A DNA stretch of 64,000 nucleotides from an uncultured Bacteroidales bacterium (GTDB lineage: Bacteria; Bacteroidota; Bacteroidia; Bacteroidales; Paludibacteraceae): positions 1,095 to 65,094 of the forward strand of contig CALEPS010000188.1 of NCBI GenBank assembly GCA_937910305.1, read 5' to 3'. The position numbers and the translations under genes are program-made. Below, piece after piece: positions 1 through 64,000 of the stretch. Under the pieces are notes generated by a model that was not told the origin of the DNA, did not search any database, and saw only the letters and a list, made by a program, of their open reading frames with translations. How positions within the stretch are numbered: position 1 is the stretch's first letter; each line of letters opens with the position of its first letter.

Positions 1-347
1 TTGAAGTTATAATCATGGTCGTCCGTCTGCGGTCCGAACCGGATCTCCTTCACCTCTTGCTTTTTCTGGTTGGCCTTAGCCTCTTTCTGCTTTTTCTTCT
101 GCGCATAGAGGAATTTCTGATAATCAATCACACGGCAAACGGGCGGGTTGGCGGTAGGCGCGATCTCAACGAGGTCAAGATTTTGCTCATCCGCAATTCT
201 CATAGCTTGCTGGAACGTGTAGATACCCTGCTCTACATTGTCGCCAATGAGGCGAACTTGCGCGACCCCGCGGATTTTATCATTAATCCGGTGCGGGTCT
301 TCTTTAATAACTCGGCCACCGCGTGGCCGTTGAGGAATAGTTGCTAT
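1..347 (-). CDS. infC: translation initiation factor IF-3, N-terminal part (gene runs off the left edge)
   Basis: Minus-strand translation from 347 reads [89 protein letters not shown]...[15 protein letters not shown], a typical IF-3 N-domain and linker. The frame opens after TAA (351-353). It has no ATG/GTG/TTG before the conserved domain, only ATA (347) or ATT (338), which fits the known non-canonical infC start. The ORF track misses this gene; the 15..362 + ORF is its shadow. Confidence 0.85.
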
Positions 348-360
348 AGTTTAAGCCTTT

Positions 361-390
361 AGTCGAAAGTCAAAAGTCAAAAGTCAAAAG
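361..390. repeat. 7-bp tandem repeat (AGTCGAA/AGTCAAA) x4
   Basis: Read directly: agtcgaa agtcaaa agtcaaa agtcaaa ag. In infC sense this is TTTGACT x3, lying 14-43 nt upstream of the putative infC start. Confidence 0.9.
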
Positions 391-535
391 CTTTCAAACC
401 ATCGCTTTCATGTTAATACTACGCCTGTTCGTGTGAGCCCAAAATGCCCCACCATCGAAAAAGCGGACAAAATTACTACAAAATTTTGATATACGCAAGA
501 AATATGCGTTTTTTTTCATTTTTTTCCGCATTTTA

Positions 536-567
536 TTTGCGCGCGTGAATATTTTTTCGTACCTTTG
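536..567 (+). promoter_or_regulatory. Bacteroidetes-type promoter (TTTG-N20-TAccTTTG) for the 613 lipoprotein gene
   Basis: TTTG at 536-539, a 20-nt spacer, then TACCTTTG at 560-567, about 45 nt upstream of ATG 613. This matches the -33/-7 consensus described for Bacteroides. Confidence 0.6.
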
Positions 568-612
568 CACGTTATTTTTGAGTAAAAGCGTAAAATCTTA
601 AAATAATACAAT

Positions 613-1536
613 ATGAAAGTAAAGAGTTTAATAGCCCTGACCGCCGTATTAGGAATGGTTTTATTCGGTTGCAAGGAGAATCCGTATATTGCATCTCCGG
701 GTGATAACGAAAAGACAAAAAACGATACGCTCCCGACGATTGCAGACCCCGAACCGACGGCAGACCCTTCCGGCATAGAGATTCCGGAGGGTACGATTAA
801 CGTCAACGAGGCGGTGAAGATAGCCCAGAAACTGGCAGCCGGAGAGACATCAAAAGACAAATATTTTATCAAAGGCTGGGTTACCAGTTTTGATACAAAG
901 GGCCGCGGCGATAATTTCGCCAACGATTTCCCGAGATACGGAAATGATTATATATGGTTGAGCGCCCGTCAGGACGGCAAGGGGACCAAGCAATTCTACG
1001 CATACCGCATTCTGGGCAAATTCGGTGCAAAATTGCCGGATTTGGATTGCATCCAGATTGGTGATTTCGTGGTGATCAGTTGCTATCCGATGAATTACAG
1101 CGGCACATATGAGAGCAGCGGTGCTTGTTTCGTCTATAGTTCATCCAATGCGCATTTCAACGAGGTATTCGGACCGTTCCCGGGTTGTCCTGCTCCTAAA
1201 GAGGGTGAAATCAGCGTAACCGAAGCAGAGAAGATTGCCTTGACGCTGGAGAAAAAAGCCACTTCGACAGAGAGTTACCGCGTTCTTGGTGTCGTTACCA
1301 GCGTAGAGACAACCGATCTGGGCACCTACGGCAACATGACCTTCAACATCTCGGACGGTTTGAGTTATGCGACATGCTACCAGACGTATTGCAAAACCGC
1401 CAGCGGAAAGTTCACAAACGTCAACCAAGTGGCAGTAGGTGATACTGTGTTGATTAATGGTAAAATACAAAACTATAACGGAACCTGCGAGCCTTTCCGC
1501 GCATACATGGAGGAAAGCACCAATCCGAACTTCTAA
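613..1536 (+). CDS. putative lipoprotein with two repeated OB-fold-like domains
   Basis: Signal peptide ending in the lipobox LFGC. There is an internal duplication: INVNEAVKIAQKL...YFIKGWVTSF versus ISVTEAEKIALTL...YRVLGVVTSV. Function is unknown. Confidence 0.6.
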   Translation: MKVKSLIALTAVLGMVLFGCKENPYIASPGDNEKTKNDTLPTIADPEPTADPSGIEIPEGTINVNEAVKIAQKLAAGETSKDKYFIKGWVTSFDTKGRGDNFANDFPRYGNDYIWLSARQDGKGTKQFYAYRILGKFGAKLPDLDCIQIGDFVVISCYPMNYSGTYESSGACFVYSSSNAHFNEVFGPFPGCPAPKEGEISVTEAEKIALTLEKKATSTESYRVLGVVTSVETTDLGTYGNMTFNISDGLSYATCYQTYCKTASGKFTNVNQVAVGDTVLINGKIQNYNGTCEPFRAYMEESTNPNF

Positions 1537-1570
1537 ACGAGAAAGAAAAATTTAAATTAAATATACAAAA

Positions 1571-3568
1571 ATGGCAAGTTTACAAAAAATTAGAAATCAT
1601 GGCGCATTGTTGATCGCTATTGTCGGTCTCGCCATGCTGGCATTTATCCTCGGAGACTTTTTGAACTCCGGTAGTAGTTTCTTCAACCGTAGCCGCGAGA
1701 ACGTAGGCGAAGTAGAAGGTCAAAAGATCCACTACACGGAGTATGAGGCAGCCAGAGAGCAATTAACCGAGGTGTACAAGATTGAGAGCGGTCGTTCGGA
1801 TTTTGACGAAGACATGTACGCTCAGATTCGCAACCAGGTATGGAACATGTTCGTGATGGACTATACGCTCCGCGCACAAGCGAAGGAGATCGGTTTGGAC
1901 ATCACTACAGATGAATTGAGCGAACTTTGCATTGGTGAGAATCCCCACCAGATCATCCGCGGCCGCCGCGCATTCATGGACGAGAACGGACAGTTTAACC
2001 GCCAAGCGGTAATTGGTCTGTTGCAGGCTATCAACAGTGAGGATGCCGACGAAGAGAACGCAAACCTGAAACAAGCCAAGACCTATTGGCTGTATTGGGA
2101 AAAAGCTGTTCGTATCAGCTATATGCAGGAGAAATACACCACCCTGCTCCAACACCTGCTCAAGGCAAACTCGCTGGATGCCGAGTATGCGTTCAACAGC
2201 CGTCAGAACGGCGTGAGTGCGGACTTTGTGATGCAACCGTATTATAGCGTGGCAGACAGCCTGGTTAAGGTAAGCGACAGCGATATCAAGAAACTGTACA
2301 AGCAGCACAAATCGCAATACAAACAAACTCCTAACCGCGCTATCAAATATGTAGCATTTGACATCGTACCCAGCGAGGATGATTTCAAGGCAGCCAAGGA
2401 ACTGATGACCGGCTTGCAGGAAGAATTCAAAACAGCTGAAGACGTAAGTCTGGTAGTAAACACCAATTCGGACATCATGTATGACGGACGTGACTACTCG
2501 GCAGAGAACGTTCCTGCGCAATTCAAAGAGTTTGCATTCAGTAGCGGCGCAAAGGCAGGCGACTGCACCGAGATTCTTTTCGAGAACAACACGTATGCAA
2601 TGGCCCGCATCATGAAGGCCGGCTATTCAATGCCTGATTCCGTTGAACTGAAGGCGATCGTTGAAGGTCAGGAAGATCAAGAGTTAGGTTGGTTCAAAGC
2701 TGCTGACCTGCCGAAGAATATTGCAGAACCGGCATTGAGCGGCAAACGTGGTGATCGTTTTACCGTAGCTCAGGGAATGGGAGAACAAACCTTCGAGATT
2801 ATGGAGATCGGCAAACCGACACCGAAAGTAAAACTGGCTATCCTGGCACGTGAGGTAACCCCGTCCAGCAAGACTTATTCGATCATCTACAACAACGCTA
2901 AGCAGTTTATCGTAGATAACAACAATGCTGAAGCTTTGGAAAAGGCTGCTCAAGAGGCAGGTATGACCGTAGTACCGCAATACAACCTGACGGAGAACAC
3001 GGACAAAGTAGGCCAGTTGAAATCCAGCCGTCCTATCGTCCGTTGGGCTTTTGAAGCCAAAGAAGGTGCTGTGAGCGACGTCTTCGAGTGCGGTCAGCAG
3101 TTCGTAGTAGCAGCTCTGACAGAGGTTAACGACGGTGACTATCGTCCGTTGGATGCCGTTCGCGCCGAATTGACTTACGAAGCAATGAATAACGCCAAGG
3201 CAGCCTATATCAAGAAGGAACTGAAGGGCGCAAAGAGTCTGGAAGCCGCTGCCGAGAAGATGGGACAGAGCATTCAGCATATCGACCGCGTAGCACTTGG
3301 CGACAGCCGTTTCGGCAACGCCGGAATGGAGCCTGCTGTTATCGGTAAGGCTGTGGCACAGGGCGAGAACACTCTGAGTGAGCCTATTCAGGGTAATATG
3401 GGTGTCTTCGTCGTTAAGACAGGCGCTGCCAACAATCTGACAGAAGATTTTGTTGTTGAAACAGAGAAAGCACAGTTGGCAAGCCGCTTCGCTTATCTCC
3501 CCTATCAGGCTATGCAACTGGTAGAAGATCAGGCGGAGATAACGGACAATCGTGCTAACTTCCAATAA
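1571..3568 (+). CDS. PpiD/SurA-like periplasmic chaperone (peptidyl-prolyl isomerase family)
   Basis: N-terminus MASLQKIRNHGALLIAIVGLAMLAFILGDFL is the typical PpiD membrane anchor. The 665-aa size and overall pattern fit Bacteroidales PpiD-like proteins. Confidence 0.65.
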   Translation: MASLQKIRNHGALLIAIVGLAMLAFILGDFLNSGSSFFNRSRENVGEVEGQKIHYTEYEAAREQLTEVYKIESGRSDFDEDMYAQIRNQVWNMFVMDYTLRAQAKEIGLDITTDELSELCIGENPHQIIRGRRAFMDENGQFNRQAVIGLLQAINSEDADEENANLKQAKTYWLYWEKAVRISYMQEKYTTLLQHLLKANSLDAEYAFNSRQNGVSADFVMQPYYSVADSLVKVSDSDIKKLYKQHKSQYKQTPNRAIKYVAFDIVPSEDDFKAAKELMTGLQEEFKTAEDVSLVVNTNSDIMYDGRDYSAENVPAQFKEFAFSSGAKAGDCTEILFENNTYAMARIMKAGYSMPDSVELKAIVEGQEDQELGWFKAADLPKNIAEPALSGKRGDRFTVAQGMGEQTFEIMEIGKPTPKVKLAILAREVTPSSKTYSIIYNNAKQFIVDNNNAEALEKAAQEAGMTVVPQYNLTENTDKVGQLKSSRPIVRWAFEAKEGAVSDVFECGQQFVVAALTEVNDGDYRPLDAVRAELTYEAMNNAKAAYIKKELKGAKSLEAAAEKMGQSIQHIDRVALGDSRFGNAGMEPAVIGKAVAQGENTLSEPIQGNMGVFVVKTGAANNLTEDFVVETEKAQLASRFAYLPYQAMQLVEDQAEITDNRANFQ

Positions 3569-3613
3569 TCACGCGCGCGTATTATTAATAAGGAGAAGAA
3601 CATATCGCCTTGG

Positions 3614-4909
3614 GTGTGGGTACCTACTCTGTACTTCACAGAAGGGATTCCGTATTTCCTGGTAAACAGCATCTCTGTGATGCTGTTTGCTAAAATGGGC
3701 GTACCTAACGACCAGTTGGCGTTCTTTACAACACTGCTCTATTTCCCCTGGTTCCTCAAGGGATTATGGGCTCCTTTTGTAGATATCATCCGCACCAAAA
3801 GATGGTGGATTATCGCGATGCAAGCACTAATGACCGTGCTTTGTATCTTACTGACTGTTACGCTCCCCCATCCTGCGGCTGAAACTATCGCGGCGAAAGA
3901 GACATCAGTGGGGCTTTTCAGATGGACACTGATATTCTTTATCATCGCGGCTTTCGCTTCTGCGACCCATGATATAGCTGCGGATGGATATTATATGTTG
4001 GCCCATGACAGCAGAAGCCAAGCTGCCTTCATCGGAATCCGGTCCACTTTTTACCGCATTGCCTCTGTCTTTTCACAAGGAGTGCTGGTGTATATAGCGG
4101 GATATATCGAGAGCCGGACAAACGATATTCCTTTGTCCTGGCAGTTGACCTTGGGCGCTACCAGTTTCATCCTGTTTTGCGTAACGATATACCATATATT
4201 CTTCCTTCCCAAAGCGCAGGCGGACGACCAGCGGTCGCTCAAAAACGCCGGCGAAGCGATGCGGGAACTGAAAGAGTCTTTCGTCACCTTCTTTACGAAA
4301 CCGGGAGTGGGCCTGGCAATCGCATTTATGCTGCTCTACCGTCTGAGCGAAGGTTTTCTGGTGAAATTATGCCAGCCTTTCTTGGTTGACAGCCGCGCAA
4401 CGATGCTTAGAAACGGCCAGATTCTCGGTGGAGGACTGGAACTGAGTACGGATACGGTAGGTTTGTTATACGGTACTATCGGTGTGGCTTTCCTGTTATT
4501 GGGAGGTATTCTCGGCGGGATATACATATCCCGCCACGGGCTGAAACGCTCCCTGTGGCTGATGGCTTCAGCATTGACACTGCCCAGTTTCGTTTACTGT
4601 TATCTCAGTATGGCGCAACCGGAGTCACTATGGATTATCGGCAGTGCGGTCAGTTTCGAGAACTTCGGATACGGTTTCGGTTTCACGGCGTATATGATGT
4701 ACATGATGCATTTCTCGGAAGGCGAATACAAAACATCCCATTATGCTATTTGCACGGCCTTTATGGCGCTGAGCATGATGATACCCGGTTTTATAGCCGG
4801 CAGTTTGGAGATGGCTGTAGGTTATTCCGCTTTCTTCTGGATTGCCAATGCGTGTAGTATTACTACATTTGTCATCACGTACTATGTATATAAAAAATTA
4901 GAAGAATAA
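3614..4909 (+). CDS. MFS transporter, AmpG-like
   Basis: Polytopic membrane protein with about 12 hydrophobic segments. The N-terminus ...YFTEGIPYFLVNSISVMLFAKMG is typical of the AmpG/muropeptide permease family. The annotated GTG start is uncertain. Confidence 0.6.
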   Translation: MWVPTLYFTEGIPYFLVNSISVMLFAKMGVPNDQLAFFTTLLYFPWFLKGLWAPFVDIIRTKRWWIIAMQALMTVLCILLTVTLPHPAAETIAAKETSVGLFRWTLIFFIIAAFASATHDIAADGYYMLAHDSRSQAAFIGIRSTFYRIASVFSQGVLVYIAGYIESRTNDIPLSWQLTLGATSFILFCVTIYHIFFLPKAQADDQRSLKNAGEAMRELKESFVTFFTKPGVGLAIAFMLLYRLSEGFLVKLCQPFLVDSRATMLRNGQILGGGLELSTDTVGLLYGTIGVAFLLLGGILGGIYISRHGLKRSLWLMASALTLPSFVYCYLSMAQPESLWIIGSAVSFENFGYGFGFTAYMMYMMHFSEGEYKTSHYAICTAFMALSMMIPGFIAGSLEMAVGYSAFFWIANACSITTFVITYYVYKKLEE

Positions 4910-4933
4910 AGAACTCACAAAAACGACAATCAA

Positions 4934-5641
4934 ATGAATTACAAACGTATTATCCCCGATGCCATCACAAGTTGCAACCTCCTGTGCGGCAGTATTGCAG
5001 TGTTTTTAGCCACTCAAGGTGCATTCATATGGGCTTTCGTCTTCATTTTAGCGGGAGCATTCTTTGACTTCTTCGACGGGCTGAGCGCGCGTTTGCTCAA
5101 GGCTCCAAGCCCCATTGGCATACAGTTGGACTCGTTGGCGGATGATATCACATTCGGCTTGGCTCCGGCGATGATGCTTTTCTGCTGGCTGAAACCTGTT
5201 TTAGGATGGTGGGCACTGATAGCTCTGCTGATGGCTGCTTTCTCCGCTTTGCGGCTGGCTAAATTCAATGTCGATGCACGGCAGCATGATTCGTTTATCG
5301 GTCTGGCTACTCCTGCCAATGCCATCTTCTGGGGCGGTTTATGCAGCATGCCGTATGCTATGATTGCCTACGACTGGATAGGATGGTGTCTGTTGGGACT
5401 TTCTATCGTCAGCTGCTACCTGCTGAACGCTGAGATACCGTTCTTCAGTTTTAAGGGATTCAAGAAAGACAAGACTGTGATTATCAGTTTCCTGGTAGGT
5501 TGTGTCATCATCATCGGTTATTGCGTAACGAAAGCGATAATCGCCAAACATATTGAGTTTGCGCTTTTCAGCGGTACGGGATGTATATTATGGTACGTGA
5601 TGCTGAATATACTTTTGGCGTTCGTTCCGAAGGAGAAATAA
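4934..5641 (+). CDS. pssA: CDP-alcohol phosphatidyltransferase (phosphatidylserine synthase type)
   Basis: CDP-alcohol phosphatidyltransferase motif DGLSARLLKAPSPIGIQLDSLADDITFG (D-G-x2-A-R...G-x3-D-x3-D) in a multi-TM protein of 235 aa. Confidence 0.8.
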   Translation: MNYKRIIPDAITSCNLLCGSIAVFLATQGAFIWAFVFILAGAFFDFFDGLSARLLKAPSPIGIQLDSLADDITFGLAPAMMLFCWLKPVLGWWALIALLMAAFSALRLAKFNVDARQHDSFIGLATPANAIFWGGLCSMPYAMIAYDWIGWCLLGLSIVSCYLLNAEIPFFSFKGFKKDKTVIISFLVGCVIIIGYCVTKAIIAKHIEFALFSGTGCILWYVMLNILLAFVPKEK

Positions 5642-5778
5642 TGTACTATTTTTAAGATTTTGCCTGCTACGAGCGACTTACGACTCACTTACGGGACGAA
5701 AGCGAGACAAAACCGACACAAAATAAGCCCTTTAATGGCCTAAAAAATGTACGATTATTAAGATTTAACCCTTTTGCC

Positions 5779-7572
5779 ATGCGAAAACAAATCCTACTTT
5801 TTCTCGCATCAATCCTTTCTCTCTGCCTCTCGGCGGAGACATATACGATTGTGTTCAAGAGCGGCAACTCAGCCGGTGACTCCAACAGTAAGATAACCGA
5901 TCTGGCTAAAATAGTAAGCGAAGCAACAGATAATTGCGCTACCGGCGTTACTGCGTCAAACATCTACAATGCAGGAAATGGCAAAGGAGTTAAAGGAGGC
6001 ACCGGAAGCGCAAAGGGTGAATTGACCATAACTCTGAACACAGCCTATCAAGTGAGCCGGATGACCGTTTATGCTGCTGCGTACAGCAATAAAAACGACA
6101 CTGCCGCCACAAAAGGAATTACCGTTTGCGGACAAGATATCATTTGGACCGCAGGACATAGAACGGAGATTTGGCCGTATGTATTGGATATCAATGCCGC
6201 TATCAGCGAAATCAGTATTGCCGCCAAAGTAGCTGCAAGCAACCGGTGGTATGTGCAGCGAATAGAGTTCGAAGCACCGGACCCGTTGCCTAATACCGCT
6301 GCTTTCGAACATCCTTATACCGTCGATTTCGGGAGTGCACCGGTAGAAGATAGTATTCCTGCAGAGGATGTGGCGCAAATAAATGTCAAAACGAAGCATG
6401 TCACGGGACCCGTTCATCTGTCATTACAGAAAGCCGCTGTCTTTTCGCTTGGACGGGACACGTTGCCGGCTGAAGGAGGAGAGGTGGATATTGCCTATAA
6501 CTTGAGTTACACCGGCACAGCAGACGATGTGTTGTCTATTCAAGGAAAAGGACCGGACGGTGTTGAAATAACACATACCATTCCGCTGAAAATCTCCGGC
6601 TACAAATACACGCCTCCTACTTTTCATGTTGACTCTTCGTGCATGGCAATAGGTCCTATGCCCGGCTACTACTACGCTCCGGCGCAAGGCACACAGGATT
6701 CGGTGCTGAAATCCAGATTAGGCGAAATCATTAATTGCGGTATCCGTTACAAATACGGCAGCGGAAGCCGTAAGACATGGGACGGATTCTATTATACCGA
6801 CCGGGACACCAACACCAACCAGGTGCTGGATATGTACTCCGACAACATTCGCTATTTTAATCCGAACACTCCTACTGCCAGCGTAGCGGAGTTTGATATC
6901 GAGCACATGCTGCCCAAAAGTTGGTGGGGCGGAGATGTCAATCCCGCATATTGCGATTTATTCCATTTGGTTCCGGGAGACTACTCTGCCAACCGTAGCA
7001 AATCCAACCATGCACCGGGAATTCCAAGCGATACCACGTTTTGGAACGGCTCTTTTGCCACAGGAAGCGGTGAAGCTTACGGGCTGCAAAAAGTATTCTG
7101 CCCGGCAGACGAATATAAAGGAGACTTTGCACGGGCGTATTTCTATATAGCCACCTGTTATGGAGATTCGCTCAAATGGGTAGAGAATGGCGAACCGGGG
7201 ATGGCGATGACGAACGACAGTTGGCAGGAGTTCCGGCCGTGGTTGCGGGACCTGCTGTTGCAGTGGCATCGGATGGACCCGGTAAGCGAGAAGGAGAAAA
7301 CGAGGGCTGTCGAAGTGAACAAGATCCAAGGAAACCGCAACCCGTTTATTGACTACCCGGATCTGGCGGAATTCATATGGGGCGACAAACAAGGTATTGC
7401 CGTTGACTTCAGCACGTTGGTACAGAGCTATGGAGACCCGTACGGGAACACTCCTTCCTCTTTCGTTACAACCGGCTCGGAGAGCTCTGCATACAAGATA
7501 CTGCGGGAAGGACGAGTTGTTCTTATACGGAATTCGTCGATTTATACCATTTTAGGGCAACCAATACGATAA
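5779..7572 (+). CDS. secreted endonuclease I family nuclease with T9SS-type C-terminal tail
   Basis: Signal peptide. Endonuclease-I motifs FDIEHMLPKSWWGG, DLFHLVPGDYSANRSKSNH and GNRNPFIDYP. The C-terminus YKILREGRVVLIRNSSIYTILGQPIR looks like a Por/T9SS sorting domain. Confidence 0.8.
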   Translation: MRKQILLFLASILSLCLSAETYTIVFKSGNSAGDSNSKITDLAKIVSEATDNCATGVTASNIYNAGNGKGVKGGTGSAKGELTITLNTAYQVSRMTVYAAAYSNKNDTAATKGITVCGQDIIWTAGHRTEIWPYVLDINAAISEISIAAKVAASNRWYVQRIEFEAPDPLPNTAAFEHPYTVDFGSAPVEDSIPAEDVAQINVKTKHVTGPVHLSLQKAAVFSLGRDTLPAEGGEVDIAYNLSYTGTADDVLSIQGKGPDGVEITHTIPLKISGYKYTPPTFHVDSSCMAIGPMPGYYYAPAQGTQDSVLKSRLGEIINCGIRYKYGSGSRKTWDGFYYTDRDTNTNQVLDMYSDNIRYFNPNTPTASVAEFDIEHMLPKSWWGGDVNPAYCDLFHLVPGDYSANRSKSNHAPGIPSDTTFWNGSFATGSGEAYGLQKVFCPADEYKGDFARAYFYIATCYGDSLKWVENGEPGMAMTNDSWQEFRPWLRDLLLQWHRMDPVSEKEKTRAVEVNKIQGNRNPFIDYPDLAEFIWGDKQGIAVDFSTLVQSYGDPYGNTPSSFVTTGSESSAYKILREGRVVLIRNSSIYTILGQPIR

Positions 7573-7679
7573 GTGTGTCAATTTTTCTACATTTTCCGCG
7601 GAAATGTGCACGCGCGCGTAAAAGAAATTGTGTAACTTTGCAGCGTTTTTGATTGAACACATTTAACACACAAATCAAT

Positions 7680-10331
7680 ATGAGAAAACAACTATTCAAT
7701 GCCCTACTCTGCTGCCTGCTGATGGTGCCATTCATCGGTGCGAAAGCGCAGAGTACCGTACAGGACGGACAGTCAACGGAAGGTAAAGATTTCTGGGTTA
7801 CCTTTTTGCAGGCGGATCAGGATCCGAACAACGAATTGAGTCTGTCGCTGTCTATTTCTTCCCGTGAGGACTGCGAAGTGACGATCGTCAACCCTTACAC
7901 CGGTTACAAGAAAACAGTTTCTGTTACTGCGGGAGTAAGAAGCCTTGTACCTATCTACTCCGGTAATGTGTTGGCCAATAACGCCCGCTCGGCGATGGCT
8001 GCAAGCGGAAATGTCTGCTATGCCGTCAACTCGGAGAAAGTGGACACCTGTGCATTGCATGTCACTTCTACGGCAAACATATCCCTTTTTGCTACGAATT
8101 ACAAAAAGGCTACATTTGATGCTACTAACGTGCTCCCGACAGCCTCCCTTTTGGACGAATACATCATTCAAACATACACACCGTCTGACCATGACGGTCC
8201 AAGTGCGACACAAGGCTCGCACTTTGCGGTCATAGCTGCTGAAGACAACACCATCGTGGACTATATTCCTACTGAACCGACAGAGGCAATTAACACAGCC
8301 AAGAGTGCTTATGATTTCTCGGGCGGCGTAGGAATGGATCCGGAACAACTGGCTTTGGCTGCATGGAAAGCAGGCGACACACTCCATTCGCCGGTATTGA
8401 TGAAAGGTCAGGTTTATTACGTTTGGACAGGCAAGAAAGATAAAGACGCGGGCGACCTCTCCGGAACCTATGTCAAAGCTCGCGGAGGAAAGAAAATTGC
8501 AGTTTTCCAGGGATGCCCGCACACCAATATCCCATACCAAGAAGAGCAGCGTGACCATATTTTCTCACAAGCCATGCCTACTCGTTACTGGGGCAACACA
8601 TTCGCTTTGACTGCATCATCCAACCGCCCTTGTGACATCATCCGCGTATTGGCGCTCAACGATGAAACAACAGTCTATATCAATGGAGACTCGGTATATA
8701 CATTCAACTTTGCCACAAACAAGAAACACTATTGGGAATTCCAGATCGGCGAAAATGGCACATATGGTAAGAACGGTAGTTGCATGGTGACTACCTCATG
8801 TCCTTGTGCTGTACACCTGTTCATGGTTTCGCAACGCTACCATGGCGACAAGAACAGTAACGGTGACCCAGCTATGCTGTGGATCAACCCTATTGAGCAA
8901 CAGATTGACCAAGTCACTTTCGCTACATACGCCAGTTCAAACGGTACTACTTACCACTACACGAATGTCGTAACCGACAATCCTGAACTGATGACACTGG
9001 ATGGCAACTCTATTGCCTCTGCCTTCAAGCCGGTAGATGGCTCTAATACATTCCATTACGCACAAGTGTCTTTGGGTAACGAGGCGGCTTCACATACACT
9101 CAAAAGCAATGGGAGTAATTTTATCGCTCACGTGTACGGTTTCACCAAGAACGAATCGTACGGATATTCTGCCGGTGGAGCTACCAAACCGCTGACCCAG
9201 TTCATTACGATCAACGGTCAGATTTTCTCGCCGGATACAGAGAATACCCTTTGCGGCGAGGACACAATCAAATTCGCATGCCACCCCGACTACGAATACA
9301 ATAAGATCGAGTGGTTCTTCGGCGATGGAACAAACGATAAGACCAACAAAGATTCAGTGCCGCACTATTACAAGGAATCGGGCGTTTACAACGCATACGT
9401 GCTCATTTATCGCGAGAGCAGCAATGTGTGTGTAGGTCAGAACGCTGTGGATAGTATTCCTATCAAAGTGACTATAGGCCGGTACCAGTTCTCGATTGAT
9501 CATATCGAGATCCCCTGCCCGGAAGACGGAAAAGCCTATGTAGGTAAAGTTTTTTATACCAATGAAGGTAAAGTTAATCTCCATGGTGATAATGTAACGA
9601 TTGAGTTTGACGATGTCGCCAGACTGGATGGTTTTAAAAATTCAGAACTGGTCGTTAATGACGACTATTTCGGAATAACTATTCCTGCTACGGCAAAACC
9701 GGATACCAGATATGGTATCCACCTCGTAATCGAATCCGATTGCGGAGGTGCTGATACAACGATGAACTTCATGATCAACTTTGATAAGGACGTTATCTCG
9801 CAGCGATATGACAACGTTCTGGGCTTACTAACCGCTCCGTTTGACGGCAAGGAGCTGAGCGACTTCCAATGGTATCGCACTTCGGATAGTACGGCGATTG
9901 AGGGACAAATCTCATCCAACCTCAACTTCTACGATCTGCCTTACGGTGGCGATACAACAGACACATATTATGTTTGCTTCACGATCAACAAAGGCAAAGA
10001 GGACGAAGTGAAGACTTGTGCCTGCGCAAAAGCATTCAGCGACAATACGGACAAGCATAATTTCGGTCCTGACTCTACTGGACTGACCATTACCGCCAAT
10101 TATGCAATACAGAGCGGAGGCAAAGTGTTTGTCAATGCTGACTGGAAAGGCGAAAAGGATATCGAATGTTACGCTCAATGGATTGATGCCAGCGGACATG
10201 TATATCAGAATATGAGATTCGATGTACCGGACGGAGGATGTACCATTGATGTACCGGCAGAGAGCGGTCTCTACCTGCTCTATGTACAAACCGGAAAAGG
10301 TAGCCGCAGTTTCAAATTTATCATTCAATAA
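7680..10331 (+). CDS. PKD-domain surface protein (T9SS-type C-terminus), paralog 1
   Basis: Signal peptide MRKQLFNALLCCLLMVPFIGAKAQ; ATG 7680 is preferred over the TTG at 7653. It has a PKD-like WFFGDGT...GVYNAYVLIY. It shares GK(D/E)FWV, SCPCAV and GDP..W..PI(E/Q)Q.I motifs with the 12635 paralog. The C-terminus is GLYLLYVQTGKGSRSFKFIIQ. A TAACTTTG -7 box lies at 7633-7640. Confidence 0.6.
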   Translation: MRKQLFNALLCCLLMVPFIGAKAQSTVQDGQSTEGKDFWVTFLQADQDPNNELSLSLSISSREDCEVTIVNPYTGYKKTVSVTAGVRSLVPIYSGNVLANNARSAMAASGNVCYAVNSEKVDTCALHVTSTANISLFATNYKKATFDATNVLPTASLLDEYIIQTYTPSDHDGPSATQGSHFAVIAAEDNTIVDYIPTEPTEAINTAKSAYDFSGGVGMDPEQLALAAWKAGDTLHSPVLMKGQVYYVWTGKKDKDAGDLSGTYVKARGGKKIAVFQGCPHTNIPYQEEQRDHIFSQAMPTRYWGNTFALTASSNRPCDIIRVLALNDETTVYINGDSVYTFNFATNKKHYWEFQIGENGTYGKNGSCMVTTSCPCAVHLFMVSQRYHGDKNSNGDPAMLWINPIEQQIDQVTFATYASSNGTTYHYTNVVTDNPELMTLDGNSIASAFKPVDGSNTFHYAQVSLGNEAASHTLKSNGSNFIAHVYGFTKNESYGYSAGGATKPLTQFITINGQIFSPDTENTLCGEDTIKFACHPDYEYNKIEWFFGDGTNDKTNKDSVPHYYKESGVYNAYVLIYRESSNVCVGQNAVDSIPIKVTIGRYQFSIDHIEIPCPEDGKAYVGKVFYTNEGKVNLHGDNVTIEFDDVARLDGFKNSELVVNDDYFGITIPATAKPDTRYGIHLVIESDCGGADTTMNFMINFDKDVISQRYDNVLGLLTAPFDGKELSDFQWYRTSDSTAIEGQISSNLNFYDLPYGGDTTDTYYVCFTINKGKEDEVKTCACAKAFSDNTDKHNFGPDSTGLTITANYAIQSGGKVFVNADWKGEKDIECYAQWIDASGHVYQNMRFDVPDGGCTIDVPAESGLYLLYVQTGKGSRSFKFIIQ

Positions 10332-10356
10332 ATCTAACGGATAGGAGAACACTGAT

Positions 10357-12540
10357 ATGACAAACATGTTTCGAAATATACTGATTGCAAGTGTTATTCT
10401 TAGTTTGACAACTGCTCCTGTTGCGGCGTTTGCAATGCCGGAACCGGTTCCTGCTACTCAGACCGACAAAGCCAAAGCGGCTGCGCAGAAAAAGAAAGCG
10501 GCAGAAAAACGCAAGAAAGAGCAAGAGAAAATCAAGGCGCAGCGCGAGAAACAAAAAGCCGCGGAAGCTAAGAAACGCGAGGCGGAAAAGCGTAAAGCTG
10601 CTGCCGCTAAAGCTAACGAGGAGAAAAAAGAGCAGCAGGCGAAAGCCAATGCGAAAGTACAGGCACAACGCGAGAAAGAAGCTGCTGAACGCGCTAAAGT
10701 AGCAGCGGAACGCGAAGAAGCAAGGGCTAAGAAAGAAGCAGATACTAAAGCAAAAGAGGAAAAAGCCATTCGTGACTACGAGAAGTATCAGGAGAATCTG
10801 GAGAATCCCAAGACTGAAGCTGTTTCCTATTTCAATCTGGGTCTGCGCCTCGGGTATGCTGCTATGATGGATAAACTCAACGGCACATATATGGGAGCCG
10901 GAACGCTGAACCAGAGCAATGCTCTGCAGCAACTCAAAGGCGGTCCAGGTGTAGGATTGGATATTACTTATAATCTTGAGTATGGTCATTTCCTGTTTGA
11001 GACCGGTTTGGACTTCCGTTTCCTCAATTCTACTTCGGCTTACGGATTCCAGGCAATACGAAACGACTTGACCTATCCGGGAACAACTTATTCCTATTGG
11101 TTTGATAACGTACGCGAGATGCGTAACATGCTGGAGTTCGGTATTCCTGTGATGTTCGGTGCGCAGTTCAACCGGTTCTACTTCCTGGTAGGAGCCAAGG
11201 TTCATTACGGTTTACCGATGGGATATAGCCAGAAAGGTCTGTATGACATCGTCGTTAATGATCCTTCCCTGCTGGAGCCGTACGGAATGGGTATCCATGA
11301 ACTGAACGGTCAGACCAACCAGCCTATCCAATTCAAGCAACCGGATCTCAGTGTTGCAGCGGAGATCGGTATTGACTTGGATGAATGGTTACAAGCTCAG
11401 CCGGATAAGAAAAAAGCGAAAGTAAAACCCGGACAGCGACTGCCATTCGGACGCGAACATATCCATTACCGCGTGGGACTTTTCGCTGAATACGGTGTGC
11501 TCAATACAAACAACACCCCTGCTGCCAATCCTGTTGAGTTTGCAGCGGATCAGGTTGCTGTACAGAAAACAAACACACTGCTCGCGATGAACGGTGACAC
11601 CAAATTGAACAACCTTTTCGTGGGTGCTAAATTTGCCATCCAGTTTGAGGTGCCGGGCAAGAAAGCACGGCCTGTTCCGCCTCCCTCTTCATATGCTATC
11701 TATAGCGTAGTGAACGCTGTGACTAACGAACCTATCGACAAAGCATTTGTGGAAACACGGGGCACCGAGAGCGGAAAGATCGCTATGCGTGAGAAACAGA
11801 TTAGCGCTAAGGGCTTCCGCCAGAAACACGCTGTGGGTTCGTTCACCGCTACTGCGAAAGCTAACGGTTATTACGATGCTACGCAGGTATTTGAGATTGA
11901 GAAAGTGGGTAGCACCGAATATGTCACTATCGCTATGAGACCGTGCCCGGTTCTGCGTGTACGTGTCACCAACAAAGAAACTGGCATGCCTGTGCCTGCT
12001 ACGGTACAGATCCGCAAGAGCGGCGTAGAAGAACCGGCTTATAGTCTCGCTACCGATTCTGCAAGCGGCACAACGCGACAGATGCTGGAAGAGGGACCGA
12101 AATACAGCCTCCATATAGCACAAATGGGTTACGATACCCTGGATATGGCGATTGCTAACATCGGCGACTCGCTCAATATCCAACTGACCCCGATCAAGAA
12201 AGGCGAGGTATTCATCGTCAAGAACCTCCATTTCGCTACCAACAAGACACGTATCCTTTCTCGTTCGGAGCAGGCATTGAATGACCTTTATATGTATCTC
12301 GCGCGCAACCCGCAGGTACGTATTAAGATTATCGGTCATACCGATAACGTAGGTAAAGATGCTGCTAACCAGAAGTTGTCTGACGGACGTGCCAATGCAG
12401 TAATGAACGAACTGATCGAACGCGGTATCAGTGCGGATCGTCTGCAAGCTGAAGGTCGCGGTGAGACACAACCGATTGACACCAACGACACCGAAGAAGG
12501 TCGTCAGAACAACCGTCGTGTGGAGATCGAGATACTATAA
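10357..12540 (+). CDS. OmpA-family protein with K/A/E-rich N-terminal low-complexity region
   Basis: The C-terminal OmpA/MotB domain reads IIGHTDNVGKDAANQKLSDGRANAVMNELIERGISADRLQAEGRGETQPI...NRRVEIEIL. There is a signal peptide. The region of about aa 35-135 is a KAAEKRKKEQE-type repeat-like stretch. Confidence 0.85.
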   Translation: MTNMFRNILIASVILSLTTAPVAAFAMPEPVPATQTDKAKAAAQKKKAAEKRKKEQEKIKAQREKQKAAEAKKREAEKRKAAAAKANEEKKEQQAKANAKVQAQREKEAAERAKVAAEREEARAKKEADTKAKEEKAIRDYEKYQENLENPKTEAVSYFNLGLRLGYAAMMDKLNGTYMGAGTLNQSNALQQLKGGPGVGLDITYNLEYGHFLFETGLDFRFLNSTSAYGFQAIRNDLTYPGTTYSYWFDNVREMRNMLEFGIPVMFGAQFNRFYFLVGAKVHYGLPMGYSQKGLYDIVVNDPSLLEPYGMGIHELNGQTNQPIQFKQPDLSVAAEIGIDLDEWLQAQPDKKKAKVKPGQRLPFGREHIHYRVGLFAEYGVLNTNNTPAANPVEFAADQVAVQKTNTLLAMNGDTKLNNLFVGAKFAIQFEVPGKKARPVPPPSSYAIYSVVNAVTNEPIDKAFVETRGTESGKIAMREKQISAKGFRQKHAVGSFTATAKANGYYDATQVFEIEKVGSTEYVTIAMRPCPVLRVRVTNKETGMPVPATVQIRKSGVEEPAYSLATDSASGTTRQMLEEGPKYSLHIAQMGYDTLDMAIANIGDSLNIQLTPIKKGEVFIVKNLHFATNKTRILSRSEQALNDLYMYLARNPQVRIKIIGHTDNVGKDAANQKLSDGRANAVMNELIERGISADRLQAEGRGETQPIDTNDTEEGRQNNRRVEIEIL

Positions 12541-12591
12541 CACATAGCCAAATCAGACTAGCGAGACACTAACGAGAGACTACCGGACAGG

Positions 12592-12619
12592 GAGGATCTC
12601 GAGAGGATCTCGAGAGGAT
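12592..12619. repeat. 11-bp tandem repeat (AGGATCTCGAG) x2.5
   Basis: Read directly in the intergenic region upstream of the 12635 gene: aggatctcgag aggatctcgag aggata. Confidence 0.85.
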
Positions 12620-12634
12620 ATAAACACTACATAT

Positions 12635-15421
12635 ATGAAAAAACAACTTAAATCATTATTGCTCGTATCGCTCTTGGCCGTTTACTGTATGCCTGCGCTG
12701 GCGCAGTCAACCCAAGGCAAGGAGTTCTGGGTGAGTTCAACGCTTGTATGTTCGCCTAACAAAGCCACGCCTGCTCCGTACATCGCTATCTCTGCCGAGA
12801 AAGCCTGTACGGTCAAGATACAAGGCGGTGTGGGCGATGCCATCAACATCACCCAGCAGGTCGCTGCCGGTTCGTGGAATGAGTTCGGAAACGGCAATAC
12901 CAGCCAACTCAACCCGAATGCGGGCATGATCAAGGTTCCGATGGATGCTTCCAAATGGTACCCTACCTCAATGAGTGACGCTAGCCAAGTGAGAACATTA
13001 GCGGGTCAGAAAAACATGTACGGTTTGCACATCACCGCTACCGAAGATGTTTCGGTATATGTTATTCTGAGTTCCACCAACTCCATGGACGCAAGTAATA
13101 TCTTACCGGTTACTGCGCTCGGATCCGAGTATTATACCCAGGACTACTGGCCTATTGTAAAAAGCGATTTTGACAACACGGTGTCTATGGTTACAATTCT
13201 GGGTACCGAAGACGGCACACAGGTCGAGATTGTGCCTAATGGCAACACTTACGACGGACATCTAAGCGGCACGCCTTATACGGTCGATCTGAATAAAGGA
13301 CAGACTTATTACCTAATGAGTGAAGCCGACAAGCAGATAACCGGAACCCATATCAAAGCTAAGAATGGCAGAAAAATTGCCGTTTATTGCGGTGTGCCTC
13401 TCACCAACCTGCCTACCGACATCGCAGCACGCGACTGTCTGTTTGAACAGTCCATGCCTGTGGAATATTGGGGTACCCAGTTTATCGTTACCCGTTCCGC
13501 GGAGAAGAACGGAAACCTCATCGGTATCACCGCGACACAGCGTGGAACGGAAATTAAAGTGGACGGTTACTCACAGGCCTACATCAATGAGGGCGACACC
13601 TATTATATCATGCTGCAGAGCAGCAACGATCCAAATGGCAACAAGCCTGGAACAAGCCCCATTGATCTGGTTGTCACGGCTGATGCAGCCTATATTGAGA
13701 CTTCATGCCCCTGTGCCGTGTATAACTACGATACGGGTAACTCCTACAAAGGTAAGAATGGGGACGAGATCGTCAATAGCCAGGGAGACCCGTCCTCTAT
13801 ATGGGTGTCTCCTATTCAACAAAAGATTGGTAAAATAACTTTCGGTACGTGCTATACCACCAAGACCAAAGACCATTTCCTGAATGTTGTTACGGAGACG
13901 GCTTCGTGCCAGAATACGAAACTGACGGCTCTCTATGGTGCTACGCAGCTCGACAAAACGAATCTCTTGACGTGGATACCTGTGCCGGGCAACCCGACCT
14001 ATTCGTATGCACGCGCCAAGATAGGCGATAACTCCACTTCGCAATTCAGTGTCTTCCGATTAGAGAACAGTAAGGGCTTCATCGCTACGGTCTATGGTAA
14101 CGGTGATGATGAAAGTTACGCCTATTCTGCCGGATCGGCAACTGTGGAGCAAGGTGTGAACGTGGAAGGCGAGACCTTCACGAACGGCTATCGCAGCGAG
14201 AGCAAGTTCTGTTTCGGCGATTCGCTCTCTTTTGATGCCACGATAGGAACGGACGACATCAGCCGTGTGGACTGGACATTCGGAGACGGCACCACCGAGT
14301 ATTACAGCACGCCGCAAACAAAGCATAAATACACCACGCCGGGTTGGTATGACGTCACAGCGGAGCTGTACGGGCGTCAGGTTTGTACGAATGTTAATAA
14401 TGTATGGCTCGGACGTGTTCAGTTCTCCTTCCGCGTAGTGCGGGCGGATACGATTCCGGTGGCACCGAGAGATAGCTGCTTGACTATCAAACAGCAAGCG
14501 CAGATTGTGGCTGAGAAAGGACAGCAACATCTGGACAGCCTCGTAACATATGGAGAAACGACTATCATTAATCCGGATGCTCCGTGCTATGAGGATAAGT
14601 TGTTCAGTTTCGTCAAATATGGTCTGGAAACAGAGCGGATCTTTGATTCGATTGTACGTGACGGAGCAGAAATAGACGGTCGTTGGTATGAATCCGATGC
14701 AACGGTCAGTTGGACTGTTGAGAAGCCGCACAAATGCCCGCAGCATTTCACCTGCAACCTGACAGTTATCACTTGCCTGAAGATTGATGTACCTAATAAT
14801 CCGGCTGCGCAGTTCATTTGCCCTGGTGAGAACCTGGAAATCCCATACACAAAGGCGAAAGGACATATCAGCAATGCTACGTTCTCCGTTCCGGGATTGC
14901 TGGACAAAGCGGACGTCTCATATGATGACAATGCTAAAAACGGCACCTTCACTCTGCCTACCTCGTCTATCGAGAAAGCCGGCATATACAAAGGCACACT
15001 CTATATTGAGGATCATGATTGCGACTCTGTCATTACCGTACCTATTGACTTCACTGTGAAATATCCAAGCGATATCTTCAAGTTCAAGTTTAACAACGTA
15101 CTTGCGGTTTATCAAAATACTGGATATGAATTCACAGCCTACCAATGGGTTGTCAATGACAAACCGGTTCTGGATGCAAACTCATCGATTTATTATCTGG
15201 GACAGGGAAATACATTCAATGAAGGCGATGTGGTTTATGTGCTGCTGACGGATAAAGATGGCTTAGTCTTGCCATCCTGTCCTCAGACTCTGACTGATAT
15301 TCAGGACTATAATCCGGAACCGGAAGAACCGGCACAAGCACACAAGAAGATCGTTGACCGTCGTTTTGTTATCCAAAGAGGAGAAGATATTTACGATATC
15401 TATGGACAGAAAGTAAAATAG
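12635..15421 (+). CDS. PKD-domain surface protein (T9SS-type C-terminus), paralog 2
   Basis: Signal peptide, then GKEFWV and SCPCAVYNY motifs. PKD-like WTFGDGTTEYYSTPQTKHKYTTPGWYDVTAELY. The C-terminus is RRFVIQRGEDIYDIYGQKVK. Confidence 0.6.
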   Translation: MKKQLKSLLLVSLLAVYCMPALAQSTQGKEFWVSSTLVCSPNKATPAPYIAISAEKACTVKIQGGVGDAINITQQVAAGSWNEFGNGNTSQLNPNAGMIKVPMDASKWYPTSMSDASQVRTLAGQKNMYGLHITATEDVSVYVILSSTNSMDASNILPVTALGSEYYTQDYWPIVKSDFDNTVSMVTILGTEDGTQVEIVPNGNTYDGHLSGTPYTVDLNKGQTYYLMSEADKQITGTHIKAKNGRKIAVYCGVPLTNLPTDIAARDCLFEQSMPVEYWGTQFIVTRSAEKNGNLIGITATQRGTEIKVDGYSQAYINEGDTYYIMLQSSNDPNGNKPGTSPIDLVVTADAAYIETSCPCAVYNYDTGNSYKGKNGDEIVNSQGDPSSIWVSPIQQKIGKITFGTCYTTKTKDHFLNVVTETASCQNTKLTALYGATQLDKTNLLTWIPVPGNPTYSYARAKIGDNSTSQFSVFRLENSKGFIATVYGNGDDESYAYSAGSATVEQGVNVEGETFTNGYRSESKFCFGDSLSFDATIGTDDISRVDWTFGDGTTEYYSTPQTKHKYTTPGWYDVTAELYGRQVCTNVNNVWLGRVQFSFRVVRADTIPVAPRDSCLTIKQQAQIVAEKGQQHLDSLVTYGETTIINPDAPCYEDKLFSFVKYGLETERIFDSIVRDGAEIDGRWYESDATVSWTVEKPHKCPQHFTCNLTVITCLKIDVPNNPAAQFICPGENLEIPYTKAKGHISNATFSVPGLLDKADVSYDDNAKNGTFTLPTSSIEKAGIYKGTLYIEDHDCDSVITVPIDFTVKYPSDIFKFKFNNVLAVYQNTGYEFTAYQWVVNDKPVLDANSSIYYLGQGNTFNEGDVVYVLLTDKDGLVLPSCPQTLTDIQDYNPEPEEPAQAHKKIVDRRFVIQRGEDIYDIYGQKVK

Positions 15422-15430
15422 CACCTCCCT

Positions 15431-16096
15431 GTGAAAACATTATTCAAACAAAACACCGTCTTTATATCGCTAAGCCTGATACTTCTCGTAGTATTGGGCT
15501 TAGCCCTTCTTTATATCCCGCAGGGCGAATTGCATCTGCTGCTATGCAATCACCACACGCACGCGCGCGATATATTCTATAGGTACTACACGCGAATAGC
15601 AGAGTGGTTTCCATATGCTGTATGTATAGGACTTTTGCTCTTTAGCCGGATTGGGAACGGTGTTTTTGCTTCTGCGGCAATGCTTCTCTCCTCTCTTACC
15701 ACGCAACTGCTAAAACATATCTTCAATGCTCCGCGCCCCGTTACATGGTTTGCTACCAACATGCCGGATGTACAATTGCCGCTTGTGGAAGGCGTAAAAA
15801 TGAATTATTGGTATTCCTTCCCTTCGGGACATACCACGAGTTTTTTTGCATTGGCATTGGTAGTAAGTATAGTTGCGTCACAAAAATGGCCCAAAATGGC
15901 ATCATACATCCAGATCCTGCTCTTTGTATTAGCTATGTTAGGCGGTTATAGCCGGATTTATCTGAGTCAGCATTTCGCCGGAGATGTGTTTGCCGGTATC
16001 CTTGTTGGCTTACTAATAACGGCGGTCTGTTATGCTATCTTTTACCGTTTTGAGGAGAAAAAATGGTACAATTACCGTCTTTTTCAAAAAAAATGA
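15431..16096 (+). CDS. PAP2-family (acid phosphatase/undecaprenyl-diphosphatase-like) membrane phosphatase
   Basis: All three PAP2 motifs are present: KHIFNAPRP, PSGHT and SRIYLSQHFAGDV. Confidence 0.85.
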   Translation: MKTLFKQNTVFISLSLILLVVLGLALLYIPQGELHLLLCNHHTHARDIFYRYYTRIAEWFPYAVCIGLLLFSRIGNGVFASAAMLLSSLTTQLLKHIFNAPRPVTWFATNMPDVQLPLVEGVKMNYWYSFPSGHTTSFFALALVVSIVASQKWPKMASYIQILLFVLAMLGGYSRIYLSQHFAGDVFAGILVGLLITAVCYAIFYRFEEKKWYNYRLFQKK

Positions 16097-16125
16097 GGGG
16101 TAAAGTGCATTTTTTTTCAAAAAAA

Positions 16126-16157
16126 TTTGGTCATATCAAAAAAAAGCAGTACCTTTG
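16126..16157 (+). promoter_or_regulatory. consensus promoter (TTTG-N20-TACCTTTG) for tRNA-Val
   Basis: TTTG at 16126-16129, a 20-nt spacer, then TACCTTTG at 16150-16157. The tRNA starts 21 nt downstream. Confidence 0.6.
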
Positions 16158-16177
16158 CACCCGCTTTTGAAAAGCAA

Positions 16178-16252
16178 GGGCGTTTAGCTCAGCTGGTTTA
16201 GAGCATCTGCCTTACAAGCAGAGGGTCTGCGGTTCGAATCCGTAAACGCCCA
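16178..16252 (+). tRNA. tRNA-Val (anticodon UAC)
   Basis: A 75-nt cloverleaf folded by hand. Acceptor stem GGGCGTT/AACGCCC, D arm GCTC-AGCTGGTTTA-GAGC, anticodon arm TCTGC-CTTACAA-GCAGA (anticodon TAC), T arm with TTCGAAT loop, discriminator A. Confidence 0.9.
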
Positions 16253-16269
16253 CAAGATTAAAGCACACG

Positions 16270-16310
16270 AAATCAATAAGTTACGAAAATGTGACTTATT
16301 GATTTTTTCT
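16270..16310 (+). terminator. rho-independent terminator downstream of tRNA-Val
   Basis: An 11-bp stem AATCAATAAGT / ACTTATTGATT (16271-16281 / 16294-16304) with a 12-nt loop, followed by TTTTTCTTTTG. Confidence 0.6.
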
Positions 16311-16324
16311 TTTGTCACAGTTAG

Positions 16325-16435
16325 TTGCACTCTTATTGCACTCCTCCGTAAACGGCTTATTTACAAACAACTACCTTTTTACTACTCTTTTACTACATTT
16401 TTGTAGATTTCAAAAAGAGTGCAAAAAAAGTGCAA
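16325..16435. promoter_or_regulatory. four TTGCACT(C/T) sites in a 2+2 inverted arrangement upstream of the integrase gene
   Basis: TTGCACTC at 16325-16332 and 16336-16343 (11-bp spacing). The inverted copies are GAGTGCAA at 16417-16424 and AAGTGCAA at 16428-16435 (11-bp spacing). They are candidate integrase arm-type sites or an operator. Confidence 0.4.
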
Positions 16436-16449
16436 CTAATTTTAACACT

Positions 16450-17655
16450 ATGGCAAAAGTATCAATCATTCTCGACAAGAGAAACGCCGACAAACAAGGT
16501 CGGTTTCCAATCAAGCTGCGCATTAGCGCACAGAGTTCTAACACCTCCGTCTCCACGAATGTCTATATACGCGCGTGTGATTATTTAGGGGAACGCGAGC
16601 ACGCGGTTGCGCGTGCGTGCGCGAATGCTAAGCAGATCAACAAGGACATCAGTGAACTGTACTATCAGTATTTGAGTGCTATCATGGAACTGGAGCGCAG
16701 CGGCAGGCTAACAACTATGTCTGCTTCTGACATACGCGATTACGTGGATAAGCAAAAGGAGTTCACCAGCGAAAGGACATTCACCTCCTGTGTGAATGAA
16801 TACAAAGAATCTTGCCGGGCAGATAAGACCAAGCAGACATACGACTACACTCTTCAGATGATGGAGCGATTCAAGGGAAAGCAAAAGTTCTTTTTTGAAG
16901 AGATTGATTTTATGTTTCTAACGGAGTTTGAGCGTTGGATGGAAAACAACGGCATCGGCATGTCAAGCCGCAGCATCGTATTCCGAAATATGCGTACTAT
17001 TTTTAACTGGGCTATCAACAACGACTGGATCAATATGCAGACCTACCCTTTCCGCAAGTTCAAAATCAAACAGGGGAAAAAAGCAAAGGAGTATCTACCA
17101 GTGGAAAAGATGCGCGAGTTACTATCACTCAACCTTACCGGTTATAACGAAAAAGGGCTGGCATTGGCGCGTGATTTCTTTGTGCTTTCGTTCCTGTTCT
17201 GCGGAATAAACCCGATAGACCTCTATAATCTGCCTGCGCAAAAAGACAAAATCACGTTCATCCGACAGAAGATGGCACACCGCGAGCCGGAACCGATACA
17301 AATTGGCATCCAGCCGGAGACGCTGTATCTGATCAGCGAGTACATGGGGAGCAACTACCTGCTTAACTTTGCCGAGAAATACATATCTTTCGACAATTTC
17401 TACCACTTCCTGAAACACCGTATCAAGAAACTTGGAAATATGATCAAGTGTCCGGGGCTGACGCTGTATTGGGCGCGGTACTCATGGGCAACCTACGCAA
17501 GCAAAATTGATGTACCGGATAGCACCATCAGTAAGGCACTTGGGCACGCAGACGCCACTCTTGCAGAAAGAAGATATGAAGTGTATGATTGGTCTAAGGT
17601 TGACAAAGCTAACCGGCGCGTGATAGATTACGTGCTCTACGGAAAGATGGAATAA
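16450..17655 (+). CDS. tyrosine recombinase / phage integrase
   Basis: The start MAKVSIILDKRNADKQGRFPIKLRIS is a Bacteroidetes-type integrase arm-binding N-terminus. The C-terminal catalytic region reads ...LTLYWARYSWATYA...ALGHADATLAERRYEVY. ATG 16450 is preferred over the upstream TTG 16312. Confidence 0.9.
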   Translation: MAKVSIILDKRNADKQGRFPIKLRISAQSSNTSVSTNVYIRACDYLGEREHAVARACANAKQINKDISELYYQYLSAIMELERSGRLTTMSASDIRDYVDKQKEFTSERTFTSCVNEYKESCRADKTKQTYDYTLQMMERFKGKQKFFFEEIDFMFLTEFERWMENNGIGMSSRSIVFRNMRTIFNWAINNDWINMQTYPFRKFKIKQGKKAKEYLPVEKMRELLSLNLTGYNEKGLALARDFFVLSFLFCGINPIDLYNLPAQKDKITFIRQKMAHREPEPIQIGIQPETLYLISEYMGSNYLLNFAEKYISFDNFYHFLKHRIKKLGNMIKCPGLTLYWARYSWATYASKIDVPDSTISKALGHADATLAERRYEVYDWSKVDKANRRVIDYVLYGKME

Positions 17656-17658
17656 AAA

Positions 17659-17686
17659 AGTACCGTCGAATCACTTCGACGGTACT
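17659..17686 (-). terminator. strong hairpin terminator (T-run on the minus strand) at the end of the leftward phage genes and of the integrase gene
   Basis: A 12-bp stem AGTACCGTCGAA / TTCGACGGTACT with loop TCAC. On the minus strand it is followed by TTTTTTATT. Confidence 0.6.
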
Positions 17687-17739
17687 CCAACATCATTGTT
17701 CCCGTAGGGGAACTGGCGTTTTAGTTTAATTTCCGAGTG

Positions 17740-17771
17740 CAAAGGTACTACATTTTTTCGGAATATACAAA
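17740..17771 (-). promoter_or_regulatory. consensus promoter on the minus strand (TTTG-N20-TACCTTTG) pointing at the 17659-17686 terminator
   Basis: On the + text, CAAAGGTA at 17740-17747 and CAAA at 17768-17771 are separated by exactly 20 nt. Confidence 0.5.
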
Positions 17772-17814
17772 TAAATAGGAAAATCTTTGTAAAATTTTCT
17801 TATTTTTCTGCATT

Positions 17815-18237
17815 TTACTCATGTTCGCTGCATTTGGGACAGTCACATACGATGCGGAGGAGGCTACCGGCAAGGGCGCAAGCCACATCACCTGTGATAT
17901 AAGCTATCTCTTCTCCGTGGTGCGGAATAGCGCAGGCCTCAGCAAGATCATCACCGAGGTGCCGGAGTTCGTGACTGAAGGTATTGACCGTTTCCGACTC
18001 CGATGTACTCCGTCCTATTACCATCACCGTTGTCCGAGTGTCCAGATTGGAATAGGTCATACCCGTATTATCGCGGAATGCTTTTTGCAGATGCCGCTCG
18101 GCACGCATGTACTCCGACGCTCGGATGCCTATCTCGTCCAGTTTAGCCAGTATCTCCGGCGCATCGTCCTTGGACGCGGCCATATAGACATAGACATGCC
18201 AGTCGTATCGCTCTATAATAATCTCGTCGCGGATCAT
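17815..18237 (-). CDS. small HExxH (zincin-like) protein, function unknown
   Basis: It contains TFSHELRHLGDD (HExxH) and a C-terminal CDCPKC. The start ATG 18237 overlaps the upstream stop codon (ATGA), indicating translational coupling. Confidence 0.5.
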   Translation of the reverse strand: MIRDEIIIERYDWHVYVYMAASKDDAPEILAKLDEIGIRASEYMRAERHLQKAFRDNTGMTYSNLDTRTTVMVIGRSTSESETVNTFSHELRHLGDDLAEACAIPHHGEEIAYITGDVACALAGSLLRIVCDCPKCSEHE

Positions 18238-18635
18238 AGCATATCTTCCCAATAGACGGTACAATCGTCCTTCATGCAGGTGTCAGCGTAGAATCTGACG
18301 AACGGCATACCTTCGTAACCGTCCGGGTCGTTGATGTAGTCGGACACATAGCGTACCAGGTGCAGTTCATCGGCGATAGACGAGCCGTAGAAGTCCGCCT
18401 TTGCCATATTAGCTACGTATAGCGCATCATAGATATGCTCTGTTTTCAGTTCAATACCGGCGTTCTTGAACATCAACTCCAATCCATCTTTGGTGATTGG
18501 CTTGATTTTACTACCGGTTTTGTCGCGCATCATACCGACTGCCCAGTCTAACATACGCTGGTTGAAATGCCAACCGTAGTTGCTCAGATACTGCCTCATA
18601 TCACGGGGCATATCTTCATATATTGTTTTACTCAT
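18234..18635 (-). CDS. hypothetical protein coupled to the HExxH protein
   Basis: ORF starting MSKTIYEDMPRDMRQYLSNYGWHFNQRML. I recognised no motif. Its stop shares a 4-bp overlap with the start of the downstream gene. Confidence 0.5.
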   Translation of the reverse strand: MSKTIYEDMPRDMRQYLSNYGWHFNQRMLDWAVGMMRDKTGSKIKPITKDGLELMFKNAGIELKTEHIYDALYVANMAKADFYGSSIADELHLVRYVSDYINDPDGYEGMPFVRFYADTCMKDDCTVYWEDML

Positions 18636-18706
18636 AATAGTCAAAATTAAGGGCAGGGGTGGCCTTTGCAGTATTTGCACCTACCACTCCTACCCGGTTA
18701 CAGATT

Positions 18707-18943
18707 TTAGTAACCTCCGTGGCGACGGCGCATCTCTGCTTCCTCTAAACCGCGACGATAGCCCTCGCGATAAGAGTCATTGCCACGCTCGGCATAATCG
18801 CCACCTCCATACTCGGCTTCCATTTCTTCTATGCTTTCGCATACTTCGGTAGCCAGACGTTTGAGGCTTTTTGCCTTCTCTTTGAACTCACGCAGATCCT
18901 CGCTGCCTGAGCCGCCTTTCTTGCGGATAATGAAAAGTCCCAT
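18707..18943 (-). CDS. hypothetical protein
   Basis: A 78-aa charged ORF in the leftward gene string. I recognised no motif. Confidence 0.35.
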   Translation of the reverse strand: MGLFIIRKKGGSGSEDLREFKEKAKSLKRLATEVCESIEEMEAEYGGGDYAERGNDSYREGYRRGLEEAEMRRRHGGY

Positions 18944-18955
18944 AACGGTGTCCTC

Positions 18956-19468
18956 CTACTTTTTATTCAGTGCCTCAGAGAGCATGCCTTTTATCTCCCC
19001 AATAGACTTTTCCAAACCGTCAACACGGCTACTAAGACCTTCCATCGCTTTCGCGTTTTCAGCTGCGCGGCGGACTTGGGGATTCAACTCCGCTATCAAT
19101 TCGTCACATCGCCCTACAATCTCCCTGTGTTTCTCGATGGACGCAAGGGCCTCAGCACTAATATTGCGCATGGACTCTATCTCGCGCAGGATTTCGTCTT
19201 TACTATCCGACACCACAATCTTCTTGTCATCGTAGTGGAAGATAACGGCATCAGTCGGGAGTTGCTTGAACTCATACGGATGTTCGCCAATCTTCACTTT
19301 GACATCCACGGTTGTCTTCTGCTGGAGAGGAAAACCGGGTTGAAATGTAGTTATCGGATTCGAGATAGCGGGGACGCTTACCTCGGTTACTTCGCCTGTC
19401 TCAACGGACAAGGTTGGGTCTTTTCTGAGCACATAAATAGGCGTGCCCTTTCTGAGTGTACTGAACAT
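18956..19468 (-). CDS. hypothetical protein with C-terminal coiled coil
   Basis: A 170-aa ORF whose C-terminal half has a heptad-like, charged pattern. Confidence 0.45.
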   Translation of the reverse strand: MFSTLRKGTPIYVLRKDPTLSVETGEVTEVSVPAISNPITTFQPGFPLQQKTTVDVKVKIGEHPYEFKQLPTDAVIFHYDDKKIVVSDSKDEILREIESMRNISAEALASIEKHREIVGRCDELIAELNPQVRRAAENAKAMEGLSSRVDGLEKSIGEIKGMLSEALNKK

Positions 19469-19487
19469 GTTGTTTTACTTTTTTTGA

Positions 19488-19859
19488 TTAACCTTGAGTT
19501 GTTGCTGTCGCCGCAGCGGCAGTACCGAGTAATTGCAGGGTACTGCTCTCGCGGTCGTAGTAGAACTCGTAAACACCTGCACCTGGAATATCCGCAATCG
19601 TCAGCGGGTCGCCACCTGCTTTTGTTGCTGCCTGAGTACCACCATTAGCGGTGAATACGATAGGAAGCGTAGCGGTTGCTCCATCAGGAAACGCTTGCGA
19701 AATCTTGATAAGCATGGTGCCGCGAGGACCACTTACGCGGTACGACGGGAGGGTGAATGTCGCGGCTGTTGCACTGACGGTTAAACCCGTTGTTGGTAAC
19801 AACAGAGACCCGCGACGATTCACAAGGAGAAACGGTAAGAAATTAAAGAAGTTCCACAT
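19488..19859 (-). CDS. hypothetical protein
   Basis: A 123-aa ORF with a hydrophobic N-terminus and an A/T/G-rich C-terminus. Confidence 0.4.
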   Translation of the reverse strand: MWNFFNFLPFLLVNRRGSLLLPTTGLTVSATAATFTLPSYRVSGPRGTMLIKISQAFPDGATATLPIVFTANGGTQAATKAGGDPLTIADIPGAGVYEFYYDRESSTLQLLGTAAAATATTQG

Positions 19860-19877
19860 AGTGCCCTCCTTTCTTTC

Positions 19878-20747
19878 TTATCCGAAGAATCCATTACCTC
19901 CATAGCCGTAGCCATAACCGTAGCCGCCAAGCCCGGCAAACGCTAATGCAGCCGTCGGAACGCCTGTCACTTGCGAATAAGGGATGGTTACGGTCTGAGG
20001 CATACAGCCCTTGATAGCCGTTACTTCTTTGCTCAACTCGCCAAGAGAAGCGGCAATAGGAGCAACCGTCTGACCAACGTAGGCTTGGATAGCCGCCGTC
20101 TGGTTAGCGTTGTCGATGGTGCCACGCAGGATCGTGTTCTGTTGTGCCAGAGCATCAATCTTGCTTTGCATCTCGCGCTTCTCCAAATCACAGAACTTGT
20201 CGTTAATGACCTGAGTCTGATCCGCAATCTTGGCGTTGATAGCGTCTGTCTGCTGGAGAGTAGCCAGACGGTTTTCAAAACCTTGAGTAGTGATTGCGTT
20301 CTTAGTCTCGCAGCAGCAAGAAGCGAGTCTGGAAGCAATGTCTGCATTGCCGGACTGAATAGCGTTGATAACCTGCAAGCCGGACATACCAACTTGGTTG
20401 CCCACTTGCTGAATACCGAGACCAAGCGCATTGAGACTCTGCTGTACGGCGTTGATGGAAACATTGAGGTTTCCTGCCAACTCAGAGATAGCGCTACGGT
20501 TGCCGGCAACAGCCTGCATAATCAGGTCCTGGTTATTGGTAGCCATAGCAGTCAGAGCTGCATTGTTGCCACCAAAACCACCACCGAAGCCATTGTTGCC
20601 GAAGATGCCCCATACGACCAACAGCGCAATCAGGTCGCTCCAGCCGTTACCGCCAAAACCACCACGATTACCCACAAGCCAAGGGAGCATGCTATTTACA
20701 CTTGCCGAACCTGCGTCCGGAGTGTAAATGGTTGTACTTTCTGCCAT
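19878..20747 (-). CDS. glycine-rich protein with central coiled coil and GYGYGYGYGG tail
   Basis: GNRGGFGGNGW...FGNNGFGGGFGGNN at the N-terminus, a long Q/N/A-rich helical middle, and AFAGLGGYGYGYGYGGNGFFG at the C-terminus. A TACCTTTG -7 box (CAAAGGTA on + at 20810-20817) lies 63 nt upstream. Confidence 0.5.
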   Translation of the reverse strand: MAESTTIYTPDAGSASVNSMLPWLVGNRGGFGGNGWSDLIALLVVWGIFGNNGFGGGFGGNNAALTAMATNNQDLIMQAVAGNRSAISELAGNLNVSINAVQQSLNALGLGIQQVGNQVGMSGLQVINAIQSGNADIASRLASCCCETKNAITTQGFENRLATLQQTDAINAKIADQTQVINDKFCDLEKREMQSKIDALAQQNTILRGTIDNANQTAAIQAYVGQTVAPIAASLGELSKEVTAIKGCMPQTVTIPYSQVTGVPTAALAFAGLGGYGYGYGYGGNGFFG

Positions 20748-20840
20748 AGTTGTAATAATGATTTGATTGTTTTACATAGTGTCTTTGTGCGCACTTTCAA
20801 AAGACGGTGCAAAGGTACTGCTTTTCGCGGAGGTGGTGAA

Positions 20841-21146
20841 TTAGTTATGCAGCAGATGCGGCTTCAATGCGGACGCGATGCGACCATCCATCTGACGGAA
20901 GAGATAAGAAGACTTGCTGAAACTGTTATAGTCTGCCAAATATCGGCTGACACTATGCGTCCCGCTTCGCTGCATGAAACGAGCAATAGAAATAGACGGA
21001 ACACCCAGCAATGCGCAGTAGTGTACAAACAGACTGCGTGCTGCTACAAGATCATCGGTTTTTGTTTTAGATAGGATTTGGTCCGTGGTTAATTCGGTAA
21101 TTTGTGCCACAATGGCAAGAATTTGTGCAAAAAGTTCACTTTTCAT
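20841..21146 (-). CDS. small HTH protein resembling the DnaA C-terminal DNA-binding domain
   Basis: The pattern ...DQILSKTKTDDLVAARSLFVHYCALLGVPSISIARFMQRSGTHSVSRYL resembles DnaA domain IV-like HTH proteins common in Bacteroidales phages. This is a call by eye only. Confidence 0.45.
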   Translation of the reverse strand: MKSELFAQILAIVAQITELTTDQILSKTKTDDLVAARSLFVHYCALLGVPSISIARFMQRSGTHSVSRYLADYNSFSKSSYLFRQMDGRIASALKPHLLHN

Positions 21147-21155
21147 ACGCTAAAA

Positions 21156-21187
21156 TTTGTGTATTTCAAAAATTTGTTGTACCTTTG
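21156..21187 (+). promoter_or_regulatory. consensus promoter (TTTG-N20-TACCTTTG) on the + strand, antisense to the flanking genes
   Basis: TTTG at 21156-21159, a 20-nt spacer, then TACCTTTG at 21180-21187. It faces a 150-nt stretch with three perfect 9-10 bp hairpins. Confidence 0.45.
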
Positions 21188-21348
21188 CACTCGCAGACAA
21201 TAAAATAAGCGAGTCACATTCGTACAACAGGGTATAACTATATACTCTCTGTCGTGGTGAATGTGACTCACCTTTGTCTATCGCCGCCTTGTCTGCAAAC
21301 TTACCGGCGATAGGAGGCAGAGAGTTTTTTCCTCTCTGCCGGTTATTA

Positions 21349-23388
21349 TTATAGGCTTGGTTGTTGACTTGGTCGTTGCATAGCCGCAGCACGGTCCTGT
21401 GCCTGTTGGATAAGAGCCTGCTGTTGGTCTTGTGGCGTAGAGGGTTGCTGCATAACCGCAACACCTTGCATGGCTGCCTGTTGCTGCGTCACTGCCTCAG
21501 CCTGCTCTTCTTCCTCTGCTTTAATGAGTTCAAGCATGTGGTCTGCAAAGTAGGAAGAACTACATGACAGATAGGTCTTCAGGCTAATCAGTTTGTTTAG
21601 CAATAAGAACTGAAGCGTTTGCTCATTCTGTGCCCGGAAGATACCTTGTGTTTCGCTTTCTACCAACGAAAGATCAAAACGACAGTTACGTACTTTATCA
21701 GCATCGAACCATTTGCTCTCCTCACGATAGTTCTTGCCTGCAATATTGATATGCCGCACGCCCTCGTAATACTGCTGGATCACCATCATAATCTTATAGT
21801 CACGTTTGGCTATCAGACCGTTGTACCAATCTACAATATCCGCGATGTTATTGTTGCTATTCTCGGACATCTGCGCATAGAGCGACGATGGTGTGCCGCT
21901 TTTCGGAGCCTCGCCACGTATTGAACCGTTATTGCCTGACAGTTTGTCTATTAGCGCCAGACAGTCTTGCGGCGTTCGCTCGTCCACCATATTATTTGAA
22001 TTATTAACAAACGGCTTGAATATCTCCTCTCCTTCTTCCCATTCGAGTTCTGCGATAGCTGCCGGGTCTGTATAGATAGCAGCAAACTCCTCTTTGGTTA
22101 CGTTGCTCCGCTGTAAAATTTTTCTGTTAACGGCTCCTGAACCTTTGGCTTGGTTCATGCGGATATAGCGGTTGCTGGTTAATGTGGAATTGTAGATGCG
22201 TTGGATGTTAATCAGTCGTTCTACTAGCGAATGGATCTTGCCGTGACGCAGTGGATAAGCACCAATAACAAACGGATGTGAACCGTGGGTATAGGGTGTT
22301 ATCTCCTCTTTCAGCACATAACCGCCCGGTGTCAGATAGCGTACTACCCATTTCTTCTGACATCGATAGCCTACAAACTCAATCAGCGACGCATCTTCCG
22401 GATTACCACCTGCCTCTACCATCTCCTTGATGCGGCGGTTGTTCTCGGCTATAATGTCCGGGTCGTTCTTGTCGTCCGTCAGTATCTCCTCGCCTTTCTT
22501 GATATCATGGAAGAGAAATCCATCCTCCTCTCCCTCTATCATCTCCAGCGTCCATATCTCGATTACACGGCAATGCTCTGGCTCCAGAGGATGGAAGAAA
22601 TCAATGAAATACTTGCTCTTGTCTTTGTTAAACTGCTGATGAGCTATATAGGCGTTCTTGCTGTCACGATAGAGATCGGCTATTATCTCGCGCTCTGCCT
22701 TGCTGTTAGCGAACTGCGTCTGCACATCAATCAGCGGCATGTCGTGCAGATAACCGATACAGGTGATGTTCTCGAAATACAAGCCGGAGGTGTTGCTGTC
22801 CCACGCCATGCGGTTTAACTCGCACTGCGTTACTCTCACATCGCTTGTGTTCCGCTCGTCATCCCTATCATAACCCACACGGAAAGCAGCTACGCCGGAA
22901 CTCAGGAACTCCTCATAAGCACGGGCATTGATCTTCTGCAGTTTCTGCGCCTCATAGACATACTCCATCGCTATCGTCATCATCTCGCCCAACTTCTGCT
23001 CGTCGCGGTCGCGGGAGATAACCAGCGGTTCCATGTGATTGCGGACATACAGGCCGACAATGTTAGTCACAGGTTCTGCGATGATATTCACAGCCATCGG
23101 CACCATGCCCTGACTGCGGATATAATCCTCTTCTGTCATATCGCCGCATCCGTTAGGGTTGGGGATGCGGTCCGAGAATTGGTCGCCGGACAGATAGCGG
23201 TCACACCGCTCCCAGTTGTCACGAAGCGTTTGCAAACTGTCGTAGTAACGATGAAAACGGTCTAATAATTCCGTCATCTTCCGCAACTTGATGTCAGCCG
23301 CAGCACCGGCAGGCCTGCTACCGTCCGCGTTGGGTAGCAGATTGCGCCGCGTGAATTTCCTGTAGTTGTTTTTGGTTATCTTGCTCAT
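21349..23388 (-). CDS. portal protein (P22 gp1-like)
   Basis: At 679 aa, SSGVAAFRVGYDRDDE...RMAWDSNTSG parallels the P22 portal EAGVGAWRLVTDYED...VIWDSNSK. The Q-rich helical C-terminus resembles the P22 portal barrel. Confidence 0.7.
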   Translation of the reverse strand: MSKITKNNYRKFTRRNLLPNADGSRPAGAAADIKLRKMTELLDRFHRYYDSLQTLRDNWERCDRYLSGDQFSDRIPNPNGCGDMTEEDYIRSQGMVPMAVNIIAEPVTNIVGLYVRNHMEPLVISRDRDEQKLGEMMTIAMEYVYEAQKLQKINARAYEEFLSSGVAAFRVGYDRDDERNTSDVRVTQCELNRMAWDSNTSGLYFENITCIGYLHDMPLIDVQTQFANSKAEREIIADLYRDSKNAYIAHQQFNKDKSKYFIDFFHPLEPEHCRVIEIWTLEMIEGEEDGFLFHDIKKGEEILTDDKNDPDIIAENNRRIKEMVEAGGNPEDASLIEFVGYRCQKKWVVRYLTPGGYVLKEEITPYTHGSHPFVIGAYPLRHGKIHSLVERLINIQRIYNSTLTSNRYIRMNQAKGSGAVNRKILQRSNVTKEEFAAIYTDPAAIAELEWEEGEEIFKPFVNNSNNMVDERTPQDCLALIDKLSGNNGSIRGEAPKSGTPSSLYAQMSENSNNNIADIVDWYNGLIAKRDYKIMMVIQQYYEGVRHINIAGKNYREESKWFDADKVRNCRFDLSLVESETQGIFRAQNEQTLQFLLLNKLISLKTYLSCSSSYFADHMLELIKAEEEEQAEAVTQQQAAMQGVAVMQQPSTPQDQQQALIQQAQDRAAAMQRPSQQPSL

Positions 23389-23400
23389 AGTTGCCCTTCT

Positions 23401-23865
23401 TTATACTTTGAATAGTACTACTTTGCTTTTGGAGCCATCGTTGTAAATATCGACATGCACCCAGTTCACGCAATCCTCCAGGCGGATCGGGTGCGGCAAC
23501 TGACTCGCTTTCGCCTGAATCATATGCCGTACCTCCTCTGCACTCATGCCTTTTGCGTCAAAGTCCACGCCTTTTCCTGTCGAATGGGCAGACATAGACA
23601 ACTTGTTCTTGTCTGTCTTTCCTCGGATGATAGAAGACAAGTTTGTCCGCAATCCTCTTTCGTCAAACTTACCGCCTGTCATCCATGTGTTGATGGTCAT
23701 CGGCACTTTCAGGATCTTGTCACGCAGCACAAACAGCGTCTCCAATAACGCCGTGTCAAAGAAGTTCCAGGCGAAATCGCCGTACTTCTTGTAGGTCGGT
23801 TCGTCCACCAACTCCCGCAGTGAGAAATACCGCTGCACCTCTTTTATCAATTCTTGTCTGGTCAT
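23401..23865 (-). CDS. peptidase M15-family cell-wall hydrolase (endolysin)
   Basis: Zn-binding signature SAHSTGKGVDFD (H-x6-D) plus the distal WVHVD, in a 154-aa protein. Confidence 0.8.
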   Translation of the reverse strand: MTRQELIKEVQRYFSLRELVDEPTYKKYGDFAWNFFDTALLETLFVLRDKILKVPMTINTWMTGGKFDERGLRTNLSSIIRGKTDKNKLSMSAHSTGKGVDFDAKGMSAEEVRHMIQAKASQLPHPIRLEDCVNWVHVDIYNDGSKSKVVLFKV

Positions 23866-23871
23866 AATTGA

Positions 23872-24273
23872 TCACTCCTTCTTTTTATTGTTATCAAATA
23901 TCTCTGCATGAGTTTCGTATCCGCGCTCGTCAAATCGGTGCGGCGGATTACGCTTGTCGCAGTTCGGCCGTGTGCAATAATACCAACACAACTGCTCGAT
24001 TCGCAAGTCTTTCTTGGAGTTCGCGTCTCTCAATTGGTCGCGCTCGGCATAGAGTTCTCGCTTCTCCGCGCTCTTCTGCTCACACTTGGCGTGTTCCTGC
24101 TCGTATAGTCCGCGCCACGCAGCTGCCTGTGTCAGTTCGTTATCAATAGCAGCTTTCTCCACTTCTTTCTGCTTGAGGGCTCTATTCTCGCGCCAAAAGA
24201 AGATACCAACGCCACCACCGATCAGTCCGACGATGGTAGTAATAATCTGCAATGCAATCTCGATCTGGCTCAT
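23872..24273 (-). CDS. membrane-anchored coiled-coil protein (i-spanin- or holin-like lysis protein)
   Basis: N-terminal TM segment IALQIITTIVGLIGGGVGIFFW followed by a charged helical region. It lies adjacent to the endolysin gene. Confidence 0.4.
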   Translation of the reverse strand: MSQIEIALQIITTIVGLIGGGVGIFFWRENRALKQKEVEKAAIDNELTQAAAWRGLYEQEHAKCEQKSAEKRELYAERDQLRDANSKKDLRIEQLCWYYCTRPNCDKRNPPHRFDERGYETHAEIFDNNKKKE

Positions 24274-24578
24274 CAGTTGCCTCCTTCCTCAAACTGCTTG
24301 CGATACATCCAGCGAACCCAGAACGGACAATGGTCGAGGAGAAAGTCAATACGGTCTTTCATGTCTCTTGAAGTAATGTAAAGCTTATCAAAAAGTGATC
24401 TCTGCTCTGCATACTTAGCCTTCCACTCGTCACGCTCTTTCTCGACACGGCAGTAATTGTCTTGCGCAGTCTGCACAAGAATTTCTTTCTCTTTTTGCAA
24501 CTCGGCATTCTTAGCCTCCAACGCAGCGTACTTCTCTTTCAGCAGCTCGTAGCCGCTCTTGTGTTTTCTCTCTGACAT
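24273..24578 (-). CDS. hypothetical coiled-coil protein
   Basis: A 101-aa K/E-rich helical ORF. Its stop overlaps the start of the next gene. Confidence 0.4.
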   Translation of the reverse strand: MSERKHKSGYELLKEKYAALEAKNAELQKEKEILVQTAQDNYCRVEKERDEWKAKYAEQRSLFDKLYITSRDMKDRIDFLLDHCPFWVRWMYRKQFEEGGN

Positions 24579-24624
24579 AGTTATTAAAATTTTTATTGTT
24601 TTTCTTTAATAGTGGTAAGCGTTA

Positions 24625-25191
24625 TTAAAGTTTTATCCCATAGAATTTAAGTACTACCCTTGCCACGTTCCAGACGAAGACAAGGCAAATGATGACGATG
24701 AACGCCACGCCGCAGTAATAGACGAAATCCTTCTGCTTCTCCACCTTGACTATCGTCTTGGTGGTGTTATTGCGGATGATGCTATCCTGCCAAGCGATGA
24801 TGTTCAGCAGGCTATCCTCCTTGCAATCGAAGTCTATTTGTAGTCCATTTGTAGTGCCTTTTGTAGTGTTCTTTGTAGTGTTCTTTGTAGTAACACTCGG
24901 CACAATACGTCTGCCTTGCTCGATTGTCAGTTCACGCAGGACAACGTTATAAGCACTATCGCACTCCAGGAGAGCCATAGCACTTGCGCTATCGGCTTCT
25001 GTTATAATGGTCGTATCGTGGTGATGCACCTCTACAATGCGCTCGGTTTCTTGTCCGGCTATGTACTGGCTTTTGCAGCCGCCGAAGAAGATGCAGCACA
25101 GGACGGTCAGTACCACTGCCACGATGACTGCCAAGCAGCCGTGTTTGGGGTCGCGGTAGTCATCGCCTAATATGTAGTTGCTATTAGTCAT
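24625..25191 (-). CDS. lipoprotein-like protein with C-terminal TM segment (unimolecular-spanin-like architecture)
   Basis: N-terminal hydrophobic segment ending FFGGC (lipobox-like). C-terminal TM segment YYCGVAFIVIICLVFVWNV. Internal TTKNTTKNTTKGTT is encoded by a 12-bp tandem repeat. Confidence 0.4.
   Translation of the reverse strand: MTNSNYILGDDYRDPKHGCLAVIVAVVLTVLCCIFFGGCKSQYIAGQETERIVEVHHHDTTIITEADSASAMALLECDSAYNVVLRELTIEQGRRIVPSVTTKNTTKNTTKGTTNGLQIDFDCKEDSLLNIIAWQDSIIRNNTTKTIVKVEKQKDFVYYCGVAFIVIICLVFVWNVARVVLKFYGIKL
24836..24894. repeat. 12-bp tandem repeat, 2 perfect plus about 3 degenerate copies, inside the 24625 gene
   Basis: GTTCTTTGTAGT occurs twice perfectly at 24868-24891, flanked by degenerate copies. 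It encodes the TTKN/TTKG/TTNG units. Confidence 0.85.
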
Positions 25192-25274
25192 ATTCTATCT
25201 ATTTTTTCTTAAACTCCGCCACCAGTCTGCTATTACTTTCATACACAATGAGCGATGGCGATTGGTAGATAACA

Positions 25275-25535
25275 TTACTCGGCTGTGTCTCCATAGCCAT
25301 AGTCGGCAGGGTTAAACGGCTCGTCGATGGAGTGAGTTCTACAGTACTCCTGCTGTAATCCCTTGAGTGTTTCAACAGGTGGAACGGTCGGAAACACCAC
25401 CTCTCCTACCTTGCTCAATCCACTGCCCGGTATCGGCTCAAAGCCGAAACGGAATAATACACCAGACGGCAACACGGCTTTACGCGGCGCGTTGCTTGGT
25501 ACTACGTTTTGATTTACTACGGTATTCATATTCAT
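25275..25535 (-). CDS. hypothetical protein
   Basis: An 86-aa ORF. Its 5' end overlaps the RT gene 3' end by 56 nt. Confidence 0.3.
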   Translation of the reverse strand: MNMNTVVNQNVVPSNAPRKAVLPSGVLFRFGFEPIPGSGLSKVGEVVFPTVPPVETLKGLQQEYCRTHSIDEPFNPADYGYGDTAE

Positions 25536-26931
25536 ATAGTTTTTGTTGTTGTTTCAATTCTTGCAATTCTTTGATGCGGATATTCTTCGGTTTGTACTCA
25601 TTCTTTACCTCACAGACAATTTTTCCCCTCCTGTCCTCGAAATAGAGCCATTGTTTATAGTCGCTATCGAGTACCATCTGCATGAGCATTTTCTGTATGT
25701 TATAAGACCGACAATGACACATGAAACCTATATAGGAGTTGAAACTGCATTGTAACTTGTAGGCATTCTCCAGCGAACAATGTTCTATCGCAAGGCGTAT
25801 GTTATTCTTGCAGGCTCTTACTGTTCTATTCCCGATGTACATCCTGTCGGCGTATATTACACGCCCGCAGAATTGCACCCCGTGACGGACTGGCTGAATA
25901 TAGAACTTTGTCGGGTGCAACGTCAGCCCGAGCGAACTCAATATACGCTCCGATTCCTCTCTTACCTTACGTATGATGCCGGCATTCGCGGCAACTATAC
26001 ACATATCGTCCACGAACTGCGTAATCTTACAATCGAGACCAAGCGCAAGTATCGCCATCCCCCACAGTGCCAATATAAGATTGGCTATTAACTGCGAGAA
26101 GAAATTACCGATTGGCAAACCCTTACCGTCGTTACCAAATAAGGTCTTGCCCTGTACGATATTCTTCCATGCAGAAATCGGGCTGTGGCGCAAGCAGTCG
26201 CTTGTGGGGTCATGCGTGATATATACATACAGCAGTCGCAGCATCTCGCGCACTTCCTCGTCTGAATATCCTGCAGGCACGAACTTCTTGCTGAAATCGA
26301 CAAATACATCATAAGCCATGCTGCGCACGATATTCATAAAGAAGCCGCTAACGTCCATCGTGGCGACAACTCCGTCCGGGTATTCACGCAGGTTCTTTTG
26401 TATTTGCTCGGCGGCTGTCTGTGCGGAATGATTACACCTGTTACCGTGGCTGATATTACCATTGTGCTCATGTACCTTCTCCGATACAGACAGAATGAAT
26501 GGAGCGATAAGGTGATGACCTACACGGTCGCGATAGTTCGCAGCAAACACCTCTCTGTATCTCGGATAGTCAAGCACAAAGCAAACGCTTGTGCCGGGAA
26601 CGTAGATGTGATTCCGAATTTTATCCGCTAAATCAAAGATCTCTTTGAGGTTGTAATGAAACCTCGCGGCGTCGAAACGCCTTTTCTTATTCCTCCAACA
26701 ATAGCTCTCTGCTTCAAATAACAAGTCTAATAACCTATCTGATTCGGCGACCGGCACAACTGTGTATGTGTTGTTCTTATTGTTGTTGTTCACGTTCGCT
26801 GACGGAATCGCCACATAGTACGCGTTGTTGGCATTGTTCTGCTGGCACGTCCAGGAGTTGCCCGTCGGCAGAGTGCTGTGGTCGTCAAGACTCGCTGTAG
26901 GTGTAACTTGGTTATCAAGTGGAGTCTCCAT
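25480..26931 (-). CDS. DGR reverse transcriptase (5' boundary uncertain; the annotated ORF start includes the TR)
   Basis: RT motifs include REVFAANYRDRVGHHLI, the DGR-RT hallmark LPIGNFFSQLIANL ((I/L)GxxxSQ) and the catalytic QFVDDMCIVA. It sits immediately downstream of avd and TR. Confidence 0.9.
   Translation of the reverse strand: METPLDNQVTPTASLDDHSTLPTGNSWTCQQNNANNAYYVAIPSANVNNNNKNNTYTVVPVAESDRLLDLLFEAESYCWRNKKRRFDAARFHYNLKEIFDLADKIRNHIYVPGTSVCFVLDYPRYREVFAANYRDRVGHHLIAPFILSVSEKVHEHNGNISHGNRCNHSAQTAAEQIQKNLREYPDGVVATMDVSGFFMNIVRSMAYDVFVDFSKKFVPAGYSDEEVREMLRLLYVYITHDPTSDCLRHSPISAWKNIVQGKTLFGNDGKGLPIGNFFSQLIANLILALWGMAILALGLDCKITQFVDDMCIVAANAGIIRKVREESERILSSLGLTLHPTKFYIQPVRHGVQFCGRVIYADRMYIGNRTVRACKNNIRLAIEHCSLENAYKLQCSFNSYIGFMCHCRSYNIQKMLMQMVLDSDYKQWLYFEDRRGKIVCEVKNEYKPKNIRIKELQELKQQQKLYEYEYRSKSKRSTKQRAA
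26745..26882 (-). repeat. DGR template repeat (TR), 138 bp
   Basis: A 138-bp alignment with 27441-27578 shows 14 differences, and every one is at a TR adenine (T on the + text). The TR reading frame is AAC-rich (NNANN, NVNNNNKNN). Confidence 0.9.
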
Positions 26932-26969
26932 TATATAGATTATCGCACGCTCATTTCTCGTCCTTGGAC

Positions 26970-27368
26970 TTAATGACTCTGGCTCTTGGTGGCTGCAATA
27001 GCATGTAACTGATTTGCAATATCATCGCAAAGCATGTCTAATTCAGCACATACCTTTTCGCTCCATCCGCGCAATTCCATGATAAGATAGCATTGCGCTT
27101 GTATTTCTTCTATCAGTTCGATAGAACGCTTGAGATAGTCTTTCCCTTTCAGTTGGCGCATAGCATACGTAAACAGAACGCCTGCCTTTTCAAGTAGCGG
27201 ATAGAAATAGCATCTGCGGATGTCAACCGTCATCTGCTCCTCTCCGGCGGCGTTCTTGCGGTTGCGACCGTGCGGCAAAAGCCTGCCGTAGTAGGCTAAC
27301 TGCTTATTGAGATAAACTACCCTGTTAATGATGGGCGTTTTTACTGCTGACTTGTTACTGTATTGCAT
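26970..27368 (-). CDS. avd: accessory variability determinant (Avd)-like four-helix-bundle protein
   Basis: A 132-aa basic helical protein placed between the VR gene and TR/RT, exactly as in the Bordetella phage BPP-1 mtd-avd-TR-brt cassette. Confidence 0.7.
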   Translation of the reverse strand: MQYSNKSAVKTPIINRVVYLNKQLAYYGRLLPHGRNRKNAAGEEQMTVDIRRCYFYPLLEKAGVLFTYAMRQLKGKDYLKRSIELIEEIQAQCYLIMELRGWSEKVCAELDMLCDDIANQLHAIAATKSQSH

Positions 27369-27404
27369 GAGAGCGATTGGGAGTTAATGATATAACGAAG
27401 CCCC

Positions 27405-27421
27405 GCCGTGCCCCGCACGGC
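27405..27421 (-). promoter_or_regulatory. GC-rich hairpin just downstream of VR (candidate DGR target-recognition hairpin)
   Basis: GCCGTGC-CCC-GCACGGC, a 7-bp perfect stem extendable with one mismatch. It lies 12-28 nt beyond the stop codon of the VR gene. Confidence 0.45.
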
Positions 27422-27432
27422 AGAGCCTTTGG

Positions 27433-28584
27433 CTATAATGCGGCGACCGGCACAACTGTGTACGTGTAGTTCCTATTGGAGTTGGACACGTACGCTGACG
27501 GAATCGCCACATAGTACGCGACGTTGGCATTGTACTGCTGGCACGTCCAGGAGCCGCCCGTCGGCAGAGTGCTGCGGTGAGATGCGTACAGCAGTGTATT
27601 GATCTGCGAATAATACACGTACATCATCAATAAGTGATTAGTTGTGGGTAGTGTATATTGCCGTTCATCGCCTTCGTATGCCTTGTAATCCCACGCAAAT
27701 TCGGCTGCAGGCGCACCGGTGATATTATTTGCGGTGCGCGGCACTTGAAATCTGCGAACATATTGCACTCCATCCCAATAATACGACTGGTCAGTGGAGC
27801 TATCGGTTTCGTCATTTGTTACTATATACACCTGTTGATCATACATGAGATGTATTCCGCTTGCTTCCATCTCTGCCTTGGATGCAAACCGTACACATCC
27901 ATACTTACTGTAATCCTTATCCATGTCGGATGGGTCATAGTTCGTATGCGGCAACTTCTCCGGATTATAGAATAGTAAGATTCGGCGAGTATTCTCGTAC
28001 GACTCGAATATAAGAGAATTCTGAAGCACATCCAAAAACGAACCGACAGACTGCGCGTATAATCCGGGGACCAAATCAGTTGTATTAGCCCATTGCTTGG
28101 CTGTATATGCAGTACCTGCGACCAAAGGCACACCTATTACGAATGACTGATAGGGTGTGATAATTGCCGGCTGGGCTGGTTCCGGAGTGGTACCATGCTC
28201 ATCGATGTATTGTTGCCACTCGCCGGCTGAATAGTGAGTGCCGGATTTGCCAAGCAGGCACACCTCATACGAATGCGTGCCTATCGTGCTGACCAACTGT
28301 GCAAACTCAGCAAGCGTCGTGTCGTCCGTAACGGTAGCACCGGCATTGCGTAGAGCAGTGGCAATGGCGTTAATAGAGTTAAGGACGGCCTCCACTTTAG
28401 CTGTGGCGGTGGTGCCGATGACCTCACGATTACACTCATCGAGGGTTTCTTTAACCTGCGTCATCAGGTTTGAATTGTCAATGTTAGTGGTTACCCACGC
28501 CTTCATTGCTTGCCAGCAGCGGGTCATCATCTCATCCAACTGTTCACCTGTCACTACATTTACTATAGGATTTTCGTTTGCCAT
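27433..28584 (-). CDS. DGR variable target protein (probable receptor-binding / tail-fibre protein with C-terminal CLec-type variable domain)
   Basis: The C-terminus STLPTGGSWTCQQYNANVAYYVAIPSAYVSNSNRNYTYTVVPVAAL corresponds to the TR-encoded STLPTGNSWTCQQNNANNAYYVAIPSANVNNNNKNNTYTVVPVAE. Confidence 0.85.
   Translation of the reverse strand: MANENPIVNVVTGEQLDEMMTRCWQAMKAWVTTNIDNSNLMTQVKETLDECNREVIGTTATAKVEAVLNSINAIATALRNAGATVTDDTTLAEFAQLVSTIGTHSYEVCLLGKSGTHYSAGEWQQYIDEHGTTPEPAQPAIITPYQSFVIGVPLVAGTAYTAKQWANTTDLVPGLYAQSVGSFLDVLQNSLIFESYENTRRILLFYNPEKLPHTNYDPSDMDKDYSKYGCVRFASKAEMEASGIHLMYDQQVYIVTNDETDSSTDQSYYWDGVQYVRRFQVPRTANNITGAPAAEFAWDYKAYEGDERQYTLPTTNHLLMMYVYYSQINTLLYASHRSTLPTGGSWTCQQYNANVAYYVAIPSAYVSNSNRNYTYTVVPVAAL
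27441..27578 (-). repeat. DGR variable repeat (VR), 138 bp
   Basis: See the TR entry. VR occupies the last 46 codons of the 27433..28584 gene and ends 5 nt before its stop codon. Confidence 0.9.
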
Positions 28585-28586
28585 AA

Positions 28587-28832
28587 TTATGAATTGATTA
28601 CATGGTTAATAATAGTTTCTACTTGGTCATTGGTAAGTGGAATTGCCGGTACTGATTGCACAGCCGTCAGTATCTCCTGCGAGGTGCTCTCTTGGGCTAC
28701 AGTCGTGTCCAGTTTCTCCTCCACCGGCGTGAGGTCGATTTTAATGGCGGAGAACTTATTACTCAGCCATCTGCGGAAGAGGTGCAGAGTATAACTCCAC
28801 CTTCTATATGTCAGTATCTTTGCCATAGGCAA
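28587..28832 (-). CDS. hypothetical protein
   Basis: An 81-aa ORF tightly packed between structural-region genes. Confidence 0.4.
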   Translation of the reverse strand: MPMAKILTYRRWSYTLHLFRRWLSNKFSAIKIDLTPVEEKLDTTVAQESTSQEILTAVQSVPAIPLTNDQVETIINHVINS

Positions 28833-28838
28833 TTAGTA

Positions 28839-29660
28839 TTAACTAAAATAAGAGTTGGTGTCTGTTACCATAAAGTAGTCCGGATAATCTTGCGGTTGCA
28901 TTGTACCTTGCTCGGTTTGTATCTCCGCAGATAGTCTGTATCCGCAGAATGTCTCCAAATAGAAGTATATCATGCCCGATTCGCTCACATATGTATAATT
29001 ACATACTGCTGTGACTATATTAGGCCTACCACCTGTGGCGATTGCTATTTGACACGGAACTAACTTGCCGGGCATATGTGAACTAATGAAATTCTCTATA
29101 GCATTCTTTACTGTCGTGCTCTCATTGATAATAAAGTTATCTTGTGACTTTTCGAGTGGGAACGTAATATACTCATTTCCCATCTTCTCCATCAACTTAT
29201 TATTCATATAAGCATATCCCTCTTCTCGCAAATCGAAGACTGCACCGCTTGTGATAGCCTCCAAACTATCTTCTCTAATAGTGTCTGTCACGATTGGAAT
29301 CACACTTTTCCATTCGCTCCAATCGGAGTATGGGTCTGTATGATTCTCGTCATTGAACCTTCGTGAGCGTATAAACATACCGCTCTCGTCAATGGTGCAT
29401 TGCTCTACTACGTAACGTATGACATGTGTTACCGGATGTCTTAAAGTAAGATGACGCACTAACAGGAAATGGTTCGTCTCGATAGTAGTTCCTTCTTTCT
29501 TATACAACACCTGATGAATACCTGCGACAAGGATAGTGCCGATAATGTCGCTATTTCTGAAACTCGCTTCGTTATCGGTATATTTCTCTACTACGTTACC
29601 ACCGGACGGTAAGTTGACGTATTCTCCGTCACGTGTTATAAAACCTTTGATTTCTCTCAT
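28839..29660 (-). CDS. hypothetical virion/tail-region protein
   Basis: ORF with preferred start MREIKGFITRDGEYVNLPSGG at ATG 29660, which avoids overlap with the upstream gene. I recognised no motif. Confidence 0.45.
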   Translation of the reverse strand: MREIKGFITRDGEYVNLPSGGNVVEKYTDNEASFRNSDIIGTILVAGIHQVLYKKEGTTIETNHFLLVRHLTLRHPVTHVIRYVVEQCTIDESGMFIRSRRFNDENHTDPYSDWSEWKSVIPIVTDTIREDSLEAITSGAVFDLREEGYAYMNNKLMEKMGNEYITFPLEKSQDNFIINESTTVKNAIENFISSHMPGKLVPCQIAIATGGRPNIVTAVCNYTYVSESGMIYFYLETFCGYRLSAEIQTEQGTMQPQDYPDYFMVTDTNSYFS

Positions 29661-29679
29661 AATATATCGTTTTAATATG

Positions 29680-30009
29680 TTAATCACACATAAAATGCGC
29701 ATACCCGAATATGTCCACATCTATATTGAGAGGAATGTAGCCATCTTCGTCGATGTCCATAGAAGGAAGCCATATGTATTCTTCGTCCCATGTCTCTCCG
29801 TCGAACATCTGCTCTACTTCTCGCGGAGTAGGTTCTTCTATTTGGATATTTAACGCGGCTGCAATGAACTTATCCCGTGCTTCTTTCAGTTCTTTAATCA
29901 ACTCTTTATATTTGGTGATTAGAAGATCCAATTTGCTCGGCTTGATGTCTTGCGTATTGCAGCCGCAAGGCTGCCTGTTCGGGCCCTTATGGGTGATGTT
30001 ATGACTCAT
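29680..30009 (-). CDS. hypothetical protein
   Basis: A 109-aa ORF in the gene string. Confidence 0.4.
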   Translation of the reverse strand: MSHNITHKGPNRQPCGCNTQDIKPSKLDLLITKYKELIKELKEARDKFIAAALNIQIEEPTPREVEQMFDGETWDEEYIWLPSMDIDEDGYIPLNIDVDIFGYAHFMCD

Positions 30010-30011
30010 AA

Positions 30012-30749
30012 TCAGAATATTCTTGGAATACGATTAACGATTTGCGGACCGTTGAGGATGTTGCAGCGGTGACGGATCTGCTCCATACACTCGTTCCACT
30101 CGTTCAGATACCGAGGCGCTTCGTCCGGGTAGGAATAGGTCAGCCATTTATAGATAATACGTGCCACCAGTGCCTCGAAGATAGCGGTGTCTAACGGCTC
30201 GACTGCATTGATATTGGAGCCGCAGTATTTCCAGTTCAAACCGTAGTGGATAGAATCACGGTAGTCCTCCGTCGGCACTAACTTGCCCGCAAAATCATCA
30301 GAACTGCCGTCCTCGATAGCCATATAGAGTTCGCCGTTATACTCCACATACTGTCCGGCATGGAAAACTACCGGCGGATCCGGCAACTCGGGAATATCCG
30401 TAAAGACTGCTGTCTCCTTCCCCTCGCGCCAGAACAGCGCTTTCTCGCGTTTCGGCATATAGGTATGCAGCACGTCGAACACATCACTCATCGCGGCCTT
30501 AGCAAACGGTACGAACAAGTCTTCCTCGTCCTCCGTCATGGCGATCAGGTCTAACAGGTGCTGCGCTTCCTCCGTCCGGCGCAACTTGCCCAGATACGAA
30601 GACCGTTTCTTTACCTCCTCGCGCAGCACCGCCAGCTTGTACCACAGATGTAATATCTCAAACGCTTCACCGCCGCACAGTAGATTGCACCACGGCGTGC
30701 GGTACGCCACGGCAGGCACGGAACAGTTACATTGGCAAATCTCTTTCAT
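30012..30749 (-). CDS. hypothetical head-completion/connector-region protein
   Basis: A 245-aa ORF located between the capsid genes and the tail-fibre region. The call rests on position only. Confidence 0.4.
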   Translation of the reverse strand: MKEICQCNCSVPAVAYRTPWCNLLCGGEAFEILHLWYKLAVLREEVKKRSSYLGKLRRTEEAQHLLDLIAMTEDEEDLFVPFAKAAMSDVFDVLHTYMPKREKALFWREGKETAVFTDIPELPDPPVVFHAGQYVEYNGELYMAIEDGSSDDFAGKLVPTEDYRDSIHYGLNWKYCGSNINAVEPLDTAIFEALVARIIYKWLTYSYPDEAPRYLNEWNECMEQIRHRCNILNGPQIVNRIPRIF

Positions 30750-30757
30750 AGCTGCAC

Positions 30758-31456
30758 TTATTTAAGTATTGCTTGAATCTTGGACTGCAGTTCGTTCTCG
30801 CAGACCTTTGCACCGTTGAAATCACCCAGAATGTTGGACACCATCCGCGCACACTCCAGTACAATCAAGTCCTCTATCGGACTCATTATATGGTTTGCTG
30901 TGTCGTTTCCGGCTGTTTTCTCTGTATTGATATAGAGCAATACAAACTCCTTTGAGACCTCCGACGGATCGAAATCCAAATCCATCTTTGGTTTGAACGA
31001 GTATATCTCCATCTGCCCTGCATTAGTCCCGTCATGGAAACTTGCCAATACTGCTACCGGCTTTGCCAGTCCGCCGCGTACATCCTCGTTCTGCTGTACC
31101 AGGTATAACGGGTCCTCGCTTGTGATAAACGCCGTGATGTCGCGTTTCAATGCAGTGTGACGGAAACGGACATAGCGGTAGTTGGCATGGATGCCGGTGA
31201 TGACACCTACTCCGTTTACGTCCACCGAGAAACCGTCCGTCTTGCGCTCTATGTCGGCATGGAGCAGCGATAACGGCAACGACCGCAAGCAGTTCCGCGC
31301 CGCCTCGTCCAGATTCTTCTCGATATAGGAGATTATCGGCTTGACGCTATTGATAGCCGTGTCACCGGCTGCAATGAAACTTGCCGGTTCCTCAAACGGA
31401 CTGATCTCCTCCAACTTGACCTTGACGGCTTCTATGTATTCCTCTCGGGTCTTCAT
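30758..31456 (-). CDS. hypothetical structural-region protein
   Basis: A 232-aa ORF. The call rests on position only. Confidence 0.4.
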   Translation of the reverse strand: MKTREEYIEAVKVKLEEISPFEEPASFIAAGDTAINSVKPIISYIEKNLDEAARNCLRSLPLSLLHADIERKTDGFSVDVNGVGVITGIHANYRYVRFRHTALKRDITAFITSEDPLYLVQQNEDVRGGLAKPVAVLASFHDGTNAGQMEIYSFKPKMDLDFDPSEVSKEFVLLYINTEKTAGNDTANHIMSPIEDLIVLECARMVSNILGDFNGAKVCENELQSKIQAILK

Positions 31457-31459
31457 CGC

Positions 31460-31840
31460 TTACAAATTAGGGAATGAGATATTCAGTTTCTCAGCAGCCT
31501 CTTTGATCGCAGCCTTGCCTTTCAGGATAGAAGCATCCATATCGTATTTTTCTACAAGAATAGCAATAGCTTGCTGTGAGCCTGTTACATCCGGATAAAC
31601 GGCTGCATACTCTTTCTCCTTTGCCGCCGCTTGTTTCTTTGCGGGTTCTTCCAACTCCGTGATAACCGTACCGAAATACGGATGCTTGCGGATAGCATTG
31701 GCTAATACAGGATCACCAATAGCCAACAGACCTACATCATTATACGGTTTATCACGCGGTACAAACTTGATTCGATAGATAGCACCATTGATGCGCATCG
31801 AAGTGGATAATCCGGGTATCTTAGAATAAAAAATTGCCAT
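31460..31840 (-). CDS. hypothetical protein downstream of the capsid gene
   Basis: A 126-aa ORF. The call rests on position only. Confidence 0.4.
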   Translation of the reverse strand: MAIFYSKIPGLSTSMRINGAIYRIKFVPRDKPYNDVGLLAIGDPVLANAIRKHPYFGTVITELEEPAKKQAAAKEKEYAAVYPDVTGSQQAIAILVEKYDMDASILKGKAAIKEAAEKLNISFPNL

Positions 31841-31870
31841 TGTTTATAATATTTATAGATTAAAAGCAAT

Positions 31871-31901
31871 GAGAGACGGCAGTTTAATACCACCGCCTCT
31901 C
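31871..31901 (-). terminator. hairpin after the major capsid gene (possible attenuator/terminator)
   Basis: GAGAGACGG ... CCGCCTCTC (9-bp stem with one mismatch, 13-nt loop), 23 nt after the capsid stop. In minus sense it is followed by ATTGCTTTTAAT. Confidence 0.35.
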
Positions 31902-31923
31902 TTCTTCAGAACTCTCTTGGTTG

Positions 31924-33330
31924 TTAAGGGGTCGGACGATTGCCGTCGTGGAAAATCCACAGGGCATGAGCCTTCGGGTACTTAACCACAGGAGCGGACA
32001 TCTCGCACCATACACGGCTATCGCCATCGTAAGTACCGGTCTTCTTCAACTCCAGTTTCGTCTCTTCCATCGAACGGAAGACGCGGCGCTCTACATACTG
32101 ACGGTCAAGAATCAATGCCCAGTTGCGATACAGGGTGCCGTTCTTGTCCATCTTGTCAAAGAGCGGGTGGTGATAGAAGCGGATCTTGTAACCCATCACA
32201 CCCATCTGAGAGAACTCATAGTTGAAGCCCTTGAACTCAGAGATAGTCACATTCTTGGTCACATCCTTGATACCCCAGATAGCCGGACCTACATTGCAAC
32301 CCATATAGCCGTAACGGGTATTGCTACCGCTGTTGCCGATATAGGTGTCGTTGAAGGCGGTCAGCAAGTCGGAGAACTCAAGGTCGCCCTTGTACAGATC
32401 GCATACGGTCGAACCGCCAAGCATCATCTGCTCAATGATACCGGAGCAGGTGCGTGTGTAGGTTTTCTCCGCAGGGTTGAAGGTATAGGACTTGACGGAG
32501 AACAGATACGATTTCTCGATATCCTCCATCAGCTGATGAACGATTACCTCATCCACATCGTCCTCTGTCCAGTTAACCTCTTTAGCGGACTGCTGGAAGA
32601 CAGCCGATACCTGAGACTGAACCATGAACTTCTGGATATACTGCTCATCCGGTTCCGGCAATGTGAACCACGGCGTGGTGCTTGCATCCTCTTCGGCAGC
32701 CGCATGTCCGAGGTTGGCGATGGTAGTGTTAGCTGCGATGGTCAACTCCTCGCCTGTCTTCGCGTTCAGGAACTGAACCGTAATGGTCGTTGCGTCTTTT
32801 ACCGCCACAACACGAGCGTTGAGGTTGACATGAGGAAGTTGGGCGAACACACCGTTCTTTACCTTGTAACCCGGAATACCGATGAACATAATCTGGTCGG
32901 TTGCGTCGAACACATAGGCATCCGCCACAGTAAGGTCTTGCGGTTTCGGAGTATTACGGTCAAGCGAATTACCGGGGAAGGTTTGAGCTGCATTTCCGGT
33001 TGCACCATCGGTCACACGGAGATCAACGCTCCAGTGTTTGAATACCGTTGAATTGGTCTTACGCGAACCCATGTCGCGCATCATTGCGTTGATAGGGGTC
33101 TGCGCCCAGCCCATCTTCACAATGTTCTCATCGCTTTCGTCACGGATGAGACCCGGAGCAATGGTTCGAGTAAGATCTTCACTCAATCCACGCCCTTCAT
33201 TGGCTTCTGTAGAGAATTTACCGGAGCCATGAATGCCCGCACCATCTGCCCCCTGAGCAGCGGTCTGAGCCATAGTTCCGCTACCAGGGTCTGTGCCCGG
33301 AGTAGCGGGATTAACATTTACTTCTGCCAT
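31924..33330 (-). CDS. major capsid protein (probable)
   Basis: A 468-aa ORF directly downstream of a scaffold-like acidic protein and followed by a hairpin. I could confirm no motif by eye. Confidence 0.55.
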   Translation of the reverse strand: MAEVNVNPATPGTDPGSGTMAQTAAQGADGAGIHGSGKFSTEANEGRGLSEDLTRTIAPGLIRDESDENIVKMGWAQTPINAMMRDMGSRKTNSTVFKHWSVDLRVTDGATGNAAQTFPGNSLDRNTPKPQDLTVADAYVFDATDQIMFIGIPGYKVKNGVFAQLPHVNLNARVVAVKDATTITVQFLNAKTGEELTIAANTTIANLGHAAAEEDASTTPWFTLPEPDEQYIQKFMVQSQVSAVFQQSAKEVNWTEDDVDEVIVHQLMEDIEKSYLFSVKSYTFNPAEKTYTRTCSGIIEQMMLGGSTVCDLYKGDLEFSDLLTAFNDTYIGNSGSNTRYGYMGCNVGPAIWGIKDVTKNVTISEFKGFNYEFSQMGVMGYKIRFYHHPLFDKMDKNGTLYRNWALILDRQYVERRVFRSMEETKLELKKTGTYDGDSRVWCEMSAPVVKYPKAHALWIFHDGNRPTP

Positions 33331-33360
33331 AGTTGTAATGATTTGTTTGTTAGATAATAA

Positions 33361-34092
33361 TTATAGATTTCTTGCCGCTGCTCCCCGCGATGCCATGCGG
33401 GCTAACGGGTTCTTTCCTTCGTTGTTTTGTGAGCCTGCTGCCGCCGAACCTCTGTTCACCAGACCGTCGGAAGCACCTGCGTTCTTCTTGCGCTTGGTAA
33501 CGATATTGGCGTTACGCTCCTGTACACGGGCAGCCTCAATATCTGCATCATAATTCACCATGCGCAGAAACGCACGGACCTGATCCTTGCATTGCTCAAT
33601 CGTCTCACACGGATTATTGAGCACTTCCTGAATCGCAGCCAATGCACCTTCCGGGTCGGCTATGTCATCCTCCTCACACACCGCCTCAAAAGCATCGGCA
33701 CGACGCTGGTTGAGTTCTTCTTGTGCCTGCTGCGATGCGGCCTCCTCGTCTTTTTTCTTCTTGCGGTCGGCATACTCCGCCAACTCGGGATGCTCGGAGT
33801 AGTTCTCGTCCGTCAGCGAGTGATCCAGAATGCCGGCAAAGATTTCACCGATAGCCGGATTCTCTTTTACGGCCTTAGCAAAATCCTCCGCCTCCGCCGC
33901 ATACTTCTTTACGGCTTCATGCTCAGTATCATAACCACTCATGGAGAGCGCATACAGCTCTTCATCGGTCTTGTCCTCGCCGTACTTGTTGCGCATGTTT
34001 TTTAGCCAAGTATTATGATTCGGCGTTTCAGGAGCAGCTGCAGCCTGCGTTGCCGCTTGCTGCGCTTCTAATTGTTCATTTTCTTTTGCCAT
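33361..34092 (-). CDS. scaffolding-like protein
   Basis: A 243-aa acidic, helical, A/E/Q-rich protein directly upstream of the capsid gene. Confidence 0.5.
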   Translation of the reverse strand: MAKENEQLEAQQAATQAAAAPETPNHNTWLKNMRNKYGEDKTDEELYALSMSGYDTEHEAVKKYAAEAEDFAKAVKENPAIGEIFAGILDHSLTDENYSEHPELAEYADRKKKKDEEAASQQAQEELNQRRADAFEAVCEEDDIADPEGALAAIQEVLNNPCETIEQCKDQVRAFLRMVNYDADIEAARVQERNANIVTKRKKNAGASDGLVNRGSAAAGSQNNEGKNPLARMASRGAAARNL

Positions 34093-34117
34093 AGTTGCAA
34101 CTATTTAACAGTTTTTC

Positions 34118-34167
34118 GGTTGCAAAATTACTATAACAAACAATATTTTGCAGGTCATTTTTTACAA
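34118..34167 (-). promoter_or_regulatory. conserved phage promoter element, copy A (TAATTTTG -7 box plus upstream TTGTAAAAAATGACCTGCAAAA)
   Basis: About 44 of 52 positions are identical to 59669-59718. The -7 box (CAAAATTA on + at 34123-34130) is about 30 nt upstream of ATG 34092. Confidence 0.55.
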
Positions 34168-34223
34168 AGATAGCATTTTTTTGCTAAATAATTTGGTGGA
34201 ATAGCGAAAAAATGCTATCTTTG
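34168..34223 (+). promoter_or_regulatory. rightward promoter (TTTG-N20-TATCTTTG) embraced by a 14-bp perfect inverted repeat
   Basis: TTTG at 34192-34195 and TATCTTTG at 34216-34223. The inverted repeat is AGATAGCATTTTTT (34168-34181) / AAAAAATGCTATCT (34207-34220). ATG 34232 is only 8 nt past the -7 box. Confidence 0.5.
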
Positions 34224-34231
34224 CAGCCGAT

Positions 34232-34642
34232 ATGGGATTGCAGATACTTATTCATGAGAGAAATATTGCGCTTCAAGACCTTCACAAGCGAATATTACAT
34301 TCTTCTGTTAACAAGAATTTGTTAACCACGGATATTATCGTATCTATCATTCTGGAAGAGAAAGCACCTCGGTTTTATATCACACCGCATCAGGCGGAAC
34401 TCCTTATTCGGAAATACCGTAATGACGGATGCCGATTCCCTAATGACAAAATAGGACCTCGGAGAGAAATGATTATTGATCTGAATGAAAACTATGAAAA
34501 ATTAGTCGCCCGGTTCCCGCATACTCCAAAGAAAACGATTTTCAAAATGCTGGTAGAACAACCGGCTAAGTCTTTCTATATGAGAGACTATCGCGTAAGA
34601 GATGTGATATTAAATTATAGAAGATATGCAAAAAGAAAATGA
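34232..34642 (+). CDS. hypothetical protein (first gene of the terminase-side block)
   Basis: A 136-aa basic ORF. Confidence 0.45.
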   Translation: MGLQILIHERNIALQDLHKRILHSSVNKNLLTTDIIVSIILEEKAPRFYITPHQAELLIRKYRNDGCRFPNDKIGPRREMIIDLNENYEKLVARFPHTPKKTIFKMLVEQPAKSFYMRDYRVRDVILNYRRYAKRK

Positions 34643-35342
34643 AAAACTGCCGGAAGGTAATTTGCGCTATGTGGCGCAAAAACTGAAAGAACGGCTCGAA
34701 AAAGAACTGCCGGTGATGCGCCGTGACTTGGAATCGCTTAGGCAGATACAGCAAGGATTACTTCCATTAGCGGTGCATAATATCTCATTATACGTTAATG
34801 AGCGAATCTATCTGTTCATCGAACCTGTGCTCCGGACATACAAAGAAGCACTACCAAAACAAAAACGCAAGTTCGGCATCATACCATTGGAACGCACCGA
34901 GGATGAGAAACAGATGCTTAAACGCATCGCGTTCCTTGAAGACCTTGTGCGCAAGGAGCATATGTTATACAATCAACAATTGGCGCAAGCGAAAAGGGAC
35001 ATCAAAGACGAGAAGAAAAAGTATAAAGCCGATCAAGAAGCCGCAGCTAAAGAAGGGAAAACCATCCCTCCTATGAACATTCCGTCGCTTCAGGAACGTA
35101 TCGAGTTCTTCAAACACATCGAGATAGATATGTACGACTTTATCTTTCCGCTCATTACGCTGGAGGGACGAGGAGTGCTTGAACCTAACGAACGGTACTA
35201 CGACGAAATAAACCACATGCGCGAAATAGCGATCTCCATCCTCGAAGAGTTTATACCCAAACGAGAAAAAGCATTAGAGACTGCGATCCAAGTGCTCAAC
35301 TCGCAAAACGAATTACCCGATGAACAAACGCAAAATCAATAA
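34626..35342 (+). CDS. hypothetical protein
   Basis: A 238-aa K/E-rich ORF overlapping the previous stop. Confidence 0.45.
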   Translation: MQKENEKLPEGNLRYVAQKLKERLEKELPVMRRDLESLRQIQQGLLPLAVHNISLYVNERIYLFIEPVLRTYKEALPKQKRKFGIIPLERTEDEKQMLKRIAFLEDLVRKEHMLYNQQLAQAKRDIKDEKKKYKADQEAAAKEGKTIPPMNIPSLQERIEFFKHIEIDMYDFIFPLITLEGRGVLEPNERYYDEINHMREIAISILEEFIPKREKALETAIQVLNSQNELPDEQTQNQ

Positions 35343-35676
35343 AATCCGCGAAGCATGGCTACTGCTGCGCTCTGTCCGTAATAATGCTACCGACGGGTTC
35401 TCCGAATGCAAAGCCATCAGATGGGTAGCACGCTATCACTGTCTCGTAGAAGAATGCGGATGGGACATACGATGGCGTTTCCAGAAACCGGCTTCCCGTG
35501 AGGATTTCATTGCCGTATGCGACCAATGCCTTTTGGAAATAGATTGGGTGTGGAAAATGGATTACCTTGACCGCAAATCACATCATCAACTCTGTCGTAG
35601 CACGCTTCTTCGACTGCGGGCTATCGCGCGGTGTATGCCGCTCCTTTGGTTTGTCGTGTTCCGGCTGCACCTATAA
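35320..35676 (+). CDS. hypothetical protein
   Basis: A 118-aa ORF directly upstream of the large terminase gene. A small-terminase role is possible by position only. Confidence 0.3.
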   Translation: MNKRKINKIREAWLLLRSVRNNATDGFSECKAIRWVARYHCLVEECGWDIRWRFQKPASREDFIAVCDQCLLEIDWVWKMDYLDRKSHHQLCRSTLLRLRAIARCMPLLWFVVFRLHL

Positions 35677-35679
35677 CCT

Positions 35680-37737
35680 GTGACCTATAACCTGGAAGAT
35701 ATTATCCGAGAAAACCTCCGGCGGTTGGAGGTTATTCATACTCCGTACGACCCGCAAGTTGGTACGGAGTATTCCGATATTATCAAACGCACCAAGATAG
35801 AGATACCCGATGCACCACTGCCGGTGCAATATATACCGGTGGAGATGGAGAGCGAATCTATTGTACAGGTGCTCCGGCAGGAAGGCTCTCTCAAGAAAGC
35901 AGCCAAAGCTATTATTGGCAAGGACTCACAACGGGCTATTCTCCGCACATGGCGGTATTTTATCAAAACTCGATGCAGGTACGACTTTGAGTATTGGGGC
36001 TGCACACAAATCAAAATCAAACTAAAAGGCAAGTCTGAACGAAACTATCTCGTTCTTAACCGCGCGCAGCGGTATTACCTCACGTTCTTGGAAAGGCTGC
36101 GCAAAACAGGACAGCCTATCTTCATCGTACTGCTCAAAGCACGTCAGTGGGGAGGCTCTACCCTCACCCAGTTCTATATGATGTGGATCCAGAAGATGCA
36201 CAAGACCCATTGGAACTCCGTCATCGTCGGCGACATCGAGAAGCAGTCCAAAGTCGTGCTCTCCATGTACGAAAAAGCCTGCGAGGACTACGACACGTTC
36301 ATTGACGAAGGTGTGCCTACCGCACTCAAACCGTTCGGCCGCACTAACGACATCCGCGTCTTGGAGGGCCGCGAGTGTACTATCTCCGTCGGTTCTATGC
36401 AGAAACCGGACAAAATACGTTCCGAGGATATTTCCATGGCGCACTTCACGGAGTTCGGGCTTTGGAAGACTACTGACAGTAAGTCGCCGGACGATGTGAA
36501 ACAGTCTATCGACGGTACAATCCTCGACGATGAGTTCTCATTGTGGGTCATTGAGTCCACCGCCAAAGGTGTCGGCAACCCGTTCCATGAGACCTTCACC
36601 GGAGCAGAGAAGGGCGAGAACAAATACACCCCGGTCTTCGTACCTTGGCTCATGATTGATATGTACAGCCGCTCCATCACTAAAGACCCGTCCAAACGTG
36701 CTACCAAGAGTGACCCGGAAGCCTATCCGCATTTCATCGCATCCATGTCCGAATACGAATGGTTCTTATGGAATGAGGGTGCAACACTGGAGGCTGTCAA
36801 CTGGTATCGCATCAAGTCGCGCGGTGTAGACGAGTGGCGTATGAAATCCGAATACCCAACTACGGCTATCGAAGCTTTCCAGTCCACCGGACGGGCGATG
36901 TTCAAGGACGAGTATCTGACCGAACTGTACAAGATGTGCCGCAAACCGGCGAAAGTCGGCGAGATAGTCAGCAGTAGCAACGGCTTTGACAAGAAGGAGT
37001 TCCTGCAGCACTTGCGCTTCGAGCCGGAAGACCGTGGGCACCTCAAAATGTGGTCGGATGTAGATAAGTCCGTAGAGATGCAGGAGCGTTACCTTGTCAC
37101 CGTCGATCTCGGAAAGGGAGACAGCAACGATGCGGATAATACCGTTGTCTGCGTCTTCGACCGCTATTGGCAGCAAGAGGGCGAGGACGGCTACCCGGAG
37201 GTGGTGGCCGAATGGGCAGGGAAAGAGAGCGAGACAGACTTGCTGGCATGGAAGATAGCGCAGATTGCTTCCTATTACAACAATGCCCTGCTCGTTATTG
37301 AGTCTAACACTATCGACTCCAGCAAGGAAGACCGCTTCCGCGCTATCCTCGATGAGATAAAGGACTACTACCCAAACCTCTACAAACGTGCTATCAAGAA
37401 TCAGAACGACGTGGGCAACACCGGCTCGTTCCGTTACGGCTGGTCCACTAACCACCGCAGCAAGGAAGAGATCATAGCCAACCTACAGTGGGCACTCCGA
37501 GATGGCATGTATATCGAGCGTAACACCGAGGCGGTAGATGAGATGAAGATCTTTGAGCGCCATGAGGACGGTTCGCTCGGTAACGTCAAGGGCAAACATA
37601 ACCACGATGACCGCGTTATCACCCGCGCTATCGGCATCCATTTCTGCTATACAAACAAAATGGGAACACCGCGTGTGGTGTCCCCATCCGAATCGCATAT
37701 TGTGCGGCGTAAGGTGGTCAACGAAAACACTATGTAG
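35680..37737 (+). CDS. terminase large subunit
   Basis: A 685-aa protein. The N-terminal ATPase-like region reads ARQWGGSTLTQFYMMW ... VIESTAKG. The C-terminal nuclease-like region includes VTVDLGKGDSND and GKHNHDDRVITRAIG. Confidence 0.65.
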   Translation: MTYNLEDIIRENLRRLEVIHTPYDPQVGTEYSDIIKRTKIEIPDAPLPVQYIPVEMESESIVQVLRQEGSLKKAAKAIIGKDSQRAILRTWRYFIKTRCRYDFEYWGCTQIKIKLKGKSERNYLVLNRAQRYYLTFLERLRKTGQPIFIVLLKARQWGGSTLTQFYMMWIQKMHKTHWNSVIVGDIEKQSKVVLSMYEKACEDYDTFIDEGVPTALKPFGRTNDIRVLEGRECTISVGSMQKPDKIRSEDISMAHFTEFGLWKTTDSKSPDDVKQSIDGTILDDEFSLWVIESTAKGVGNPFHETFTGAEKGENKYTPVFVPWLMIDMYSRSITKDPSKRATKSDPEAYPHFIASMSEYEWFLWNEGATLEAVNWYRIKSRGVDEWRMKSEYPTTAIEAFQSTGRAMFKDEYLTELYKMCRKPAKVGEIVSSSNGFDKKEFLQHLRFEPEDRGHLKMWSDVDKSVEMQERYLVTVDLGKGDSNDADNTVVCVFDRYWQQEGEDGYPEVVAEWAGKESETDLLAWKIAQIASYYNNALLVIESNTIDSSKEDRFRAILDEIKDYYPNLYKRAIKNQNDVGNTGSFRYGWSTNHRSKEEIIANLQWALRDGMYIERNTEAVDEMKIFERHEDGSLGNVKGKHNHDDRVITRAIGIHFCYTNKMGTPRVVSPSESHIVRRKVVNENTM

Positions 37738-38038
37738 TCTTTCCGTTCTTATCGTCCTCTTCCTCTTTTACACCTTCCGCATTGGCTTCCTGAATACGCA
37801 TATCCACCCGGAGTGCTTTCTTGCACAGTAACTCCATCGTCACATCGCTTTCGCTCTGCGTGTTCTCGTCTTTGATGAGCGGTATGGTCTTGGTGACATA
37901 GCCGGCAAGGTCTTGGAAGGACACATCGCCTTTCTTGATGCGTTTCTTCATCTCGTCAAGCGCCATGCCTACCAATTCTTTCTGCTTCTCTAAAAAAGCC
38001 TGCGGACTATATTTCTCTGCCTTGCTTGGTCTGCCCAT
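37730..38038 (-). CDS. hypothetical protein (GRPSK N-terminus, possible HTH)
   Basis: A 102-aa ORF directly downstream of the giant gene. It is convergent with the terminase gene and overlaps it by 8 nt. Confidence 0.4.
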   Translation of the reverse strand: MGRPSKAEKYSPQAFLEKQKELVGMALDEMKKRIKKGDVSFQDLAGYVTKTIPLIKDENTQSESDVTMELLCKKALRVDMRIQEANAEGVKEEEDDKNGKTT

Positions 38039-38040
38039 AC

Positions 38041-41000
38041 TTATTCCTCCTCCGGGTTATGCAACGCATCACGCTCGTTCAGCAGACGGTTGAAACGCTC
38101 CACGGCTTTCTCCTCTGCTTTCTCGGTGCTCTCCTCACCACGCATCCACCATGTCAGCGGTGCGGTATGCACTTTCTGATAACGGATATAATCCGCCAAC
38201 GCAGCATCATACTTTCTCTCGTCAGCTACCACGCGGTCAATCAGTTGTTGCTCGTACTGGCTCTGAGGAATACTCAGTAAGGCCTGCGAGATACGCAATG
38301 CCTGTTCCGCCGCGCTCAGTTCCTCCTCGCTGTCAATGGTAGTTACTATGCGTTGGATTACGTCTCCTGCCGTCTGCGGGTCAAAGCCGGTGCCGGACTG
38401 CATAGCCACCGACAGGGCTTGGTTGGCAAACTCGGCATATTTGTCGTTATCAAGATACTTACCTACACGTTTCACATCCTGCGTAAAAGGCAACTCGGGA
38501 GCGAACATGTCTGCTACGCTGCCATTACCATCCAACGCGCTCTCTATTACTCCGCCGCCCATCAGGCCCGTGAACGGACTGAACCATGCGCCGCCGGAAG
38601 TAGTATCGTCTATCAACTGCTTCTTCTTGTCGTCATCGTCGCCTAAGAGCAGATACGGCACCTGACCAACCAGCCGCCATAATAGATTAAGGAGTGCGCC
38701 ATAGACCACGAATCCGGCTATGTCGGAGCGGATGGACTTATTATAGTCCTTCTCCGCTGCCTTGCGTGCCTGCTCGTCCTTCAGTCCGTCGTTCTTGTAC
38801 TGACCCATACGGAAGGCTATCTGCTCTTCCTTGCTTCCTTTGCCGAACTTACGCAGCAGGTTACGGGTGTGGAATATGAAGTTTCTGGTGTACTGAATAG
38901 GAGAAGTGCGGAATACTGTAAGCGCTGCAGTATAGACGTTTCTATCCATCTGCACAGGAGACATGAACGCTCCCTCACTCGACTGCTGGCTGGTGTTAAA
39001 CGCCTGCTCGGAATCCTGACGGGCACGCTGCTCCGCCTGCTCTTGTGGATAACCTTTCTTCAGATACTCCGCCAAGCGGCTGTCATAAACCGCCCTCGCA
39101 CCGGTGGCGCAAGTCAGCGTATCGAAATACACATTGGCGGCCATTCCATATTTCTGACTCCACTCCAGCACGCGCTTGTTCCATTGCCAGTCGGTCGTGC
39201 GCTGCATCAACCGCATATCGCCCATATCCCTCTTGCTGACACGTTTCTCGAAGTTAGGCAGGTTCTCTCTTGCCCACTTCATCGTGCCGTGAGGGGTCAT
39301 CCAGTTACGCAGATACGAACCTACAAACACACCATCGGTCATATACGTGAAGAACGCAGGGAAGGAAGCAATCTGCTTCAATGCCGTCCATATACGGAAG
39401 TTAATCTTCGCGCTCGTCACTCCCTTAGCTATATTCAGAGTAATCTCAGATGGCTGATCCGTCTTAGGCTTATACGTACCTATCGCTACGCGGAAAGCGT
39501 CCTTCATATAGTTATAGAGTTGGTCGCCACTACCATAGATAGTGCCGTTCATCCCCTTGATGCGGTTGCGGAAATTGATGTCCGAGAACAGGATATTAGC
39601 GTCCCGGTTCCATTGGGCAAACGCGTTCCAACGCTCCATCTGTGCGATATGACGGATAACCTCTTGGAAGAAATCAGCATTCCTTACATCCAACGGCAGG
39701 CTGTTCTTGGTACGACGTTTGATAGCGCCGGTGCTTGTGCCTGCCAACAGACGCGCTGCATCCGTATCGGGTTCGCTCAAATCCTCGTTCTGCTGACGCG
39801 CAGCGGCATTGATGCGCAGCGGGAAGTAGTTCTCTATCGCGTCCATCGGAGCACCAAACAACGCCTCATGCGTCGGATTATAGCGGTTACGCAGCTGCGA
39901 GAAGAACTCTCGCTGTACCCAGTCCACTACATCCAGTATCTCCTGACCGAACTGCTCACGCACCTTATCCGTCAATGCTTTCACATCGTCCTCGGTGATA
40001 TTCATGCCGGCTAACTTCATACGGCCGTCATTCATCTTGTTTACCGCATAGATATAGAGCGCATTGCCAGCACTCAGCGGGATATCCTCCATTACCGGCA
40101 TATCCTTACCGTCCACACCGTTGAGCATGGTCACGGTGAACATATTATGGCTGGCATCGTTAATCTTACGCGCTGCCTCTTCCCATGTCTTGTACTTGCC
40201 GTGTGTCAGTTCGGATATCTTCTCGTCCAGCGTCTTCGATGCCGCTACAATGCCGGTGTACTCTTGGTCGGCTGCGTCCATCCAACCGCGCATGAAGTGG
40301 TTATACAGATAACCCTCGCCGTCCGGGGCGTGCAGACCCGTCAGCCGCAGCAACGACTGCAGGTCGCGTATCGGGGAAGCAATAGCATCCCACATCTGAC
40401 GCGCTATAGCACCTCTGGTGCGGTTGCGGTTCGGATTGGTTGCCAGCCCCTCCAAGTCACGCTGTGCATAACTGCGTATCTTGTCGCGGTTAGCGCCCTG
40501 ACGGCGGATGAAGTCCTTGGCGCGAACTTCCTGAGTCGATACATACTCTTGCAGGTCACGGGTGGACTGCATGTAAGCATCGGCTTGGTCAAGATCGTTA
40601 TCACGCATGGCTTGTTTGATACTTTCTACAAGTTGCTTGCGTGCAGCAGGCTTAAGAGCCATATTGCCTTGCGCTTTCTTTAACTCCAAATCCAACTGCT
40701 TGCGCTCTTCCTGGATGTGCTGAATGCGCTCCAAATATTGAGCGGCTATCTCATAACCTATCCACTGACCTTTATACTGCAACTTCTGGCTCTCGTCCGT
40801 AGCATTATCCTCCATCTGCATCAGTTGGTCAATCAAACCATCTACCTCCTTATTCGGGTCGGTATGGTCGCCACGAAGCGTTAAGAGTGTTATGCCATTC
40901 TCCGGGTCGAGTACTTCATTGAGAGCTTTGAGGGCGTGCTGTCCTTCCAACGCCACCTTACCCTGCATTACTACGCCGCTGATGTTTATCTTGTCAATCG

Positions 41001-44000
41001 GTGTCTGACGCAGTTTGTCCCACTGACGCTGTGCGGCTTTGGCTTGGGCATCCACCATGTGGTCCATGATCGTATTCACCTCGGTGCTAATATCCTTCTT
41101 GCCTATCGCATGTACTATCTGCGTAGCGATACGGCGTGTCGTGTCCGGCATGTACTGTGCCCAAACGCCGTTCTCTTGGAGCAGCGTGTTGTAGAGGTTG
41201 AGAAGCGCATCGACCACCTTACGGTCATAGTCGGACTGCATCCGCATCGCCGCACGAATACCTTTGAGGTCGGCGGTCACTTTCTTGAGTGCGGACTGCA
41301 TGATGTTGTAGTTATTGTTCGCCTGCTGTACCAGCGCCTTGGTCACCGTCTCGCTCCGGCTCAATGTCGAAGGATTATTCACCGAGAAGCGGATGTCGTT
41401 ATTATCCTTACTGAACTCACCGCTATTGTTCGTCGCACTCTTGATTTGGTTCGGGGAGAATACCACGTACTCATTATATCCGTTACCCTTGCCTACTATC
41501 ACACCATCATTTCCGTTCTCTCGTAAAGCGTTGGTGAACTCTTGGCTACCAATCATTGTGCTGATTAAATAGTTGAGACTACCAGGGATTAGGAATGATT
41601 TGTCTGCAATAGCATCGTCTCTTACTTTGCGGCGTGCGGAGTCAGGACGATAGAAGGACGATATGCGTTCAATCTCTGCATCGTGCTTTCCTTCTTCCAT
41701 CTCGGCATTAACAGCATTGACAATATCATTATATTCGCCTACTGTTATATTCTTTCCGTTCTCGTTAAGGACAATCTTCCGCAAAGCCGGAGTATTGAAG
41801 TGCTCAACAATAAACGCTGATATGTCGTCCGGCATGTAGTCTTCCATCACAAACGGTTTACGCATGTTCAGATATACTTGCATGTGGCTCTTTCCGTAGA
41901 TGTCGGTATTGCCACGGTCTCCGAAATAGAACCCTGCACCAAATATGCCTCTATCTCCAGAGTTCTCTCCTAATCTATTTATATCAAACGTAGTAAACTC
42001 GTTAGGCGTGGAGTGTTCTACCACCAACGGCTTGCCATCTGCATCTACAACCTTGCTTGCGTGCTCGGGGTCGTTCTGCCAATCGCCGAACCATGCCTTG
42101 AACTTATCGGTAGTCGTTTGGTCGTCCTCGTTAGCGATACCATTTTTATCGTTCTCACCACCCGTCACGCTGAACCGGATATGGTCGCCGAGTTCCGTTC
42201 CATTGAGCATATCCCACAGTATGCGGTCGGCAACTTGCTTGGCGGAATCGAAATGCTTGATGCCGAACAGGTTCACACCTACCCAATGCCAGAAGTCCGC
42301 AAGGGCTTTCTTGGCGCGGTTGATGAGTTGGCGCACCTTGGCACCACGCAGCACAGAACCGGACTGCTCCGCCTCGTACTGCTCCTCTTTCGCCCACTCT
42401 TCCATACGTGCTGCACCGCGTTGTCCACTGTAGCGTGCCAGCGCCTCGGAACAGATAGCGTCGTCGGTAGTCAGTCCCTGGTAGTTCGGGTCGTTCACCA
42501 CCTCGTCCCAGAACGGCATGCCTTTGAAGATGTCCACGATAGACTGCCAGCCCTCGCGGTTGTTGCGCATCATCGCCTTTGCCCAGATATGGCTGTACTC
42601 ATGTATCGGTGAATTAGGGTTCAGTCCGTCCTTGGTCAGATAGATTCTGTCCCCTATCGCCCAACCATACAGCGTTCCATCGGGAGTGAGCATGGCTTCA
42701 CGGGTTCTGCCGGACGGAATGATATTACCGTTAGCGTCACGATAGATACGTCTGCCGTGGTATTGATCCTCAACAACCTTATCGGATGTATAGATAGCAT
42801 TATTGGTCATGTCCGGCACAAGTTTACCCTTATACTCGGAAATATCCGTTCCAATTGGTAATTGCGACAGCTCTGCACGTGTTTTGTCGGCTACCTCATA
42901 ATTACCTGCGGCAAGTTCCGCCTTACTGATAGAGCGAACCGGCACATACGAATTACCTTGCCACTCGCCCTCTGCCAATCCGAGGCGTTCCAATATCTGT
43001 CCGTTCTCTGCTGCGAAGCCGGGCAAATCAACACCCCAACGGGCATTGTTGCTCATGTGGTTGCTAAACCGAACCTTAACGGATGCGCCGTTGTTCTTAT
43101 TGGTATAGGTCACATAGACGCTTTCGGTGGTGCTTGCCTTGCTTACTCTTGCTTCTATCTGCGGATAGTCCGGGAACTGCCGCACTTCATACGGCATGTG
43201 CCATGTTCCATCACCTATTTGGAAACCATCACGGTCACGGCGTGTTTCTTTCTCCGAACCGTCTTCGGGCATTTGTTCATCGGTAGCGAGGAATACATCA
43301 AGGTCGGTATTGTCGTTCAGTACCTCAACGAGTGCGGCGGTAGCGAGTTGCTGCGCCTCGGTCTGGTTGGCAAACTGCGGATAGTCGAGGTTGGTGATCT
43401 GCGCCTCCGGCGTGGTCTCTTCCTCGTCGTCCTGCTCGTTGAGTGTCACGGCACGGCCGGAAGACATATTCGCGTACTTGGCTTCTTTCTCCGCCACACG
43501 GGCTATATACTGACTGCGGGTCTCGTTAGGCTTGGGAGCTATGGTATTATTCGGGAATCTGTTAGGGAAGATTTCACTTAAAGGTTGCTCCCACTTGCCT
43601 ACAAATCCTCTAATAATAGTATTTCCGTTAATGCCTATTTCTCCTGCTAAATCAGATAGTGTTTCGAAACCTTGTTCGAAATTCTTTTGTCCTATAGATG
43701 GAGCAAAATGAATTATACCATTTTTATATGCGCCTCTTTTTGAATATCCAATCCAACCTCTTGCAAAATCATCAAACGGCTCTTCTACACCCGATTTGGC
43801 CAGTTCTTCCGCATGTGACTCGTATTCAATGCTTGCTCTTTCTTTGCCTAAGACCAATGTGCCTGTTTTTGGATTATACATAAACCTTCTGTTATATATT
43901 GTGGAAAGGTCTATGTTTTCTTTGTTCAAGTTTATCGTTTGAACACCATCAATCGCATTAACAGTCGGCTTACGACCACTAATAGAGAACATCGGTTGCC

Positions 44001-47000
44001 CCTCCAGCACGCTTTCTCGCATCTCCGGCGTGATGTCGATAGCGTGCATGGTCTGATAACCGTCCTCCAACTGCGGCATCGTCACCTCGCCAACCTGCAC
44101 ACCCCATTTCTTGCCGTACTTCTGCATGAACCGTGGCAGTATGTCATCATAGAAGCCTTTCATACCGTCATAACCAACACGCAGACCATCGCCTTGGAAG
44201 GTCTCATCCACAGGCATCTCCTTTAGGCGTTTTGCTAAATCCTTGCCAAAGATGTCTGACATAGACTTGCCGTTATACTCACGATCATACTCGTCAGCAT
44301 ACATGCCGTTCTCGTCAAACTCCAGCGTCATCATTAGCCCGCTTGTCGGATAAACCTCGTAGGTGTTTTCGTCAGTCTTGACGATATGGTCAATCTCCTT
44401 GCCGATGTCGTAACGCTTGGCTTGTTGCTCGCCGGTAGTCCATGCTACTTTGTCGTAACCGTTCTCCGCAGCAAAGCGCAAAATACGCTTCATCGCCAAC
44501 TCATGCCAGTTTTTCTCAAACGGTGCAGCAGGAATAGCGCTTACGGGTATATTCTTCTTGAACTCTTCCCATCTGTCGTACAAATTCTCGTACTTTTCTT
44601 GTAACTCCGTATGCTTAGATTTCTCTTCGGGGGTTAAAACATCAAGCATTTCACCTCTCGTCCGTACTTGATTTTCGTACTTCTTCCATAACTGATCTCT
44701 ATAGTCATGGTACTCCAGTTGTGCCTTTGACGTTTCCTTTTCTAATTGACGATACTTGATAGCTGTCTCACTATCCACATACCCCCTCTCTCTACCCTCT
44801 TGATGCCGTTTGGACTGAATCTCGTCGATAACCAGCACATCCGCCAACTCCTCGCCGTTCTCGCCATACTTAATCTTATGAGCGTCTCCGAAACGAACCC
44901 AAGCAATAGCCTTTCCTGGTCCTGCATCGCCGAAGTGAATCTCATCATTCTCGTTCCATTCCTCAATATCAGGAACTATAAGAGCTATTTCACGCTTATT
45001 CTCCAAGCCCCAAGTGGTATAACGCAAGCGGGTCTCGTTGATGTTTCTCGGGCGACCTTCCGAATCAGCTTCCCATTGAGCATAGTCGCTGTCATTGTCG
45101 CGCATCAACTCATCGCCAACCGCATAATAGCCCATTGAGAAATCATCGCCGTATTCCTCAATCATTCTGTCCCATGCTACCTCGTTCGGATCTTCCTCGC
45201 CTGCCTCAACTGCCTCGTCATAGTACCGCTTGAACTCGTCCTTGCGTTCGAGGAATAAGGCATCTTCCTCATACTCCCCATATTCCTGTTCCTCAATCTG
45301 GATCTTGTGCTCACGGATATAATCAAGAATATCCTGCTTGGAGATAGTGAACTTCTTGCTTGCTTCGCCAAGGCGTACTACAAACTGACTGCGGGTCTCG
45401 TTGGGTTGCAACTCCACGGTCGGACGCTGCTGTGCCAACCAATCGCTCAGACCGATCCATTTGTCCTCACCGGCTTTCAGTCCGCCCGCTTTCTCTATCA
45501 TCGCACGCCATTGTTCCGGCGTAGCCTTCTCCTGCTTGATACCCTCCACCGCACGCTCTGCGTTGCTATAGAAGATGTCATTGTTCTGATTGCTGATAGA
45601 GAAACGGATGTCATCATTCTCCTCGCTGAACGAACCGTCATTGTCGGTAGCCGACTTGATTTGGTTGGGAGAGAAAGCAACGTACTCACCATTTAGATCA
45701 CCGTCAAAATATACTCCGTCATATCCATCGTCGATAAGTTGCTGCGTAAAACGTGCGCTTTCCTCTCTATCTTCCAACTCCGATAGTCGTTCCATATCTT
45801 CATTTGTAGCAAAATATGGCTCACGGATATTAAGGAATGTATTTAGAACACGACCTCCTTGTGCATAGCCTGCTGCGTAGTCATCATTCTTTGTGAAGAA
45901 ATAAAACCCTCTTCCAAGCCATCCGGCATCGTGTTGCTGTTGTCTATTCTCGTCAAAAATAGTAAACGAGTATGGAGTTCCATGCTTTGCCACCATCGGC
46001 TCGCCGTTCTCATCCAAGACCTTGCTGGCGTTCTCCGGGTCATTTTCCCAATCGCCGAACCAACGCTTGAACGAACGCAGACGTACTTGCAGCCATTGAC
46101 GCTCATTGAGGTTGGAACGCTTGCCGTTGGGGGCTTTCATAAACGTACCATCAGCCAATGCTGCGTCCTTTATCTGCTGCATCTCCTCACGTGCCGCCTT
46201 GGTCAGCGTGCGGTCAGTATCAAGCCCACCGCTTACGGAGAAGCGTATGCCCTCGTCATCGGTGGCTTGTAGTGTAGCTGCACGACGCGCACCCTCTTCT
46301 TTCGGGTCGTACTCGAACAGCGTCAGACCGGCTTTCTCCAGTCCGTCACGCAACTCCGTCGGCAGATCGTTCGGCACAACGGCATTACGGAACTCATCCA
46401 AATACACCGGACGACGGAACTTCGTCTCGAAATAACGGCTCGGTAAGTTGGCAATACGATCTTTCATTTCTGCGATGCGTCCTGCCCACTCATTGTCTGC
46501 CTGTATCTGATAACGATACTCGCGGTTGAGGTACGCTATCGGGTCGGCTTTCATCATCGCCTCCTGAATACGCATCAACGCATTATCCACGGCGATAAAC
46601 GGATTATCGTCCAGACCGTAAGCGTGTCCGTCCTTTTGTGTATAGTCACGGAAATCAATACCGAGGCTCGTCCAATCGTGTCCTACCTCCTCGTATGCCG
46701 TCTTGATCTTCTCTTCTTCGGGTTCAAGGATGTCCTTATGCTTGCGGATTTGGTTCAGCGTACGGAACTTAGGCATCAGCATAGATTTGGTCTCACTTAC
46801 TCCTGCACCTTCACGCCAGTTGGTGTCGCCCTCTTTATTCATCAGGCGGCTTGCATTCTCAATCGTGTTAGGAAGATAGCGGCGGTCGCCATCTCTCGTC
46901 CATCCTGCAAAGATAACCTCGTTATAGCCGAGTTTGTCTATTTCTTTCTGCAGCCACGCCTCGAATGCCGGACGCATACCCTCGGTGTCGATGATAGTCT

Positions 47001-50000
47001 GCGCTTTCTCAATCGTTCTGCCGTAGTTCTCTTTGCCGGCATCACGACCGTCCTGCATGATACGATAGAGTGCGGAATCATAGGCCGCGAATGACCAATG
47101 CTCTCCCCATCTGTCTTCCATGTAGTTAGCCGCACCGTCCTTACCCTCGGAGCGCATACGAGCCACCATCTCCTTGCGTTTGTCAATCTTCTCTTGGTCG
47201 CCGTACTGCTCCAGCCACAAGTTGAACTCTGCCAACTGCTCACCCTCTAACTTCTCGTAGGCATCATACGACGAACTGTCATAGAAGCCCGGATATTCCA
47301 TACCGAGACGTTTGTAGATGTCCTCTATAGATATATTAGGATAACGGCGCGGCGTTAACTCAATCGGCAGTTCACGTCCTTGCTGTGCCAGATAGACATA
47401 CTCCAGACCACTATAGTTGCGGTTCTTATCCATATAGTCACGGACGTTGTTCTGAATAGCAAAAGCCAAGTCCTCCGGAAGACCCTTTGTGAGTTCGTCT
47501 AATCTCTTTGCCGTCTCTTTACCCGCACGATACTCTACGTTCGGGTACATCGGAGTATAAGCGTCACCGGCATAGGTTCCGGCATTACGCCCTGACTCGC
47601 TATCCACCAGCGACGAAGGCATCACTAACGATACCTCACCATAGCCGTGGTGGTTCTGACGCGCCAAATCAATAACCGCAGCAGACGGATTAGCCAAGCC
47701 GCCCATCTTCAATGCCTTGCGCAGCTTCTCTGCGCTGATGTTATGCAGACCGACCAGCGTGTTCTTACCTACCGGAATAGTCTGCGTGCCACTAACCGAC
47801 AGACGCAGATCATCGGGACTCTTGTAGTAATGGATAGCGCCGGCATCGCTCTTGTCGGCTTTGGCTGCTTTGAGTGCGGCGCGGTTGGCATCCAGATCGG
47901 TGCTCACACTGACACCCATATCCTCCAAGCGATCCACCAACGCGCCACCTATCTCAGTGTCGGCGGCTTCAAATTTAGTAGAACTTACTTCTCCGGCTGC
48001 GGGAACTCCATCCCCTCTGCCTTCAGTTCGTCGTAGGCTTTGTTGATCAGTGTCAAACCCTTCTCGTCCCAATCCTCCTTCGGATTGCGTTCCTGAATCT
48101 GCGCTGCTCTCTCTGCTACTACTTTCGGCACTGTGATTGTCAGGTGCATTTCGCCTTGCCATAGCGAAAGCTTCGATACCTCGTTGTTCATTATTAATGG
48201 ATTTTATTATGTCAATTAACTCGTCTTTAACACCAAATGCACGCAAGGCTGATTCCAATTCGGCATCATCTTTAGCCTTGTAAGCCTCTTCCATCGCAAA
48301 GGATATGAACTCATCGGCTACAATAGAATGTTTCTGCTTGTTATAGAATGGGGAGTTGCTAAATTTCTCTAATAAAGACTTCAACTCACTCTCCGGAGCC
48401 ACATCCTCGACCTCTTTAACGCGCTTAATATCCTTTCGTGTTAAGTCATGTTGACGCTCGTGAACATACTTTGTTCTTGCACGCTCTGCATCCGGAAGAT
48501 TATCTATATCAAGGCACACATATCCGTTAAGATAGAAGCCTTCTATATGTCCTCCGTTCACTACGAGGCTTTGTGCCTCTGCGATAGCATCTGGTGTCGC
48601 GCCTATATTCCTTAATGTCTCTACAAGCGTAGAGTTATCAAACAAGATAGGCTTGTGCTCCTCGTCGGCAATGCCGTTCAGATAATCCGTTAACTGTTCG
48701 CGTTGGGTTGGTCGAACTTCTCCCAGTCCTCGTTCTTGTCCGACTCCAGAGCTTCCTTGATTCTCGCCTGCAATTCCGGCGTTATCTCCAGCTCCTCCGG
48801 CTTCTTCTCCAGATACTCCCTCAGAGCCGACTTCGGATAACCCGGCTCCTTCAGTACTGCCTCGATTCTCGCCTCCAGTTCGTCCTCCCAATCCGCCGCG
48901 TCCAGTAGTTCCAGCCCCCGTTTGCTCCAATACTCCGGGTTCCTTCCCCTGATCTCGCCCATTTTGCGGGCTATGTCCCTGCGAATCTGTACGGACATCC
49001 GCAGGTCGTCTTGCGTTACCGAGACGCTCACTTTGTCCCAGTCGTTCATCGTTTTCTCGTTGTTCATTATTGATAGATTTTATAATGTTAATCAACTCGT
49101 CATTAGCACCTGCTGCCCTCAATATGCTCTCTAATTCCTCATCACTTTCTACAGCATAAGCCTCTTCCATACTGTAAGAAATAAACTCATCGGCCAATAC
49201 ATCATGACTTTCATTACTATAAGCACCTCCAGATTGTGATAATACTTCTACTAACACATCCAACTCTTCTCTGCTCGCAGCACGCATCACGCGCTCTATT
49301 TGCTCTTTAGTCGTGAGTAGATGCTGACGCTCATGTATGTATTTCGAACGCGCTTTTTCGGTAGTATCAAGTCCATCAGTATTAAGGTATAATTTATTCT
49401 TGATAGTAAAGCCATCAAAGGTCTTTCCGTTCGCGAGTTGATTTCGTACGTACTCTATCTTTCGAGGACTTGTACCAAGTTGGATTAACAAATCAATAAA
49501 GTTATCGTTCCCGTACAGTTCAAACGGATGTGCCTCGTCGGCTATCGTATTCAAATAATCGGTCAACTCCTTGCGGTGTTTCTCCCGACGGGCTTCATCT
49601 ACGGACTTGTAGTCAATGCCGAATATCTGCTTGATGGCTTCTTTATGAGGAATAGCCGGGGTGTCACCAAATAAACTGCCTGTCGTTCCCTGTACCGCAT
49701 CATAGTACGCATTCAGCGCCTTGGCAATCTCTGTCTGCTTGCCGTATTTGAACAGCGTAGCTAATTCGAGCGCAAAGTTACTAAATTTTTCTGAAGGTAC
49801 AAAATTTTCGGCATCAAAATCGCTCGGAAATTGCATTTGTAGTGCCCAAGAGCGCATTGCTGCCCTTATTTCCTGTTCGTTTCGACCGTTTTTAACCTCT
49901 GCCGACTGATGTAACGCACGATATAACGCACCTATCGCTTCCTGAATGTCAGGTACCAATCGGCTTTCTTCCGGCGACTGCAGGTCGCGCACTATCGTTT

Positions 50001-53000
50001 GCAGTATCGCTTTCTGGGCCGTGACGGGAATATCGTCGAACATAATAGGCAGGTTGTCACTCTCTGCGTTTTGGAACAGTACCTGTTTGAGCACTCCCTG
50101 CAATGCCGCTTTCGCTTCGGCGGTCAGATTACCACGGCTGTCAAAAGCAGACTGCATCTGCGCATCGCTGATGATACCTAACTTCTGAAGAAACTCTAAC
50201 GCCGGTCTGCCGTTGCGTAAGGTCAAGTCCGCCAAAGTAGCTTCATCATCCTCGCTCCGCAATAGAATCTCCGAGAAACGCTGAATCCTGTCGCCTAACT
50301 GATTAGCCGTCACCTGCGGGTCAATCAGCTGCACACCTCCTGTCTCCAAGTCGGTCGCTTTCTTCTGCCATAACTGAATAGCCTGCTCGTCTGTCACGTT
50401 ATCCAACATGCGGACATCAATCACATCGTTATTGCGGATAGTCTCTATATCGGTTTCAGTATATCCCAAAGCCTCAGCATTGTCAATCAGATACTGCTTG
50501 TATTTGGCTACGCTCTCCGGGTGCGACTGGTACATCTTGATCAGCGCATCGAGACGGTTGTTACCCTGCACGGCTTCGCCGCGTCCATTCAGCACCGGAG
50601 CACCTACATACGCCGTGGCACCCTCTACAATCTCGTCGGGGTGTATATTCTGCGCCATCATGTCGGATGTCACTTTGCTTACTTGGTCGCGACGGTCTTT
50701 AGGCTGTGCCTCGCTGATGAAGAATGCCGGATTACGCTGACCGTTGATATGGCTTGGCTGTGCCATGCTTACAGGTATCAGCACATGGTGCGCCTCCGCT
50801 GCTCCGTTCTGCCCTTTGGCAAACTGTACCGTCACGGCCTTACCTGTTGCCAGCGGTTGCAATGGCTCTTGGCGGTGGATCACCCGACCGTTCACCACAT
50901 GGAAACCTCTGTTGCGGGCATCACGGTCGTTATCCTCACTGAAATCAGGTACACCTTTCTTCAACTCCCTGTCAATACGTTCCTGCTCCAACCGTGCGGC
51001 TTCCGCTGCTGCTGCCTGCTCTCTGGCTATGCGGGCGGCTTCCTCTGCCGCTCTGCGCTCTGCCTCCGCTTGGGCTCGCTGCTCACGCTCGGCAATAGTC
51101 AGATAACTCTTGGCTTTTTCTCTCGCCTCCGTCAGTTTGTCCAAACGGTCTTGCAACGCCTTCTTTTCTCGGTCAATGAGTTCTTGCTGCGCATTGAAAT
51201 CGGCTATGCCGTTATAGCGCGTCACTTTCTTGCGCTCGGCGGCTTTCAGCTGGCTTTGTGTGTTGGCTATTTCTGCTTCAAGGAATTTATCCACTCTCTC
51301 TCTGCTCCCCATGAACTCAACCGCTGCTCCGGCGTAGTCTGCCGCAGTCATTTTGTCAAGGACCGGTTCTACCGGCGCAGCGGGCTGCGCAGCTTGCGAT
51401 TGTTGGGGCGCTTGCTGGTGGCCGTCCTGCTGTTGGGTTTCTGTAGGTGCTGCCGGTTGTTGCTTTCCTTCAATAAGCGCATACCCCTGCTCCGCCATCT
51501 GCTCCGGGGTGACTATATTGGTCATGCCCTGCGCATCTTGATACGAATAGGTGCCGTCGCCGTTATCGGTAGCAGTTATCTCCTCCGTATCGTTCACGAA
51601 AATCGCCGTTCCCTCCGGCAACTGCTCTTGCACTCGCTCCACGGCGGCTTGCTCGGCGGCTGCCTGATCCATGCGGTTGGCTACCTCCGTCCGGATAAAC
51701 GTGTCCGGCGTGCCGGGCGTGGCAGTCAGGTTCAGATCCTTGGCGTTCTCCTGTGTCACCGTGCCGTCCGACCACTTGACCGTTACCACATCGTTATTGG
51801 TGATACGTCCTTTCTCGTTTATCGCGGGACTGACCGTACCAACCACGAATCCTTGCCGCTCGGCATCGCCAGCCATCTGAACGGGATAGACATTACCGTC
51901 ATCGTGCGTCCGCTCTCCGTAGTACTGCGTCACCTCTGCCGTCATCCTCTGCTCCGGTGTCATCTCCTCCGCCTGCTGGGGACCCGAACCGCCACCTTCT
52001 TCTATTGCCCGCCTATCGGTTCTTTCGTTATTTCGCGGCATATATTCGTTCAAACGATTCAGATAGCTCTCAAAGATAGTTTTATCCTTGGCACTCAATC
52101 GGCTGTACTCTCGACTCAACAGCTTCGACAAATCATCTATAGAAACACCTTGCTCGCGCGCTACTTGCTCGCGCACACCTTTCAATATATCACTTCCCTT
52201 TATGTCCTCTGCCAGATATTTCTCCATCTGACTGCGGATAGCACGCTCTATAGGTGTCAGACTACCCTCGTCCGCACTCAATACACGATACGCATCTTCA
52301 CGCGATAACTGCGGGTAGTTCTCTATCGTCTTGGCTATTGCTCCGTCGGTAACCTCCTGCATCTTCTCTGCAAAACCTCGGGTGCGGATGATGCCCTCTA
52401 CCCACTCTAACATATTGTTACGCGTAGCACCGTACTGACGAACACGATAAGCCTCCGCCGCCTTTTGCGTATCGAACTTACGAGTCTCATAAACCATGCC
52501 GCCGTTATCATAGGTCTTCACTACATAACCGTCAGCACCGGATTCTATATCACCCACGTAGATAGGACTCACATGAGCATCAACCTTGCCATACAGCAAC
52601 GATGCTAACTTATACTTGGCTTGCGTGTCTATACGCTCGTCTGCGGAGATGTCGTTCAATACCCTGTAATACTCTTCCAACGAACCAAACTCCTTGCCTC
52701 CGTTCAGGCTCTTCAGTATCGTATAAGCATCCTTTCCTTCTATTCCAGCGGCATTAAACTGCTCAATCTCTTCTCTCGTCAAGGTATGCGCCATCGGATC
52801 CTGACGCATCGCCTCCCATGCTTTGCGCAGTCCTCCGGCCTTACTTGCGGTCTTCAATCCGCCTTGGATGTCAAAGAACAACTGCATAGCCGCAGCATTA
52901 GCATACTCGTTACCCCAATCGACATCGTTTAACGAACCGCCTTGCAGAATATGACTCGCCACTCCGCTACCTACCATAATATTGGTTCCTGAGGCGAAGT

Positions 53001-54435
53001 GCGTTGCACGGCCGGCTACTAATCCCAAATCACGACCGAAAGCGTCTCCTACAGCTTTCTGTACCCTCTCTCCGAGTGCTCCGCCACCTGCAAAGGCCAT
53101 ACCGGTTAGTGCGCCACGTATCGGAGCCGTTGCAAGATTAGACCAATTAACCTCGCCTGTTTGATACAATTCTCCAATTAACGTGTGACCCGTATCTATA
53201 CCAGCCATCATTACACCACCACTCGTCAACCGCTGAGCGGTACGCAGTAAACCGCGCTGCATCGCAGCACGTTCCGCCGCTCCGGCAGCATCACTCAAAC
53301 CGACGCTTGCTAAACGGCGACCGGCAGCATTAACAATACCACGACCTGCCGCTTCTCCCACTCCCGGCATTATCCACATCAGCGGATCGGCTACTACATT
53401 GGCTACTTCCGCACCTATAGCAACTCCTTTTGTTGCCCAACCGGGATTCGCTTGCTCGTATTGCTGCGTTCCCTGCATCGCATACTGACGGCTCTGTGGA
53501 GACTGTGTATAGAGAGACGCTAACTGCGCAATCAAATTGCCTTGGATGAACTTCCGCGCAAAATAATCCAATTTGTCTTGCGGGATATTCTGACCTACAA
53601 AACGCTCTGCTATCTTGTCTTCTACAAAACGCTTGTATAACTGATACTCATCGATAGTCGCACCCATCTCTTGGGCAAGTTGAGCATCACCCTTTACATC
53701 TTTGCTCTGATATTTATTGTCTAACTCTCTCTCGAATGCATCAACGATAGCCTCTGGGCTATTCTGCTTGTTGGCTTCGCGGCTTGCTATAAGCGAATAA
53801 CCTATATTACCGAAACCGCCGCCCATTACAGAAGGTAGGTTCACTTGCTGTGGTTTGTTACGCTGAACGCTCTCCGCTGCCGCTTTGGCACGCTCGTTGG
53901 CTTTATTCCATACCTCATTCAGCACCGGCGCATCTTGCTTCCATTGTGCTTCAAACTGCTCTTTGTACGGAGCCAGCATACTCTCCCATTCTGCTTGAGC
54001 GCGTGCCGCATCTTGCGCTGCCGCCTCTTGTTGTTGCTGACGGCTCCTGCCTTGTATGTCTGTCGTGGCACTGATATGATATGGATTATGTGCTCCTATG
54101 CTCTGCCAGAAACTCGGTCTCTGCTCCACCAACGGATGATTCGGGTCACTGGTTACTCCTTGGATTGCGTTCTGACGCGCTAACTCTTCCTGCTCGCTCA
54201 ATAACGAACCGCCGGACACGCCTGCTTGCTGTGCCGGTTGTCCGTCAGAGGTCATAGCCAAAGCGAACTGCTCCGGCGTGCCTATATTGAGACCCAATTG
54301 TCCAGCTTGCTCATATACCCACTGACGATTCTTCTCGTCCTGCATCGCAGCGGCAAAATCATCTTCACTACCGAGATTGACGCGTTTGCCCGTCATCTCC
54401 TTATATAACCAACTTTGATTATCAGTTAGTGCCAT
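38041..54435 (-). CDS. giant (5,464 aa) multidomain polyvalent-type virion protein
   Basis: A single uninterrupted 16,395-nt ORF. It contains three HExxH motifs, two homologous H-Y-E ART-like domains, a possible ParB-like segment (VQGNNRLDALIKMY), glycine-rich hydrophobic N-terminal segments and a long helical C-terminal third. Confidence 0.85.
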   Translation of the reverse strand: MALTDNQSWLYKEMTGKRVNLGSEDDFAAAMQDEKNRQWVYEQAGQLGLNIGTPEQFALAMTSDGQPAQQAGVSGGSLLSEQEELARQNAIQGVTSDPNHPLVEQRPSFWQSIGAHNPYHISATTDIQGRSRQQQQEAAAQDAARAQAEWESMLAPYKEQFEAQWKQDAPVLNEVWNKANERAKAAAESVQRNKPQQVNLPSVMGGGFGNIGYSLIASREANKQNSPEAIVDAFERELDNKYQSKDVKGDAQLAQEMGATIDEYQLYKRFVEDKIAERFVGQNIPQDKLDYFARKFIQGNLIAQLASLYTQSPQSRQYAMQGTQQYEQANPGWATKGVAIGAEVANVVADPLMWIMPGVGEAAGRGIVNAAGRRLASVGLSDAAGAAERAAMQRGLLRTAQRLTSGGVMMAGIDTGHTLIGELYQTGEVNWSNLATAPIRGALTGMAFAGGGALGERVQKAVGDAFGRDLGLVAGRATHFASGTNIMVGSGVASHILQGGSLNDVDWGNEYANAAAMQLFFDIQGGLKTASKAGGLRKAWEAMRQDPMAHTLTREEIEQFNAAGIEGKDAYTILKSLNGGKEFGSLEEYYRVLNDISADERIDTQAKYKLASLLYGKVDAHVSPIYVGDIESGADGYVVKTYDNGGMVYETRKFDTQKAAEAYRVRQYGATRNNMLEWVEGIIRTRGFAEKMQEVTDGAIAKTIENYPQLSREDAYRVLSADEGSLTPIERAIRSQMEKYLAEDIKGSDILKGVREQVAREQGVSIDDLSKLLSREYSRLSAKDKTIFESYLNRLNEYMPRNNERTDRRAIEEGGGSGPQQAEEMTPEQRMTAEVTQYYGERTHDDGNVYPVQMAGDAERQGFVVGTVSPAINEKGRITNNDVVTVKWSDGTVTQENAKDLNLTATPGTPDTFIRTEVANRMDQAAAEQAAVERVQEQLPEGTAIFVNDTEEITATDNGDGTYSYQDAQGMTNIVTPEQMAEQGYALIEGKQQPAAPTETQQQDGHQQAPQQSQAAQPAAPVEPVLDKMTAADYAGAAVEFMGSRERVDKFLEAEIANTQSQLKAAERKKVTRYNGIADFNAQQELIDREKKALQDRLDKLTEAREKAKSYLTIAEREQRAQAEAERRAAEEAARIAREQAAAAEAARLEQERIDRELKKGVPDFSEDNDRDARNRGFHVVNGRVIHRQEPLQPLATGKAVTVQFAKGQNGAAEAHHVLIPVSMAQPSHINGQRNPAFFISEAQPKDRRDQVSKVTSDMMAQNIHPDEIVEGATAYVGAPVLNGRGEAVQGNNRLDALIKMYQSHPESVAKYKQYLIDNAEALGYTETDIETIRNNDVIDVRMLDNVTDEQAIQLWQKKATDLETGGVQLIDPQVTANQLGDRIQRFSEILLRSEDDEATLADLTLRNGRPALEFLQKLGIISDAQMQSAFDSRGNLTAEAKAALQGVLKQVLFQNAESDNLPIMFDDIPVTAQKAILQTIVRDLQSPEESRLVPDIQEAIGALYRALHQSAEVKNGRNEQEIRAAMRSWALQMQFPSDFDAENFVPSEKFSNFALELATLFKYGKQTEIAKALNAYYDAVQGTTGSLFGDTPAIPHKEAIKQIFGIDYKSVDEARREKHRKELTDYLNTIADEAHPFELYGNDNFIDLLIQLGTSPRKIEYVRNQLANGKTFDGFTIKNKLYLNTDGLDTTEKARSKYIHERQHLLTTKEQIERVMRAASREELDVLVEVLSQSGGAYSNESHDVLADEFISYSMEEAYAVESDEELESILRAAGANDELINIIKSINNEQRENDERLGQSERLGNARRPADVRTDSQGHSPQNGRDQGKEPGVLEQTGAGTTGRGGLGGRTGGENRGSTEGAGLSEVGSEGVSGEEAGGAGDNAGIAGENQGSSGVGQERGLGEVRPTQREQLTDYLNGIADEEHKPILFDNSTLVETLRNIGATPDAIAEAQSLVVNGGHIEGFYLNGYVCLDIDNLPDAERARTKYVHERQHDLTRKDIKRVKEVEDVAPESELKSLLEKFSNSPFYNKQKHSIVADEFISFAMEEAYKAKDDAELESALRAFGVKDELIDIIKSINNEQRGIEAFAMARRNAPDNHSAESSSRESSADSGTQSEGGLGREGFDTDQQSLRRTEGRGDGVPAAGEVSSTKFEAADTEIGGALVDRLEDMGVSVSTDLDANRAALKAAKADKSDAGAIHYYKSPDDLRLSVSGTQTIPVGKNTLVGLHNISAEKLRKALKMGGLANPSAAVIDLARQNHHGYGEVSLVMPSSLVDSESGRNAGTYAGDAYTPMYPNVEYRAGKETAKRLDELTKGLPEDLAFAIQNNVRDYMDKNRNYSGLEYVYLAQQGRELPIELTPRRYPNISIEDIYKRLGMEYPGFYDSSSYDAYEKLEGEQLAEFNLWLEQYGDQEKIDKRKEMVARMRSEGKDGAANYMEDRWGEHWSFAAYDSALYRIMQDGRDAGKENYGRTIEKAQTIIDTEGMRPAFEAWLQKEIDKLGYNEVIFAGWTRDGDRRYLPNTIENASRLMNKEGDTNWREGAGVSETKSMLMPKFRTLNQIRKHKDILEPEEEKIKTAYEEVGHDWTSLGIDFRDYTQKDGHAYGLDDNPFIAVDNALMRIQEAMMKADPIAYLNREYRYQIQADNEWAGRIAEMKDRIANLPSRYFETKFRRPVYLDEFRNAVVPNDLPTELRDGLEKAGLTLFEYDPKEEGARRAATLQATDDEGIRFSVSGGLDTDRTLTKAAREEMQQIKDAALADGTFMKAPNGKRSNLNERQWLQVRLRSFKRWFGDWENDPENASKVLDENGEPMVAKHGTPYSFTIFDENRQQQHDAGWLGRGFYFFTKNDDYAAGYAQGGRVLNTFLNIREPYFATNEDMERLSELEDREESARFTQQLIDDGYDGVYFDGDLNGEYVAFSPNQIKSATDNDGSFSEENDDIRFSISNQNNDIFYSNAERAVEGIKQEKATPEQWRAMIEKAGGLKAGEDKWIGLSDWLAQQRPTVELQPNETRSQFVVRLGEASKKFTISKQDILDYIREHKIQIEEQEYGEYEEDALFLERKDEFKRYYDEAVEAGEEDPNEVAWDRMIEEYGDDFSMGYYAVGDELMRDNDSDYAQWEADSEGRPRNINETRLRYTTWGLENKREIALIVPDIEEWNENDEIHFGDAGPGKAIAWVRFGDAHKIKYGENGEELADVLVIDEIQSKRHQEGRERGYVDSETAIKYRQLEKETSKAQLEYHDYRDQLWKKYENQVRTRGEMLDVLTPEEKSKHTELQEKYENLYDRWEEFKKNIPVSAIPAAPFEKNWHELAMKRILRFAAENGYDKVAWTTGEQQAKRYDIGKEIDHIVKTDENTYEVYPTSGLMMTLEFDENGMYADEYDREYNGKSMSDIFGKDLAKRLKEMPVDETFQGDGLRVGYDGMKGFYDDILPRFMQKYGKKWGVQVGEVTMPQLEDGYQTMHAIDITPEMRESVLEGQPMFSISGRKPTVNAIDGVQTINLNKENIDLSTIYNRRFMYNPKTGTLVLGKERASIEYESHAEELAKSGVEEPFDDFARGWIGYSKRGAYKNGIIHFAPSIGQKNFEQGFETLSDLAGEIGINGNTIIRGFVGKWEQPLSEIFPNRFPNNTIAPKPNETRSQYIARVAEKEAKYANMSSGRAVTLNEQDDEEETTPEAQITNLDYPQFANQTEAQQLATAALVEVLNDNTDLDVFLATDEQMPEDGSEKETRRDRDGFQIGDGTWHMPYEVRQFPDYPQIEARVSKASTTESVYVTYTNKNNGASVKVRFSNHMSNNARWGVDLPGFAAENGQILERLGLAEGEWQGNSYVPVRSISKAELAAGNYEVADKTRAELSQLPIGTDISEYKGKLVPDMTNNAIYTSDKVVEDQYHGRRIYRDANGNIIPSGRTREAMLTPDGTLYGWAIGDRIYLTKDGLNPNSPIHEYSHIWAKAMMRNNREGWQSIVDIFKGMPFWDEVVNDPNYQGLTTDDAICSEALARYSGQRGAARMEEWAKEEQYEAEQSGSVLRGAKVRQLINRAKKALADFWHWVGVNLFGIKHFDSAKQVADRILWDMLNGTELGDHIRFSVTGGENDKNGIANEDDQTTTDKFKAWFGDWQNDPEHASKVVDADGKPLVVEHSTPNEFTTFDINRLGENSGDRGIFGAGFYFGDRGNTDIYGKSHMQVYLNMRKPFVMEDYMPDDISAFIVEHFNTPALRKIVLNENGKNITVGEYNDIVNAVNAEMEEGKHDAEIERISSFYRPDSARRKVRDDAIADKSFLIPGSLNYLISTMIGSQEFTNALRENGNDGVIVGKGNGYNEYVVFSPNQIKSATNNSGEFSKDNNDIRFSVNNPSTLSRSETVTKALVQQANNNYNIMQSALKKVTADLKGIRAAMRMQSDYDRKVVDALLNLYNTLLQENGVWAQYMPDTTRRIATQIVHAIGKKDISTEVNTIMDHMVDAQAKAAQRQWDKLRQTPIDKINISGVVMQGKVALEGQHALKALNEVLDPENGITLLTLRGDHTDPNKEVDGLIDQLMQMEDNATDESQKLQYKGQWIGYEIAAQYLERIQHIQEERKQLDLELKKAQGNMALKPAARKQLVESIKQAMRDNDLDQADAYMQSTRDLQEYVSTQEVRAKDFIRRQGANRDKIRSYAQRDLEGLATNPNRNRTRGAIARQMWDAIASPIRDLQSLLRLTGLHAPDGEGYLYNHFMRGWMDAADQEYTGIVAASKTLDEKISELTHGKYKTWEEAARKINDASHNMFTVTMLNGVDGKDMPVMEDIPLSAGNALYIYAVNKMNDGRMKLAGMNITEDDVKALTDKVREQFGQEILDVVDWVQREFFSQLRNRYNPTHEALFGAPMDAIENYFPLRINAAARQQNEDLSEPDTDAARLLAGTSTGAIKRRTKNSLPLDVRNADFFQEVIRHIAQMERWNAFAQWNRDANILFSDINFRNRIKGMNGTIYGSGDQLYNYMKDAFRVAIGTYKPKTDQPSEITLNIAKGVTSAKINFRIWTALKQIASFPAFFTYMTDGVFVGSYLRNWMTPHGTMKWARENLPNFEKRVSKRDMGDMRLMQRTTDWQWNKRVLEWSQKYGMAANVYFDTLTCATGARAVYDSRLAEYLKKGYPQEQAEQRARQDSEQAFNTSQQSSEGAFMSPVQMDRNVYTAALTVFRTSPIQYTRNFIFHTRNLLRKFGKGSKEEQIAFRMGQYKNDGLKDEQARKAAEKDYNKSIRSDIAGFVVYGALLNLLWRLVGQVPYLLLGDDDDKKKQLIDDTTSGGAWFSPFTGLMGGGVIESALDGNGSVADMFAPELPFTQDVKRVGKYLDNDKYAEFANQALSVAMQSGTGFDPQTAGDVIQRIVTTIDSEEELSAAEQALRISQALLSIPQSQYEQQLIDRVVADERKYDAALADYIRYQKVHTAPLTWWMRGEESTEKAEEKAVERFNRLLNERDALHNPEEE
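41381..42183 (-). other. ART-like domain 2 of the giant protein
   Basis: FKAWFGDWQNDPEHASKVVDADGKPLVVEHSTPNEFTTFD...GAGFYFGDRG...GYNEYVVFSPNQIKSATNNSGEFSKDNNDIRFSV. It is homologous to domain 1. Confidence 0.5.
42589..42603 (-). other. third HExxH motif (HEYSH) of the giant protein
   Basis: NSPIHEYSHIWAKAMM, read from the reverse complement of ATGGCTGTACTCATG. Confidence 0.6.
45598..46251 (-). other. ART-like domain 1 of the giant protein
   Basis: FKRWFGDWENDPENASKVLDENGEPMVAKHGTPYSFTIFD...GRGFYFFTKND...NGEYVAFSPNQIKSATDNDGSFSEENDDIRFSI. Confidence 0.5.
47985..48191 (-). CDS. nested +1-frame ORF 2 (68 aa, MNNE..., RHH-like pattern) inside the giant gene
   Basis: (54435-48191) mod 3 = 1. 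It is a paralog of the 48690..49067 ORF. A TAA lies 5 codons upstream in its frame. Sequence: MNNEVSKLSLWQGEMHLTITVPKVVAERAAQIQERNPKEDWDEKGLTLINKAYDELKAEG. Confidence 0.4.
   Translation of the reverse strand: MNNEVSKLSLWQGEMHLTITVPKVVAERAAQIQERNPKEDWDEKGLTLINKAYDELKAEGMEFPQPEK
48190..48693 (-). other. HExxH module, tandem copy 2 (main frame of the giant gene)
   Basis: LTDYLNGIADEEH...KYVHERQHDLT...ADEFISFAMEEAY...DELIDIIKSINN. HERQH is at 48448-48462. Confidence 0.7.
48690..49067 (-). CDS. nested +1-frame ORF 1 (125 aa, MNNE..., RHH-like pattern) inside the giant gene
   Basis: (54435-49067) mod 3 = 1. A TAA lies 5 codons upstream in its frame. It exactly fills the linker between HExxH module 1 and module 2. 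Sequence: MNNEKTMNDWDKVSVSVTQDDLRMSVQIRRDIARKMGEIRGRNPEYWSKRGLELLDAADWE... Confidence 0.45.
   Translation of the reverse strand: MNNEKTMNDWDKVSVSVTQDDLRMSVQIRRDIARKMGEIRGRNPEYWSKRGLELLDAADWEDELEARIEAVLKEPGYPKSALREYLEKKPEELEITPELQARIKEALESDKNEDWEKFDQPNANS
49066..49566 (-). other. HExxH module, tandem copy 1 (main frame of the giant gene)
   Basis: LTDYLNTIADEAH...KYIHERQHLLT...ADEFISYSMEEAY...DELINIIKSINN. HERQH is at 49321-49335. The copy-to-copy period is 876 nt. Confidence 0.7.
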
Positions 54436-54441
54436 AATATA

Positions 54442-57400
54442 TTATCGTATTTTAGTATTCAATATGCTGGGGTCGAAAGCAACCTCCATGTAGTCAATGC
54501 GGCTCTTGCCGGTGAACTGCCCTGAGAGGCAGACGCGGAAGAACTTCACATCTGTCCGCTCAATCTTGCAGCCGAGGTCCGTCCACTTGCCTTTACGCTC
54601 GTTACCGCCTACCATCGCCCATTGCCGCCCGTCGTAACTGCCGAAGACATACAGACCAAGGTGCGCATCATCGCCTACCGTCTTAAAATACCCGCGTATA
54701 ACCAGCCGATGCAGCTCCTTGAAGCCGATAGAGTCTAACTTGATGATGTTCGACAGCCAGAAGATACCGTTGTCGGCTTCCTTGCGGTGCTCCAGCGATG
54801 TCAGCGCGTTGCCCTCTTCGTCCACCTTGTAGAAAGTGCCGCCTTGTACCCGGTAAGAGGTAGGATAGTTATTAACGTACTCGTCTGCCGTAAAACTGCG
54901 CCGGCTCCATTGCCCCTCGCGGTCCATCACATAACTGTACGGATAGTTCGGGTTGGACACCATCAACTCACGCAGGTTGTGGTTGTAGTTGATGATGGCG
55001 CCGGAGATATACGTCAGAAAATCCACTCCGTCTAACATTCCTTGCGGCAGTTTAGCAAACACATCGGCGGTAAACCTGTGCCACATGATCTTCTTGGCTA
55101 CATACGGATGCTGCTGGTCGTATGGCGCGTCCTCGTAGTCCTCAATACGGAACACATCACCCTCCGCCGGTGCGCCTATCTCCTCTACCTGCTCTCCGGC
55201 AATCATCATCAGTCCGCGGTCAGTAGTGAACACAACACCGGTGTCAATAGGTGTGACGGAGCGGGCATTGTTGCACACATCGCGGGCAAGAATACGGGCG
55301 TTCTTATACACCATCTCGCCGGAAGCTTCCACATACAACGCATACACACCGTCCTTACAGAACACATACAGCGGTGCGGCACCGGTCTGACCTGTACCCA
55401 CCGCGATAGCATTGGACATAAGTGCCAGTATCTCCGCCGAGCCTATCTGATATGTATAATCGACAGGGAATAACATCGGCTGGTCTGCCTTGCTCACCTT
55501 CAGTCCGTTCGGAAAATACTCCTCCGTGTTCTGCATATCTGGCAAAGCATGAGGATTGTTCGGTACTGGATATACACTGAACTCTATCGGTTTCAAGTCC
55601 GGGTCTATATAATACGCCATATTCAAATACGGGTGCGGCTTCAAATCCACCGTTTTGGCGTAATACAAATACATAGCACCTCCTTGGTATGTCGTTTCTT
55701 CCTTCAATATGTATATAGACATCTTCTTTGCCCTTGCGTCCGGGTATGTCAGCAAAGGATTCAGGCTCTCAATGAAATCAGCGCGTCCGTCCTTTCCGCT
55801 ACCTATTTCATACGGCTCGATATACCGCACTACCCGTTGCATGCCTTGTGCAGTATCAATATCAACGGTAATGTAGGCAAAGTATTTTATTGCGCTGCTA
55901 TACGTGGCAGGGAAATCATGCTGCGTCCTCGGATATTGCAGATACGCATCATTATTGTCCGCAAGATTAGGCAGTACACGTTTTCCTGCCTCGTCTGCCG
56001 GGAACCATGCGCCGTCCTGCACCTTGACCGAATGGTTGTGCAGGTGGAAAAGGTCTATCGGATAGCCAAAGAACGGATGCGACTTGTAGTTGGCTATATG
56101 CAACCGTCCGTTGTACATATAACTTACCTTCGGCAAATACGTCGTGCGGGATAACGCCTCGGTATCAAGCGTTTTCTGCTGGACGAGATTCTCAAGTAAT
56201 CCTTCGTATTCCGGTGATGATAGATCAACCAATGGATTCTCCAATAAGTCACCTAACTCATTTATTTTATATTCGCGTAATAAATAAAATGGAGAGTGTT
56301 TTAAGTCATTTATGATTTGCGCTAACTCTCTTGGTTGTGGTGCATTGGATGTGTATGATTCGTTTATGGTAACAGTGGATCCTTGATGATATTTATAGCC
56401 GACAGAAGCGTGTTGAGAAAACACAAGTGTCCCTTTTGGGTGTGTAACAGTACCAACTCCTTCTACATTAAAACTCTCATCCTTCTCGCGAGGCTTGTAC
56501 AAGTCAGCTTCTGTTGTAACAAATATGCAAAGTGACGATATTACATCTTCATTACTTTTGAGTAGATTTATAGTGTCAGGTGTAATTGAAATCACTAAGT
56601 CTGAACCCAAGAACCAAAAGTATTGCCCGCTATTATATGATATACAGTTTATAAATCCACCTTCAACATGTTCACTATTAGTATCAAAAGAATCATCAAA
56701 AGTTATTTCCCCGGGAGTTCGACCCTCAGGTGCCGATACTCCATACGGGATAATAAGTGGAAATTGCGAAAAAGCAATATCACTAAGATATGTAATCCCT
56801 GACTTTTCTTCTTCGCCGGAAAGATACCTGTCTATAGTCGCTCCGTTATCTATAAACATTACTTTGTATTTCCCAGAATTTACGTTAGCAATTCTAAATG
56901 GTCTGTTTATAAATCCCTTGCCTTCTTTATGGATGAAATTAAATTGTTCTCGTGGATGAACAAGAACCGGATTTGAAGCGTACATGTAAGAACCATCGTA
57001 TAATTTAATTGCGGCTATTGCAAAAAAAGGTTGAGCAAATTGGTTCTTCTTTTTGACTACATTTTTAATGGATTCATAATACACTTCTAACCCCCAGTTA
57101 TAAACAGCTTCTATATCTCTTCCGCCAAACGTGTGTTGCTCGTCACATGGACAATAACAATTAAAATGCACCTGTCCGAAAGGATAGAGTGAGCGGTCGG
57201 TTGCCTTTCCGTTCACATCCATATTCACCTCGATATACTCTTTCGTACTGGTCTTGAATACAAAGTGCTCAAAATCGTCTGCCTCGTCGATAATAGTCAG
57301 CAAGTGTCCGGTCTGTGTCACCCACATATCGCCGGTGACGGTGGTGAGTGCTACGCGCTCCGTGGGCAAACCCTGCTTGTCCTCCGGCCATTGACTGCGG

Positions 57401-57702
57401 TCGGTCGTACCGTCTAAGGGATAGAAAGTTACACCATCGTTATCTATCTCCGCAAACCAATAGAGCGTGCCGCCGGACACGCCTAACAGATGGTGATAGA
57501 CATTAGTATGAACATAGAGTTGGGCGTAGCCGGTGCCGGAGAAGTTCTCAATCATTCTTCCGTTGCCGGATGCACGCCAGCTGCCGTCAAGGAACCGCAG
57601 ATTAACGAGGTCGTCGCTCTGTCCGTCCTGCACGCCTATCTTGGTTTGGTTGCGCACAATGCCTTGCGGCATGATCGCTTTCCTGTTATTTCCGTCTGCC
57701 AT
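54442..57702 (-). CDS. large (1,086 aa) virion/tail-associated protein, function unknown
   Basis: A long ORF immediately upstream of the giant gene (6-nt gap) in the late operon. I recognised no motif. Confidence 0.45.
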   Translation of the reverse strand: MADGNNRKAIMPQGIVRNQTKIGVQDGQSDDLVNLRFLDGSWRASGNGRMIENFSGTGYAQLYVHTNVYHHLLGVSGGTLYWFAEIDNDGVTFYPLDGTTDRSQWPEDKQGLPTERVALTTVTGDMWVTQTGHLLTIIDEADDFEHFVFKTSTKEYIEVNMDVNGKATDRSLYPFGQVHFNCYCPCDEQHTFGGRDIEAVYNWGLEVYYESIKNVVKKKNQFAQPFFAIAAIKLYDGSYMYASNPVLVHPREQFNFIHKEGKGFINRPFRIANVNSGKYKVMFIDNGATIDRYLSGEEEKSGITYLSDIAFSQFPLIIPYGVSAPEGRTPGEITFDDSFDTNSEHVEGGFINCISYNSGQYFWFLGSDLVISITPDTINLLKSNEDVISSLCIFVTTEADLYKPREKDESFNVEGVGTVTHPKGTLVFSQHASVGYKYHQGSTVTINESYTSNAPQPRELAQIINDLKHSPFYLLREYKINELGDLLENPLVDLSSPEYEGLLENLVQQKTLDTEALSRTTYLPKVSYMYNGRLHIANYKSHPFFGYPIDLFHLHNHSVKVQDGAWFPADEAGKRVLPNLADNNDAYLQYPRTQHDFPATYSSAIKYFAYITVDIDTAQGMQRVVRYIEPYEIGSGKDGRADFIESLNPLLTYPDARAKKMSIYILKEETTYQGGAMYLYYAKTVDLKPHPYLNMAYYIDPDLKPIEFSVYPVPNNPHALPDMQNTEEYFPNGLKVSKADQPMLFPVDYTYQIGSAEILALMSNAIAVGTGQTGAAPLYVFCKDGVYALYVEASGEMVYKNARILARDVCNNARSVTPIDTGVVFTTDRGLMMIAGEQVEEIGAPAEGDVFRIEDYEDAPYDQQHPYVAKKIMWHRFTADVFAKLPQGMLDGVDFLTYISGAIINYNHNLRELMVSNPNYPYSYVMDREGQWSRRSFTADEYVNNYPTSYRVQGGTFYKVDEEGNALTSLEHRKEADNGIFWLSNIIKLDSIGFKELHRLVIRGYFKTVGDDAHLGLYVFGSYDGRQWAMVGGNERKGKWTDLGCKIERTDVKFFRVCLSGQFTGKSRIDYMEVAFDPSILNTKIR

Positions 57703-57726
57703 AGGGAAATATATGCTGAATGATTA

Positions 57727-58899
57727 TTATTGCACCCAAGGAGCCGTATTCGCCTGCCGCTGATTTTGTAACCATGGCGCTTGAGGACCATTACCGCCCG
57801 TCATCAGAGTCTCTAACTCATCACGGGTATATTCCTTCTCTTTGCCGTCCACAGTATGCGTCAGATGCATCTTCTCCAACTCGTTCAGATAAATATCCAT
57901 CATGCCAGGTATGGCATATAGCGTACCATCGTTGATCAATCCGTCGTAGTTCCATCGGTCCGGTGTCGGGGCTTTCCCCGCCTGACCGCGTTTAGCCGGT
58001 GTTCCCGGGCTACCGGGAGTGAAATACAGCGTCCACAACCGCTCTGCATTCTTATCACCATTCCTTACTGCGTCTTCTACACTCCTTGCTACTACCCTTG
58101 ATAACGCATCTTTCTTCGTCTTGGGAATCTCAAACGTCATGTATTTCTCTCCTCCCGGAGCGTTTGGCACACGGATAGCAATATAATCGGTATTTTTCCC
58201 GCCGCCACCGCTGCTACTACTTGATGAACTACTCGAACTGCCGCCCGCTCTTCCGCCTACCTCCCCATAAGTGCGGTCATTGCCTTGCTTCGTTCGGGTA
58301 GTCGTCTTGCCGCCCTGCTCTGTCGTATAGGACACTTTCGTCCCATACGCCTTGCCCACACTGTCATACAGCTTCTGCACAGCATTGGCATACGCCGCCT
58401 TGGTGCTGTTAACCGCCTGCGCAGCAGCGTTATCCTCTGCTGCTTGCTCGCGTTGCAAGGCAATGTTGGTATCATGCGCCGCCTTTGCGTGCTGGTCTGC
58501 CTGTCGCTGCCATACATTACCACCGGTAGCCGTAGTTATCATGTCGCCTAATACAGATAAACCGTTATACCATGCCGACTCCTTCTGCTTGCGGCGGTTC
58601 AACGCCTCTTCTGCCTCACGCTGCTCACGCATCGTCTCCAAGCCGGGGAACATATCCGATAGAAACATGCGCCGGTCCACCTCACCCGTATCAGGATTAA
58701 CATGATAAGCAGGCGCTATCTGACGCTTCTGCTCTTCAAACGCCTGACGGGCTGCCTCGTTCGGCGTACCGTCCGGGTTATAAAAACCATTCACCTGCTG
58801 CTCCGTCCGGGTGGTCACTTTCGGCTCATGCTCCGTAACCGTCTCTTTGTCGCCGTGAACGGTCGTGATGTTGCGTTTATATCTCTTATCGTCTGCCAT
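57727..58899 (-). CDS. hypothetical virion protein with poly-Ser/Gly tract
   Basis: A 390-aa ORF containing GGRAGGSSSSSSSSSSGGGGK, located in the late operon. Confidence 0.45.
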   Translation of the reverse strand: MADDKRYKRNITTVHGDKETVTEHEPKVTTRTEQQVNGFYNPDGTPNEAARQAFEEQKRQIAPAYHVNPDTGEVDRRMFLSDMFPGLETMREQREAEEALNRRKQKESAWYNGLSVLGDMITTATGGNVWQRQADQHAKAAHDTNIALQREQAAEDNAAAQAVNSTKAAYANAVQKLYDSVGKAYGTKVSYTTEQGGKTTTRTKQGNDRTYGEVGGRAGGSSSSSSSSSSGGGGKNTDYIAIRVPNAPGGEKYMTFEIPKTKKDALSRVVARSVEDAVRNGDKNAERLWTLYFTPGSPGTPAKRGQAGKAPTPDRWNYDGLINDGTLYAIPGMMDIYLNELEKMHLTHTVDGKEKEYTRDELETLMTGGNGPQAPWLQNQRQANTAPWVQ

Positions 58900-58911
58900 A
58901 GTCGTATTCCT

Positions 58912-59583
58912 TTATCCGTTAGGGGTTAATCTTTTCTTGAGTGCAGCAAGCGAAGAATCTATTTTAGCCTGTTCCTGAGCTAATGTGGTCGGAGAAGCTC
59001 CTACTTGCACACCGGTAGTGCCAGCTTGCTCATTCATCTGCTCCACGGCGGCATTGGCATCTCTTATTGACGAGTGATTAGGATTAAACTTACCTAATCC
59101 CGTAGTATAACTGTCCATAATAGCACCTGCAGCACTCGCTGCGTTGGCGGCTAAGTTGGCATACGTCTGATTGCGTGCAGCACGGCGCTCCTGATCGTCT
59201 ATTGCCTTCTGATGGCGCGCTTGCTCGCCCTTGGCTTTATAATAATCGGCGCGCTGGCTGGCTCCTGCCGCCATACTGCCCATCAAGTCCGCACGACCAC
59301 CGGCTACCGCTTTCTGAACGCCTAACGCATATTCAGGCGTAGCACCCGTGATGGCGGCTACACCTCGTGCATTCTCTATCTGTTGTTGTGACTGACGGTC
59401 ATACTGACCAAGGATATGCTCGTTCTCGCTGCGAGACAACGGGTTCTCGTCGGCTTTGGCTTCGTAATAAGCCCGCTGCCGTGCCGCCTCCGCATCCGCC
59501 TCACGCTGCATACGCCTGTTATTGATAACAGAAGCTATACCGCTTACCGCTTGACCTGCCAGTCCTACTAATGCTCCCCACAT
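58912..59583 (-). CDS. hypothetical membrane-anchored A/Q-rich virion (ejection-type?) protein
   Basis: Preferred start MWGALVGLAGQAVSGIASVINN (ATG 59583), a hydrophobic N-terminus, then an A/Q/R-rich helical region. It is the first gene after promoter element copy B. Confidence 0.45.
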   Translation of the reverse strand: MWGALVGLAGQAVSGIASVINNRRMQREADAEAARQRAYYEAKADENPLSRSENEHILGQYDRQSQQQIENARGVAAITGATPEYALGVQKAVAGGRADLMGSMAAGASQRADYYKAKGEQARHQKAIDDQERRAARNQTYANLAANAASAAGAIMDSYTTGLGKFNPNHSSIRDANAAVEQMNEQAGTTGVQVGASPTTLAQEQAKIDSSLAALKKRLTPNG

Positions 59584-59668
59584 AGTTATACTGATTAGAT
59601 GATTTATCTGCCTCTCACCTTGCACGCGCAAGGCAAAAACACAATTTTACTGTTACTTTTGCATATTC

Positions 59669-59718
59669 GGGTGCAAAATTACAATAGTAAACAAATTTTT
59701 GCAGGTCATTTTTTACAA
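59669..59718 (-). promoter_or_regulatory. conserved phage promoter element, copy B
   Basis: See 34118-34167. The -7 box TAATTTTG (CAAAATTA on + at 59674-59681) is preceded by the identical 22-mer TTGTAAAAAATGACCTGCAAAA. Confidence 0.55.
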
Positions 59719-59939
59719 TTTTAACATGCACAGGCGTGCACGTTTATGTATGGTTTATGCGCGTAAAGGTGCAAAAAGGTGCAGTTTTAACGGAGTTTTA
59801 GCAAACAAAAGAGCATAATACAAAGACTGCCGACTTTCACAAGCCTGCAGTCCGAACCAATCTTTTTTGTGGTGCCGTCTTAATCTCATGGAAAAGAAAT
59901 TCATTTAACACACATCCCCCCCCCAGGACGGCTGCGGGG

Positions 59940-60083
59940 TTATTCTCCTTTTGATATTTCTTTGGGTACAAATTCGAAATGCGCTTTCCCTCGTTCTACT
60001 AAGAAACAAGCTAAATCAAAACCAATGTATGTTTCGCGCATTTCTTTCGTAAACTCATGCAATATTTTATCTTCTATATCCAT
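59940..60083 (-). CDS. small ORF (47 aa) below the track cutoff
   Basis: MDIEDKILHEFTKEMRETYIGFDLACFLVERGKAHFEFVPKEISKGE. Its ATG lies 2 nt after the stop of the 60086 gene. Confidence 0.3.
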   Translation of the reverse strand: MDIEDKILHEFTKEMRETYIGFDLACFLVERGKAHFEFVPKEISKGE

Positions 60084-60085
60084 AT

Positions 60086-60409
60086 CTATTCCTCCTTTGG
60101 TAGTTTGGATTCGAGTTCTTTGATATACTTGTCTTTCTTGCGGAGTTGGTCTCTGAGGTCGTAGATTTCATTCCACATACGCTCGATTTTATCATTCCCA
60201 AGTACGGAAACAATCTCCTCTCGCTCACTCTCCCGCAGAGGAATATTAAAATCTTGTAAGCGTCGCTCTCCATATTCGTCCGGAGGTTGCGGAATAGTAA
60301 TTGACATGCACGCTTCCTTTACTCCGGGGAAATTGATTGCTGACACCAAAAAGAAATCTTCAGGGTCTTCAGGGCCTTCAATCTGCATTACTACATGAAC
60401 TTTTTTCAT
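60086..60409 (-). CDS. hypothetical protein
   Basis: A 107-aa acidic ORF in the early-region gene string. Confidence 0.45.
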   Translation of the reverse strand: MKKVHVVMQIEGPEDPEDFFLVSAINFPGVKEACMSITIPQPPDEYGERRLQDFNIPLRESEREEIVSVLGNDKIERMWNEIYDLRDQLRKKDKYIKELESKLPKEE

Positions 60410-60412
60410 AAC

Positions 60413-60958
60413 TCAATATCTAAATTTGGTAAAATGAATAATCGCGAGGGGTTTGGATAGGTCGTAGTTACGGAACCAGTCCTGCCAGTCTTTATACGAT
60501 AGTCCGTCATTCTCTGCAAGTTTGTTAGGAACATAGTCGGCTTTCGTGTCATAATGGCAGTACCTACCGTCTATCGAGAAGTTCCACCAACATTGGCATC
60601 CGTCTCTATCTGAGGCGAATTTAAGTTTCTGTATTCCGATGCCATCATCTTTGGTCAGGCGGCAGATCTCTACCATCTTGGAGCGGTAAGGCTTGCCGGA
60701 CCACTGACGGACTGACAACACCGCTTCGCCGGCGGCTATCTGCTCGAAGCGCTTTTGCCATAGTTTGTAGTTAGCGCGGATAGTGTGGTACTTTTCATCT
60801 CCGTCGTTCTGCTCACCCGGTTCAAACACTTCCTGATGTCTCATGTGGTAAATAGCATTTGCCATCTTCTCCTTGAAATACGTCGGTTCGCCTTTTCTCG
60901 GATGCGTCGCAGGGAATGTCTGCGAAAGGGTCAGATAATAGGTTCTTGGCTTTTTCAT
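60413..60958 (-). CDS. hypothetical protein (possibly ASCH/PUA-like)
   Basis: A 181-aa ORF. The KYHTIRANYKLWQKRFEQIAAGEAVLSVRQWSGKPY pattern is reminiscent of ASCH-type domains. The call is weak. Confidence 0.4.
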   Translation of the reverse strand: MKKPRTYYLTLSQTFPATHPRKGEPTYFKEKMANAIYHMRHQEVFEPGEQNDGDEKYHTIRANYKLWQKRFEQIAAGEAVLSVRQWSGKPYRSKMVEICRLTKDDGIGIQKLKFASDRDGCQCWWNFSIDGRYCHYDTKADYVPNKLAENDGLSYKDWQDWFRNYDLSKPLAIIHFTKFRY

Positions 60959-61353
60959 AACTTAATTCTCTTTTCTGTAATTCCATAAAGCCGCAGCGCA
61001 TGCTGGAGTTCGTGAACGTTTTTTAATTCCATGCCTAAATACTCATCGTCGCCCTCTAATATTCTAATTACGGCGCGACTATCGTACATTACATTCATAG
61101 TTTTGGGGTATTTCCCAAACTGATAGGACATATCTATTTTATCAGCATTCTTCTTTAGTATCTCCGGCGTGATGGGAATCGGTTTCAAACTCTTGGCATT
61201 GAATCTACGGATAGTCTCTTTTCCGTCTATAGTAATCAATCCTGTTACAGTTGGTTCAAGTGAACGGGATGTCTTGTCATTTATAGACATGATTTTGAGT
61301 GGTGTACCTCTCCAGAGTACCCAATCTCCAAACATTAAATCACAAATACTCAT
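60955..61353 (-). CDS. hypothetical protein
   Basis: A 132-aa ORF with 4-bp overlaps at both ends. Confidence 0.45.
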   Translation of the reverse strand: MSICDLMFGDWVLWRGTPLKIMSINDKTSRSLEPTVTGLITIDGKETIRRFNAKSLKPIPITPEILKKNADKIDMSYQFGKYPKTMNVMYDSRAVIRILEGDDEYLGMELKNVHELQHALRLYGITEKRIKL

Positions 61354-61676
61354 ATCTCTTTTGCTTTGTCGGTTAGATAATAGGTGGTGTAGTTTTGTGC
61401 GGGGCGGGAGAGGATGAGACCGGCGGACTCCAAACCCTCCAGCGCAGCAGACAGTTTAGGCTCCGGCCATAACTCACAAACCGCATTGCAGCCCGTAGCG
61501 GTCACACAGGCCGTGGTGGCATCCTCCGCCAGTTCCAGATACACTTCCATCCTCGTGGCGCATTCCGGCACCCGATGAGCCGCCGCCCGCTGCCCAATCA
61601 CGGCACGCAAGGCCTGTAATACTTTCTTTTCGTCACTTGTCATAGCGTTGTATGTTTGTTTAGTTATAAAAGTCAC
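61350..61676 (-). CDS. hypothetical protein (possible winged-helix C-terminus)
   Basis: A 108-aa ORF with ...LSAALEGLESAGLILSRPAQNYTTYYLT. Confidence 0.4.
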   Translation of the reverse strand: MTFITKQTYNAMTSDEKKVLQALRAVIGQRAAAHRVPECATRMEVYLELAEDATTACVTATGCNAVCELWPEPKLSAALEGLESAGLILSRPAQNYTTYYLTDKAKEI

Positions 61677-61760
61677 TTTTGGTGGTCGATGCGCTTCGAT
61701 TGGTCAGTTGATGCGCTTGCGTTCAAAATAGGGTTAGTTGCCGTTGCTCCGCGTCAGGGG

Positions 61761-62069
61761 TTATGACAATACCTCCTTTTCTAATTTTGCTGCGTTTCGT
61801 CTTCCACGCTCTCTCTTTGCGTATGTGCAAATCAAATTGTGGATGGCATTTTCGTACTGATCCTTCAGCTCGTTCTTATCCTTGAAGGTTGTGTTGATAA
61901 AAACTCTACGCACTTCCTGCCATGAGTATCCATATGGATTGTTTTTGTTGTGGTCCCAATGCCACTCATAATTTCCACACACGATAGCCATGCTTCCGTC
62001 TGAATAGGGGACGAGTTTGATAGCATTTTTTGCGGCTTTTCTGAATTTTTTTAATAGTCTTGTGTCCAT
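61761..62069 (-). CDS. hypothetical protein
   Basis: A 102-aa basic ORF. Confidence 0.4.
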   Translation of the reverse strand: MDTRLLKKFRKAAKNAIKLVPYSDGSMAIVCGNYEWHWDHNKNNPYGYSWQEVRRVFINTTFKDKNELKDQYENAIHNLICTYAKRERGRRNAAKLEKEVLS

Positions 62070-62077
62070 TGTTGCTT

Positions 62078-62176
62078 TTATTTCGTTTGATAATACTTCT
62101 CCACCGAGCCATCGGGTATCTGTTTCATACCTTCGAGGCAGTCCATGTTATATATTTTGTCAAGTTCGATAGTCAT
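62078..62176 (-). pseudogene. 32-aa remnant of a DNA methyltransferase N-terminus
   Basis: MTIELDKIYNMDCLEGMKQIPDGSVEKYYQTK*. The IYNMDCLEGMKQIPDGSV segment is the classic stretch that precedes the DPPY motif, and the ORF stops just before that point. Confidence 0.5.
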
Positions 62177-62231
62177 ATCTCAAAATAAACTTAGTTGCCG
62201 TTTGTCAGCCGCAGCCTTTTGCAGCTTCATG

Positions 62232-62942
62232 TCAAAATAATGTTGCTTGTATTAGTTTCTTGCCGTCTGGCATTATAGTGGTGTTTTGACATTGCTCAAG
62301 AAAACGAGCCTCAGCTGCATCAAAATAGCCTTTGTCTATCTCGCAGCCTATATAATCAAATCCAAGTTTATATGCCGCTATACGACTACTTCCGCTACCC
62401 ATGTGACTATCAAATATCAAATCTCCTTCTTTTGCAAATGTCTTTAGAAGCCATCTATAAAGACCTACCGGTTTCTGCGTCGGATGTATCTTCTTTTCCT
62501 TATTATTGCCGCCACGGGTGCTTATCTGCACTATCTTAGCCGGATAATCAAAAGAAGTCCATGCTAACTCTATCTGCGAGAAGTTATCCCAAGGTTGCAG
62601 TTTATCCCAACACACTACGCATCGTGTAGGAGGTAGCGCAAAGTAATTCATACCCCATATTATTTGGTTCTTCGACACACGGCGCAATTCTTCGAAATAT
62701 TCTGCAGTAGGCGGTTTGTAATCCCACACGGCATTGAGATTAGATAGTTTGCCGCAGCCTTGATTCATTCTTTCTTTCTTAATCTTTCTCGCTGTAGATA
62801 CATAACCGCCATATCCACCCATCTGCATGTTAGGAGCGTTGATACCATACGGCGGATCAACAATCGCTAAATCAAAGGTCTTGTCCTTCAGACCACGCAT
62901 GAAATCCATGCAATCTACATTTATTGCAACACTATGTGGCAT
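62232..62942 (-). CDS. DNA methyltransferase (DPPY, N6-adenine/N4-cytosine class)
   Basis: FDLAIVDPPYGI (motif IV) followed by FDSHMGSGSSRIAAYKLGFDYIGCEID (AdoMet-binding motif I). This is the beta-class motif order. Confidence 0.9.
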   Translation of the reverse strand: MPHSVAINVDCMDFMRGLKDKTFDLAIVDPPYGINAPNMQMGGYGGYVSTARKIKKERMNQGCGKLSNLNAVWDYKPPTAEYFEELRRVSKNQIIWGMNYFALPPTRCVVCWDKLQPWDNFSQIELAWTSFDYPAKIVQISTRGGNNKEKKIHPTQKPVGLYRWLLKTFAKEGDLIFDSHMGSGSSRIAAYKLGFDYIGCEIDKGYFDAAEARFLEQCQNTTIMPDGKKLIQATLF

Positions 62943-62997
62943 AACTATGATCAGTTTCTGTTATTCTTCTGTCGTTCTTCTCTCGGTTCTGTCTATG

Positions 62998-63153
62998 TCA
63001 TCGGTCGGTGTAAACAATAGTGTTATGACATCTACACCAATCTGTATTGATAAATACCCAACACCTACCTTCCGTGTTTTTGCCGTGGAGACATCCTATT
63101 GCCGGACATTCACGCTTCTCCTTCTGGTTTATATCGTAAGCACCTCTTGTCAT
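62998..63153 (-). CDS. small Cys-rich ORF (51 aa) below the track cutoff
   Basis: MTRGAYDINQKEKRECPAIGCLHGKNTEGRCWVFINTDWCRCHNTIVYTDR. Its ATG lies 2 nt after the stop of the 63156 gene. Confidence 0.35.
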   Translation of the reverse strand: MTRGAYDINQKEKRECPAIGCLHGKNTEGRCWVFINTDWCRCHNTIVYTDR

Positions 63154-63155
63154 AA

Positions 63156-63677
63156 TTACTTATGTTCTTTCTTCATCCATAGCCGCAGCAGCCCGAGACG
63201 CATAATGGCTATCTGTTCCTCTAAATAAAGACGGTAATCACAATCATTAGAGTTCGTAAACCGTGCAAGGTGCGGTGCGATAAACGGGCGGCTCATCCTG
63301 CCATTTTCGCTATAGAACATTAGTCCGACTGGCGGCAGGAGATTATAGCGTCCACGCAGGTATGGTTCGGAAAATTGGTGTTGCATAAGGAACTCCCAGC
63401 ACTTATCCTTGATGCTCTCCGGCACAACGTAGTACAAGTGTGCCACCTTACCCTCAAAGTGTGTTCCGTCTTTCTTGAAGTCTGCGAGGAAATCCGAATA
63501 CGACCGCTTTATCTCATACTCGGTCATGTAGCCCTGCTTGCTGATCTTCACAAGGTCGGCTTCGTGGCTCTTGAAGTAGCCCCACGACACATTAGGCACA
63601 AACACATTGGCTCTTGCTCCGCCCTCATACTTGATGATGAGCTGCTGAATTTTATCTACTGACAATGCTGTATCCAT
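63156..63677 (-). CDS. PD-(D/E)xK-type nuclease-like protein (MmcB-like)
   Basis: SHEADLVKISKQGYMTEYEIKRS fits a D...E-x-K nuclease core in a 173-aa protein. Confidence 0.45.
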   Translation of the reverse strand: MDTALSVDKIQQLIIKYEGGARANVFVPNVSWGYFKSHEADLVKISKQGYMTEYEIKRSYSDFLADFKKDGTHFEGKVAHLYYVVPESIKDKCWEFLMQHQFSEPYLRGRYNLLPPVGLMFYSENGRMSRPFIAPHLARFTNSNDCDYRLYLEEQIAIMRLGLLRLWMKKEHK

Positions 63678-63678
63678 A

Positions 63679-63996
63679 CTACTTTTTCAGTTCGTCTTTG
63701 TGTTCTAACACATACTTGACTTTTTCGTGGAGGTCACGCTGCGGCTGCGGCTCTTTGTTCTCAATCAGCCAGTAGTAAGCATCGCTCACAATCTCGCTGA
63801 AGTCATCTGCGGAAATGCCGTCGCTATCCGCGCATACCTGCGACATATCGAGCACGCCGACTATCTCATCACAGTCCTTGTGACTACACCAGTCATAAGG
63901 CGGCTCGTTCTCATACTTCAGTGTATGGCGCACGTACTGCTCGCCTTTCTCAATTATGCCACCGCACCAGTCACATCTATGCGGCTTGCGTGCCAC
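63679..63996 (-). CDS. hypothetical protein with N-terminal CxxC (start near the window edge, may be longer)
   Basis: HRCDWCGGIIEKGEQY...WCSHKDCDE. The annotated GTG start is 4 nt from the window end. Confidence 0.4.
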   Translation of the reverse strand: MARKPHRCDWCGGIIEKGEQYVRHTLKYENEPPYDWCSHKDCDEIVGVLDMSQVCADSDGISADDFSEIVSDAYYWLIENKEPQPQRDLHEKVKYVLEHKDELKK

Positions 63997-64000
63997 AGGG

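Follow-up and report, generated by a model that had tools for sequence, protein, structure and literature searches.

A prophage-borne diversity-generating retroelement with adenine-specific VR variation in an uncultured Bacteroidales lineage

The window analysed here, a 64,000-nucleotide stretch of an uncultured Bacteroidales chromosome, carries a set of diversity-generating retroelement (DGR) components that lie together on the minus strand in the order target-VR, avd, TR, RT. This order corresponds to architecture B1, the commonest among DGRs (Wu et al. 2018, PMC5758913). An earlier note, made from the sequence alone, had described a complete DGR at this place; each component that it named found independent support, and its coordinates and features were reproduced. 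The locus comprises the following features:

28585..28649, minus strand: upstream cassette junction, the last ~21 codons of the upstream gene (...PAIPLTNDQVETIINHVINS)
27433..28584, minus strand: DGR target gene, 383 aa, an open reading frame ending ...GGSWTCQQYNANVAYYVAIPSAYVSNSNRNYTYTVVPVAAL
27441..27578, minus strand: VR, 138 nt, the last 46 target codons, defined by direct alignment and an independent repeat search
27441..27456, minus strand: IMH-like, invariant GC-rich 3' end of VR, GTTGTGCCGGTCGCCG, which ends both VR and TR
27403..27434, minus strand: two small inverted repeats just 3' of VR
26970..27368, minus strand: avd-like accessory gene, 132 aa, a predicted four-helix bundle
26745..26882, minus strand: TR, 138 nt, with 43 adenines and 10 AAC plus 2 AAT codons
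25480..26760, minus strand: DGR reverse transcriptase (RT), with RVT_1, phrog_1423 and 8ub7 matches
25275..25535, minus strand: conserved 86-aa gene, which shares 56 nt with the end of the RT gene (3') and is carried along with the cassette

VR and TR align over 138 gapless columns with 14 mismatches, and in all 14 of these the TR base is an adenine in coding sense. The claim of exclusively adenine-specific differences over 138 bp was thereby reproduced on the minus strand, as was that of a TR rich in AAC, the codons being counted in the reading frame of the target. Given the base composition of TR, the probability that 14 random mismatches would all fall on adenine is (43/138)^14, or ~8e-8. 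The independent repeat search recovered the same pair as 26742-26882 / 27438-27578, and no second VR was found within the 64-kb window. Only a single TR codon (AAG) is mutable to a stop codon.

The homology between the two repeats ends right after GTTGTGCCGGTCGCCG, beyond which VR goes on with CATTATAG and TR with AATCAGAT. This end is invariant in relatives, save for one G/A change that is mirrored in the cognate TR. Of the two inverted repeats that follow VR, the first (AGCC-AAA-GGCT) overlaps the target stop codon, while the second is a GC-rich hairpin of 7-9 bp (GCCGTGC-GGG-GCACGGC), 20 nt beyond the VR end, which is present 3' of VR but absent 3' of TR. Its stem is conserved in related loci and its loops differ (GGTA in L002, L008 and L009; GGCA in L004); its single-sequence z-score is marginal, at -1.7. 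By analogy, this hairpin is a candidate counterpart of the target-recognition hairpin/cruciform of Bordetella phage BPP-1. Folded as RNA, TR together with its flanking sequence does no better than its shuffles (z = -0.69), and no DGR-RNA structure is therefore proposed; an Rfam search returned the tRNA only.

The RT is recognised by matches to RVT_1 (E 1.6e-6) and to the reverse transcriptase family phrog_1423 (E 2e-48). In the PDB it matches the sequence of a single entry, 8ub7, which is a reverse transcriptase of 328 aa and presumably the Bordetella bRT (E 1e-6). In that alignment IGNFFSQ pairs with IGSLTSQ and FVDD with YMDD, and the equivalent of bRT Arg74 is kept. Both of the motifs previously read from the sequence, LPIGNFFSQ and FVDD, are present in the RT reading frame. 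The protein is full-length in the alignment with all of its catalytic residues present, and the inactivation that had earlier been raised as a possible objection was not seen. Since [I/V/L]GxxxSQ is the signature that replaces QGxxxSP in DGR reverse transcriptases (PMC7826257), the motif together with the intact catalytic aspartates marks the sequence as that of a DGR-type RT. An assignment to the retron or group II intron RTs was considered and rejected, as TIGR04416 scored 57 bits against a cut-off of 300, and the DGR motif and the TR/VR pair are both present. Among deposited phage genomes, the closest RTs are those of Bacteroides phages F2, F4 and Bacuni_F1, with 33% identity over 90% of the RT.

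The mechanically called RT reading frame (25480-26931, 483 aa) opens with an ATG at 26931 and passes through TR in frame. Other RTs resemble it only from the 3' end of TR onwards, and the true start is therefore uncertain; the candidates are a GTG within the last 16 nt of TR, a TTG just past TR, and the upstream ATG at 26931. The junction between TR and RT has no non-coding spacer, so that a priming element, if there is one, would have to sit within the RT-coding sequence.

Avd is a small basic four-helix-bundle protein of the PF05635 family. An Avd-like gene of 132 aa had been claimed between VR and TR, and its position was borne out, although the protein has no significant match in Pfam, NCBIfam, PHROGs, or PDB phmmer and profile searches; a faint PF05635 match (E 0.05) appears in two of its 29 relatives. 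It is the model that supports the assignment. This model (pLDDT 87) has helices at residues 12-28, 50-73, 79-98 and 104-130, and its top Foldseek matches are the PF05635-family bundles 2gsc and 2rld, along with Bordetella phage Avd, 4dwl_D (TMq 0.68, TMt 0.82, rmsd 2.1 A). The corresponding E-values are weak (0.02-0.3), as is typical of four-helix bundles. The predicted fold thus supports an Avd-like protein, by fold only.

A structure prediction for the target, which the earlier note had proposed as a check, was run with AlphaFold (pLDDT 82.4) and gave a C-terminal C-type-lectin fold. In the model, residues ~13-103 form a helical region near the N-terminus, which is followed by a beta-rich middle and a VR-bearing C-terminal domain of the DUF1566/Lcl_C type. 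With the whole 383-aa model as the query, so that Foldseek scores are diluted, the best PDB match was the C-terminal domain of Legionella Lcl (8q4e; prob 1.00, TMt 0.53, rmsd 2.6 A), followed more weakly by snake-venom and LOX-1 C-type lectins. Neither Mtd nor TvpA, both known variable proteins of DGRs, was among the top 50 PDB matches of this full-length model. The best viral match, in BFVD, was a DUF1566 protein from uncultured phage cr10_1 (E 1.6e-7). At the level of profiles, 41 of 59 relatives match Pfam PF07603 (Lcl_C, DUF1566), at sub-threshold or modest scores (best E 6.5e-5); the target in the window itself has no Lcl_C match even at E <=10 and reaches no Pfam threshold. Together, the modelled fold and the profile matches in relatives support a C-terminal domain with a predicted C-type-lectin fold of the DUF1566/Lcl_C subtype, in agreement with the CLec-type domain originally suggested.

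Beyond this domain, the target belongs to poorly annotated company. All 82 of its homologue clusters are unnamed or 'hypothetical', its sole PHROG match is to a family of unknown function (E 0.003), and searches of Pfam, NCBIfam and PDB sequences gave no homology to Mtd or known tail-fibre families. A tblastn search of 50,697 phage records found no match, and a search of IMG/VR found no relative. In Foldseek, ~280 target columns align to viral proteins, among them one with a tail-fibre annotation (TMq 0.40), and there is a weak alignment to a 'Receptor Binding Protein'. The 383-aa target is likely the ligand-binding protein of this phage group.

Comparison with related loci shows how the repeats behave in natural populations. 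The adenine bias of the VR/TR mismatches recurs in each of the ten related loci that were compared. Eight loci, with 7-15 mismatches per locus, show it without exception, and L004, L006 and L011 carry a few additional non-A differences or indels between VR and TR. Among seven loci that share the cassette (93-97% identity), VR varies in 33 of the 43 TR-adenine columns as opposed to 5 of the 95 other columns (Fisher p = 8e-18), while TR is nearly constant among relatives, with 7 of 138 columns varying. The variation at TR-adenine positions on which the earlier reading had been made to depend is thus strong in metagenomic relatives. At non-A positions the VR of each locus follows its own TR, and information therefore flows from TR to VR. 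The same pattern is seen in the proteins: in 14 that are at least 93% identical, 23 of 27 A-containing codons vary, compared with none of the 18 A-free codons. Furthermore, in three groups of metagenomic relatives the 336-aa scaffold is identical and the VRs differ, from which it follows that the lineage has diversified very recently.

The element extends beyond its four core components. A ~3.35-kb cassette reaches from the final 21 codons of the upstream gene through the target, avd, TR and RT to the 86-aa gene. It recurs at 93-97% identity in phage contigs with sampled flanks that match nothing in the window, and it therefore behaves as a portable module. The ~21-codon junction is conserved in other phage contigs on otherwise unrelated upstream proteins. 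At the opposite end, the 86-aa protein is 91-97% identical in L001, L003, L004 and L009, and its codon differences number 21-25 synonymous to 7 non-synonymous in its own frame, with 1-2 synonymous in the other frames; it has no Pfam match. A megablast search of the cassette against the 50,697 phage records returned nothing. Taken jointly, these features raise the tentative possibility of a 'plug-in' tropism module: the ~3.35-kb unit would be self-contained and exchanged horizontally, and would move via its conserved junctions between backbones without detectable similarity in the sampled flanks. The fusion of TR to the RT frame would then mean either that the spacer RNA elements of BPP-1 are embedded in RT-coding sequence or that the RT has a TR-encoded N-terminal extension, and the 86-aa protein could be an unrecognised DGR accessory factor. 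This combined proposal is speculative, and we hold it to be doubtful as a whole.

Around the element lie prophage genes for a P22-like portal, a terminase-like protein and an integrase, as well as a tRNA-Val. The prophage location claimed before was upheld by the tRNA-Val and the integrase at the prophage junction. The target lies on the minus strand between a candidate capsid gene (31924-33330) and the portal gene (21349-23388), an interval that is the virion-structural module. The portal is 30% identical to those of the Bacteroides temperate phages BF1-TP2, BKO1-TP3 and BS-TP4; in BF1-TP2, no DGR was found within the 30-kb stretch inspected around the portal. No att repeat of the tRNA-Val region was found in the rest of the window, where the matches were to a repeated promoter-like motif, and the right prophage end probably lies past base 64000.

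By analogy with BPP-1, the element would operate as follows. TR and its flanks would be transcribed, and the RT, bound to the four-helix-bundle Avd-like protein, would reverse-transcribe the TR RNA with misincorporation opposite adenines. The mutagenised cDNA would then replace VR at the target 3' end, and this replacement may be guided by the GC-rich invariant repeat end and the hairpin just downstream. In this way, at most 27 codons with 43 adenines, for a repertoire of the order of 10^23 protein variants, could be re-randomised on the ligand-binding face of the lectin domain, while the scaffold would remain fixed.

An ordinary duplicated segment or gene-conversion product, in which the adenine bias arose by chance, would account for the direct repeat and for nothing further. 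Mismatches confined to adenine at 14 of 14 positions (~8e-8 by chance), an equal bias in ten independent loci, the variable columns in the population and the adjacent DGR-type RT and Avd-like protein refute it, and its probability is negligible. It could also be argued that the DGR is decayed or dormant, such that the VR/TR differences are relics and no diversification now takes place in the prophage. The single VR state visible in the window would fit such a history, as would the few non-A differences or indels in L011, L004 and L006 and the RT of relative L007, which is called at 431 aa as opposed to 483 aa and may be truncated. However, the RT, avd, TR and hairpin of the window are all intact, and VR and TR show no non-A differences, which would accumulate once the system became inactive. 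Relatives with different VRs on an identical scaffold likewise argue for very recent diversification of the lineage. Dormancy is thus improbable.

A weightier alternative grants that the DGR is active and holds that its target is not a host-receptor-binding protein but a virion decoration, a mucus or glycan adhesin or a non-structural protein, whose diversification would leave the host range unchanged. Such a role would be in keeping with the shortness of the target (383 aa), its unannotated neighbouring genes and its failure to match any tail-fibre family, and DUF1566/Lcl_C domains are likewise found on adhesins of bacteria, for example Legionella Lcl. Yet the gene lies within the virion-structural module, from the capsid candidate to the portal, and its fold aligns over ~280 columns to viral proteins that include the annotated tail fibre (TMq 0.40) and, weakly, the 'Receptor Binding Protein'. 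BPP-1, moreover, sets the precedent of a diversified C-type lectin at a tail-fibre tip (PMC5758913). This alternative is on balance unlikely. The gene position, the fold and the likeness to BPP-1 instead suggest a receptor- or glycan-binding role for the target on the virion, and VR diversification may in turn retarget the host range.

The preferred reading is therefore that of a functional, prophage-borne DGR with the most frequent layout, target-VR, avd, TR and RT on one strand, within the virion-structural module of a tRNA-Val-adjacent prophage in a Bacteroidales chromosome, to which a probability of about 93% is assigned. The anatomy of the element, its adenine-only VR/TR differences, the transfer of information from TR to VR and present-day diversification in natural populations are established; the last is observed in metagenomic relatives, the VR of the window being one snapshot. 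The locus provides a clean natural case of a DGR that is active in an uncultured prophage lineage of the Bacteroidales, one with almost no annotated genes. Its metagenomic relatives offer a ready picture of diversification, with different VRs on the same scaffold, and of the exchange of a whole cassette among phage contigs with unrelated flanks. While it leaves knowledge of the DGR mechanism unchanged, it may be of use in annotating gut and rumen viromes and in picking a compact DGR for engineering.

Among known systems, BPP-1 (mtd-avd-TR-brt) has the same gene order, of architecture B1 (Wu et al. 2018, PMC5758913). The likeness extends to the placement of VR, at the 3' end of a gene in the phage structural module whose product has a tip of C-type-lectin fold, to A-only VR/TR differences, to the [I/V/L]GxxxSQ motif and Arg74 equivalent of the RT, to the modelled Avd-like four-helix bundle (TMt 0.82 to 4dwl) and to the GC-rich repeat end with a hairpin after VR. 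However, the RT described here is ~90 residues longer than 8ub7, taken to be bRT, and matches it at only E 1e-6; its catalytic motif is FVDD rather than YMDD, and its host belongs to the Bacteroidales. The target is of the DUF1566/Lcl_C (CLec2) class and has no sequence similarity to Mtd, which is CLec1. Moreover, TR abuts or overlaps the RT reading frame, unlike in BPP-1, where a 140-nt non-coding TR-RT spacer supplies the priming adenosine (bioRxiv 10.1101/2023.10.23.563531).

In its predicted variable-domain class, DUF1566/Lcl_C, the element is closer to the Legionella pneumophila DGR, whose target LdtA is CLec2 (DUF1566 category 'd', Wu et al. 2018). The two also share the avd-TR-RT architecture and a hairpin after VR, and the best PDB fold match of the target is, as described, a Legionella domain. 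LdtA is, however, a bacterial outer-membrane lipoprotein encoded on a genomic island, whereas the target here is encoded in the structural module of a prophage. No lipoprotein signal was noticed in the N-terminal sequence of this target, and it falls below Pfam Lcl_C detection.

The DGRs of gut Bacteroidales phages form the third comparison. The target of the window has no tblastn match in the 50,697 phage records, and the phage backbone is different. The closest deposited-phage RTs are nonetheless found there, in the Bacteroides uniformis phages Bacuni_F1/F2/F4 (PMC8143477), though at just 33% identity, and the best viral fold match of the target is a DUF1566 protein of a crAss-like phage. 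Bacuni_F1/F2/F4 (PMC8143477), Hankyphage (PMC6199706) and the crAss-like phages all carry DGRs with putative tail or adhesion targets. That DGRs abound in the Bacteroidales and in their phages was known before (PMC6199706, PMC8143477, bioRxiv 10.1101/2024.11.15.621889), and the present element, while not new in kind, is a good example of this well-known type of system.

The variable region (VR) and template region (TR) of the diversity-generating retroelement (DGR) form a gapless pair, and every gene of the system lies on the minus strand.

Features of the DGR cassette (window coordinates)
25275-25535, minus strand: 86-aa open reading frame (ORF), overlapping the 3' end of the reverse transcriptase (RT) gene by 56 nt; without family match
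25480-26931, minus strand: RT ORF, with RVT_1 and PHROG matches
26745-26882, minus strand: TR, gapless 138-column alignment to VR
26970-27368, minus strand: 132-aa avd-like gene
27403-27423, 3' of VR: GC hairpin of 7-9 bp, single-sequence z-score marginal
27433-28584, minus strand: 383-aa target gene, bearing VR
27441-27578, minus strand: VR, gapless 138-column alignment to TR
25295-28649: cassette shared with related loci L001 (3436-6790), L002 and L009 at 93-97% DNA identity

VR and TR differ at 14 of the 138 columns, and at all 14 the TR base is A in coding sense. As 43 of the 138 nt of TR are adenines, we calculate from this composition a chance of about 8e-8 that 14 of 14 random differences would fall on A. 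An unbiased repeat search returned the VR/TR pair as the sole long direct repeat in 24000-30000, and sensitive BLAST with TR as query found no further copy of it in the whole window. The 138-bp alignment with 14 adenine-specific mismatches described in the earlier note was thus reproduced by both alignment and repeat search, while its description of TR as loaded with AAC codons agrees with a count of 10 AAC and 2 AAT codons in the target frame; the ORFs and motifs that it named (LPIGNFFSQ, FVDD, the 132-aa gene) were likewise found as stated. A single TR codon, AAG, could become a stop by mutation.

Both repeat copies finish with GTTGTGCCGGTCGCCG, at the GC-rich, IMH-like 3' end common to VR and TR, and their flanks differ directly beyond it. 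Two hairpins, a small AGCC-AAA-GGCT and the GC hairpin, lie 3' of VR and are absent 3' of TR, and the GC stem is retained among relatives whose loops differ. An IMH-like end combined with a GC-rich inverted repeat agrees with the arrangement of the Bordetella phage BPP-1 and Legionella DGRs (PMC5758913). At four related loci (L002, 4710-5159; L009, 4711-5160; L008; L010), an extra 149-aa gene without Pfam match separates avd from the post-VR hairpin; the loop of this hairpin reads GGTA in these relatives and GGG in the window.

Lack of population variation at TR adenines had been proposed as a refutation of this DGR, but the relatives reveal that VR varies at precisely these positions. Public metagenomes contain 82 clusters of target homologues, 9 of which are 93-96% identical to the window's protein, with differences concentrated in residues 337-376. 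DNA was fetched for these and for more distant relatives, and every fetched locus carries a VR/TR pair of its own, whose 7-15 mismatches all fall on TR adenines, apart from one additional C/T difference in L011 and a few indels or non-A changes in L004 and L006. Over seven closely related loci, VR varies in 33 of 43 TR-A columns against 5 of 95 others (Fisher p = 8e-18). Furthermore, the TRs of related loci differ at 7 columns, and at those each VR matches its own TR, as predicted by TR-to-VR homing. In 14 near-identical target proteins, 23 of 27 A-containing codons are variable and none of 18 A-free codons; in three groups, the 336-residue scaffold is identical and the VRs differ. Together, variation at TR-A sites and identical scaffolds with differing VRs argue that the lineage has diversified very recently. 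All parts of the window DGR are intact, and we place at roughly 0.93 the probability that this DGR functions or did so until very recently. The observation is therefore confirmed, and its interpretation as a DGR is supported.

The RT matches RVT_1 weakly (E 1.6e-6, slightly below the gathering score) and the PHROG reverse-transcriptase family strongly (2e-48), and reaches only 57 bits with a group II intron maturase model, for which 300 is the cut-off. A PDB sequence search gave one match, 8ub7, a 328-aa 'Reverse transcriptase' which, from its length and sequence, we take to be the Bordetella bRT, the accession being absent from the preprint text. The two proteins pair IGNFFSQ with IGSLTSQ, FVDD with YMDD, DVSGFF with DFSKFF, and an arginine with Arg74. 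The motif [I/V/L]GxxxSQ is the signature of DGR RTs, and its first residue, together with Arg74, promotes adenine misincorporation (PMC7826257).

There is one principal difference from BPP-1 at the TR-RT junction. In BPP-1, the priming adenosine comes from a 140-nt non-coding spacer after TR (bioRxiv 10.1101/2023.10.23.563531), whereas the window DGR has no non-coding spacer 3' of TR, and RT similarity starts a few codons from the TR end. Any priming element in this DGR must therefore overlap RT-coding sequence. TR shares its reading frame with the RT ORF and an ATG 5' of TR in the window (26745-26931), in L001, L003, L004 and L009, and in the unrelated L006; it is through this in-frame ATG that the 483-aa RT of the gene callers takes in TR. 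The candidate RT starts are the ATG at 26931, a GTG inside the end of TR and a TTG 3' of TR. At L007 (5154-6449), a close relative, the RT is called at 431 aa, which may reflect truncation or inactivation. The DGR components, adenine-specific information transfer and recent activity are evident in this lineage; mutagenic retrohoming would proceed in the manner of BPP-1, through an RT-Avd complex, priming and cDNA integration.

The 132-aa protein had no significant match in Pfam, NCBIfam, PHROGs or PDB sequence searches, including those with a 29-member profile, and 2 of its 29 relatives faintly match PF05635. Its AlphaFold model (pLDDT 87) is a four-helix bundle, for which the top Foldseek matches are the PF05635-family bundles 2gsc and 2rld and the Bordetella phage Avd, 4dwl_D (TMq 0.68, TMt 0.82, rmsd 2.1 A). 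Because of these matches and its place between VR and TR, the protein is accepted as Avd-like on fold evidence only, and the earlier assignment is upheld on this basis. The target similarly has no family match in Pfam, NCBIfam or PDB sequence searches. In its model (pLDDT 82), helices at the N-terminus are followed by a beta-rich middle and a compact domain at the C-terminus, and the top PDB fold match is the Legionella Lcl C-terminal domain (DUF1566), C-type-lectin matches being weaker. Pfam Lcl_C (PF07603, formerly DUF1566) is matched by 41 of 59 family members, although not by the window's own target; the CLec-type C-terminus suggested earlier is supported by the fold matches. Among viral folds, the top match is a DUF1566 protein from the crAss-like phage cr10_1 (E 1.6e-7), and the alignment with another protein, annotated as a tail fibre, spans 280 columns. 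The target's relatives are present in Bacteroidales and Paludibacteraceae MAGs. We infer a role in receptor or glycan binding and in tropism switching, through which host range could change. A Bacteroidaceae MAG contig (L005, 2708-4777) carries two tandem short DUF1566-type target-like genes of 265 and 256 aa, ending ...YWSSTE...VRAV. A 122-aa helical protein comes next, and the arrangement suggests a separate DGR that has two targets.

The DGR lies within a prophage whose left junction with the host chromosome is marked by tRNA-Val and an integrase.

Features of the prophage and its host flank (window coordinates)
1-16100: host chromosome, with SurA-like, MFS, CDP-alcohol phosphatidyltransferase, endonuclease I, OmpA-family and PAP2 genes
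16178-16253, plus strand: tRNA-Val(TAC), directly upstream of the integrase
16312-17655, plus strand: tyrosine integrase, directly after tRNA-Val
38041-54435, minus strand: giant polyvalent protein, a single 5464-aa ORF with ddrB-ParB, PBECR5 nuclease and ART-PolyVal (ADP-ribosyltransferase) domains

The rest of the window yielded no att repeat matching the tRNA-Val region, and the right end of the prophage therefore probably lies past base 64000; phage genes (P22-like portal, terminase-like, holin-like, polyvalent protein) reach at least 63.7 kb. A 25-31-nt sequence, AAAAGCAGTACCTTTGCACCCGC, which holds the Bacteroidetes -7 promoter motif TAnnTTTG, occurs upstream of the host tRNA-Val (16142-16172) and three times within the prophage (17734-17758, 20795-20825, 21152-21194), on both strands. 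In the host flank, two large plus-strand paralogues with IgGFc_binding and PKD domains (7653-10331 and 12635-15421), either side of an OmpA-family gene, probably encode proteins of the Bacteroidales host's surface. The target gene has a candidate capsid gene (31924-33330) on one side and the portal gene on the other. Since the -7 motif is absent from the minus strand between 34123 and 23671, the cassette is probably transcribed with the late structural operon.

Nucleotide similarity of the window to L001, L002 and L009 is limited to 25295-28649. Sampled flank genes of these loci gave no tblastn match in the 64-kb window, except for the small downstream ORF and the final ~22 residues of the upstream protein. 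On the upstream side the breakpoints lie within the final ~21 codons of the flanking gene, and on the downstream side at the 3' end of the small gene. L001-type and L009-type flanks are mutually different, and the cassette occupies at least three genomic contexts. Identity between L004 and the window is 91-97% for avd, RT and the small ORF, compared with 59% for the target. These comparisons together argue that the cassette is a mosaic module exchanged among different phage backbones, with targets swapped on a conserved avd-TR-RT core. The 86-aa ORF, which travels with the cassette at 91-97% identity, is under purifying selection, with 21-25 synonymous codon changes and 7 non-synonymous ones, and could be a further gene of the cassette.

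The portal shares 30% identity with its counterparts in the Bacteroides temperate phages BF1-TP2, BKO1-TP3 and BS-TP4. BF1-TP2 shares the capsid-gene/portal/giant-protein layout, yet unlike the window prophage has no DGR in the 30-kb stretch inspected; giant ORFs also occur in the related contigs L009 and BF1-TP2 (gp68). In the scheme of Wu et al. 2018, the window DGR is of architecture B1 with a CLec2 / category 'd' target, architecture family B being the commonest (PMC5758913). That DGRs move horizontally and that their targets turn over faster has already been described in general terms (PMC5758913), and the cassette exchange refines this known behaviour rather than establishing a new principle. 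Bacteroidales and the phages that infect them are already well known to carry DGRs (PMC6199706, PMC8143477, bioRxiv 10.1101/2024.11.15.621889); the window DGR, which would not surprise a specialist, is a further example of this system.

Follow-up and report, generated by a model that had tools for sequence, protein, structure and literature searches.

A probable polyvalent protein of 5,464 amino acids encoded by a tRNA-Val-integrated Bacteroidales prophage

A prophage in the genome of an uncultured Bacteroidales bacterium encodes a protein of 5,464 amino acids that is probably a phage-type polyvalent protein, that is, a single late-expressed polypeptide in which several anti-host enzymes lie between conserved end modules. 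The original prediction, made from the nucleotide sequence and its open reading frames (ORFs), had assigned this protein to the polyvalent class of Iyer et al. 2017, and this assignment is supported by four Pfam domains of the polyvalent repertoire, by a match to DdrB of phage P1, and by the prophage context. The window analyzed here is the whole stretch of 64,000 nucleotides, and its relevant features, in window coordinates, are these:

16178..17655 (+) tRNA-Val with tyrosine integrase, marking the left junction of the prophage
21349..23388 (-) P22-like portal protein (Pfam PF16510, E 2.5e-31; phrog_156, E 4e-47)
35680..37737 (+) large terminase subunit (TerL), by tblastn, convergent with the giant gene
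37730-38038 (-) ORF of 102 aa between TerL and the giant gene
38041..54435 (-) whole giant ORF, 5,464 aa plus stop codon, ATG start, from the ORF listing and translation
38044..41412 (-) conserved all-helical C-terminal module, aa 4342-5464, by identity to homologs and the AF2 model
41413..42045 (-) putative ART-PolyVal ADP-ribosyltransferase 2, which contains an insert, aa 4131-4341 (Pfam PF18760, E 6e-20)
42181..42858 (-) HEYSH module (HEYSH at aa 3945), aa 3860-4085, candidate gluzincin
43906..45627 (-) conserved module with no Pfam match, aa ~2937-3510, by identity to relatives
45628..46014 (-) putative ART-PolyVal ADP-ribosyltransferase 1, aa 2808-2936 (Pfam PF18760)
47371..47766 (-) PBECR5 predicted RNase domain, aa 2224-2355 (Pfam PF18814)
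47983..48723 (-) HExxH module 2, spanning aa 1905-2151 with HERQH at aa 1992, candidate gluzincin
48841..49587 (-) HExxH module 1, spanning aa 1617-1865 with HERQH at aa 1701, by identity to relatives
50434..50760 (-) DdrB-like ParB/Srx domain, aa 1226-1334 (Pfam PF18763)
50986..54435 (-) conserved N-terminal module, aa ~1-1150, by identity to the N-termini of relatives
54241..54435 (-) leader at the N-terminus (aa 1-65), in which a ~30-aa motif occurs twice, by iterated HMM
54442..58899 (-) putative structural genes of 390 aa and 1,086 aa, upstream of the giant gene and syntenic in relatives

The giant ORF is coding over its whole length. Translation of its 16,395 nt reveals no internal stops, the start lies 6 nt past the stop of the upstream 1,086-aa ORF, and GC1 exceeds GC3, which in turn exceeds GC2, in every 500-codon block. 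Comparison with the closest IMG/VR relative yields a dN/dS of ~0.12 for the C-terminal module, which is under purifying selection; for the N-terminal and central parts, whose synonymous sites are close to saturated, pN/pS is ~0.5. The single ORF of the original prediction is therefore borne out, being intact and coding throughout, with homologs of similar size in independent assemblies; its share of the visible prophage, put at about a third, amounts to 34% (16,395 nt of ~47.7 kb). Megablast of the gene against GenBank phages produced no matches, and neither did an NCBIfam scan of the protein.

The element that carries this ORF is a prophage integrated at tRNA-Val and encoding a P22-like portal and TerL. 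It starts at the tRNA-Val gene (16178-16253), and the contig of another assembly breaks at the tRNA-Val/integrase junction; no attR was found inside the 64,000-nt window. In tblastn searches, TerL matches the terminases of Stx-converting and Vibrio phages; it is ~36% identical to those of three cultured Bacteroides temperate phages and is conserved in 32 related loci, and an exact-sequence look-up in public assemblies gave no matches. Membership in the Quimbyviridae was dropped because TerL of that family groups with myovirus subfamilies, whereas the prophage TerL has the Stx-converting and Vibrio phage matches just described. The prophage also encodes an endolysin and, upstream of the giant gene on the same strand, a DNA methyltransferase. 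The only match to a tail component in the scanned ORFs is a marginal one to a major tail protein (phrog_14018, E 8e-4); no tail tube or sheath was recognized among them.

In IMG/VR relatives, the giant gene likewise lies between the 390-aa and 1,086-aa genes on one side and the 102-aa ORF and convergent TerL on the other, all in the same order. The 1,086-aa protein matches gp26 of phage BS-TP4, annotated as a putative structural protein; PDB searches with this neighbor and with a 468-aa ORF returned nothing useful. The gene had been placed in a late operon between virion genes: its position between putative structural genes and TerL stands, but the neighbors are mostly unannotated, so that the late operon rests on synteny and position.

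Four domains of the giant protein exceed the Pfam gathering thresholds (ddrB-ParB, PBECR5, and ART-PolyVal twice), and all four are part of the repertoire that Iyer et al. 2017 (PMC5512222) described for polyvalent proteins. The possible ParB/Srx-like stretch at ~50.5 kb is confirmed as ddrB-ParB (E 4e-16; score 59.6 bits, cut-off 27.6), and the match encompasses VQGNNRLDALIKMY at aa 1289 (window 50530-50571); in addition, aa 1230-1419 match phage P1 DdrB by tblastn (E 2e-5). The two ART-like domains that had been recognized by their H, Y, and E residues correspond to the two ART-PolyVal matches, the first of which covers the full length of the profile (E 6e-23), with the three residues in the expected motifs: H (AKHGTP), Y (GFYFF), and E (GEYVAF) in the first copy, and H (VEHSTP), Y (GFYFG), and E (NEYVVF) in the second. 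Homologs of ART-PolyVal include large proteins of crAss-like phages annotated as RNAP-associated and a DarB-like protein. PBECR5, a domain that had been overlooked, is matched with E 3e-25 (score 89.8 bits, cut-off 25), and a match to phrog_22978 spans aa 2221-2739. The module at aa ~2937-3510 is 41-66% identical to stretches in the relatives L003, L006, P0013, P0017, P0033, and P0042. The domain families proposed earlier were recovered in part: ART-PolyVal and ddrB-ParB were found, but the MPTase-PolyVal and LPD models of Pfam gave no match. Pfam also detected no methylase or helicase family in the giant protein, a lytic transglycosylase domain is absent, and PDB sequence searches with both halves of the protein yielded nothing useful. 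Two other classes of phage protein were rejected, namely, a MuF-fused toxin, given that even a threshold of E 5 yielded no Phage_Mu_F match, and a virion RNA polymerase, given that there is neither an RNA polymerase family in Pfam nor a PDB sequence match at E up to 1.

The three HExxH motifs noted in the translation, two in tandem and a third in the form HEYSH, are all present at the positions listed above, and each of the three modules retains a conserved Glu downstream of its HExxH. Module 1 is 45-47% identical to the one copy that relatives have and is followed by a linker (aa ~1800-1900) that is Gly-rich in composition; it resembles the copy of P0017 because it is located inside a stretch (aa 826-1900) shared with that relative at 63% identity. 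Module 2 shares 94% identity with the only copy of P0013, and H1992, E1993, H1996, D2041, and E2042 are invariant across 8 unique homologs. The HEYSH module directly precedes the C-terminal module in many relatives, and H3945, E3946, H3949, and E3997 are kept in 89% of 19 unique homologs; its AF2 model (pLDDT 62.8) consists of three strands leading to a helix with HEYSH and a later helix with E3997. Module 2 and the HEYSH module align by hhalign over the strand, HExxH, and the Glu (E 2e-4, probability 47%). None of the three modules, in the giant protein or in its homologs, matches MPTase-PolyVal or any other Pfam model; a Foldseek search of PDB with the HEYSH model (pLDDT 62.8) retrieved no zincin and only chance-level hits, and hhalign of both module types against P1 DdrB gave no match to the HELGH region. 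Motif conservation and the weak profile-profile match make these modules candidate peptidases.

Both ends of the protein are conserved. The leader motif, W-L/V-Y ... G-x-N-x-G-S/T-x-D/E-D/E-F-x-x-x-M, was found in 44 proteins by iterated HMM search, and 42 of the 59 domain hits, significant and weak hits counted together, begin within the first 30 residues. The leader HMM has no matches in Pfam and matches gp55 of phage BKO1-TP3 (E 9e-18) and gp68 of phage BF1-TP2 (E 1e-15), which are otherwise unrelated to the giant protein apart from the similarities described below. The N-terminal module is 23-72% identical to the N-termini of proteins of 4.6-6.2 kaa and has no match in Pfam, PHROG, or PDB. 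It includes a charged, coiled-coil-like stretch (aa ~1040-1170) and, by composition and hydropathy, a Gly-rich, partly hydrophobic one (aa 330-540, window 52816-53448), in agreement with the glycine-rich hydrophobic N-terminal segments seen earlier by eye.

The C-terminal module contains a TM-like helix (aa 5234-5257, window 38665-38736) and has homologs, at 30-84% identity, in 39 IMG/VR loci, in 6 genome contigs, and in many of the cluster representatives. Its AF2 model is all-alpha (pLDDT 58.6); thus, the helical nature predicted for the C-terminal part holds, but the conserved portion comprises ~1,120 aa rather than ~1,500 aa. No Pfam, PHROG, or PDB match was obtained for this module, with Foldseek hits against PDB at chance level and an empty PDB profile search. 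In BFVD, the model matches C-terminal fragments of other large phage proteins labeled polyvalent or 'structural', with low TM-scores of 0.1-0.3 for a query of pLDDT 58.6. These matches include the Marinomonas phage CB5A protein named 'Protein inside capsid D' (E 9e-5, TM-score 0.11, same query pLDDT of 58.6) and, more weakly, tape-measure and minor-tail proteins (E 4e-3 to 0.1).

The giant protein is not unique and, as judged by sequence comparison, is one member of a family of similar giants. Exhaustive HMMER and IMG/VR scans identified ~20 clusters of related proteins of 4.6-6.2 kaa, with representatives of 5,603, 6,170, 5,509, and 5,160 aa among them, and two reconstructed IMG/VR contigs contain homologous ORFs of 5,691 and 6,086 aa. 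These relatives were recovered by exhaustive HMMER; scanning IMG/VR for peptide patterns from the first 1,200 aa recovered none, and a word-indexed search with aa 1600-2800 gave one match only. The size of the protein, which had been called remarkable, is not exceptional for this lineage, with dozens of relatives in this range and proteins of 5,391 and 5,553 aa in cultured Bacteroides phages. The N-terminal ~1,150 aa and the C-terminal ~1,120 aa are conserved across the family, and the effector center is shuffled. A Pfam scan of the locus translations of 14 relatives detected, in the centers, SNF2 helicase, InPase, PBECR1/2/3/5, LPD3/13/23, MuF_C, Zeta toxin, RadC, and DNA methylases; the SNF2-type helicase (SNF2/ResIII/Helicase_C) is present in 8 of the 14, MuF_C in just 2, and an N6 DNA methylase in 1. 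A single polypeptide is not obligatory, because some relatives divide the array over two or three ORFs (1,264+/1,098/1,719 aa or 1,757+/940 aa).

Among the known systems close to the giant protein is the polyvalent class itself, with which it shares the combination of ddrB-ParB, PBECR, ART-PolyVal, and HExxH modules in one polypeptide, the location of the gene in a prophage beside packaging genes, and the mosaic shuffling of domains among orthologs. It differs in the lack of a match to the MPTase-PolyVal or LPD models, in its end modules and 60-aa leader, which are covered by no Pfam or PHROG model, and in its size, far above the '>2,000 aa' noted for such proteins (PMC5512222). P1 DdrB, a processed form of which is incorporated into the P1 head (PMC5512222), has a ParB-like domain directly similar to that of the giant protein, and its order of ParB followed by HELGH (aa 872) is mirrored by the ParB and HExxH module of the giant protein, although the peptidase region of DdrB lacks profile similarity to the HExxH modules in hhalign comparisons. 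The P1 Dar system, however, consists of several separate proteins rather than one polypeptide; the dyad of N6-adenine methylase and SF2 helicase of DarB is absent from the giant protein, with the helicase half found in the 8 relatives mentioned above, and no DarA or Hdf partners were recognized in the prophage.

The genomes of the cultured Bacteroides temperate phages BS-TP4, BKO1-TP3, and BF1-TP2 have been published without discussion of their giant proteins (PMC12694917), namely, gp3 of 5,391 aa, gp55 of 5,553 aa ('DarB-like antirestriction'), and gp68 of 3,633 aa, respectively. These phages represent a related lineage, with the similar TerL, a P22-type portal, a DGR, and genomes of 64-68 kb, and their giants likewise combine conserved ends with a variable center. 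The region of aa 823-1609 is 34-36% identical to gp3 and gp55, the leader is the same as in gp55 and gp68, PBECR5 and ART-PolyVal are shared with gp68, and gp55 contains a helicase. In contrast, the first ~800 aa differ, the C-terminal part of the cultured phage giants carries LPD38 and is not detectably related to the C-terminal module described here (hhalign probability 0.3%), and in BS-TP4 and BKO1-TP3, unlike in the prophage, the giant gene adjoins the portal gene.

Short-tailed virions of N4 and crAss-like phages also carry very large proteins that pass into the host on ejection, namely, virion RNA polymerases (RNAPs) and, in crAss-like phages, proteins associated with them (see also PMC5512222); the giant protein differs from these in that no RNA polymerase domain was detected by Pfam or PDB sequence search.

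Under the polyvalent-protein reading, we propose that the giant protein would be loaded into the capsid, with the 60-aa leader and/or the end modules as a possible incorporation signal, and ejected with the DNA through the portal and tail, as is the case for the P1 Dar proteins, T4 Alt, and N4 vRNAP. The Gly-rich N-terminal stretch and the C-terminal TM-like helix might aid envelope crossing, and the zincin-like modules could then cut the protein itself at Gly/Ser/Glu-rich linkers (aa ~1800-1900 and ~2100-2200). Once free, the enzymes would act within minutes of the start of infection, modifying host proteins by ADP-ribosylation, cleaving host RNA or DNA, and weakening defenses. Capsid loading, ejection, and self-cleavage are all inferred. 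More speculatively, and we regard this extension as doubtful, the end modules, together with the leader common to otherwise unrelated giants, could constitute a dedicated carrier that injects swappable, self-releasing effectors, with the leader targeting the protein to the capsid and the Gly-rich and TM-like helical end modules threading a chain of >600 kDa through the P22-type portal and tail and the Bacteroidales envelope.

Other readings were considered. The T7 proteins gp15 and gp16 and the ejection proteins of P22 carry DNA across the envelope, and the giant protein might be mainly a structural, internal-core protein of this kind, with the end modules forming the DNA conduit and the enzymes as secondary passengers. 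The end modules are the conserved parts, the C-terminal one under strong purifying selection, the protein contains both a TM-like helix and a Gly-rich hydrophobic stretch, the BFVD search found the CB5A inner-capsid protein ahead of the weaker tape-measure and minor-tail matches, and the P22-like portal suggests a short-tailed virion, which would need ejection proteins, and no other obvious genes for such proteins were recognized. Against this stand the low TM-scores and the low-confidence model, the lack of sequence or fold matches to solved ejectosome proteins, the absence of a lytic transglycosylase domain, and the unrelated, LPD38-carrying C-terminal part of the cultured analogs. We consider such a primarily structural role unlikely; it overlaps with the polyvalent-protein reading and does not exclude it. 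An actual tail component, such as a tape measure or a tail fiber, is highly improbable: Gly-rich hydrophobic and coiled-coil stretches and the weak BFVD matches are compatible with it, but more than 3,000 aa consist of globular enzyme modules, the portal is P22-like, only the marginal phrog_14018 match and no tail tube or sheath was found in the scanned ORFs, the giant protein matches no tape-measure family, and a tape measure of this length would imply, by our own estimate of ~0.15 nm per residue, a tail of ~800 nm.

Another possibility is that the protein is never packaged and acts in the cytoplasm, in the prophage state or late in infection, in host takeover, superinfection exclusion, or inter-element warfare. 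Hosts may use some polyvalent-type proteins defensively (Iyer et al., PMC5512222), non-structural genes such as that for the DNA methyltransferase lie upstream on the same strand, and the giant protein contains no packaging domain (MuF or portal fusion). The position between putative structural genes and TerL is, however, conserved in many relatives, and the conserved leader and end modules are hard to explain in a soluble enzyme array, so that we deem this explanation quite improbable. Finally, the division of the array into separate ORFs in some relatives could hint at a chimeric assembly or a fortuitous read-through of adjacent genes. Nevertheless, an assembly or frameshift artifact is very unlikely, to the point of being negligible, because comparably sized homologs come from independent assemblies: the same ends recur in ~20 independent cluster representatives of 4.6-6.2 kaa, complemented by the two reconstructed IMG/VR ORFs and by the 5,391-aa and 5,553-aa ORFs in complete genomes of cultured phages; the uniform codon-position signal and purifying selection point in the same direction.

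Polyvalent proteins are regarded as the first line of phage attack on the cell but, apart from P1 Dar, T4 Alt, and N4 vRNAP, few have been investigated to our knowledge. Here, a lineage of Bacteroidales temperate phages apparently devotes roughly a quarter to a third of the genome to one such protein. The combination of conserved ends with swappable enzymes opens three points to direct testing, namely, the identity of the part that serves in packaging or ejection, a possible general role of the leader in capsid targeting, and the route by which a 600-kDa chain is delivered and processed, and the cultured relatives BS-TP4 and BKO1-TP3 are available for experiments. The family of giants provides a catalog of candidate anti-defense enzymes acting in dominant gut bacteria and, if the carrier interpretation were true, would represent a phage-borne protein-injection platform with plug-in cargo that is common in temperate phages of the human gut.

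The ORF on the minus strand at 38041..54435 can be translated from an ATG start into 5,464 aa without an internal stop, which bears out the original prediction of a single giant gene; it starts 6 nt past the stop of a 1,086-aa ORF. GC content by codon position follows the order GC1 > GC3 > GC2 in all 500-codon blocks. Comparison with the nearest relative in IMG/VR gives a dN of 0.11 and a dS of 0.97 for the C-terminal module, and a pN/pS of ~0.5 for the N-terminal and middle parts, where synonymous sites are close to saturation. Only 3 of the 5,464 residues (window 38041-54435) are cysteines. All the motifs originally picked out by eye (the Gly-rich stretch, VQGNNRLDALIKMY, two HERQH and one HEYSH) were found. 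The features of the protein are as follows:

aa 1-65 (window 54241-54435, minus): N-terminal leader, two copies of a ~30-aa motif (W-L-Y ... G-x-N-x-G-S-x-D-D-F)
aa 330-540: Gly-rich, partly hydrophobic stretch
aa 1226-1334: ddrB-ParB (Pfam E 4e-16)
aa 1289 (window 50530-50571): VQGNNRLDALIKMY
aa 1617-1865: HExxH module 1, HERQH at aa 1701
aa 1905-2151: HExxH module 2, HERQH at aa 1992
aa 2224-2355: PBECR5 (Pfam E 3e-25)
aa 2808-2936: ART-PolyVal copy 1 (Pfam E 6e-23)
aa 3945: HEYSH of the HEYSH module
aa 4131-4341: ART-PolyVal copy 2, with an insert (Pfam E 6e-20)
aa 5234-5257: TM-like helix in the C-terminal module

The four Pfam domains pass the curated cut-offs, and both ART copies retain the H, Y and E positions in translation (AKHGTP/GFYFF/GEYVAF and VEHSTP/GFYFG/NEYVVF, respectively). 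The families involved were all defined on polyvalent proteins (PMC5512222), DdrB-ParB being confined to the phage-type ones according to Iyer et al. (PMC5512222), and P1 DdrB itself is matched by aa 1230-1419 (tblastn, E 2e-5). The PHROGs matches, which fall in the PBECR5 and ART regions, are to unannotated families only; the giant has no match in NCBIfam or, by sequence, in PDB. The domain content of the giant is thus established, and supports the proposal that it is a polyvalent protein, a further example of an already known class.

The prophage context is equally clear. The left end is marked by a tRNA-Val and a tyrosine recombinase; no attR lies within the window, so that ~47.7 kb of the prophage is visible, 34% of it occupied by the giant ORF. 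The main features are:

16178-16253: tRNA-Val, then the tyrosine recombinase
21349-23388: P22-like portal, downstream, with an endolysin-like gene and the diversity-generating retroelement
25480-26931, minus: reverse transcriptase ORF
26742-26882: template repeat (TR)
26970-27368: 132-aa ORF, Avd candidate, between the reverse transcriptase and VR-bearing ORFs
27438-27578: variable repeat (VR), in the 383-aa ORF 27433-28584, at its C-terminal end
38041..54435, minus: giant ORF
685-aa ORF: large terminase (TerL), convergent with the giant gene

Relatives retain the gene order 390 aa, 1,086 aa, giant, 102 aa, convergent TerL, and the 1,086-aa neighbour matches a 'putative structural protein' of the cultured Bacteroides phage BS-TP4. 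The retroelement (25480-28584, minus strand) is complete, and all 15 TR/VR mismatches fall at TR adenines. Host genes of the left flank encode IgGFc_binding, PKD, OmpA and PAP2 domains; one (12635-15421) has an identical copy in GCA_900089715.1, on a contig of 17.7 kb that ends about at the tRNA-Val position (window 16100-16330), as would be expected if the assembly broke where the prophage begins.

The giant belongs to a family with conserved ends. With the C-terminal 1,123 aa as the query, a word-indexed search retrieved only a few homologues; a pattern scan of IMG/VR yielded 39 viral loci with this module, in most of which its frame is open across the entire 10-kb upstream flank, and overlapping loci could be joined into two complete ORFs, 5,691 and 6,086 aa long. 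Exhaustive HMMER search with aa 1-1200 found 72 proteins, ~20 of which are cluster representatives of 4,647-6,170 aa, including the closest relative, P0013 (5,603 aa, 76% identity). The size of 5,464 aa, singled out as remarkable, is confirmed, but it is usual for this lineage and not peculiar to the present protein. In BLAST maps, the N-terminal ~1,150 aa (23-72% identity) and C-terminal ~1,120 aa (30-83%) of the relatives are conserved, and the centre is mosaic, with modules reordered, duplicated, absent or present. Among 14 relatives, the central domains include SNF2/ResIII helicase (8), ART-PolyVal (6), InPase, PBECR5 and LPD3 (4 each) and LPD23 (3), as well as LPD13, C5 and N6 methylases, MuF_C, Zeta toxin, RadC and PBECR1/2/3, that is, the polyvalent repertoire. 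In a few relatives, the array is split into two or three ORFs, for example, in CAVHKB010000022.1 (3-12374; 1,264+/1,098/1,719 aa) and in locus L003 (2-9748; consecutive ORFs of 1,757+/940/555+ aa); a 940-aa protein among these indicates that the C-terminal module can be free-standing. The longer genome contigs matching this module come from Bacteroidaceae, Prevotella and Bacteroidales MAGs; three short ones (L044, L045, L047) are assigned to the unrelated bins 'Firmicutes bacterium CAG:95', 'Azospirillum sp. CAG:239' and 'Dialister sp. CAG:486', probably through mis-binning of phage contigs. A literature search found no description of this family.

TerL is ~36% identical to those of three cultured Bacteroides temperate phages (PMC12694917) that also encode giants: BS-TP4 gp3 (5,391 aa, 'hypothetical'; PQ571277.1, 24736-40911), BKO1-TP3 gp55 (5,553 aa, 'DarB-like antirestriction'; PQ571269.1, 5630-22291), both adjoining the portal gene, and BF1-TP2 gp68 (3,633 aa). 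That paper does not mention these giants. They share with the present protein the leader, the pre-ParB and ParB region (34-36% over aa ~823-1609), or PBECR5 and ART, but their C-terminal part, with LPD38, is unrelated to the C-terminal module here. The BS-TP4 and BKO1-TP3 giants are 78% identical in the first ~2,500 aa and 62% in the last ~1,250 aa, with different centres, and hence follow the same logic of conserved ends. The TerL homologues in the three GenBank records are annotated 'tail spike protein' (L054, the BS-TP4 locus, 19986-22082; locus L004, 26207-28234); secondary annotation and tblastn relatives identify them as terminases.

The two HERQH modules (window 47983-49587) share ~45-50% identity. 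Copy 2 has 94% identity with the only copy present in P0013, whereas copy 1 lies inside a 63%-identical stretch common to the giant and another relative, P0017. Given these different nearest relatives, the tandem pair looks like mosaic acquisition, through recombination between lineages, rather than recent in-place duplication. H1992, E1993, H1996, D2041 and E2042 are invariant among 8 unique homologues; H3945, E3946, H3949 and E3997 are retained in 89% of 19 unique HEYSH-module homologues. The two module types can be aligned over the strand, HExxH helix and Glu helix (hhalign E 2e-4, probability 47%), and the HExxH-to-Glu spacing fits a minimal gluzincin. No Pfam peptidase family matches the modules in the giant or its homologues, hhalign aligned neither type with the HELGH region of P1 DdrB, and the AF2 model of the HEYSH module (three strands, then helices; pLDDT 62.8) has no fold match in PDB. 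The modules are accordingly candidate peptidases at the level of motifs.

Neither end module has a Pfam, PHROG or PDB sequence match. The C-terminal one, the sole end module used for fold search, is modelled as all-helical with modest confidence (pLDDT 58.6) and has no PDB fold match. A search of BFVD with the model gave matches (E 1e-24 to 1e-4, although with TM 0.1-0.3) to C-terminal fragments of further very large phage proteins, annotated with ART-PolyVal or LPD domains, to a 'structural protein' of Tenacibaculum phage Gundel_1, a podovirus, and to a 'protein inside capsid D'. These matches hint at, but do not prove, an internal or ejection-protein role. The leader, which no Pfam model matches, was found by iterated HMM search in 44 proteins; 42 of the 59 domain matches, significant and weak counted alike, begin in the first 30 residues. 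Many phage proteins, from 84 to 5,600 aa long, carry it at their very N-terminus (for example, BKO1-TP3, 5630-5830; L004, 9225-9425), among them giants otherwise unrelated in sequence (BKO1-TP3 gp55, E 9e-18; BF1-TP2 gp68, E 1e-15); it may be a capsid-targeting signal.

By analogy with P1 Dar, T4 Alt and N4 vRNAP, as summarised in PMC5512222, the giant would be expressed late, incorporated in the capsid via the leader and/or end modules, and ejected along with the DNA; it might then cleave itself at low-complexity linkers, and its ART, RNase and ParB-like enzymes would act early on host targets. Two features of this protein are noteworthy: the pair of conserved end modules and the shared N-terminal leader.

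Follow-up and report, generated by a model that had tools for sequence, protein, structure and literature searches.

Reading frames of the giant gene

Do the low-complexity linkers of a giant prophage gene conceal complete small genes in another reading frame? The question is raised by the 64,000-nucleotide stretch of DNA analysed here (the window), in which two short ORFs, designated ORF1 and ORF2, occupy the +1 frame of a much larger gene on the same strand (Table 1). Polyvalent proteins are giant multidomain proteins of phages and conjugative elements in which HExxH modules recur (Iyer et al. 2017, PMC5512222). The giant gene of the window is a typical member of this class: it is very large and multidomain, it is part of a prophage, and its Pfam matches comprise ddrB-ParB, PBECR5, and two ART-PolyVal stretches. 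In the article by Iyer et al., the words "overlap" and "linker" are absent, and the sole mention of "reading frame" is unrelated to nesting.

Table 1. Features of the window discussed in the text
Feature	Position	Strand	Remarks
P22-like portal gene	21349..23388		Same prophage as the giant gene
Giant polyvalent-protein gene	38041..54435	minus	Defines the main frame; 5464 aa; ORF list and translation
HExxH module 1	49057..49569	minus	Main frame; ELTDYLN...YIHERQH...ADEFISYSMEEAY...DELINIIKSINNEQR; translation and alignment with module 2, P0003, and L002
ORF1 leader	49068..49097	minus	gattaacattataaaatctatcaata; AT-rich; main frame reads ..LINIIKSIN
ORF1	48690..49067	minus	Nested +1-frame gene; 125 aa; family domain at about 7-66, then a 59-residue tail
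Linker 1	48697..49056	minus	Main frame; ENDERLGQ...GEVRPTQRE; low complexity; reads ORF1 in its -1 frame
HExxH module 2	48181..48696	minus	Main frame; QLTDYLN...YVHERQH...ADEFISFAMEEAY...DELIDIIKSINNEQR
ORF2 leader	48192..48221	minus	AT-rich, 85% A+T
ORF2	47985..48191	minus	Nested +1-frame gene; 68 aa; practically a single family domain
Linker 2	47959..48180	minus	Main frame; GIEAFAMARR...GEVSSTKFEAAD; ends at the conserved TEIGGALVD junction; translation

Each nested ORF comes after one HExxH module and has its own start and stop wholly within the giant gene. The starts lie at gene offsets 5368 (ORF1) and 6244 (ORF2), both of which are 1 mod 3, as the initial annotation had reported for these two +1-frame ORFs. 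Its description of their surroundings is likewise borne out by the sequence. Both ORFs open with ATG AAC AAC GAG, which derives from the main-frame ..INNEQR; a TAA in the +1 frame stands 5 codons before each ATG, and the leaders are AT-rich. ORF1 ends where module 2 begins, and its stop (TAA, 48692-48690) arises from the TTA-ACG (Leu-Thr) codons that open module 2. Over both ORFs, the main frame translates into G/E/R/S-rich linkers of low complexity. The cassette of module plus nested ORF is present twice in the window and once per locus in L012, L015, and L001 (related loci are numbered L and related proteins P), and the cassette junctions GEVRPTQREQLT.. and ..TEIGGALVD are common to the loci. 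For the 59-residue tail of ORF1, comparative support is nearly nil, the tail being 98% identical in L001 and identical or ending there in L002; a possible second partial repeat in this tail (LEITPELQARIKEALESDKNEDWEK) scores only 2.0 bits and is not significant. Elsewhere in the giant gene, frame +2 contains an open run of 147 codons that has no relation to ORF1 or ORF2.

Selection on the two frames

The openness of the ORFs in itself is modestly unusual. When the codons of the main frame were shuffled, the +1 frame stayed open in 0.35% of trials for ORF1 and in 3.3% for ORF2, and the coding strand contains 13-14% T across both overlaps versus 20.7% in the whole giant gene. Chance ORFs arising from the purine-rich composition would explain part of this openness (shuffle P 0.0035-0.055), but neither the phase-specific substitutions nor the family membership described below.

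Between the two paralogous ORFs, the +1 frame is the better conserved one, in agreement with the initial annotation. The local alignment of ORF1 with ORF2 scores 78 against 29 ± 5.5 for shuffled sequences (z = 8.9, 0/2000), whereas that of linker 1 with linker 2 in the main frame scores 41 against 40.9 ± 6.7 (z = 0.02). This protein-level alignment test was used in place of a nucleotide phase comparison, in which the differences by position are 38/47/39 and the two ORFs are too diverged for a phase signal.

Comparison with other loci reveals a switch of phase at the ATG. The modules differ from their homologues chiefly at main-frame codon position 3 (e.g., 49/35/109), and the giant gene outside the overlaps, aligned to L012 and L015, follows the same usual pattern with position 3 dominant. 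Past the ATG, the differences peak at main-frame position 1, which is position 3 of the +1 frame, and are lowest at main-frame position 3 (28/20/14, 26/17/8, 38/22/17, and 46/21/17 for main-frame positions 1/2/3). Across 8 pairs, the chi-square p-value of this switch ranges from 7.5e-7 to 0.06 (ORF1, 7.5e-7; ORF2, 2e-5 to 0.05). The embedded copies available for these comparisons amount to approximately 6-8 independent ones, several of which are on short or low-coverage metagenome contigs.

Two checks proposed by the initial annotation, namely, dN/dS in both frames and a search for +1-frame stops or indels in homologues, both speak for the nested ORFs. Between ORF1 and L002, dN/dS is 0.20 in the +1 frame versus 2.2 in the main frame, with amino acid identities of 76% and 56%, respectively; between ORF2 and L003, L012, and L015, the corresponding values are 0.15-0.22 versus 1.3-1.5. 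Synonymous sites of the modules are saturated between the compared lineages (pS 0.75-0.96). The +1 ORF is unbroken in all copies, i.e., both in the window and those of L001, L002, L003, L012, L015, L026/27, and L028, as is the small domain of L016, which is in frame with its module. In L003, a main-frame stop falls inside the unbroken +1 ORF. At the level of sequence comparison, these patterns demonstrate purifying selection on the +1 frame, and they demonstrate that the main frame over the overlaps is unconstrained, is just kept stop-free, and yields a disordered G/E/R/S spacer. The apparent positive selection that a dN/dS scan would report in the linker is an artefact. Judged by the orthologue comparisons together with the family membership, the conservation of ORF1 and ORF2 is far beyond chance.

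The small-protein family

A profile built from window-type sequences only yielded 57 protein matches among 1.84 billion representatives. The family domain comprises approximately 55 residues with the consensus LxQGxxHxxxxxxKxxADKMxEIxxRxPxxxWxxRxxDLLxxAxxEL, which can be shortened to the signature LxQG...EIRxRNPxxW...DLLxxAxxEL. Free-standing genes of the family encode 58-68 aa and are located in conjugative elements; the verified members P0018/L017, P0060/L021, and P0063/L023-25 are overlapped by no other ORF. The domain also occurs in frame within larger proteins, among them membrane proteins in which it is repeated 2-4 times, P0043, and P0052. In P0052/L016, the HExxH module and the small domain are in a single frame with the junction SINDEQK-MIEVYLEQEG. 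The match to P0004 (E 1.8e-25) was discarded as spurious, its score being inflated by 10 repeats in a retroelement-like protein.

A family HMM built without the window sequences recognises ORF2 with 76.7 bits and ORF1 with 67.8 bits, and the same leave-out HMM gives no match to the main-frame linkers. In a six-frame HMM scan of the whole window, ORF1 and ORF2 are the sole matches. Their BLASTP identities to the free-standing P0060, P0018, and P0063 are 32-45%, with 45% between ORF1 and P0060. By these profile and alignment matches, ORF1 and ORF2 are members of an undescribed small-protein family of mobile elements.

The AlphaFold2 model of ORF2 (pLDDT 81), computed for the monomer from 4 aligned sequences, consists of a β-hairpin (residues 5-12 and 15-22) and two helices. 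The small domain has no credible match for family assignment in Pfam, PHROGs, NCBIfam, PDB sequence profiles, or Foldseek. Specifically, Pfam gave nothing for the ORFs at E<=0.01 and nothing for their relatives at E<=1, a PDB profile search with the family alignment gave 0 matches at E<=1, and the best Foldseek match of the ORF2 model in the PDB has an E value of 0.64, with no ribbon-helix-helix (RHH) protein among the matches. A resemblance to RHH antitoxins or repressors had been suggested in the initial annotation. The CopG/Arc/MetJ proteins are indeed similar in size and in the order of a strand followed by two helices; however, the prediction for ORF2 has two strands in a hairpin rather than a single strand, and the RHH fold is supported neither by this prediction nor by Pfam, PDB sequences, and Foldseek, which show no RHH similarity.

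The HExxH modules

Module 2 is 48% identical to module 1 and 64% identical to P0003, and the HERQH motif is invariant in both modules, P0003, L012, L015, L016, L026, and L028. The modules have no match in Pfam (including the MPTase-PolyVal model), PHROG, NCBIfam, or the PDB profiles. The AlphaFold2 model of module 2 has a pLDDT of 76 and is weak around the HExxH motif; Foldseek returned nothing significant for it, with IrrE/PprI only at rank 43 (E 4). The modules thus carry the HExxH motif of a zincin-like metallopeptidase (MPTase-PolyVal) without profile or fold similarity to one, and a peptidase family could not be assigned. Neither tblastn nor blastn gave a match among the INPHARED phages, and the module as a query, in the form of a single sequence or an alignment, retrieved no loci from the viral, metagenome, and genome collections within the first 600 or so pattern matches. 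L012 was found via a longer degenerate DNA pattern (IIKxINNEQR). Two loci matching the pattern KY[VI]HERQH proved to be unrelated.

Start codons and route of expression

The ATG is kept in 10/10 copies, where the corresponding main-frame codon is AAT, GAT, or TAT (Asn, Asp, or Tyr), and an A at position -3 is found in all ten as well. Counted from this ATG, the conserved Gln is residue 12 in both the embedded (ORF2, L003, and P0008) and the free-standing (P0018, P0060, and P0063) members. Compared with the 371 internal ATGs, that of ORF1 is joint first in upstream A+T (85% at -20..-1) and third least structured over -30..+30, and that of ORF2 is joint first in upstream A+T, second in upstream A, and sixth least structured. 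By these measures, both ATGs have the most start-like surroundings of the set. Only 5 of the 29 genes in the window have a Shine-Dalgarno (SD)-like motif. Initiation without an SD sequence is modulated by structure and an A at -3 (PMC6847099), and the start contexts of ORF1 and ORF2, together with the scarcity of SD motifs, fit this mode. From these contexts, it appears reasonably likely that ribosomes initiate internally at the conserved AUG and yield the small proteins as separate products. The route would be the SD-independent, A/U-rich, low-structure one typical of Bacteroidota, the presumed host group, and the module would provide the leader of the nested gene through its I/N/K-rich end (..LINIIKSIN). 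Internal initiation within an actively translated ORF may be of low efficiency.

Alternative explanations

The initial annotation had also considered programmed +1 frameshifting, in which some of the ribosomes would shift near ..AAT-GAA-CAA-CGA.. and stop at the +1-frame stop, producing truncated isoforms composed of the module and the small domain. A covalent protein of this kind exists in nature, since P0052/L016 has the same geometry as the product of such a shift, and the small domain is directly 3' of the module in every case. Nevertheless, inspection of 10 aligned junctions revealed neither a slippery sequence nor a stall signal: stop codons and known hungry codons are missing, as is a CUU-UGA of the prfB type preceded by an SD. 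A +1-frame stop is found 2-5 codons ahead of the ATG (at -2 in L002, L012, and L015), which leaves a tiny window for a shift, and the bases past NEQR are not conserved among copies. The ATG, on the other hand, is retained despite the variation of the main-frame residue, which a shift would not need, and the N-termini are collinear with those of the free-standing members. The ATG and the ORF persist even in L026 and L028, whose module body has another frame relation. Frameshifting is therefore improbable. The arrangement resembles the programmed frameshift tails of phages (lambda G/GT; review PMC5009743) in that an alternative C-terminal reading comes from a second frame; the nested ORFs differ from such tails in lacking a shift motif, in their conserved AUG, and in matching free-standing proteins from residue 1.

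The ORFs might also be decaying relics, i.e., small-domain sequences that were recently knocked out of frame by cassette fusion and are unexpressed, remaining open owing to the T-poor strand. The low T content does leave few stops in alternative frames, the ORF2 frame survives a few percent of the codon shuffles, and the frame relations of the cassettes are clearly labile, as seen in L016, L026, and L028. A recent origin is nonetheless very hard to reconcile with the low dN/dS of the +1 frame across lineages whose module synonymous sites are saturated, which implies long coexistence under selection; moreover, stops and indels are absent from the +1 frame of every copy, the A at -3 is conserved along with the ATG, and two diverged cassettes of one gene both retain the ORF. 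Least credible of all is an assembly or sequencing artefact, whereby the small domain would truly be in frame and the giant ORF would not be continuous here. L026 and L028, on contigs of approximately 2x coverage, do show frame differences of one base close to the end of the module, but the same frame arrangement is repeated at two sites of the window and recurs in assemblies that separate projects produced independently (L001, L002, L003, L012, and L015), and the main frame is open over its full length with recognisable domains on either side.

Polarity and possible role of the nested genes

The reading that we prefer, and regard as likely from the sequence comparisons, is that each HExxH module of the giant polyvalent gene makes up a cassette with the complete nested gene that follows it in the +1 frame. 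The initial annotation had described ORFs overprinted on the linkers, with embedded genes as one possible explanation. The comparisons support this explanation, the two being real, paralogous +1-frame coding ORFs; the polarity of the overprinting, however, is the reverse. Because the +1 frame is the selected one, with a conserved start and with family members that are free-standing or in frame, the comparisons establish it as the older coding frame, through which the giant ORF reads out of frame. The stop-free spacer would carry the ribosome to the downstream domains.

The small protein may be a partner of the adjoining HExxH module, which it would bind or regulate. This proposal is tentative: the strict adjacency and the one in-frame fusion point to it, and the occurrence of the family far from any HExxH module weakens it. 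An immunity role, suggested along with a regulatory one in the initial annotation, is likewise conjectural. Nesting would keep the module and the small gene together as cassettes shuffle between polyvalent genes, and it would let the producing cell make the small protein independently of the delivered giant protein.

The arrangement is a variant, with new features, of the nesting of the lambda spanin genes, in which Rz1 is embedded entirely in the +1 frame of Rz (PMC5295617). In both cases, a small phage gene, complete from start to stop, occupies the +1 frame within a mutationally tolerant part of the host gene, so that two constrained proteins never share a segment. The host here, a polyvalent gene of 5464 codons, contains two such nested genes, one in each of its tandem cassettes. 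These nested genes are older, as they have free-standing and in-frame homologues, and the host segment is a structureless linker. Rz and Rz1 are functional partners, whereas partnership is only inferred for ORF1 and ORF2, and the Rz1 product is a lipoprotein, whereas a soluble β-hairpin/helix domain is predicted here. According to Watson et al. (2021, PMC8788219), the alternative-frame regions of out-of-frame remodelled genes are short and disordered. The linkers resemble these regions, and overprinted ones (review PMC8227390), in that they stem from an alternative frame of an earlier ORF and are disordered; they differ from the remodelled genes in that the original frame is not replaced but remains intact and selected inside the new gene (dual coding).

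A broader and more doubtful idea holds that giant polyvalent genes become larger by the out-of-frame "swallowing" of small genes resident next to them. A still-functional small gene would lend its other frame as the disordered linker that welds neighbouring effector cassettes into a single ORF, and it would still be expressed from its own AUG as a partner that stays in the producer cell when the giant protein is delivered, e.g., an inhibitor or chaperone of the adjoining HExxH module. Stages of this process would then be visible in the split state (L028-like), the in-frame state (L016), and the nested state (window). If this idea were true, dual-coding linkers would be a general and overlooked design principle of polyvalent proteins.

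Standard annotation reports one giant gene at this locus and misses two conserved genes. The nested gene is also found in related giant genes of other metagenomes, and further small proteins may thus lie concealed in polyvalent genes. What looks like a "low-complexity linker" can be the trace that a real gene leaves in a frame other than its own, which bears on how disordered regions are read, and the origin of the linkers bears on how the assembly of giant multidomain genes is modelled. The new domain family occurs in nested form, free-standing, fused to a module, and repeated in membrane proteins. Its physical link to an HExxH module that is itself uncharacterised makes the small protein and this module a concrete pair for biochemistry. 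The tryptic peptides of the +1 frame include VVAERAAQIQER, GLTLINK, and AYDELK for ORF2 and MSVQIR and GLELLDAADWEDELEAR for ORF1.

Organization of the giant gene

The giant gene encodes a polyvalent protein, as Iyer et al. 2017 (PMC5512222) use the term, judging from its Pfam domains (ddrB-ParB, PBECR5, and two ART-PolyVal stretches) and its prophage setting, in which a P22-like portal gene is present and host-like genes adjoin. The two HExxH modules are 48% identical and share the C-terminal motif ..DELI[ND]IIKSINNEQR, within which the starts of the small +1-frame ORFs, ORF1 and ORF2, fall. HERQH is invariant in the modules, yet neither profile nor fold searches linked them to zincins, and they could not be assigned to a family. 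Inspection of the sequence bore out the initial annotation, in that both ORFs open with ATG AAC AAC GAG, are preceded by an AT-rich leader with a +1-frame TAA five codons before the ATG, and ORF1 stops at the L-T codons starting module 2.

Location of features in the window and of related genes at other loci
Feature	Location	Strand, frame	Remarks
Giant polyvalent gene	38041..54435	minus	ORF of 5464 codons
HExxH module 1	49569->49057	minus	tandem with module 2
HExxH module 2	48696->48181	minus	tandem with module 1
ORF1	49067->48690	minus, frame +1	125 aa; gene offset 5368 (1 mod 3)
ORF1 tail	48690..48870		residues ~67-125
ORF2	48191->47985	minus, frame +1	68 aa; gene offset 6244 (1 mod 3)
147-codon open stretch	42158..42598	frame +2	in giant gene
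102-codon open stretch	~46940..47246	frame +1	in giant gene
97-codon open stretch	~45845..46136	frame +1	in giant gene
595-aa ORF	50521..52308	plus	GTG start; antisense to giant gene
P22-like portal gene	21349..23388		prophage
483-aa protein	25480..26931	minus	prophage
P0018	L017		free-standing; adjoins ParA-like gene
P0060	L021, 8001-8207		free-standing; 102-kb contig; between conjugation genes and PARG, DUF1810, ADP-ribosylglycohydrolase genes
P0063	L023-25 (L023, 5001-5189)		free-standing; between DUF1810 and PARG
P0005	L029, 1741-2775		tandem domain repeats
P0052	L016, 590-1210		HERQH module and small domain

Selection on the +1 frame

The coding strand of both linkers (the main-frame reading over each ORF) contains 13-14% T, against 20.7% gene-wide, so open alternative frames are partly expected. 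After shuffling of main-frame codons, the +1 frame stayed open in 0.35% (ORF1), 3.3% (ORF2), 5.5% (related locus L012), and 1.4% (related locus L003) of trials; because some shuffles stay open and an unrelated 147-codon stretch is open in frame +2, openness alone is weak evidence. Two further stretches, of 102 and 97 codons, are open in frame +1 of the giant gene. All three have the main-frame substitution pattern wherever the L012/L015 alignments cover them, and none is matched by the HMM of the small-protein family. The antisense 595-aa ORF is unusually long at 48% GC; the sense frame there shows normal, position-3-dominant substitutions against L015 (82/65/263).

An alignment of the ORF1 and ORF2 proteins scores 78 (shuffles, 29 +/- 5.5; z = 8.9), whereas that of the two main-frame linkers does not rise above the level of shuffles (z = 0.02), in agreement with the earlier reading that the +1 frame is the better conserved one between the paralogues. 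The module is rare, and protein searches returned only P0001/L001 and P0002/L002 (both ORF1-type) and P0003/L003, the last with a module 64% identical to module 2. Two mosaic relatives of the giant gene were L012, a 60.6-kb IMG/VR contig recovered with a degenerate DNA pattern, and L015, a contig of 78.7 kb that was reached via the small-protein profile and carries an ORF of 3319 codons. In nucleotide alignments that took neither frame into account, the module differs mostly at main-frame codon position 3 (e.g., 49/35/109). Past the ATG, differences are most frequent at main-frame position 1 and least frequent at position 3 (28/20/14, 26/17/8, 38/22/17, and 46/21/17), the order (position 3 > 1 > 2) seen when a gene is translated in the +1 frame. 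The phase switch has chi-square p values of 7.5e-7 to 0.06 in eight pairs, and all other aligned segments of the giant gene show the normal main-frame pattern.

In the overlap, dN/dS (Nei-Gojobori), the check proposed for both frames in the initial annotation, is 0.15-0.22 in the +1 frame and 1.3-2.2 in the main frame, with amino acid identities of 44-76% and 30-56%, respectively. No copy found carries +1-frame stops or frame-breaking indels, which had been named as contrary evidence; in L003, a main-frame stop lies inside the +1 ORF, which is itself intact (70 aa). The modules have reached saturation at synonymous sites, and the lineages are therefore old. For the ORF1 tail, comparative support comes only from near-identical sequences; its weak likeness to half of another family domain (LEITPELQARIKEALESDKNEDWEK), at 2.0 bits, is not significant, and a match of P0004, a repeat-rich retroelement-like protein, to 'AVLKEPGYPKSALREYLEK' in the tail was judged spurious.

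The small-protein family

Profile A3 (ORF1, ORF2, P0001, and P0002) matched 57 proteins at E<=1e-3 in a set of 1.84 billion representatives. Most are small proteins of 52-87 aa, many beginning with MNNE, MNND, MSNE, or MSKE, which are +1 readings of ..NEQR. P0005, P0006, P0011, P0013, P0016, P0017, P0026, and P0057 are membrane-anchored proteins with 2-4 in-frame domain repeats, a different deployment of the family that is unrelated to polyvalent genes; P0029, P0043, P0047, and P0058 are larger and carry the domain N-terminally, and P0052 is an in-frame fusion of module and domain. An HMM built without window-type sequences gave ORF2 76.7 bits and ORF1 67.8 bits and gave no score on the main-frame linkers. 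When all six frames of the window were scanned with it, these two ORFs were the only matches. BLASTP identity to free-standing members is 32-45% over ~50 residues, and the family consensus (alignment A4) is LxQGxxHxxxxxxKxxADKMxEIxxRxPxxxWxxRxxDLLxxAxxEL. The predicted fold is a β-hairpin plus two helices (AlphaFold2, pLDDT 81, shallow alignment); since Pfam, PHROG, NCBIfam, PDB-sequence, and Foldseek searches returned no match, the suggested ribbon-helix-helix resemblance is without support.

Free-standing family genes, with no long ORF overlapping, were confirmed in the contexts examined. Because of these and the in-frame members, the +1 frame is the ancestral coding frame and the linker results from reading it out of frame; this reverses the polarity of the initial annotation (ORFs overprinted on linkers). 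The linker parallels the ALT-frame regions of out-of-frame remodelled genes, which are reported to be short and disordered (PMC8788219). The closest precedent is lambda Rz1, which lies entirely inside Rz, in its +1 frame, within a mutationally silent part of the larger gene (PMC5295617); unlike in Rz/Rz1, the host here is a polyvalent giant gene, there are two nestings, the older gene is the nested one, and the host frame contributes just a spacer. Overlapping or embedded ORFs are not mentioned in the paper that first described polyvalent proteins (Iyer et al. 2017, PMC5512222), and no description of this nested arrangement was found in the literature searched. The evolutionary case is strong, and it corrects the annotation.

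Probable expression and possible role

The small proteins are probably made separately, by internal initiation at the conserved ATG. This ATG is present in 10/10 copies despite variation of the main-frame codon supplying its 'AT' (AAT, GAT, or TAT, i.e., N, D, or Y), and thus the constraint is on the ATG and not on the main-frame residue. An A at -3 is found in all copies, and, counted from the ATG, a conserved Q falls at residue 12 both in nested (ORF2, L003, and P0008) and in free-standing (P0018, P0060, and P0063) members. When the giant gene's 371 internal ATGs are ordered by least predicted structure (-30..+30), the ORF1 and ORF2 starts come 3rd and 6th; they share first place in upstream A+T (85%). 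In a Bacteroidota-type host, low structure and A at -3 govern initiation (PMC6847099); an SD-like motif precedes only 5/29 window genes, a scarcity that fits a Bacteroidota-type host, the phylum we infer. Programmed +1 frameshifting, the main rival for expression of the small domain, finds its best support in P0052/L016, where a covalent module-domain protein exists, but it is unlikely here: the junctions lack a shift-prone motif, +1-frame stops lie only 2-5 codons upstream of the ATG, and the sequence past NEQR varies between copies.

By Rosetta-stone logic, adjacency and the in-frame fusion point to a possible joint action of the small protein with the HExxH module, perhaps as an inhibitor or adaptor; we propose this role only tentatively because the family also occurs without the module. 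Free-standing members at L021 and L023-25 lie in conjugative-element arrays beside PARG_cat_microb, DUF1810, and ADP-ribosylglycohydrolase genes. The giant protein carries two ART-PolyVal domains, and a link to ADP-ribosylation is possible.

Cassette behavior and frame states

The module and nested gene behave as a cassette, which is single in L012 and L015 (ORF2-type) and L001 (ORF1-type) and present as two diverged tandem copies in the window, with junctions in common (upstream GEVRPTQREQLT.., downstream ..TEIGGALVD). The nested state occurs in the window, L001-L003, L012, and L015. In L016 (Logan SRR12177865 contig, 1338 nt), module and domain share one frame (junction SINDEQK-MIEVYLEQEG), polyvalent-gene parts up- and downstream are in another frame, and across the domain a linker-like frame remains open. 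In L026, with an extra G at ~1100-1160, the module body lags by one frame relative to its own C-terminal helix, the linker, and the domains downstream, and the same relation is seen in L028, with an A5 run in 'ggaaaaataataat' at ~1715-1740; at ~2x coverage, both offsets could reflect either error or a true division into three genes. In every frame state the small ORF remains intact, as does its ATG in L026 and L028.

Near the portal gene, the 483-aa prophage protein has an RVT_1 match just under the Pfam threshold (28.4 vs 29.6 bits) and could be a phage RT, of the DGR type or another.
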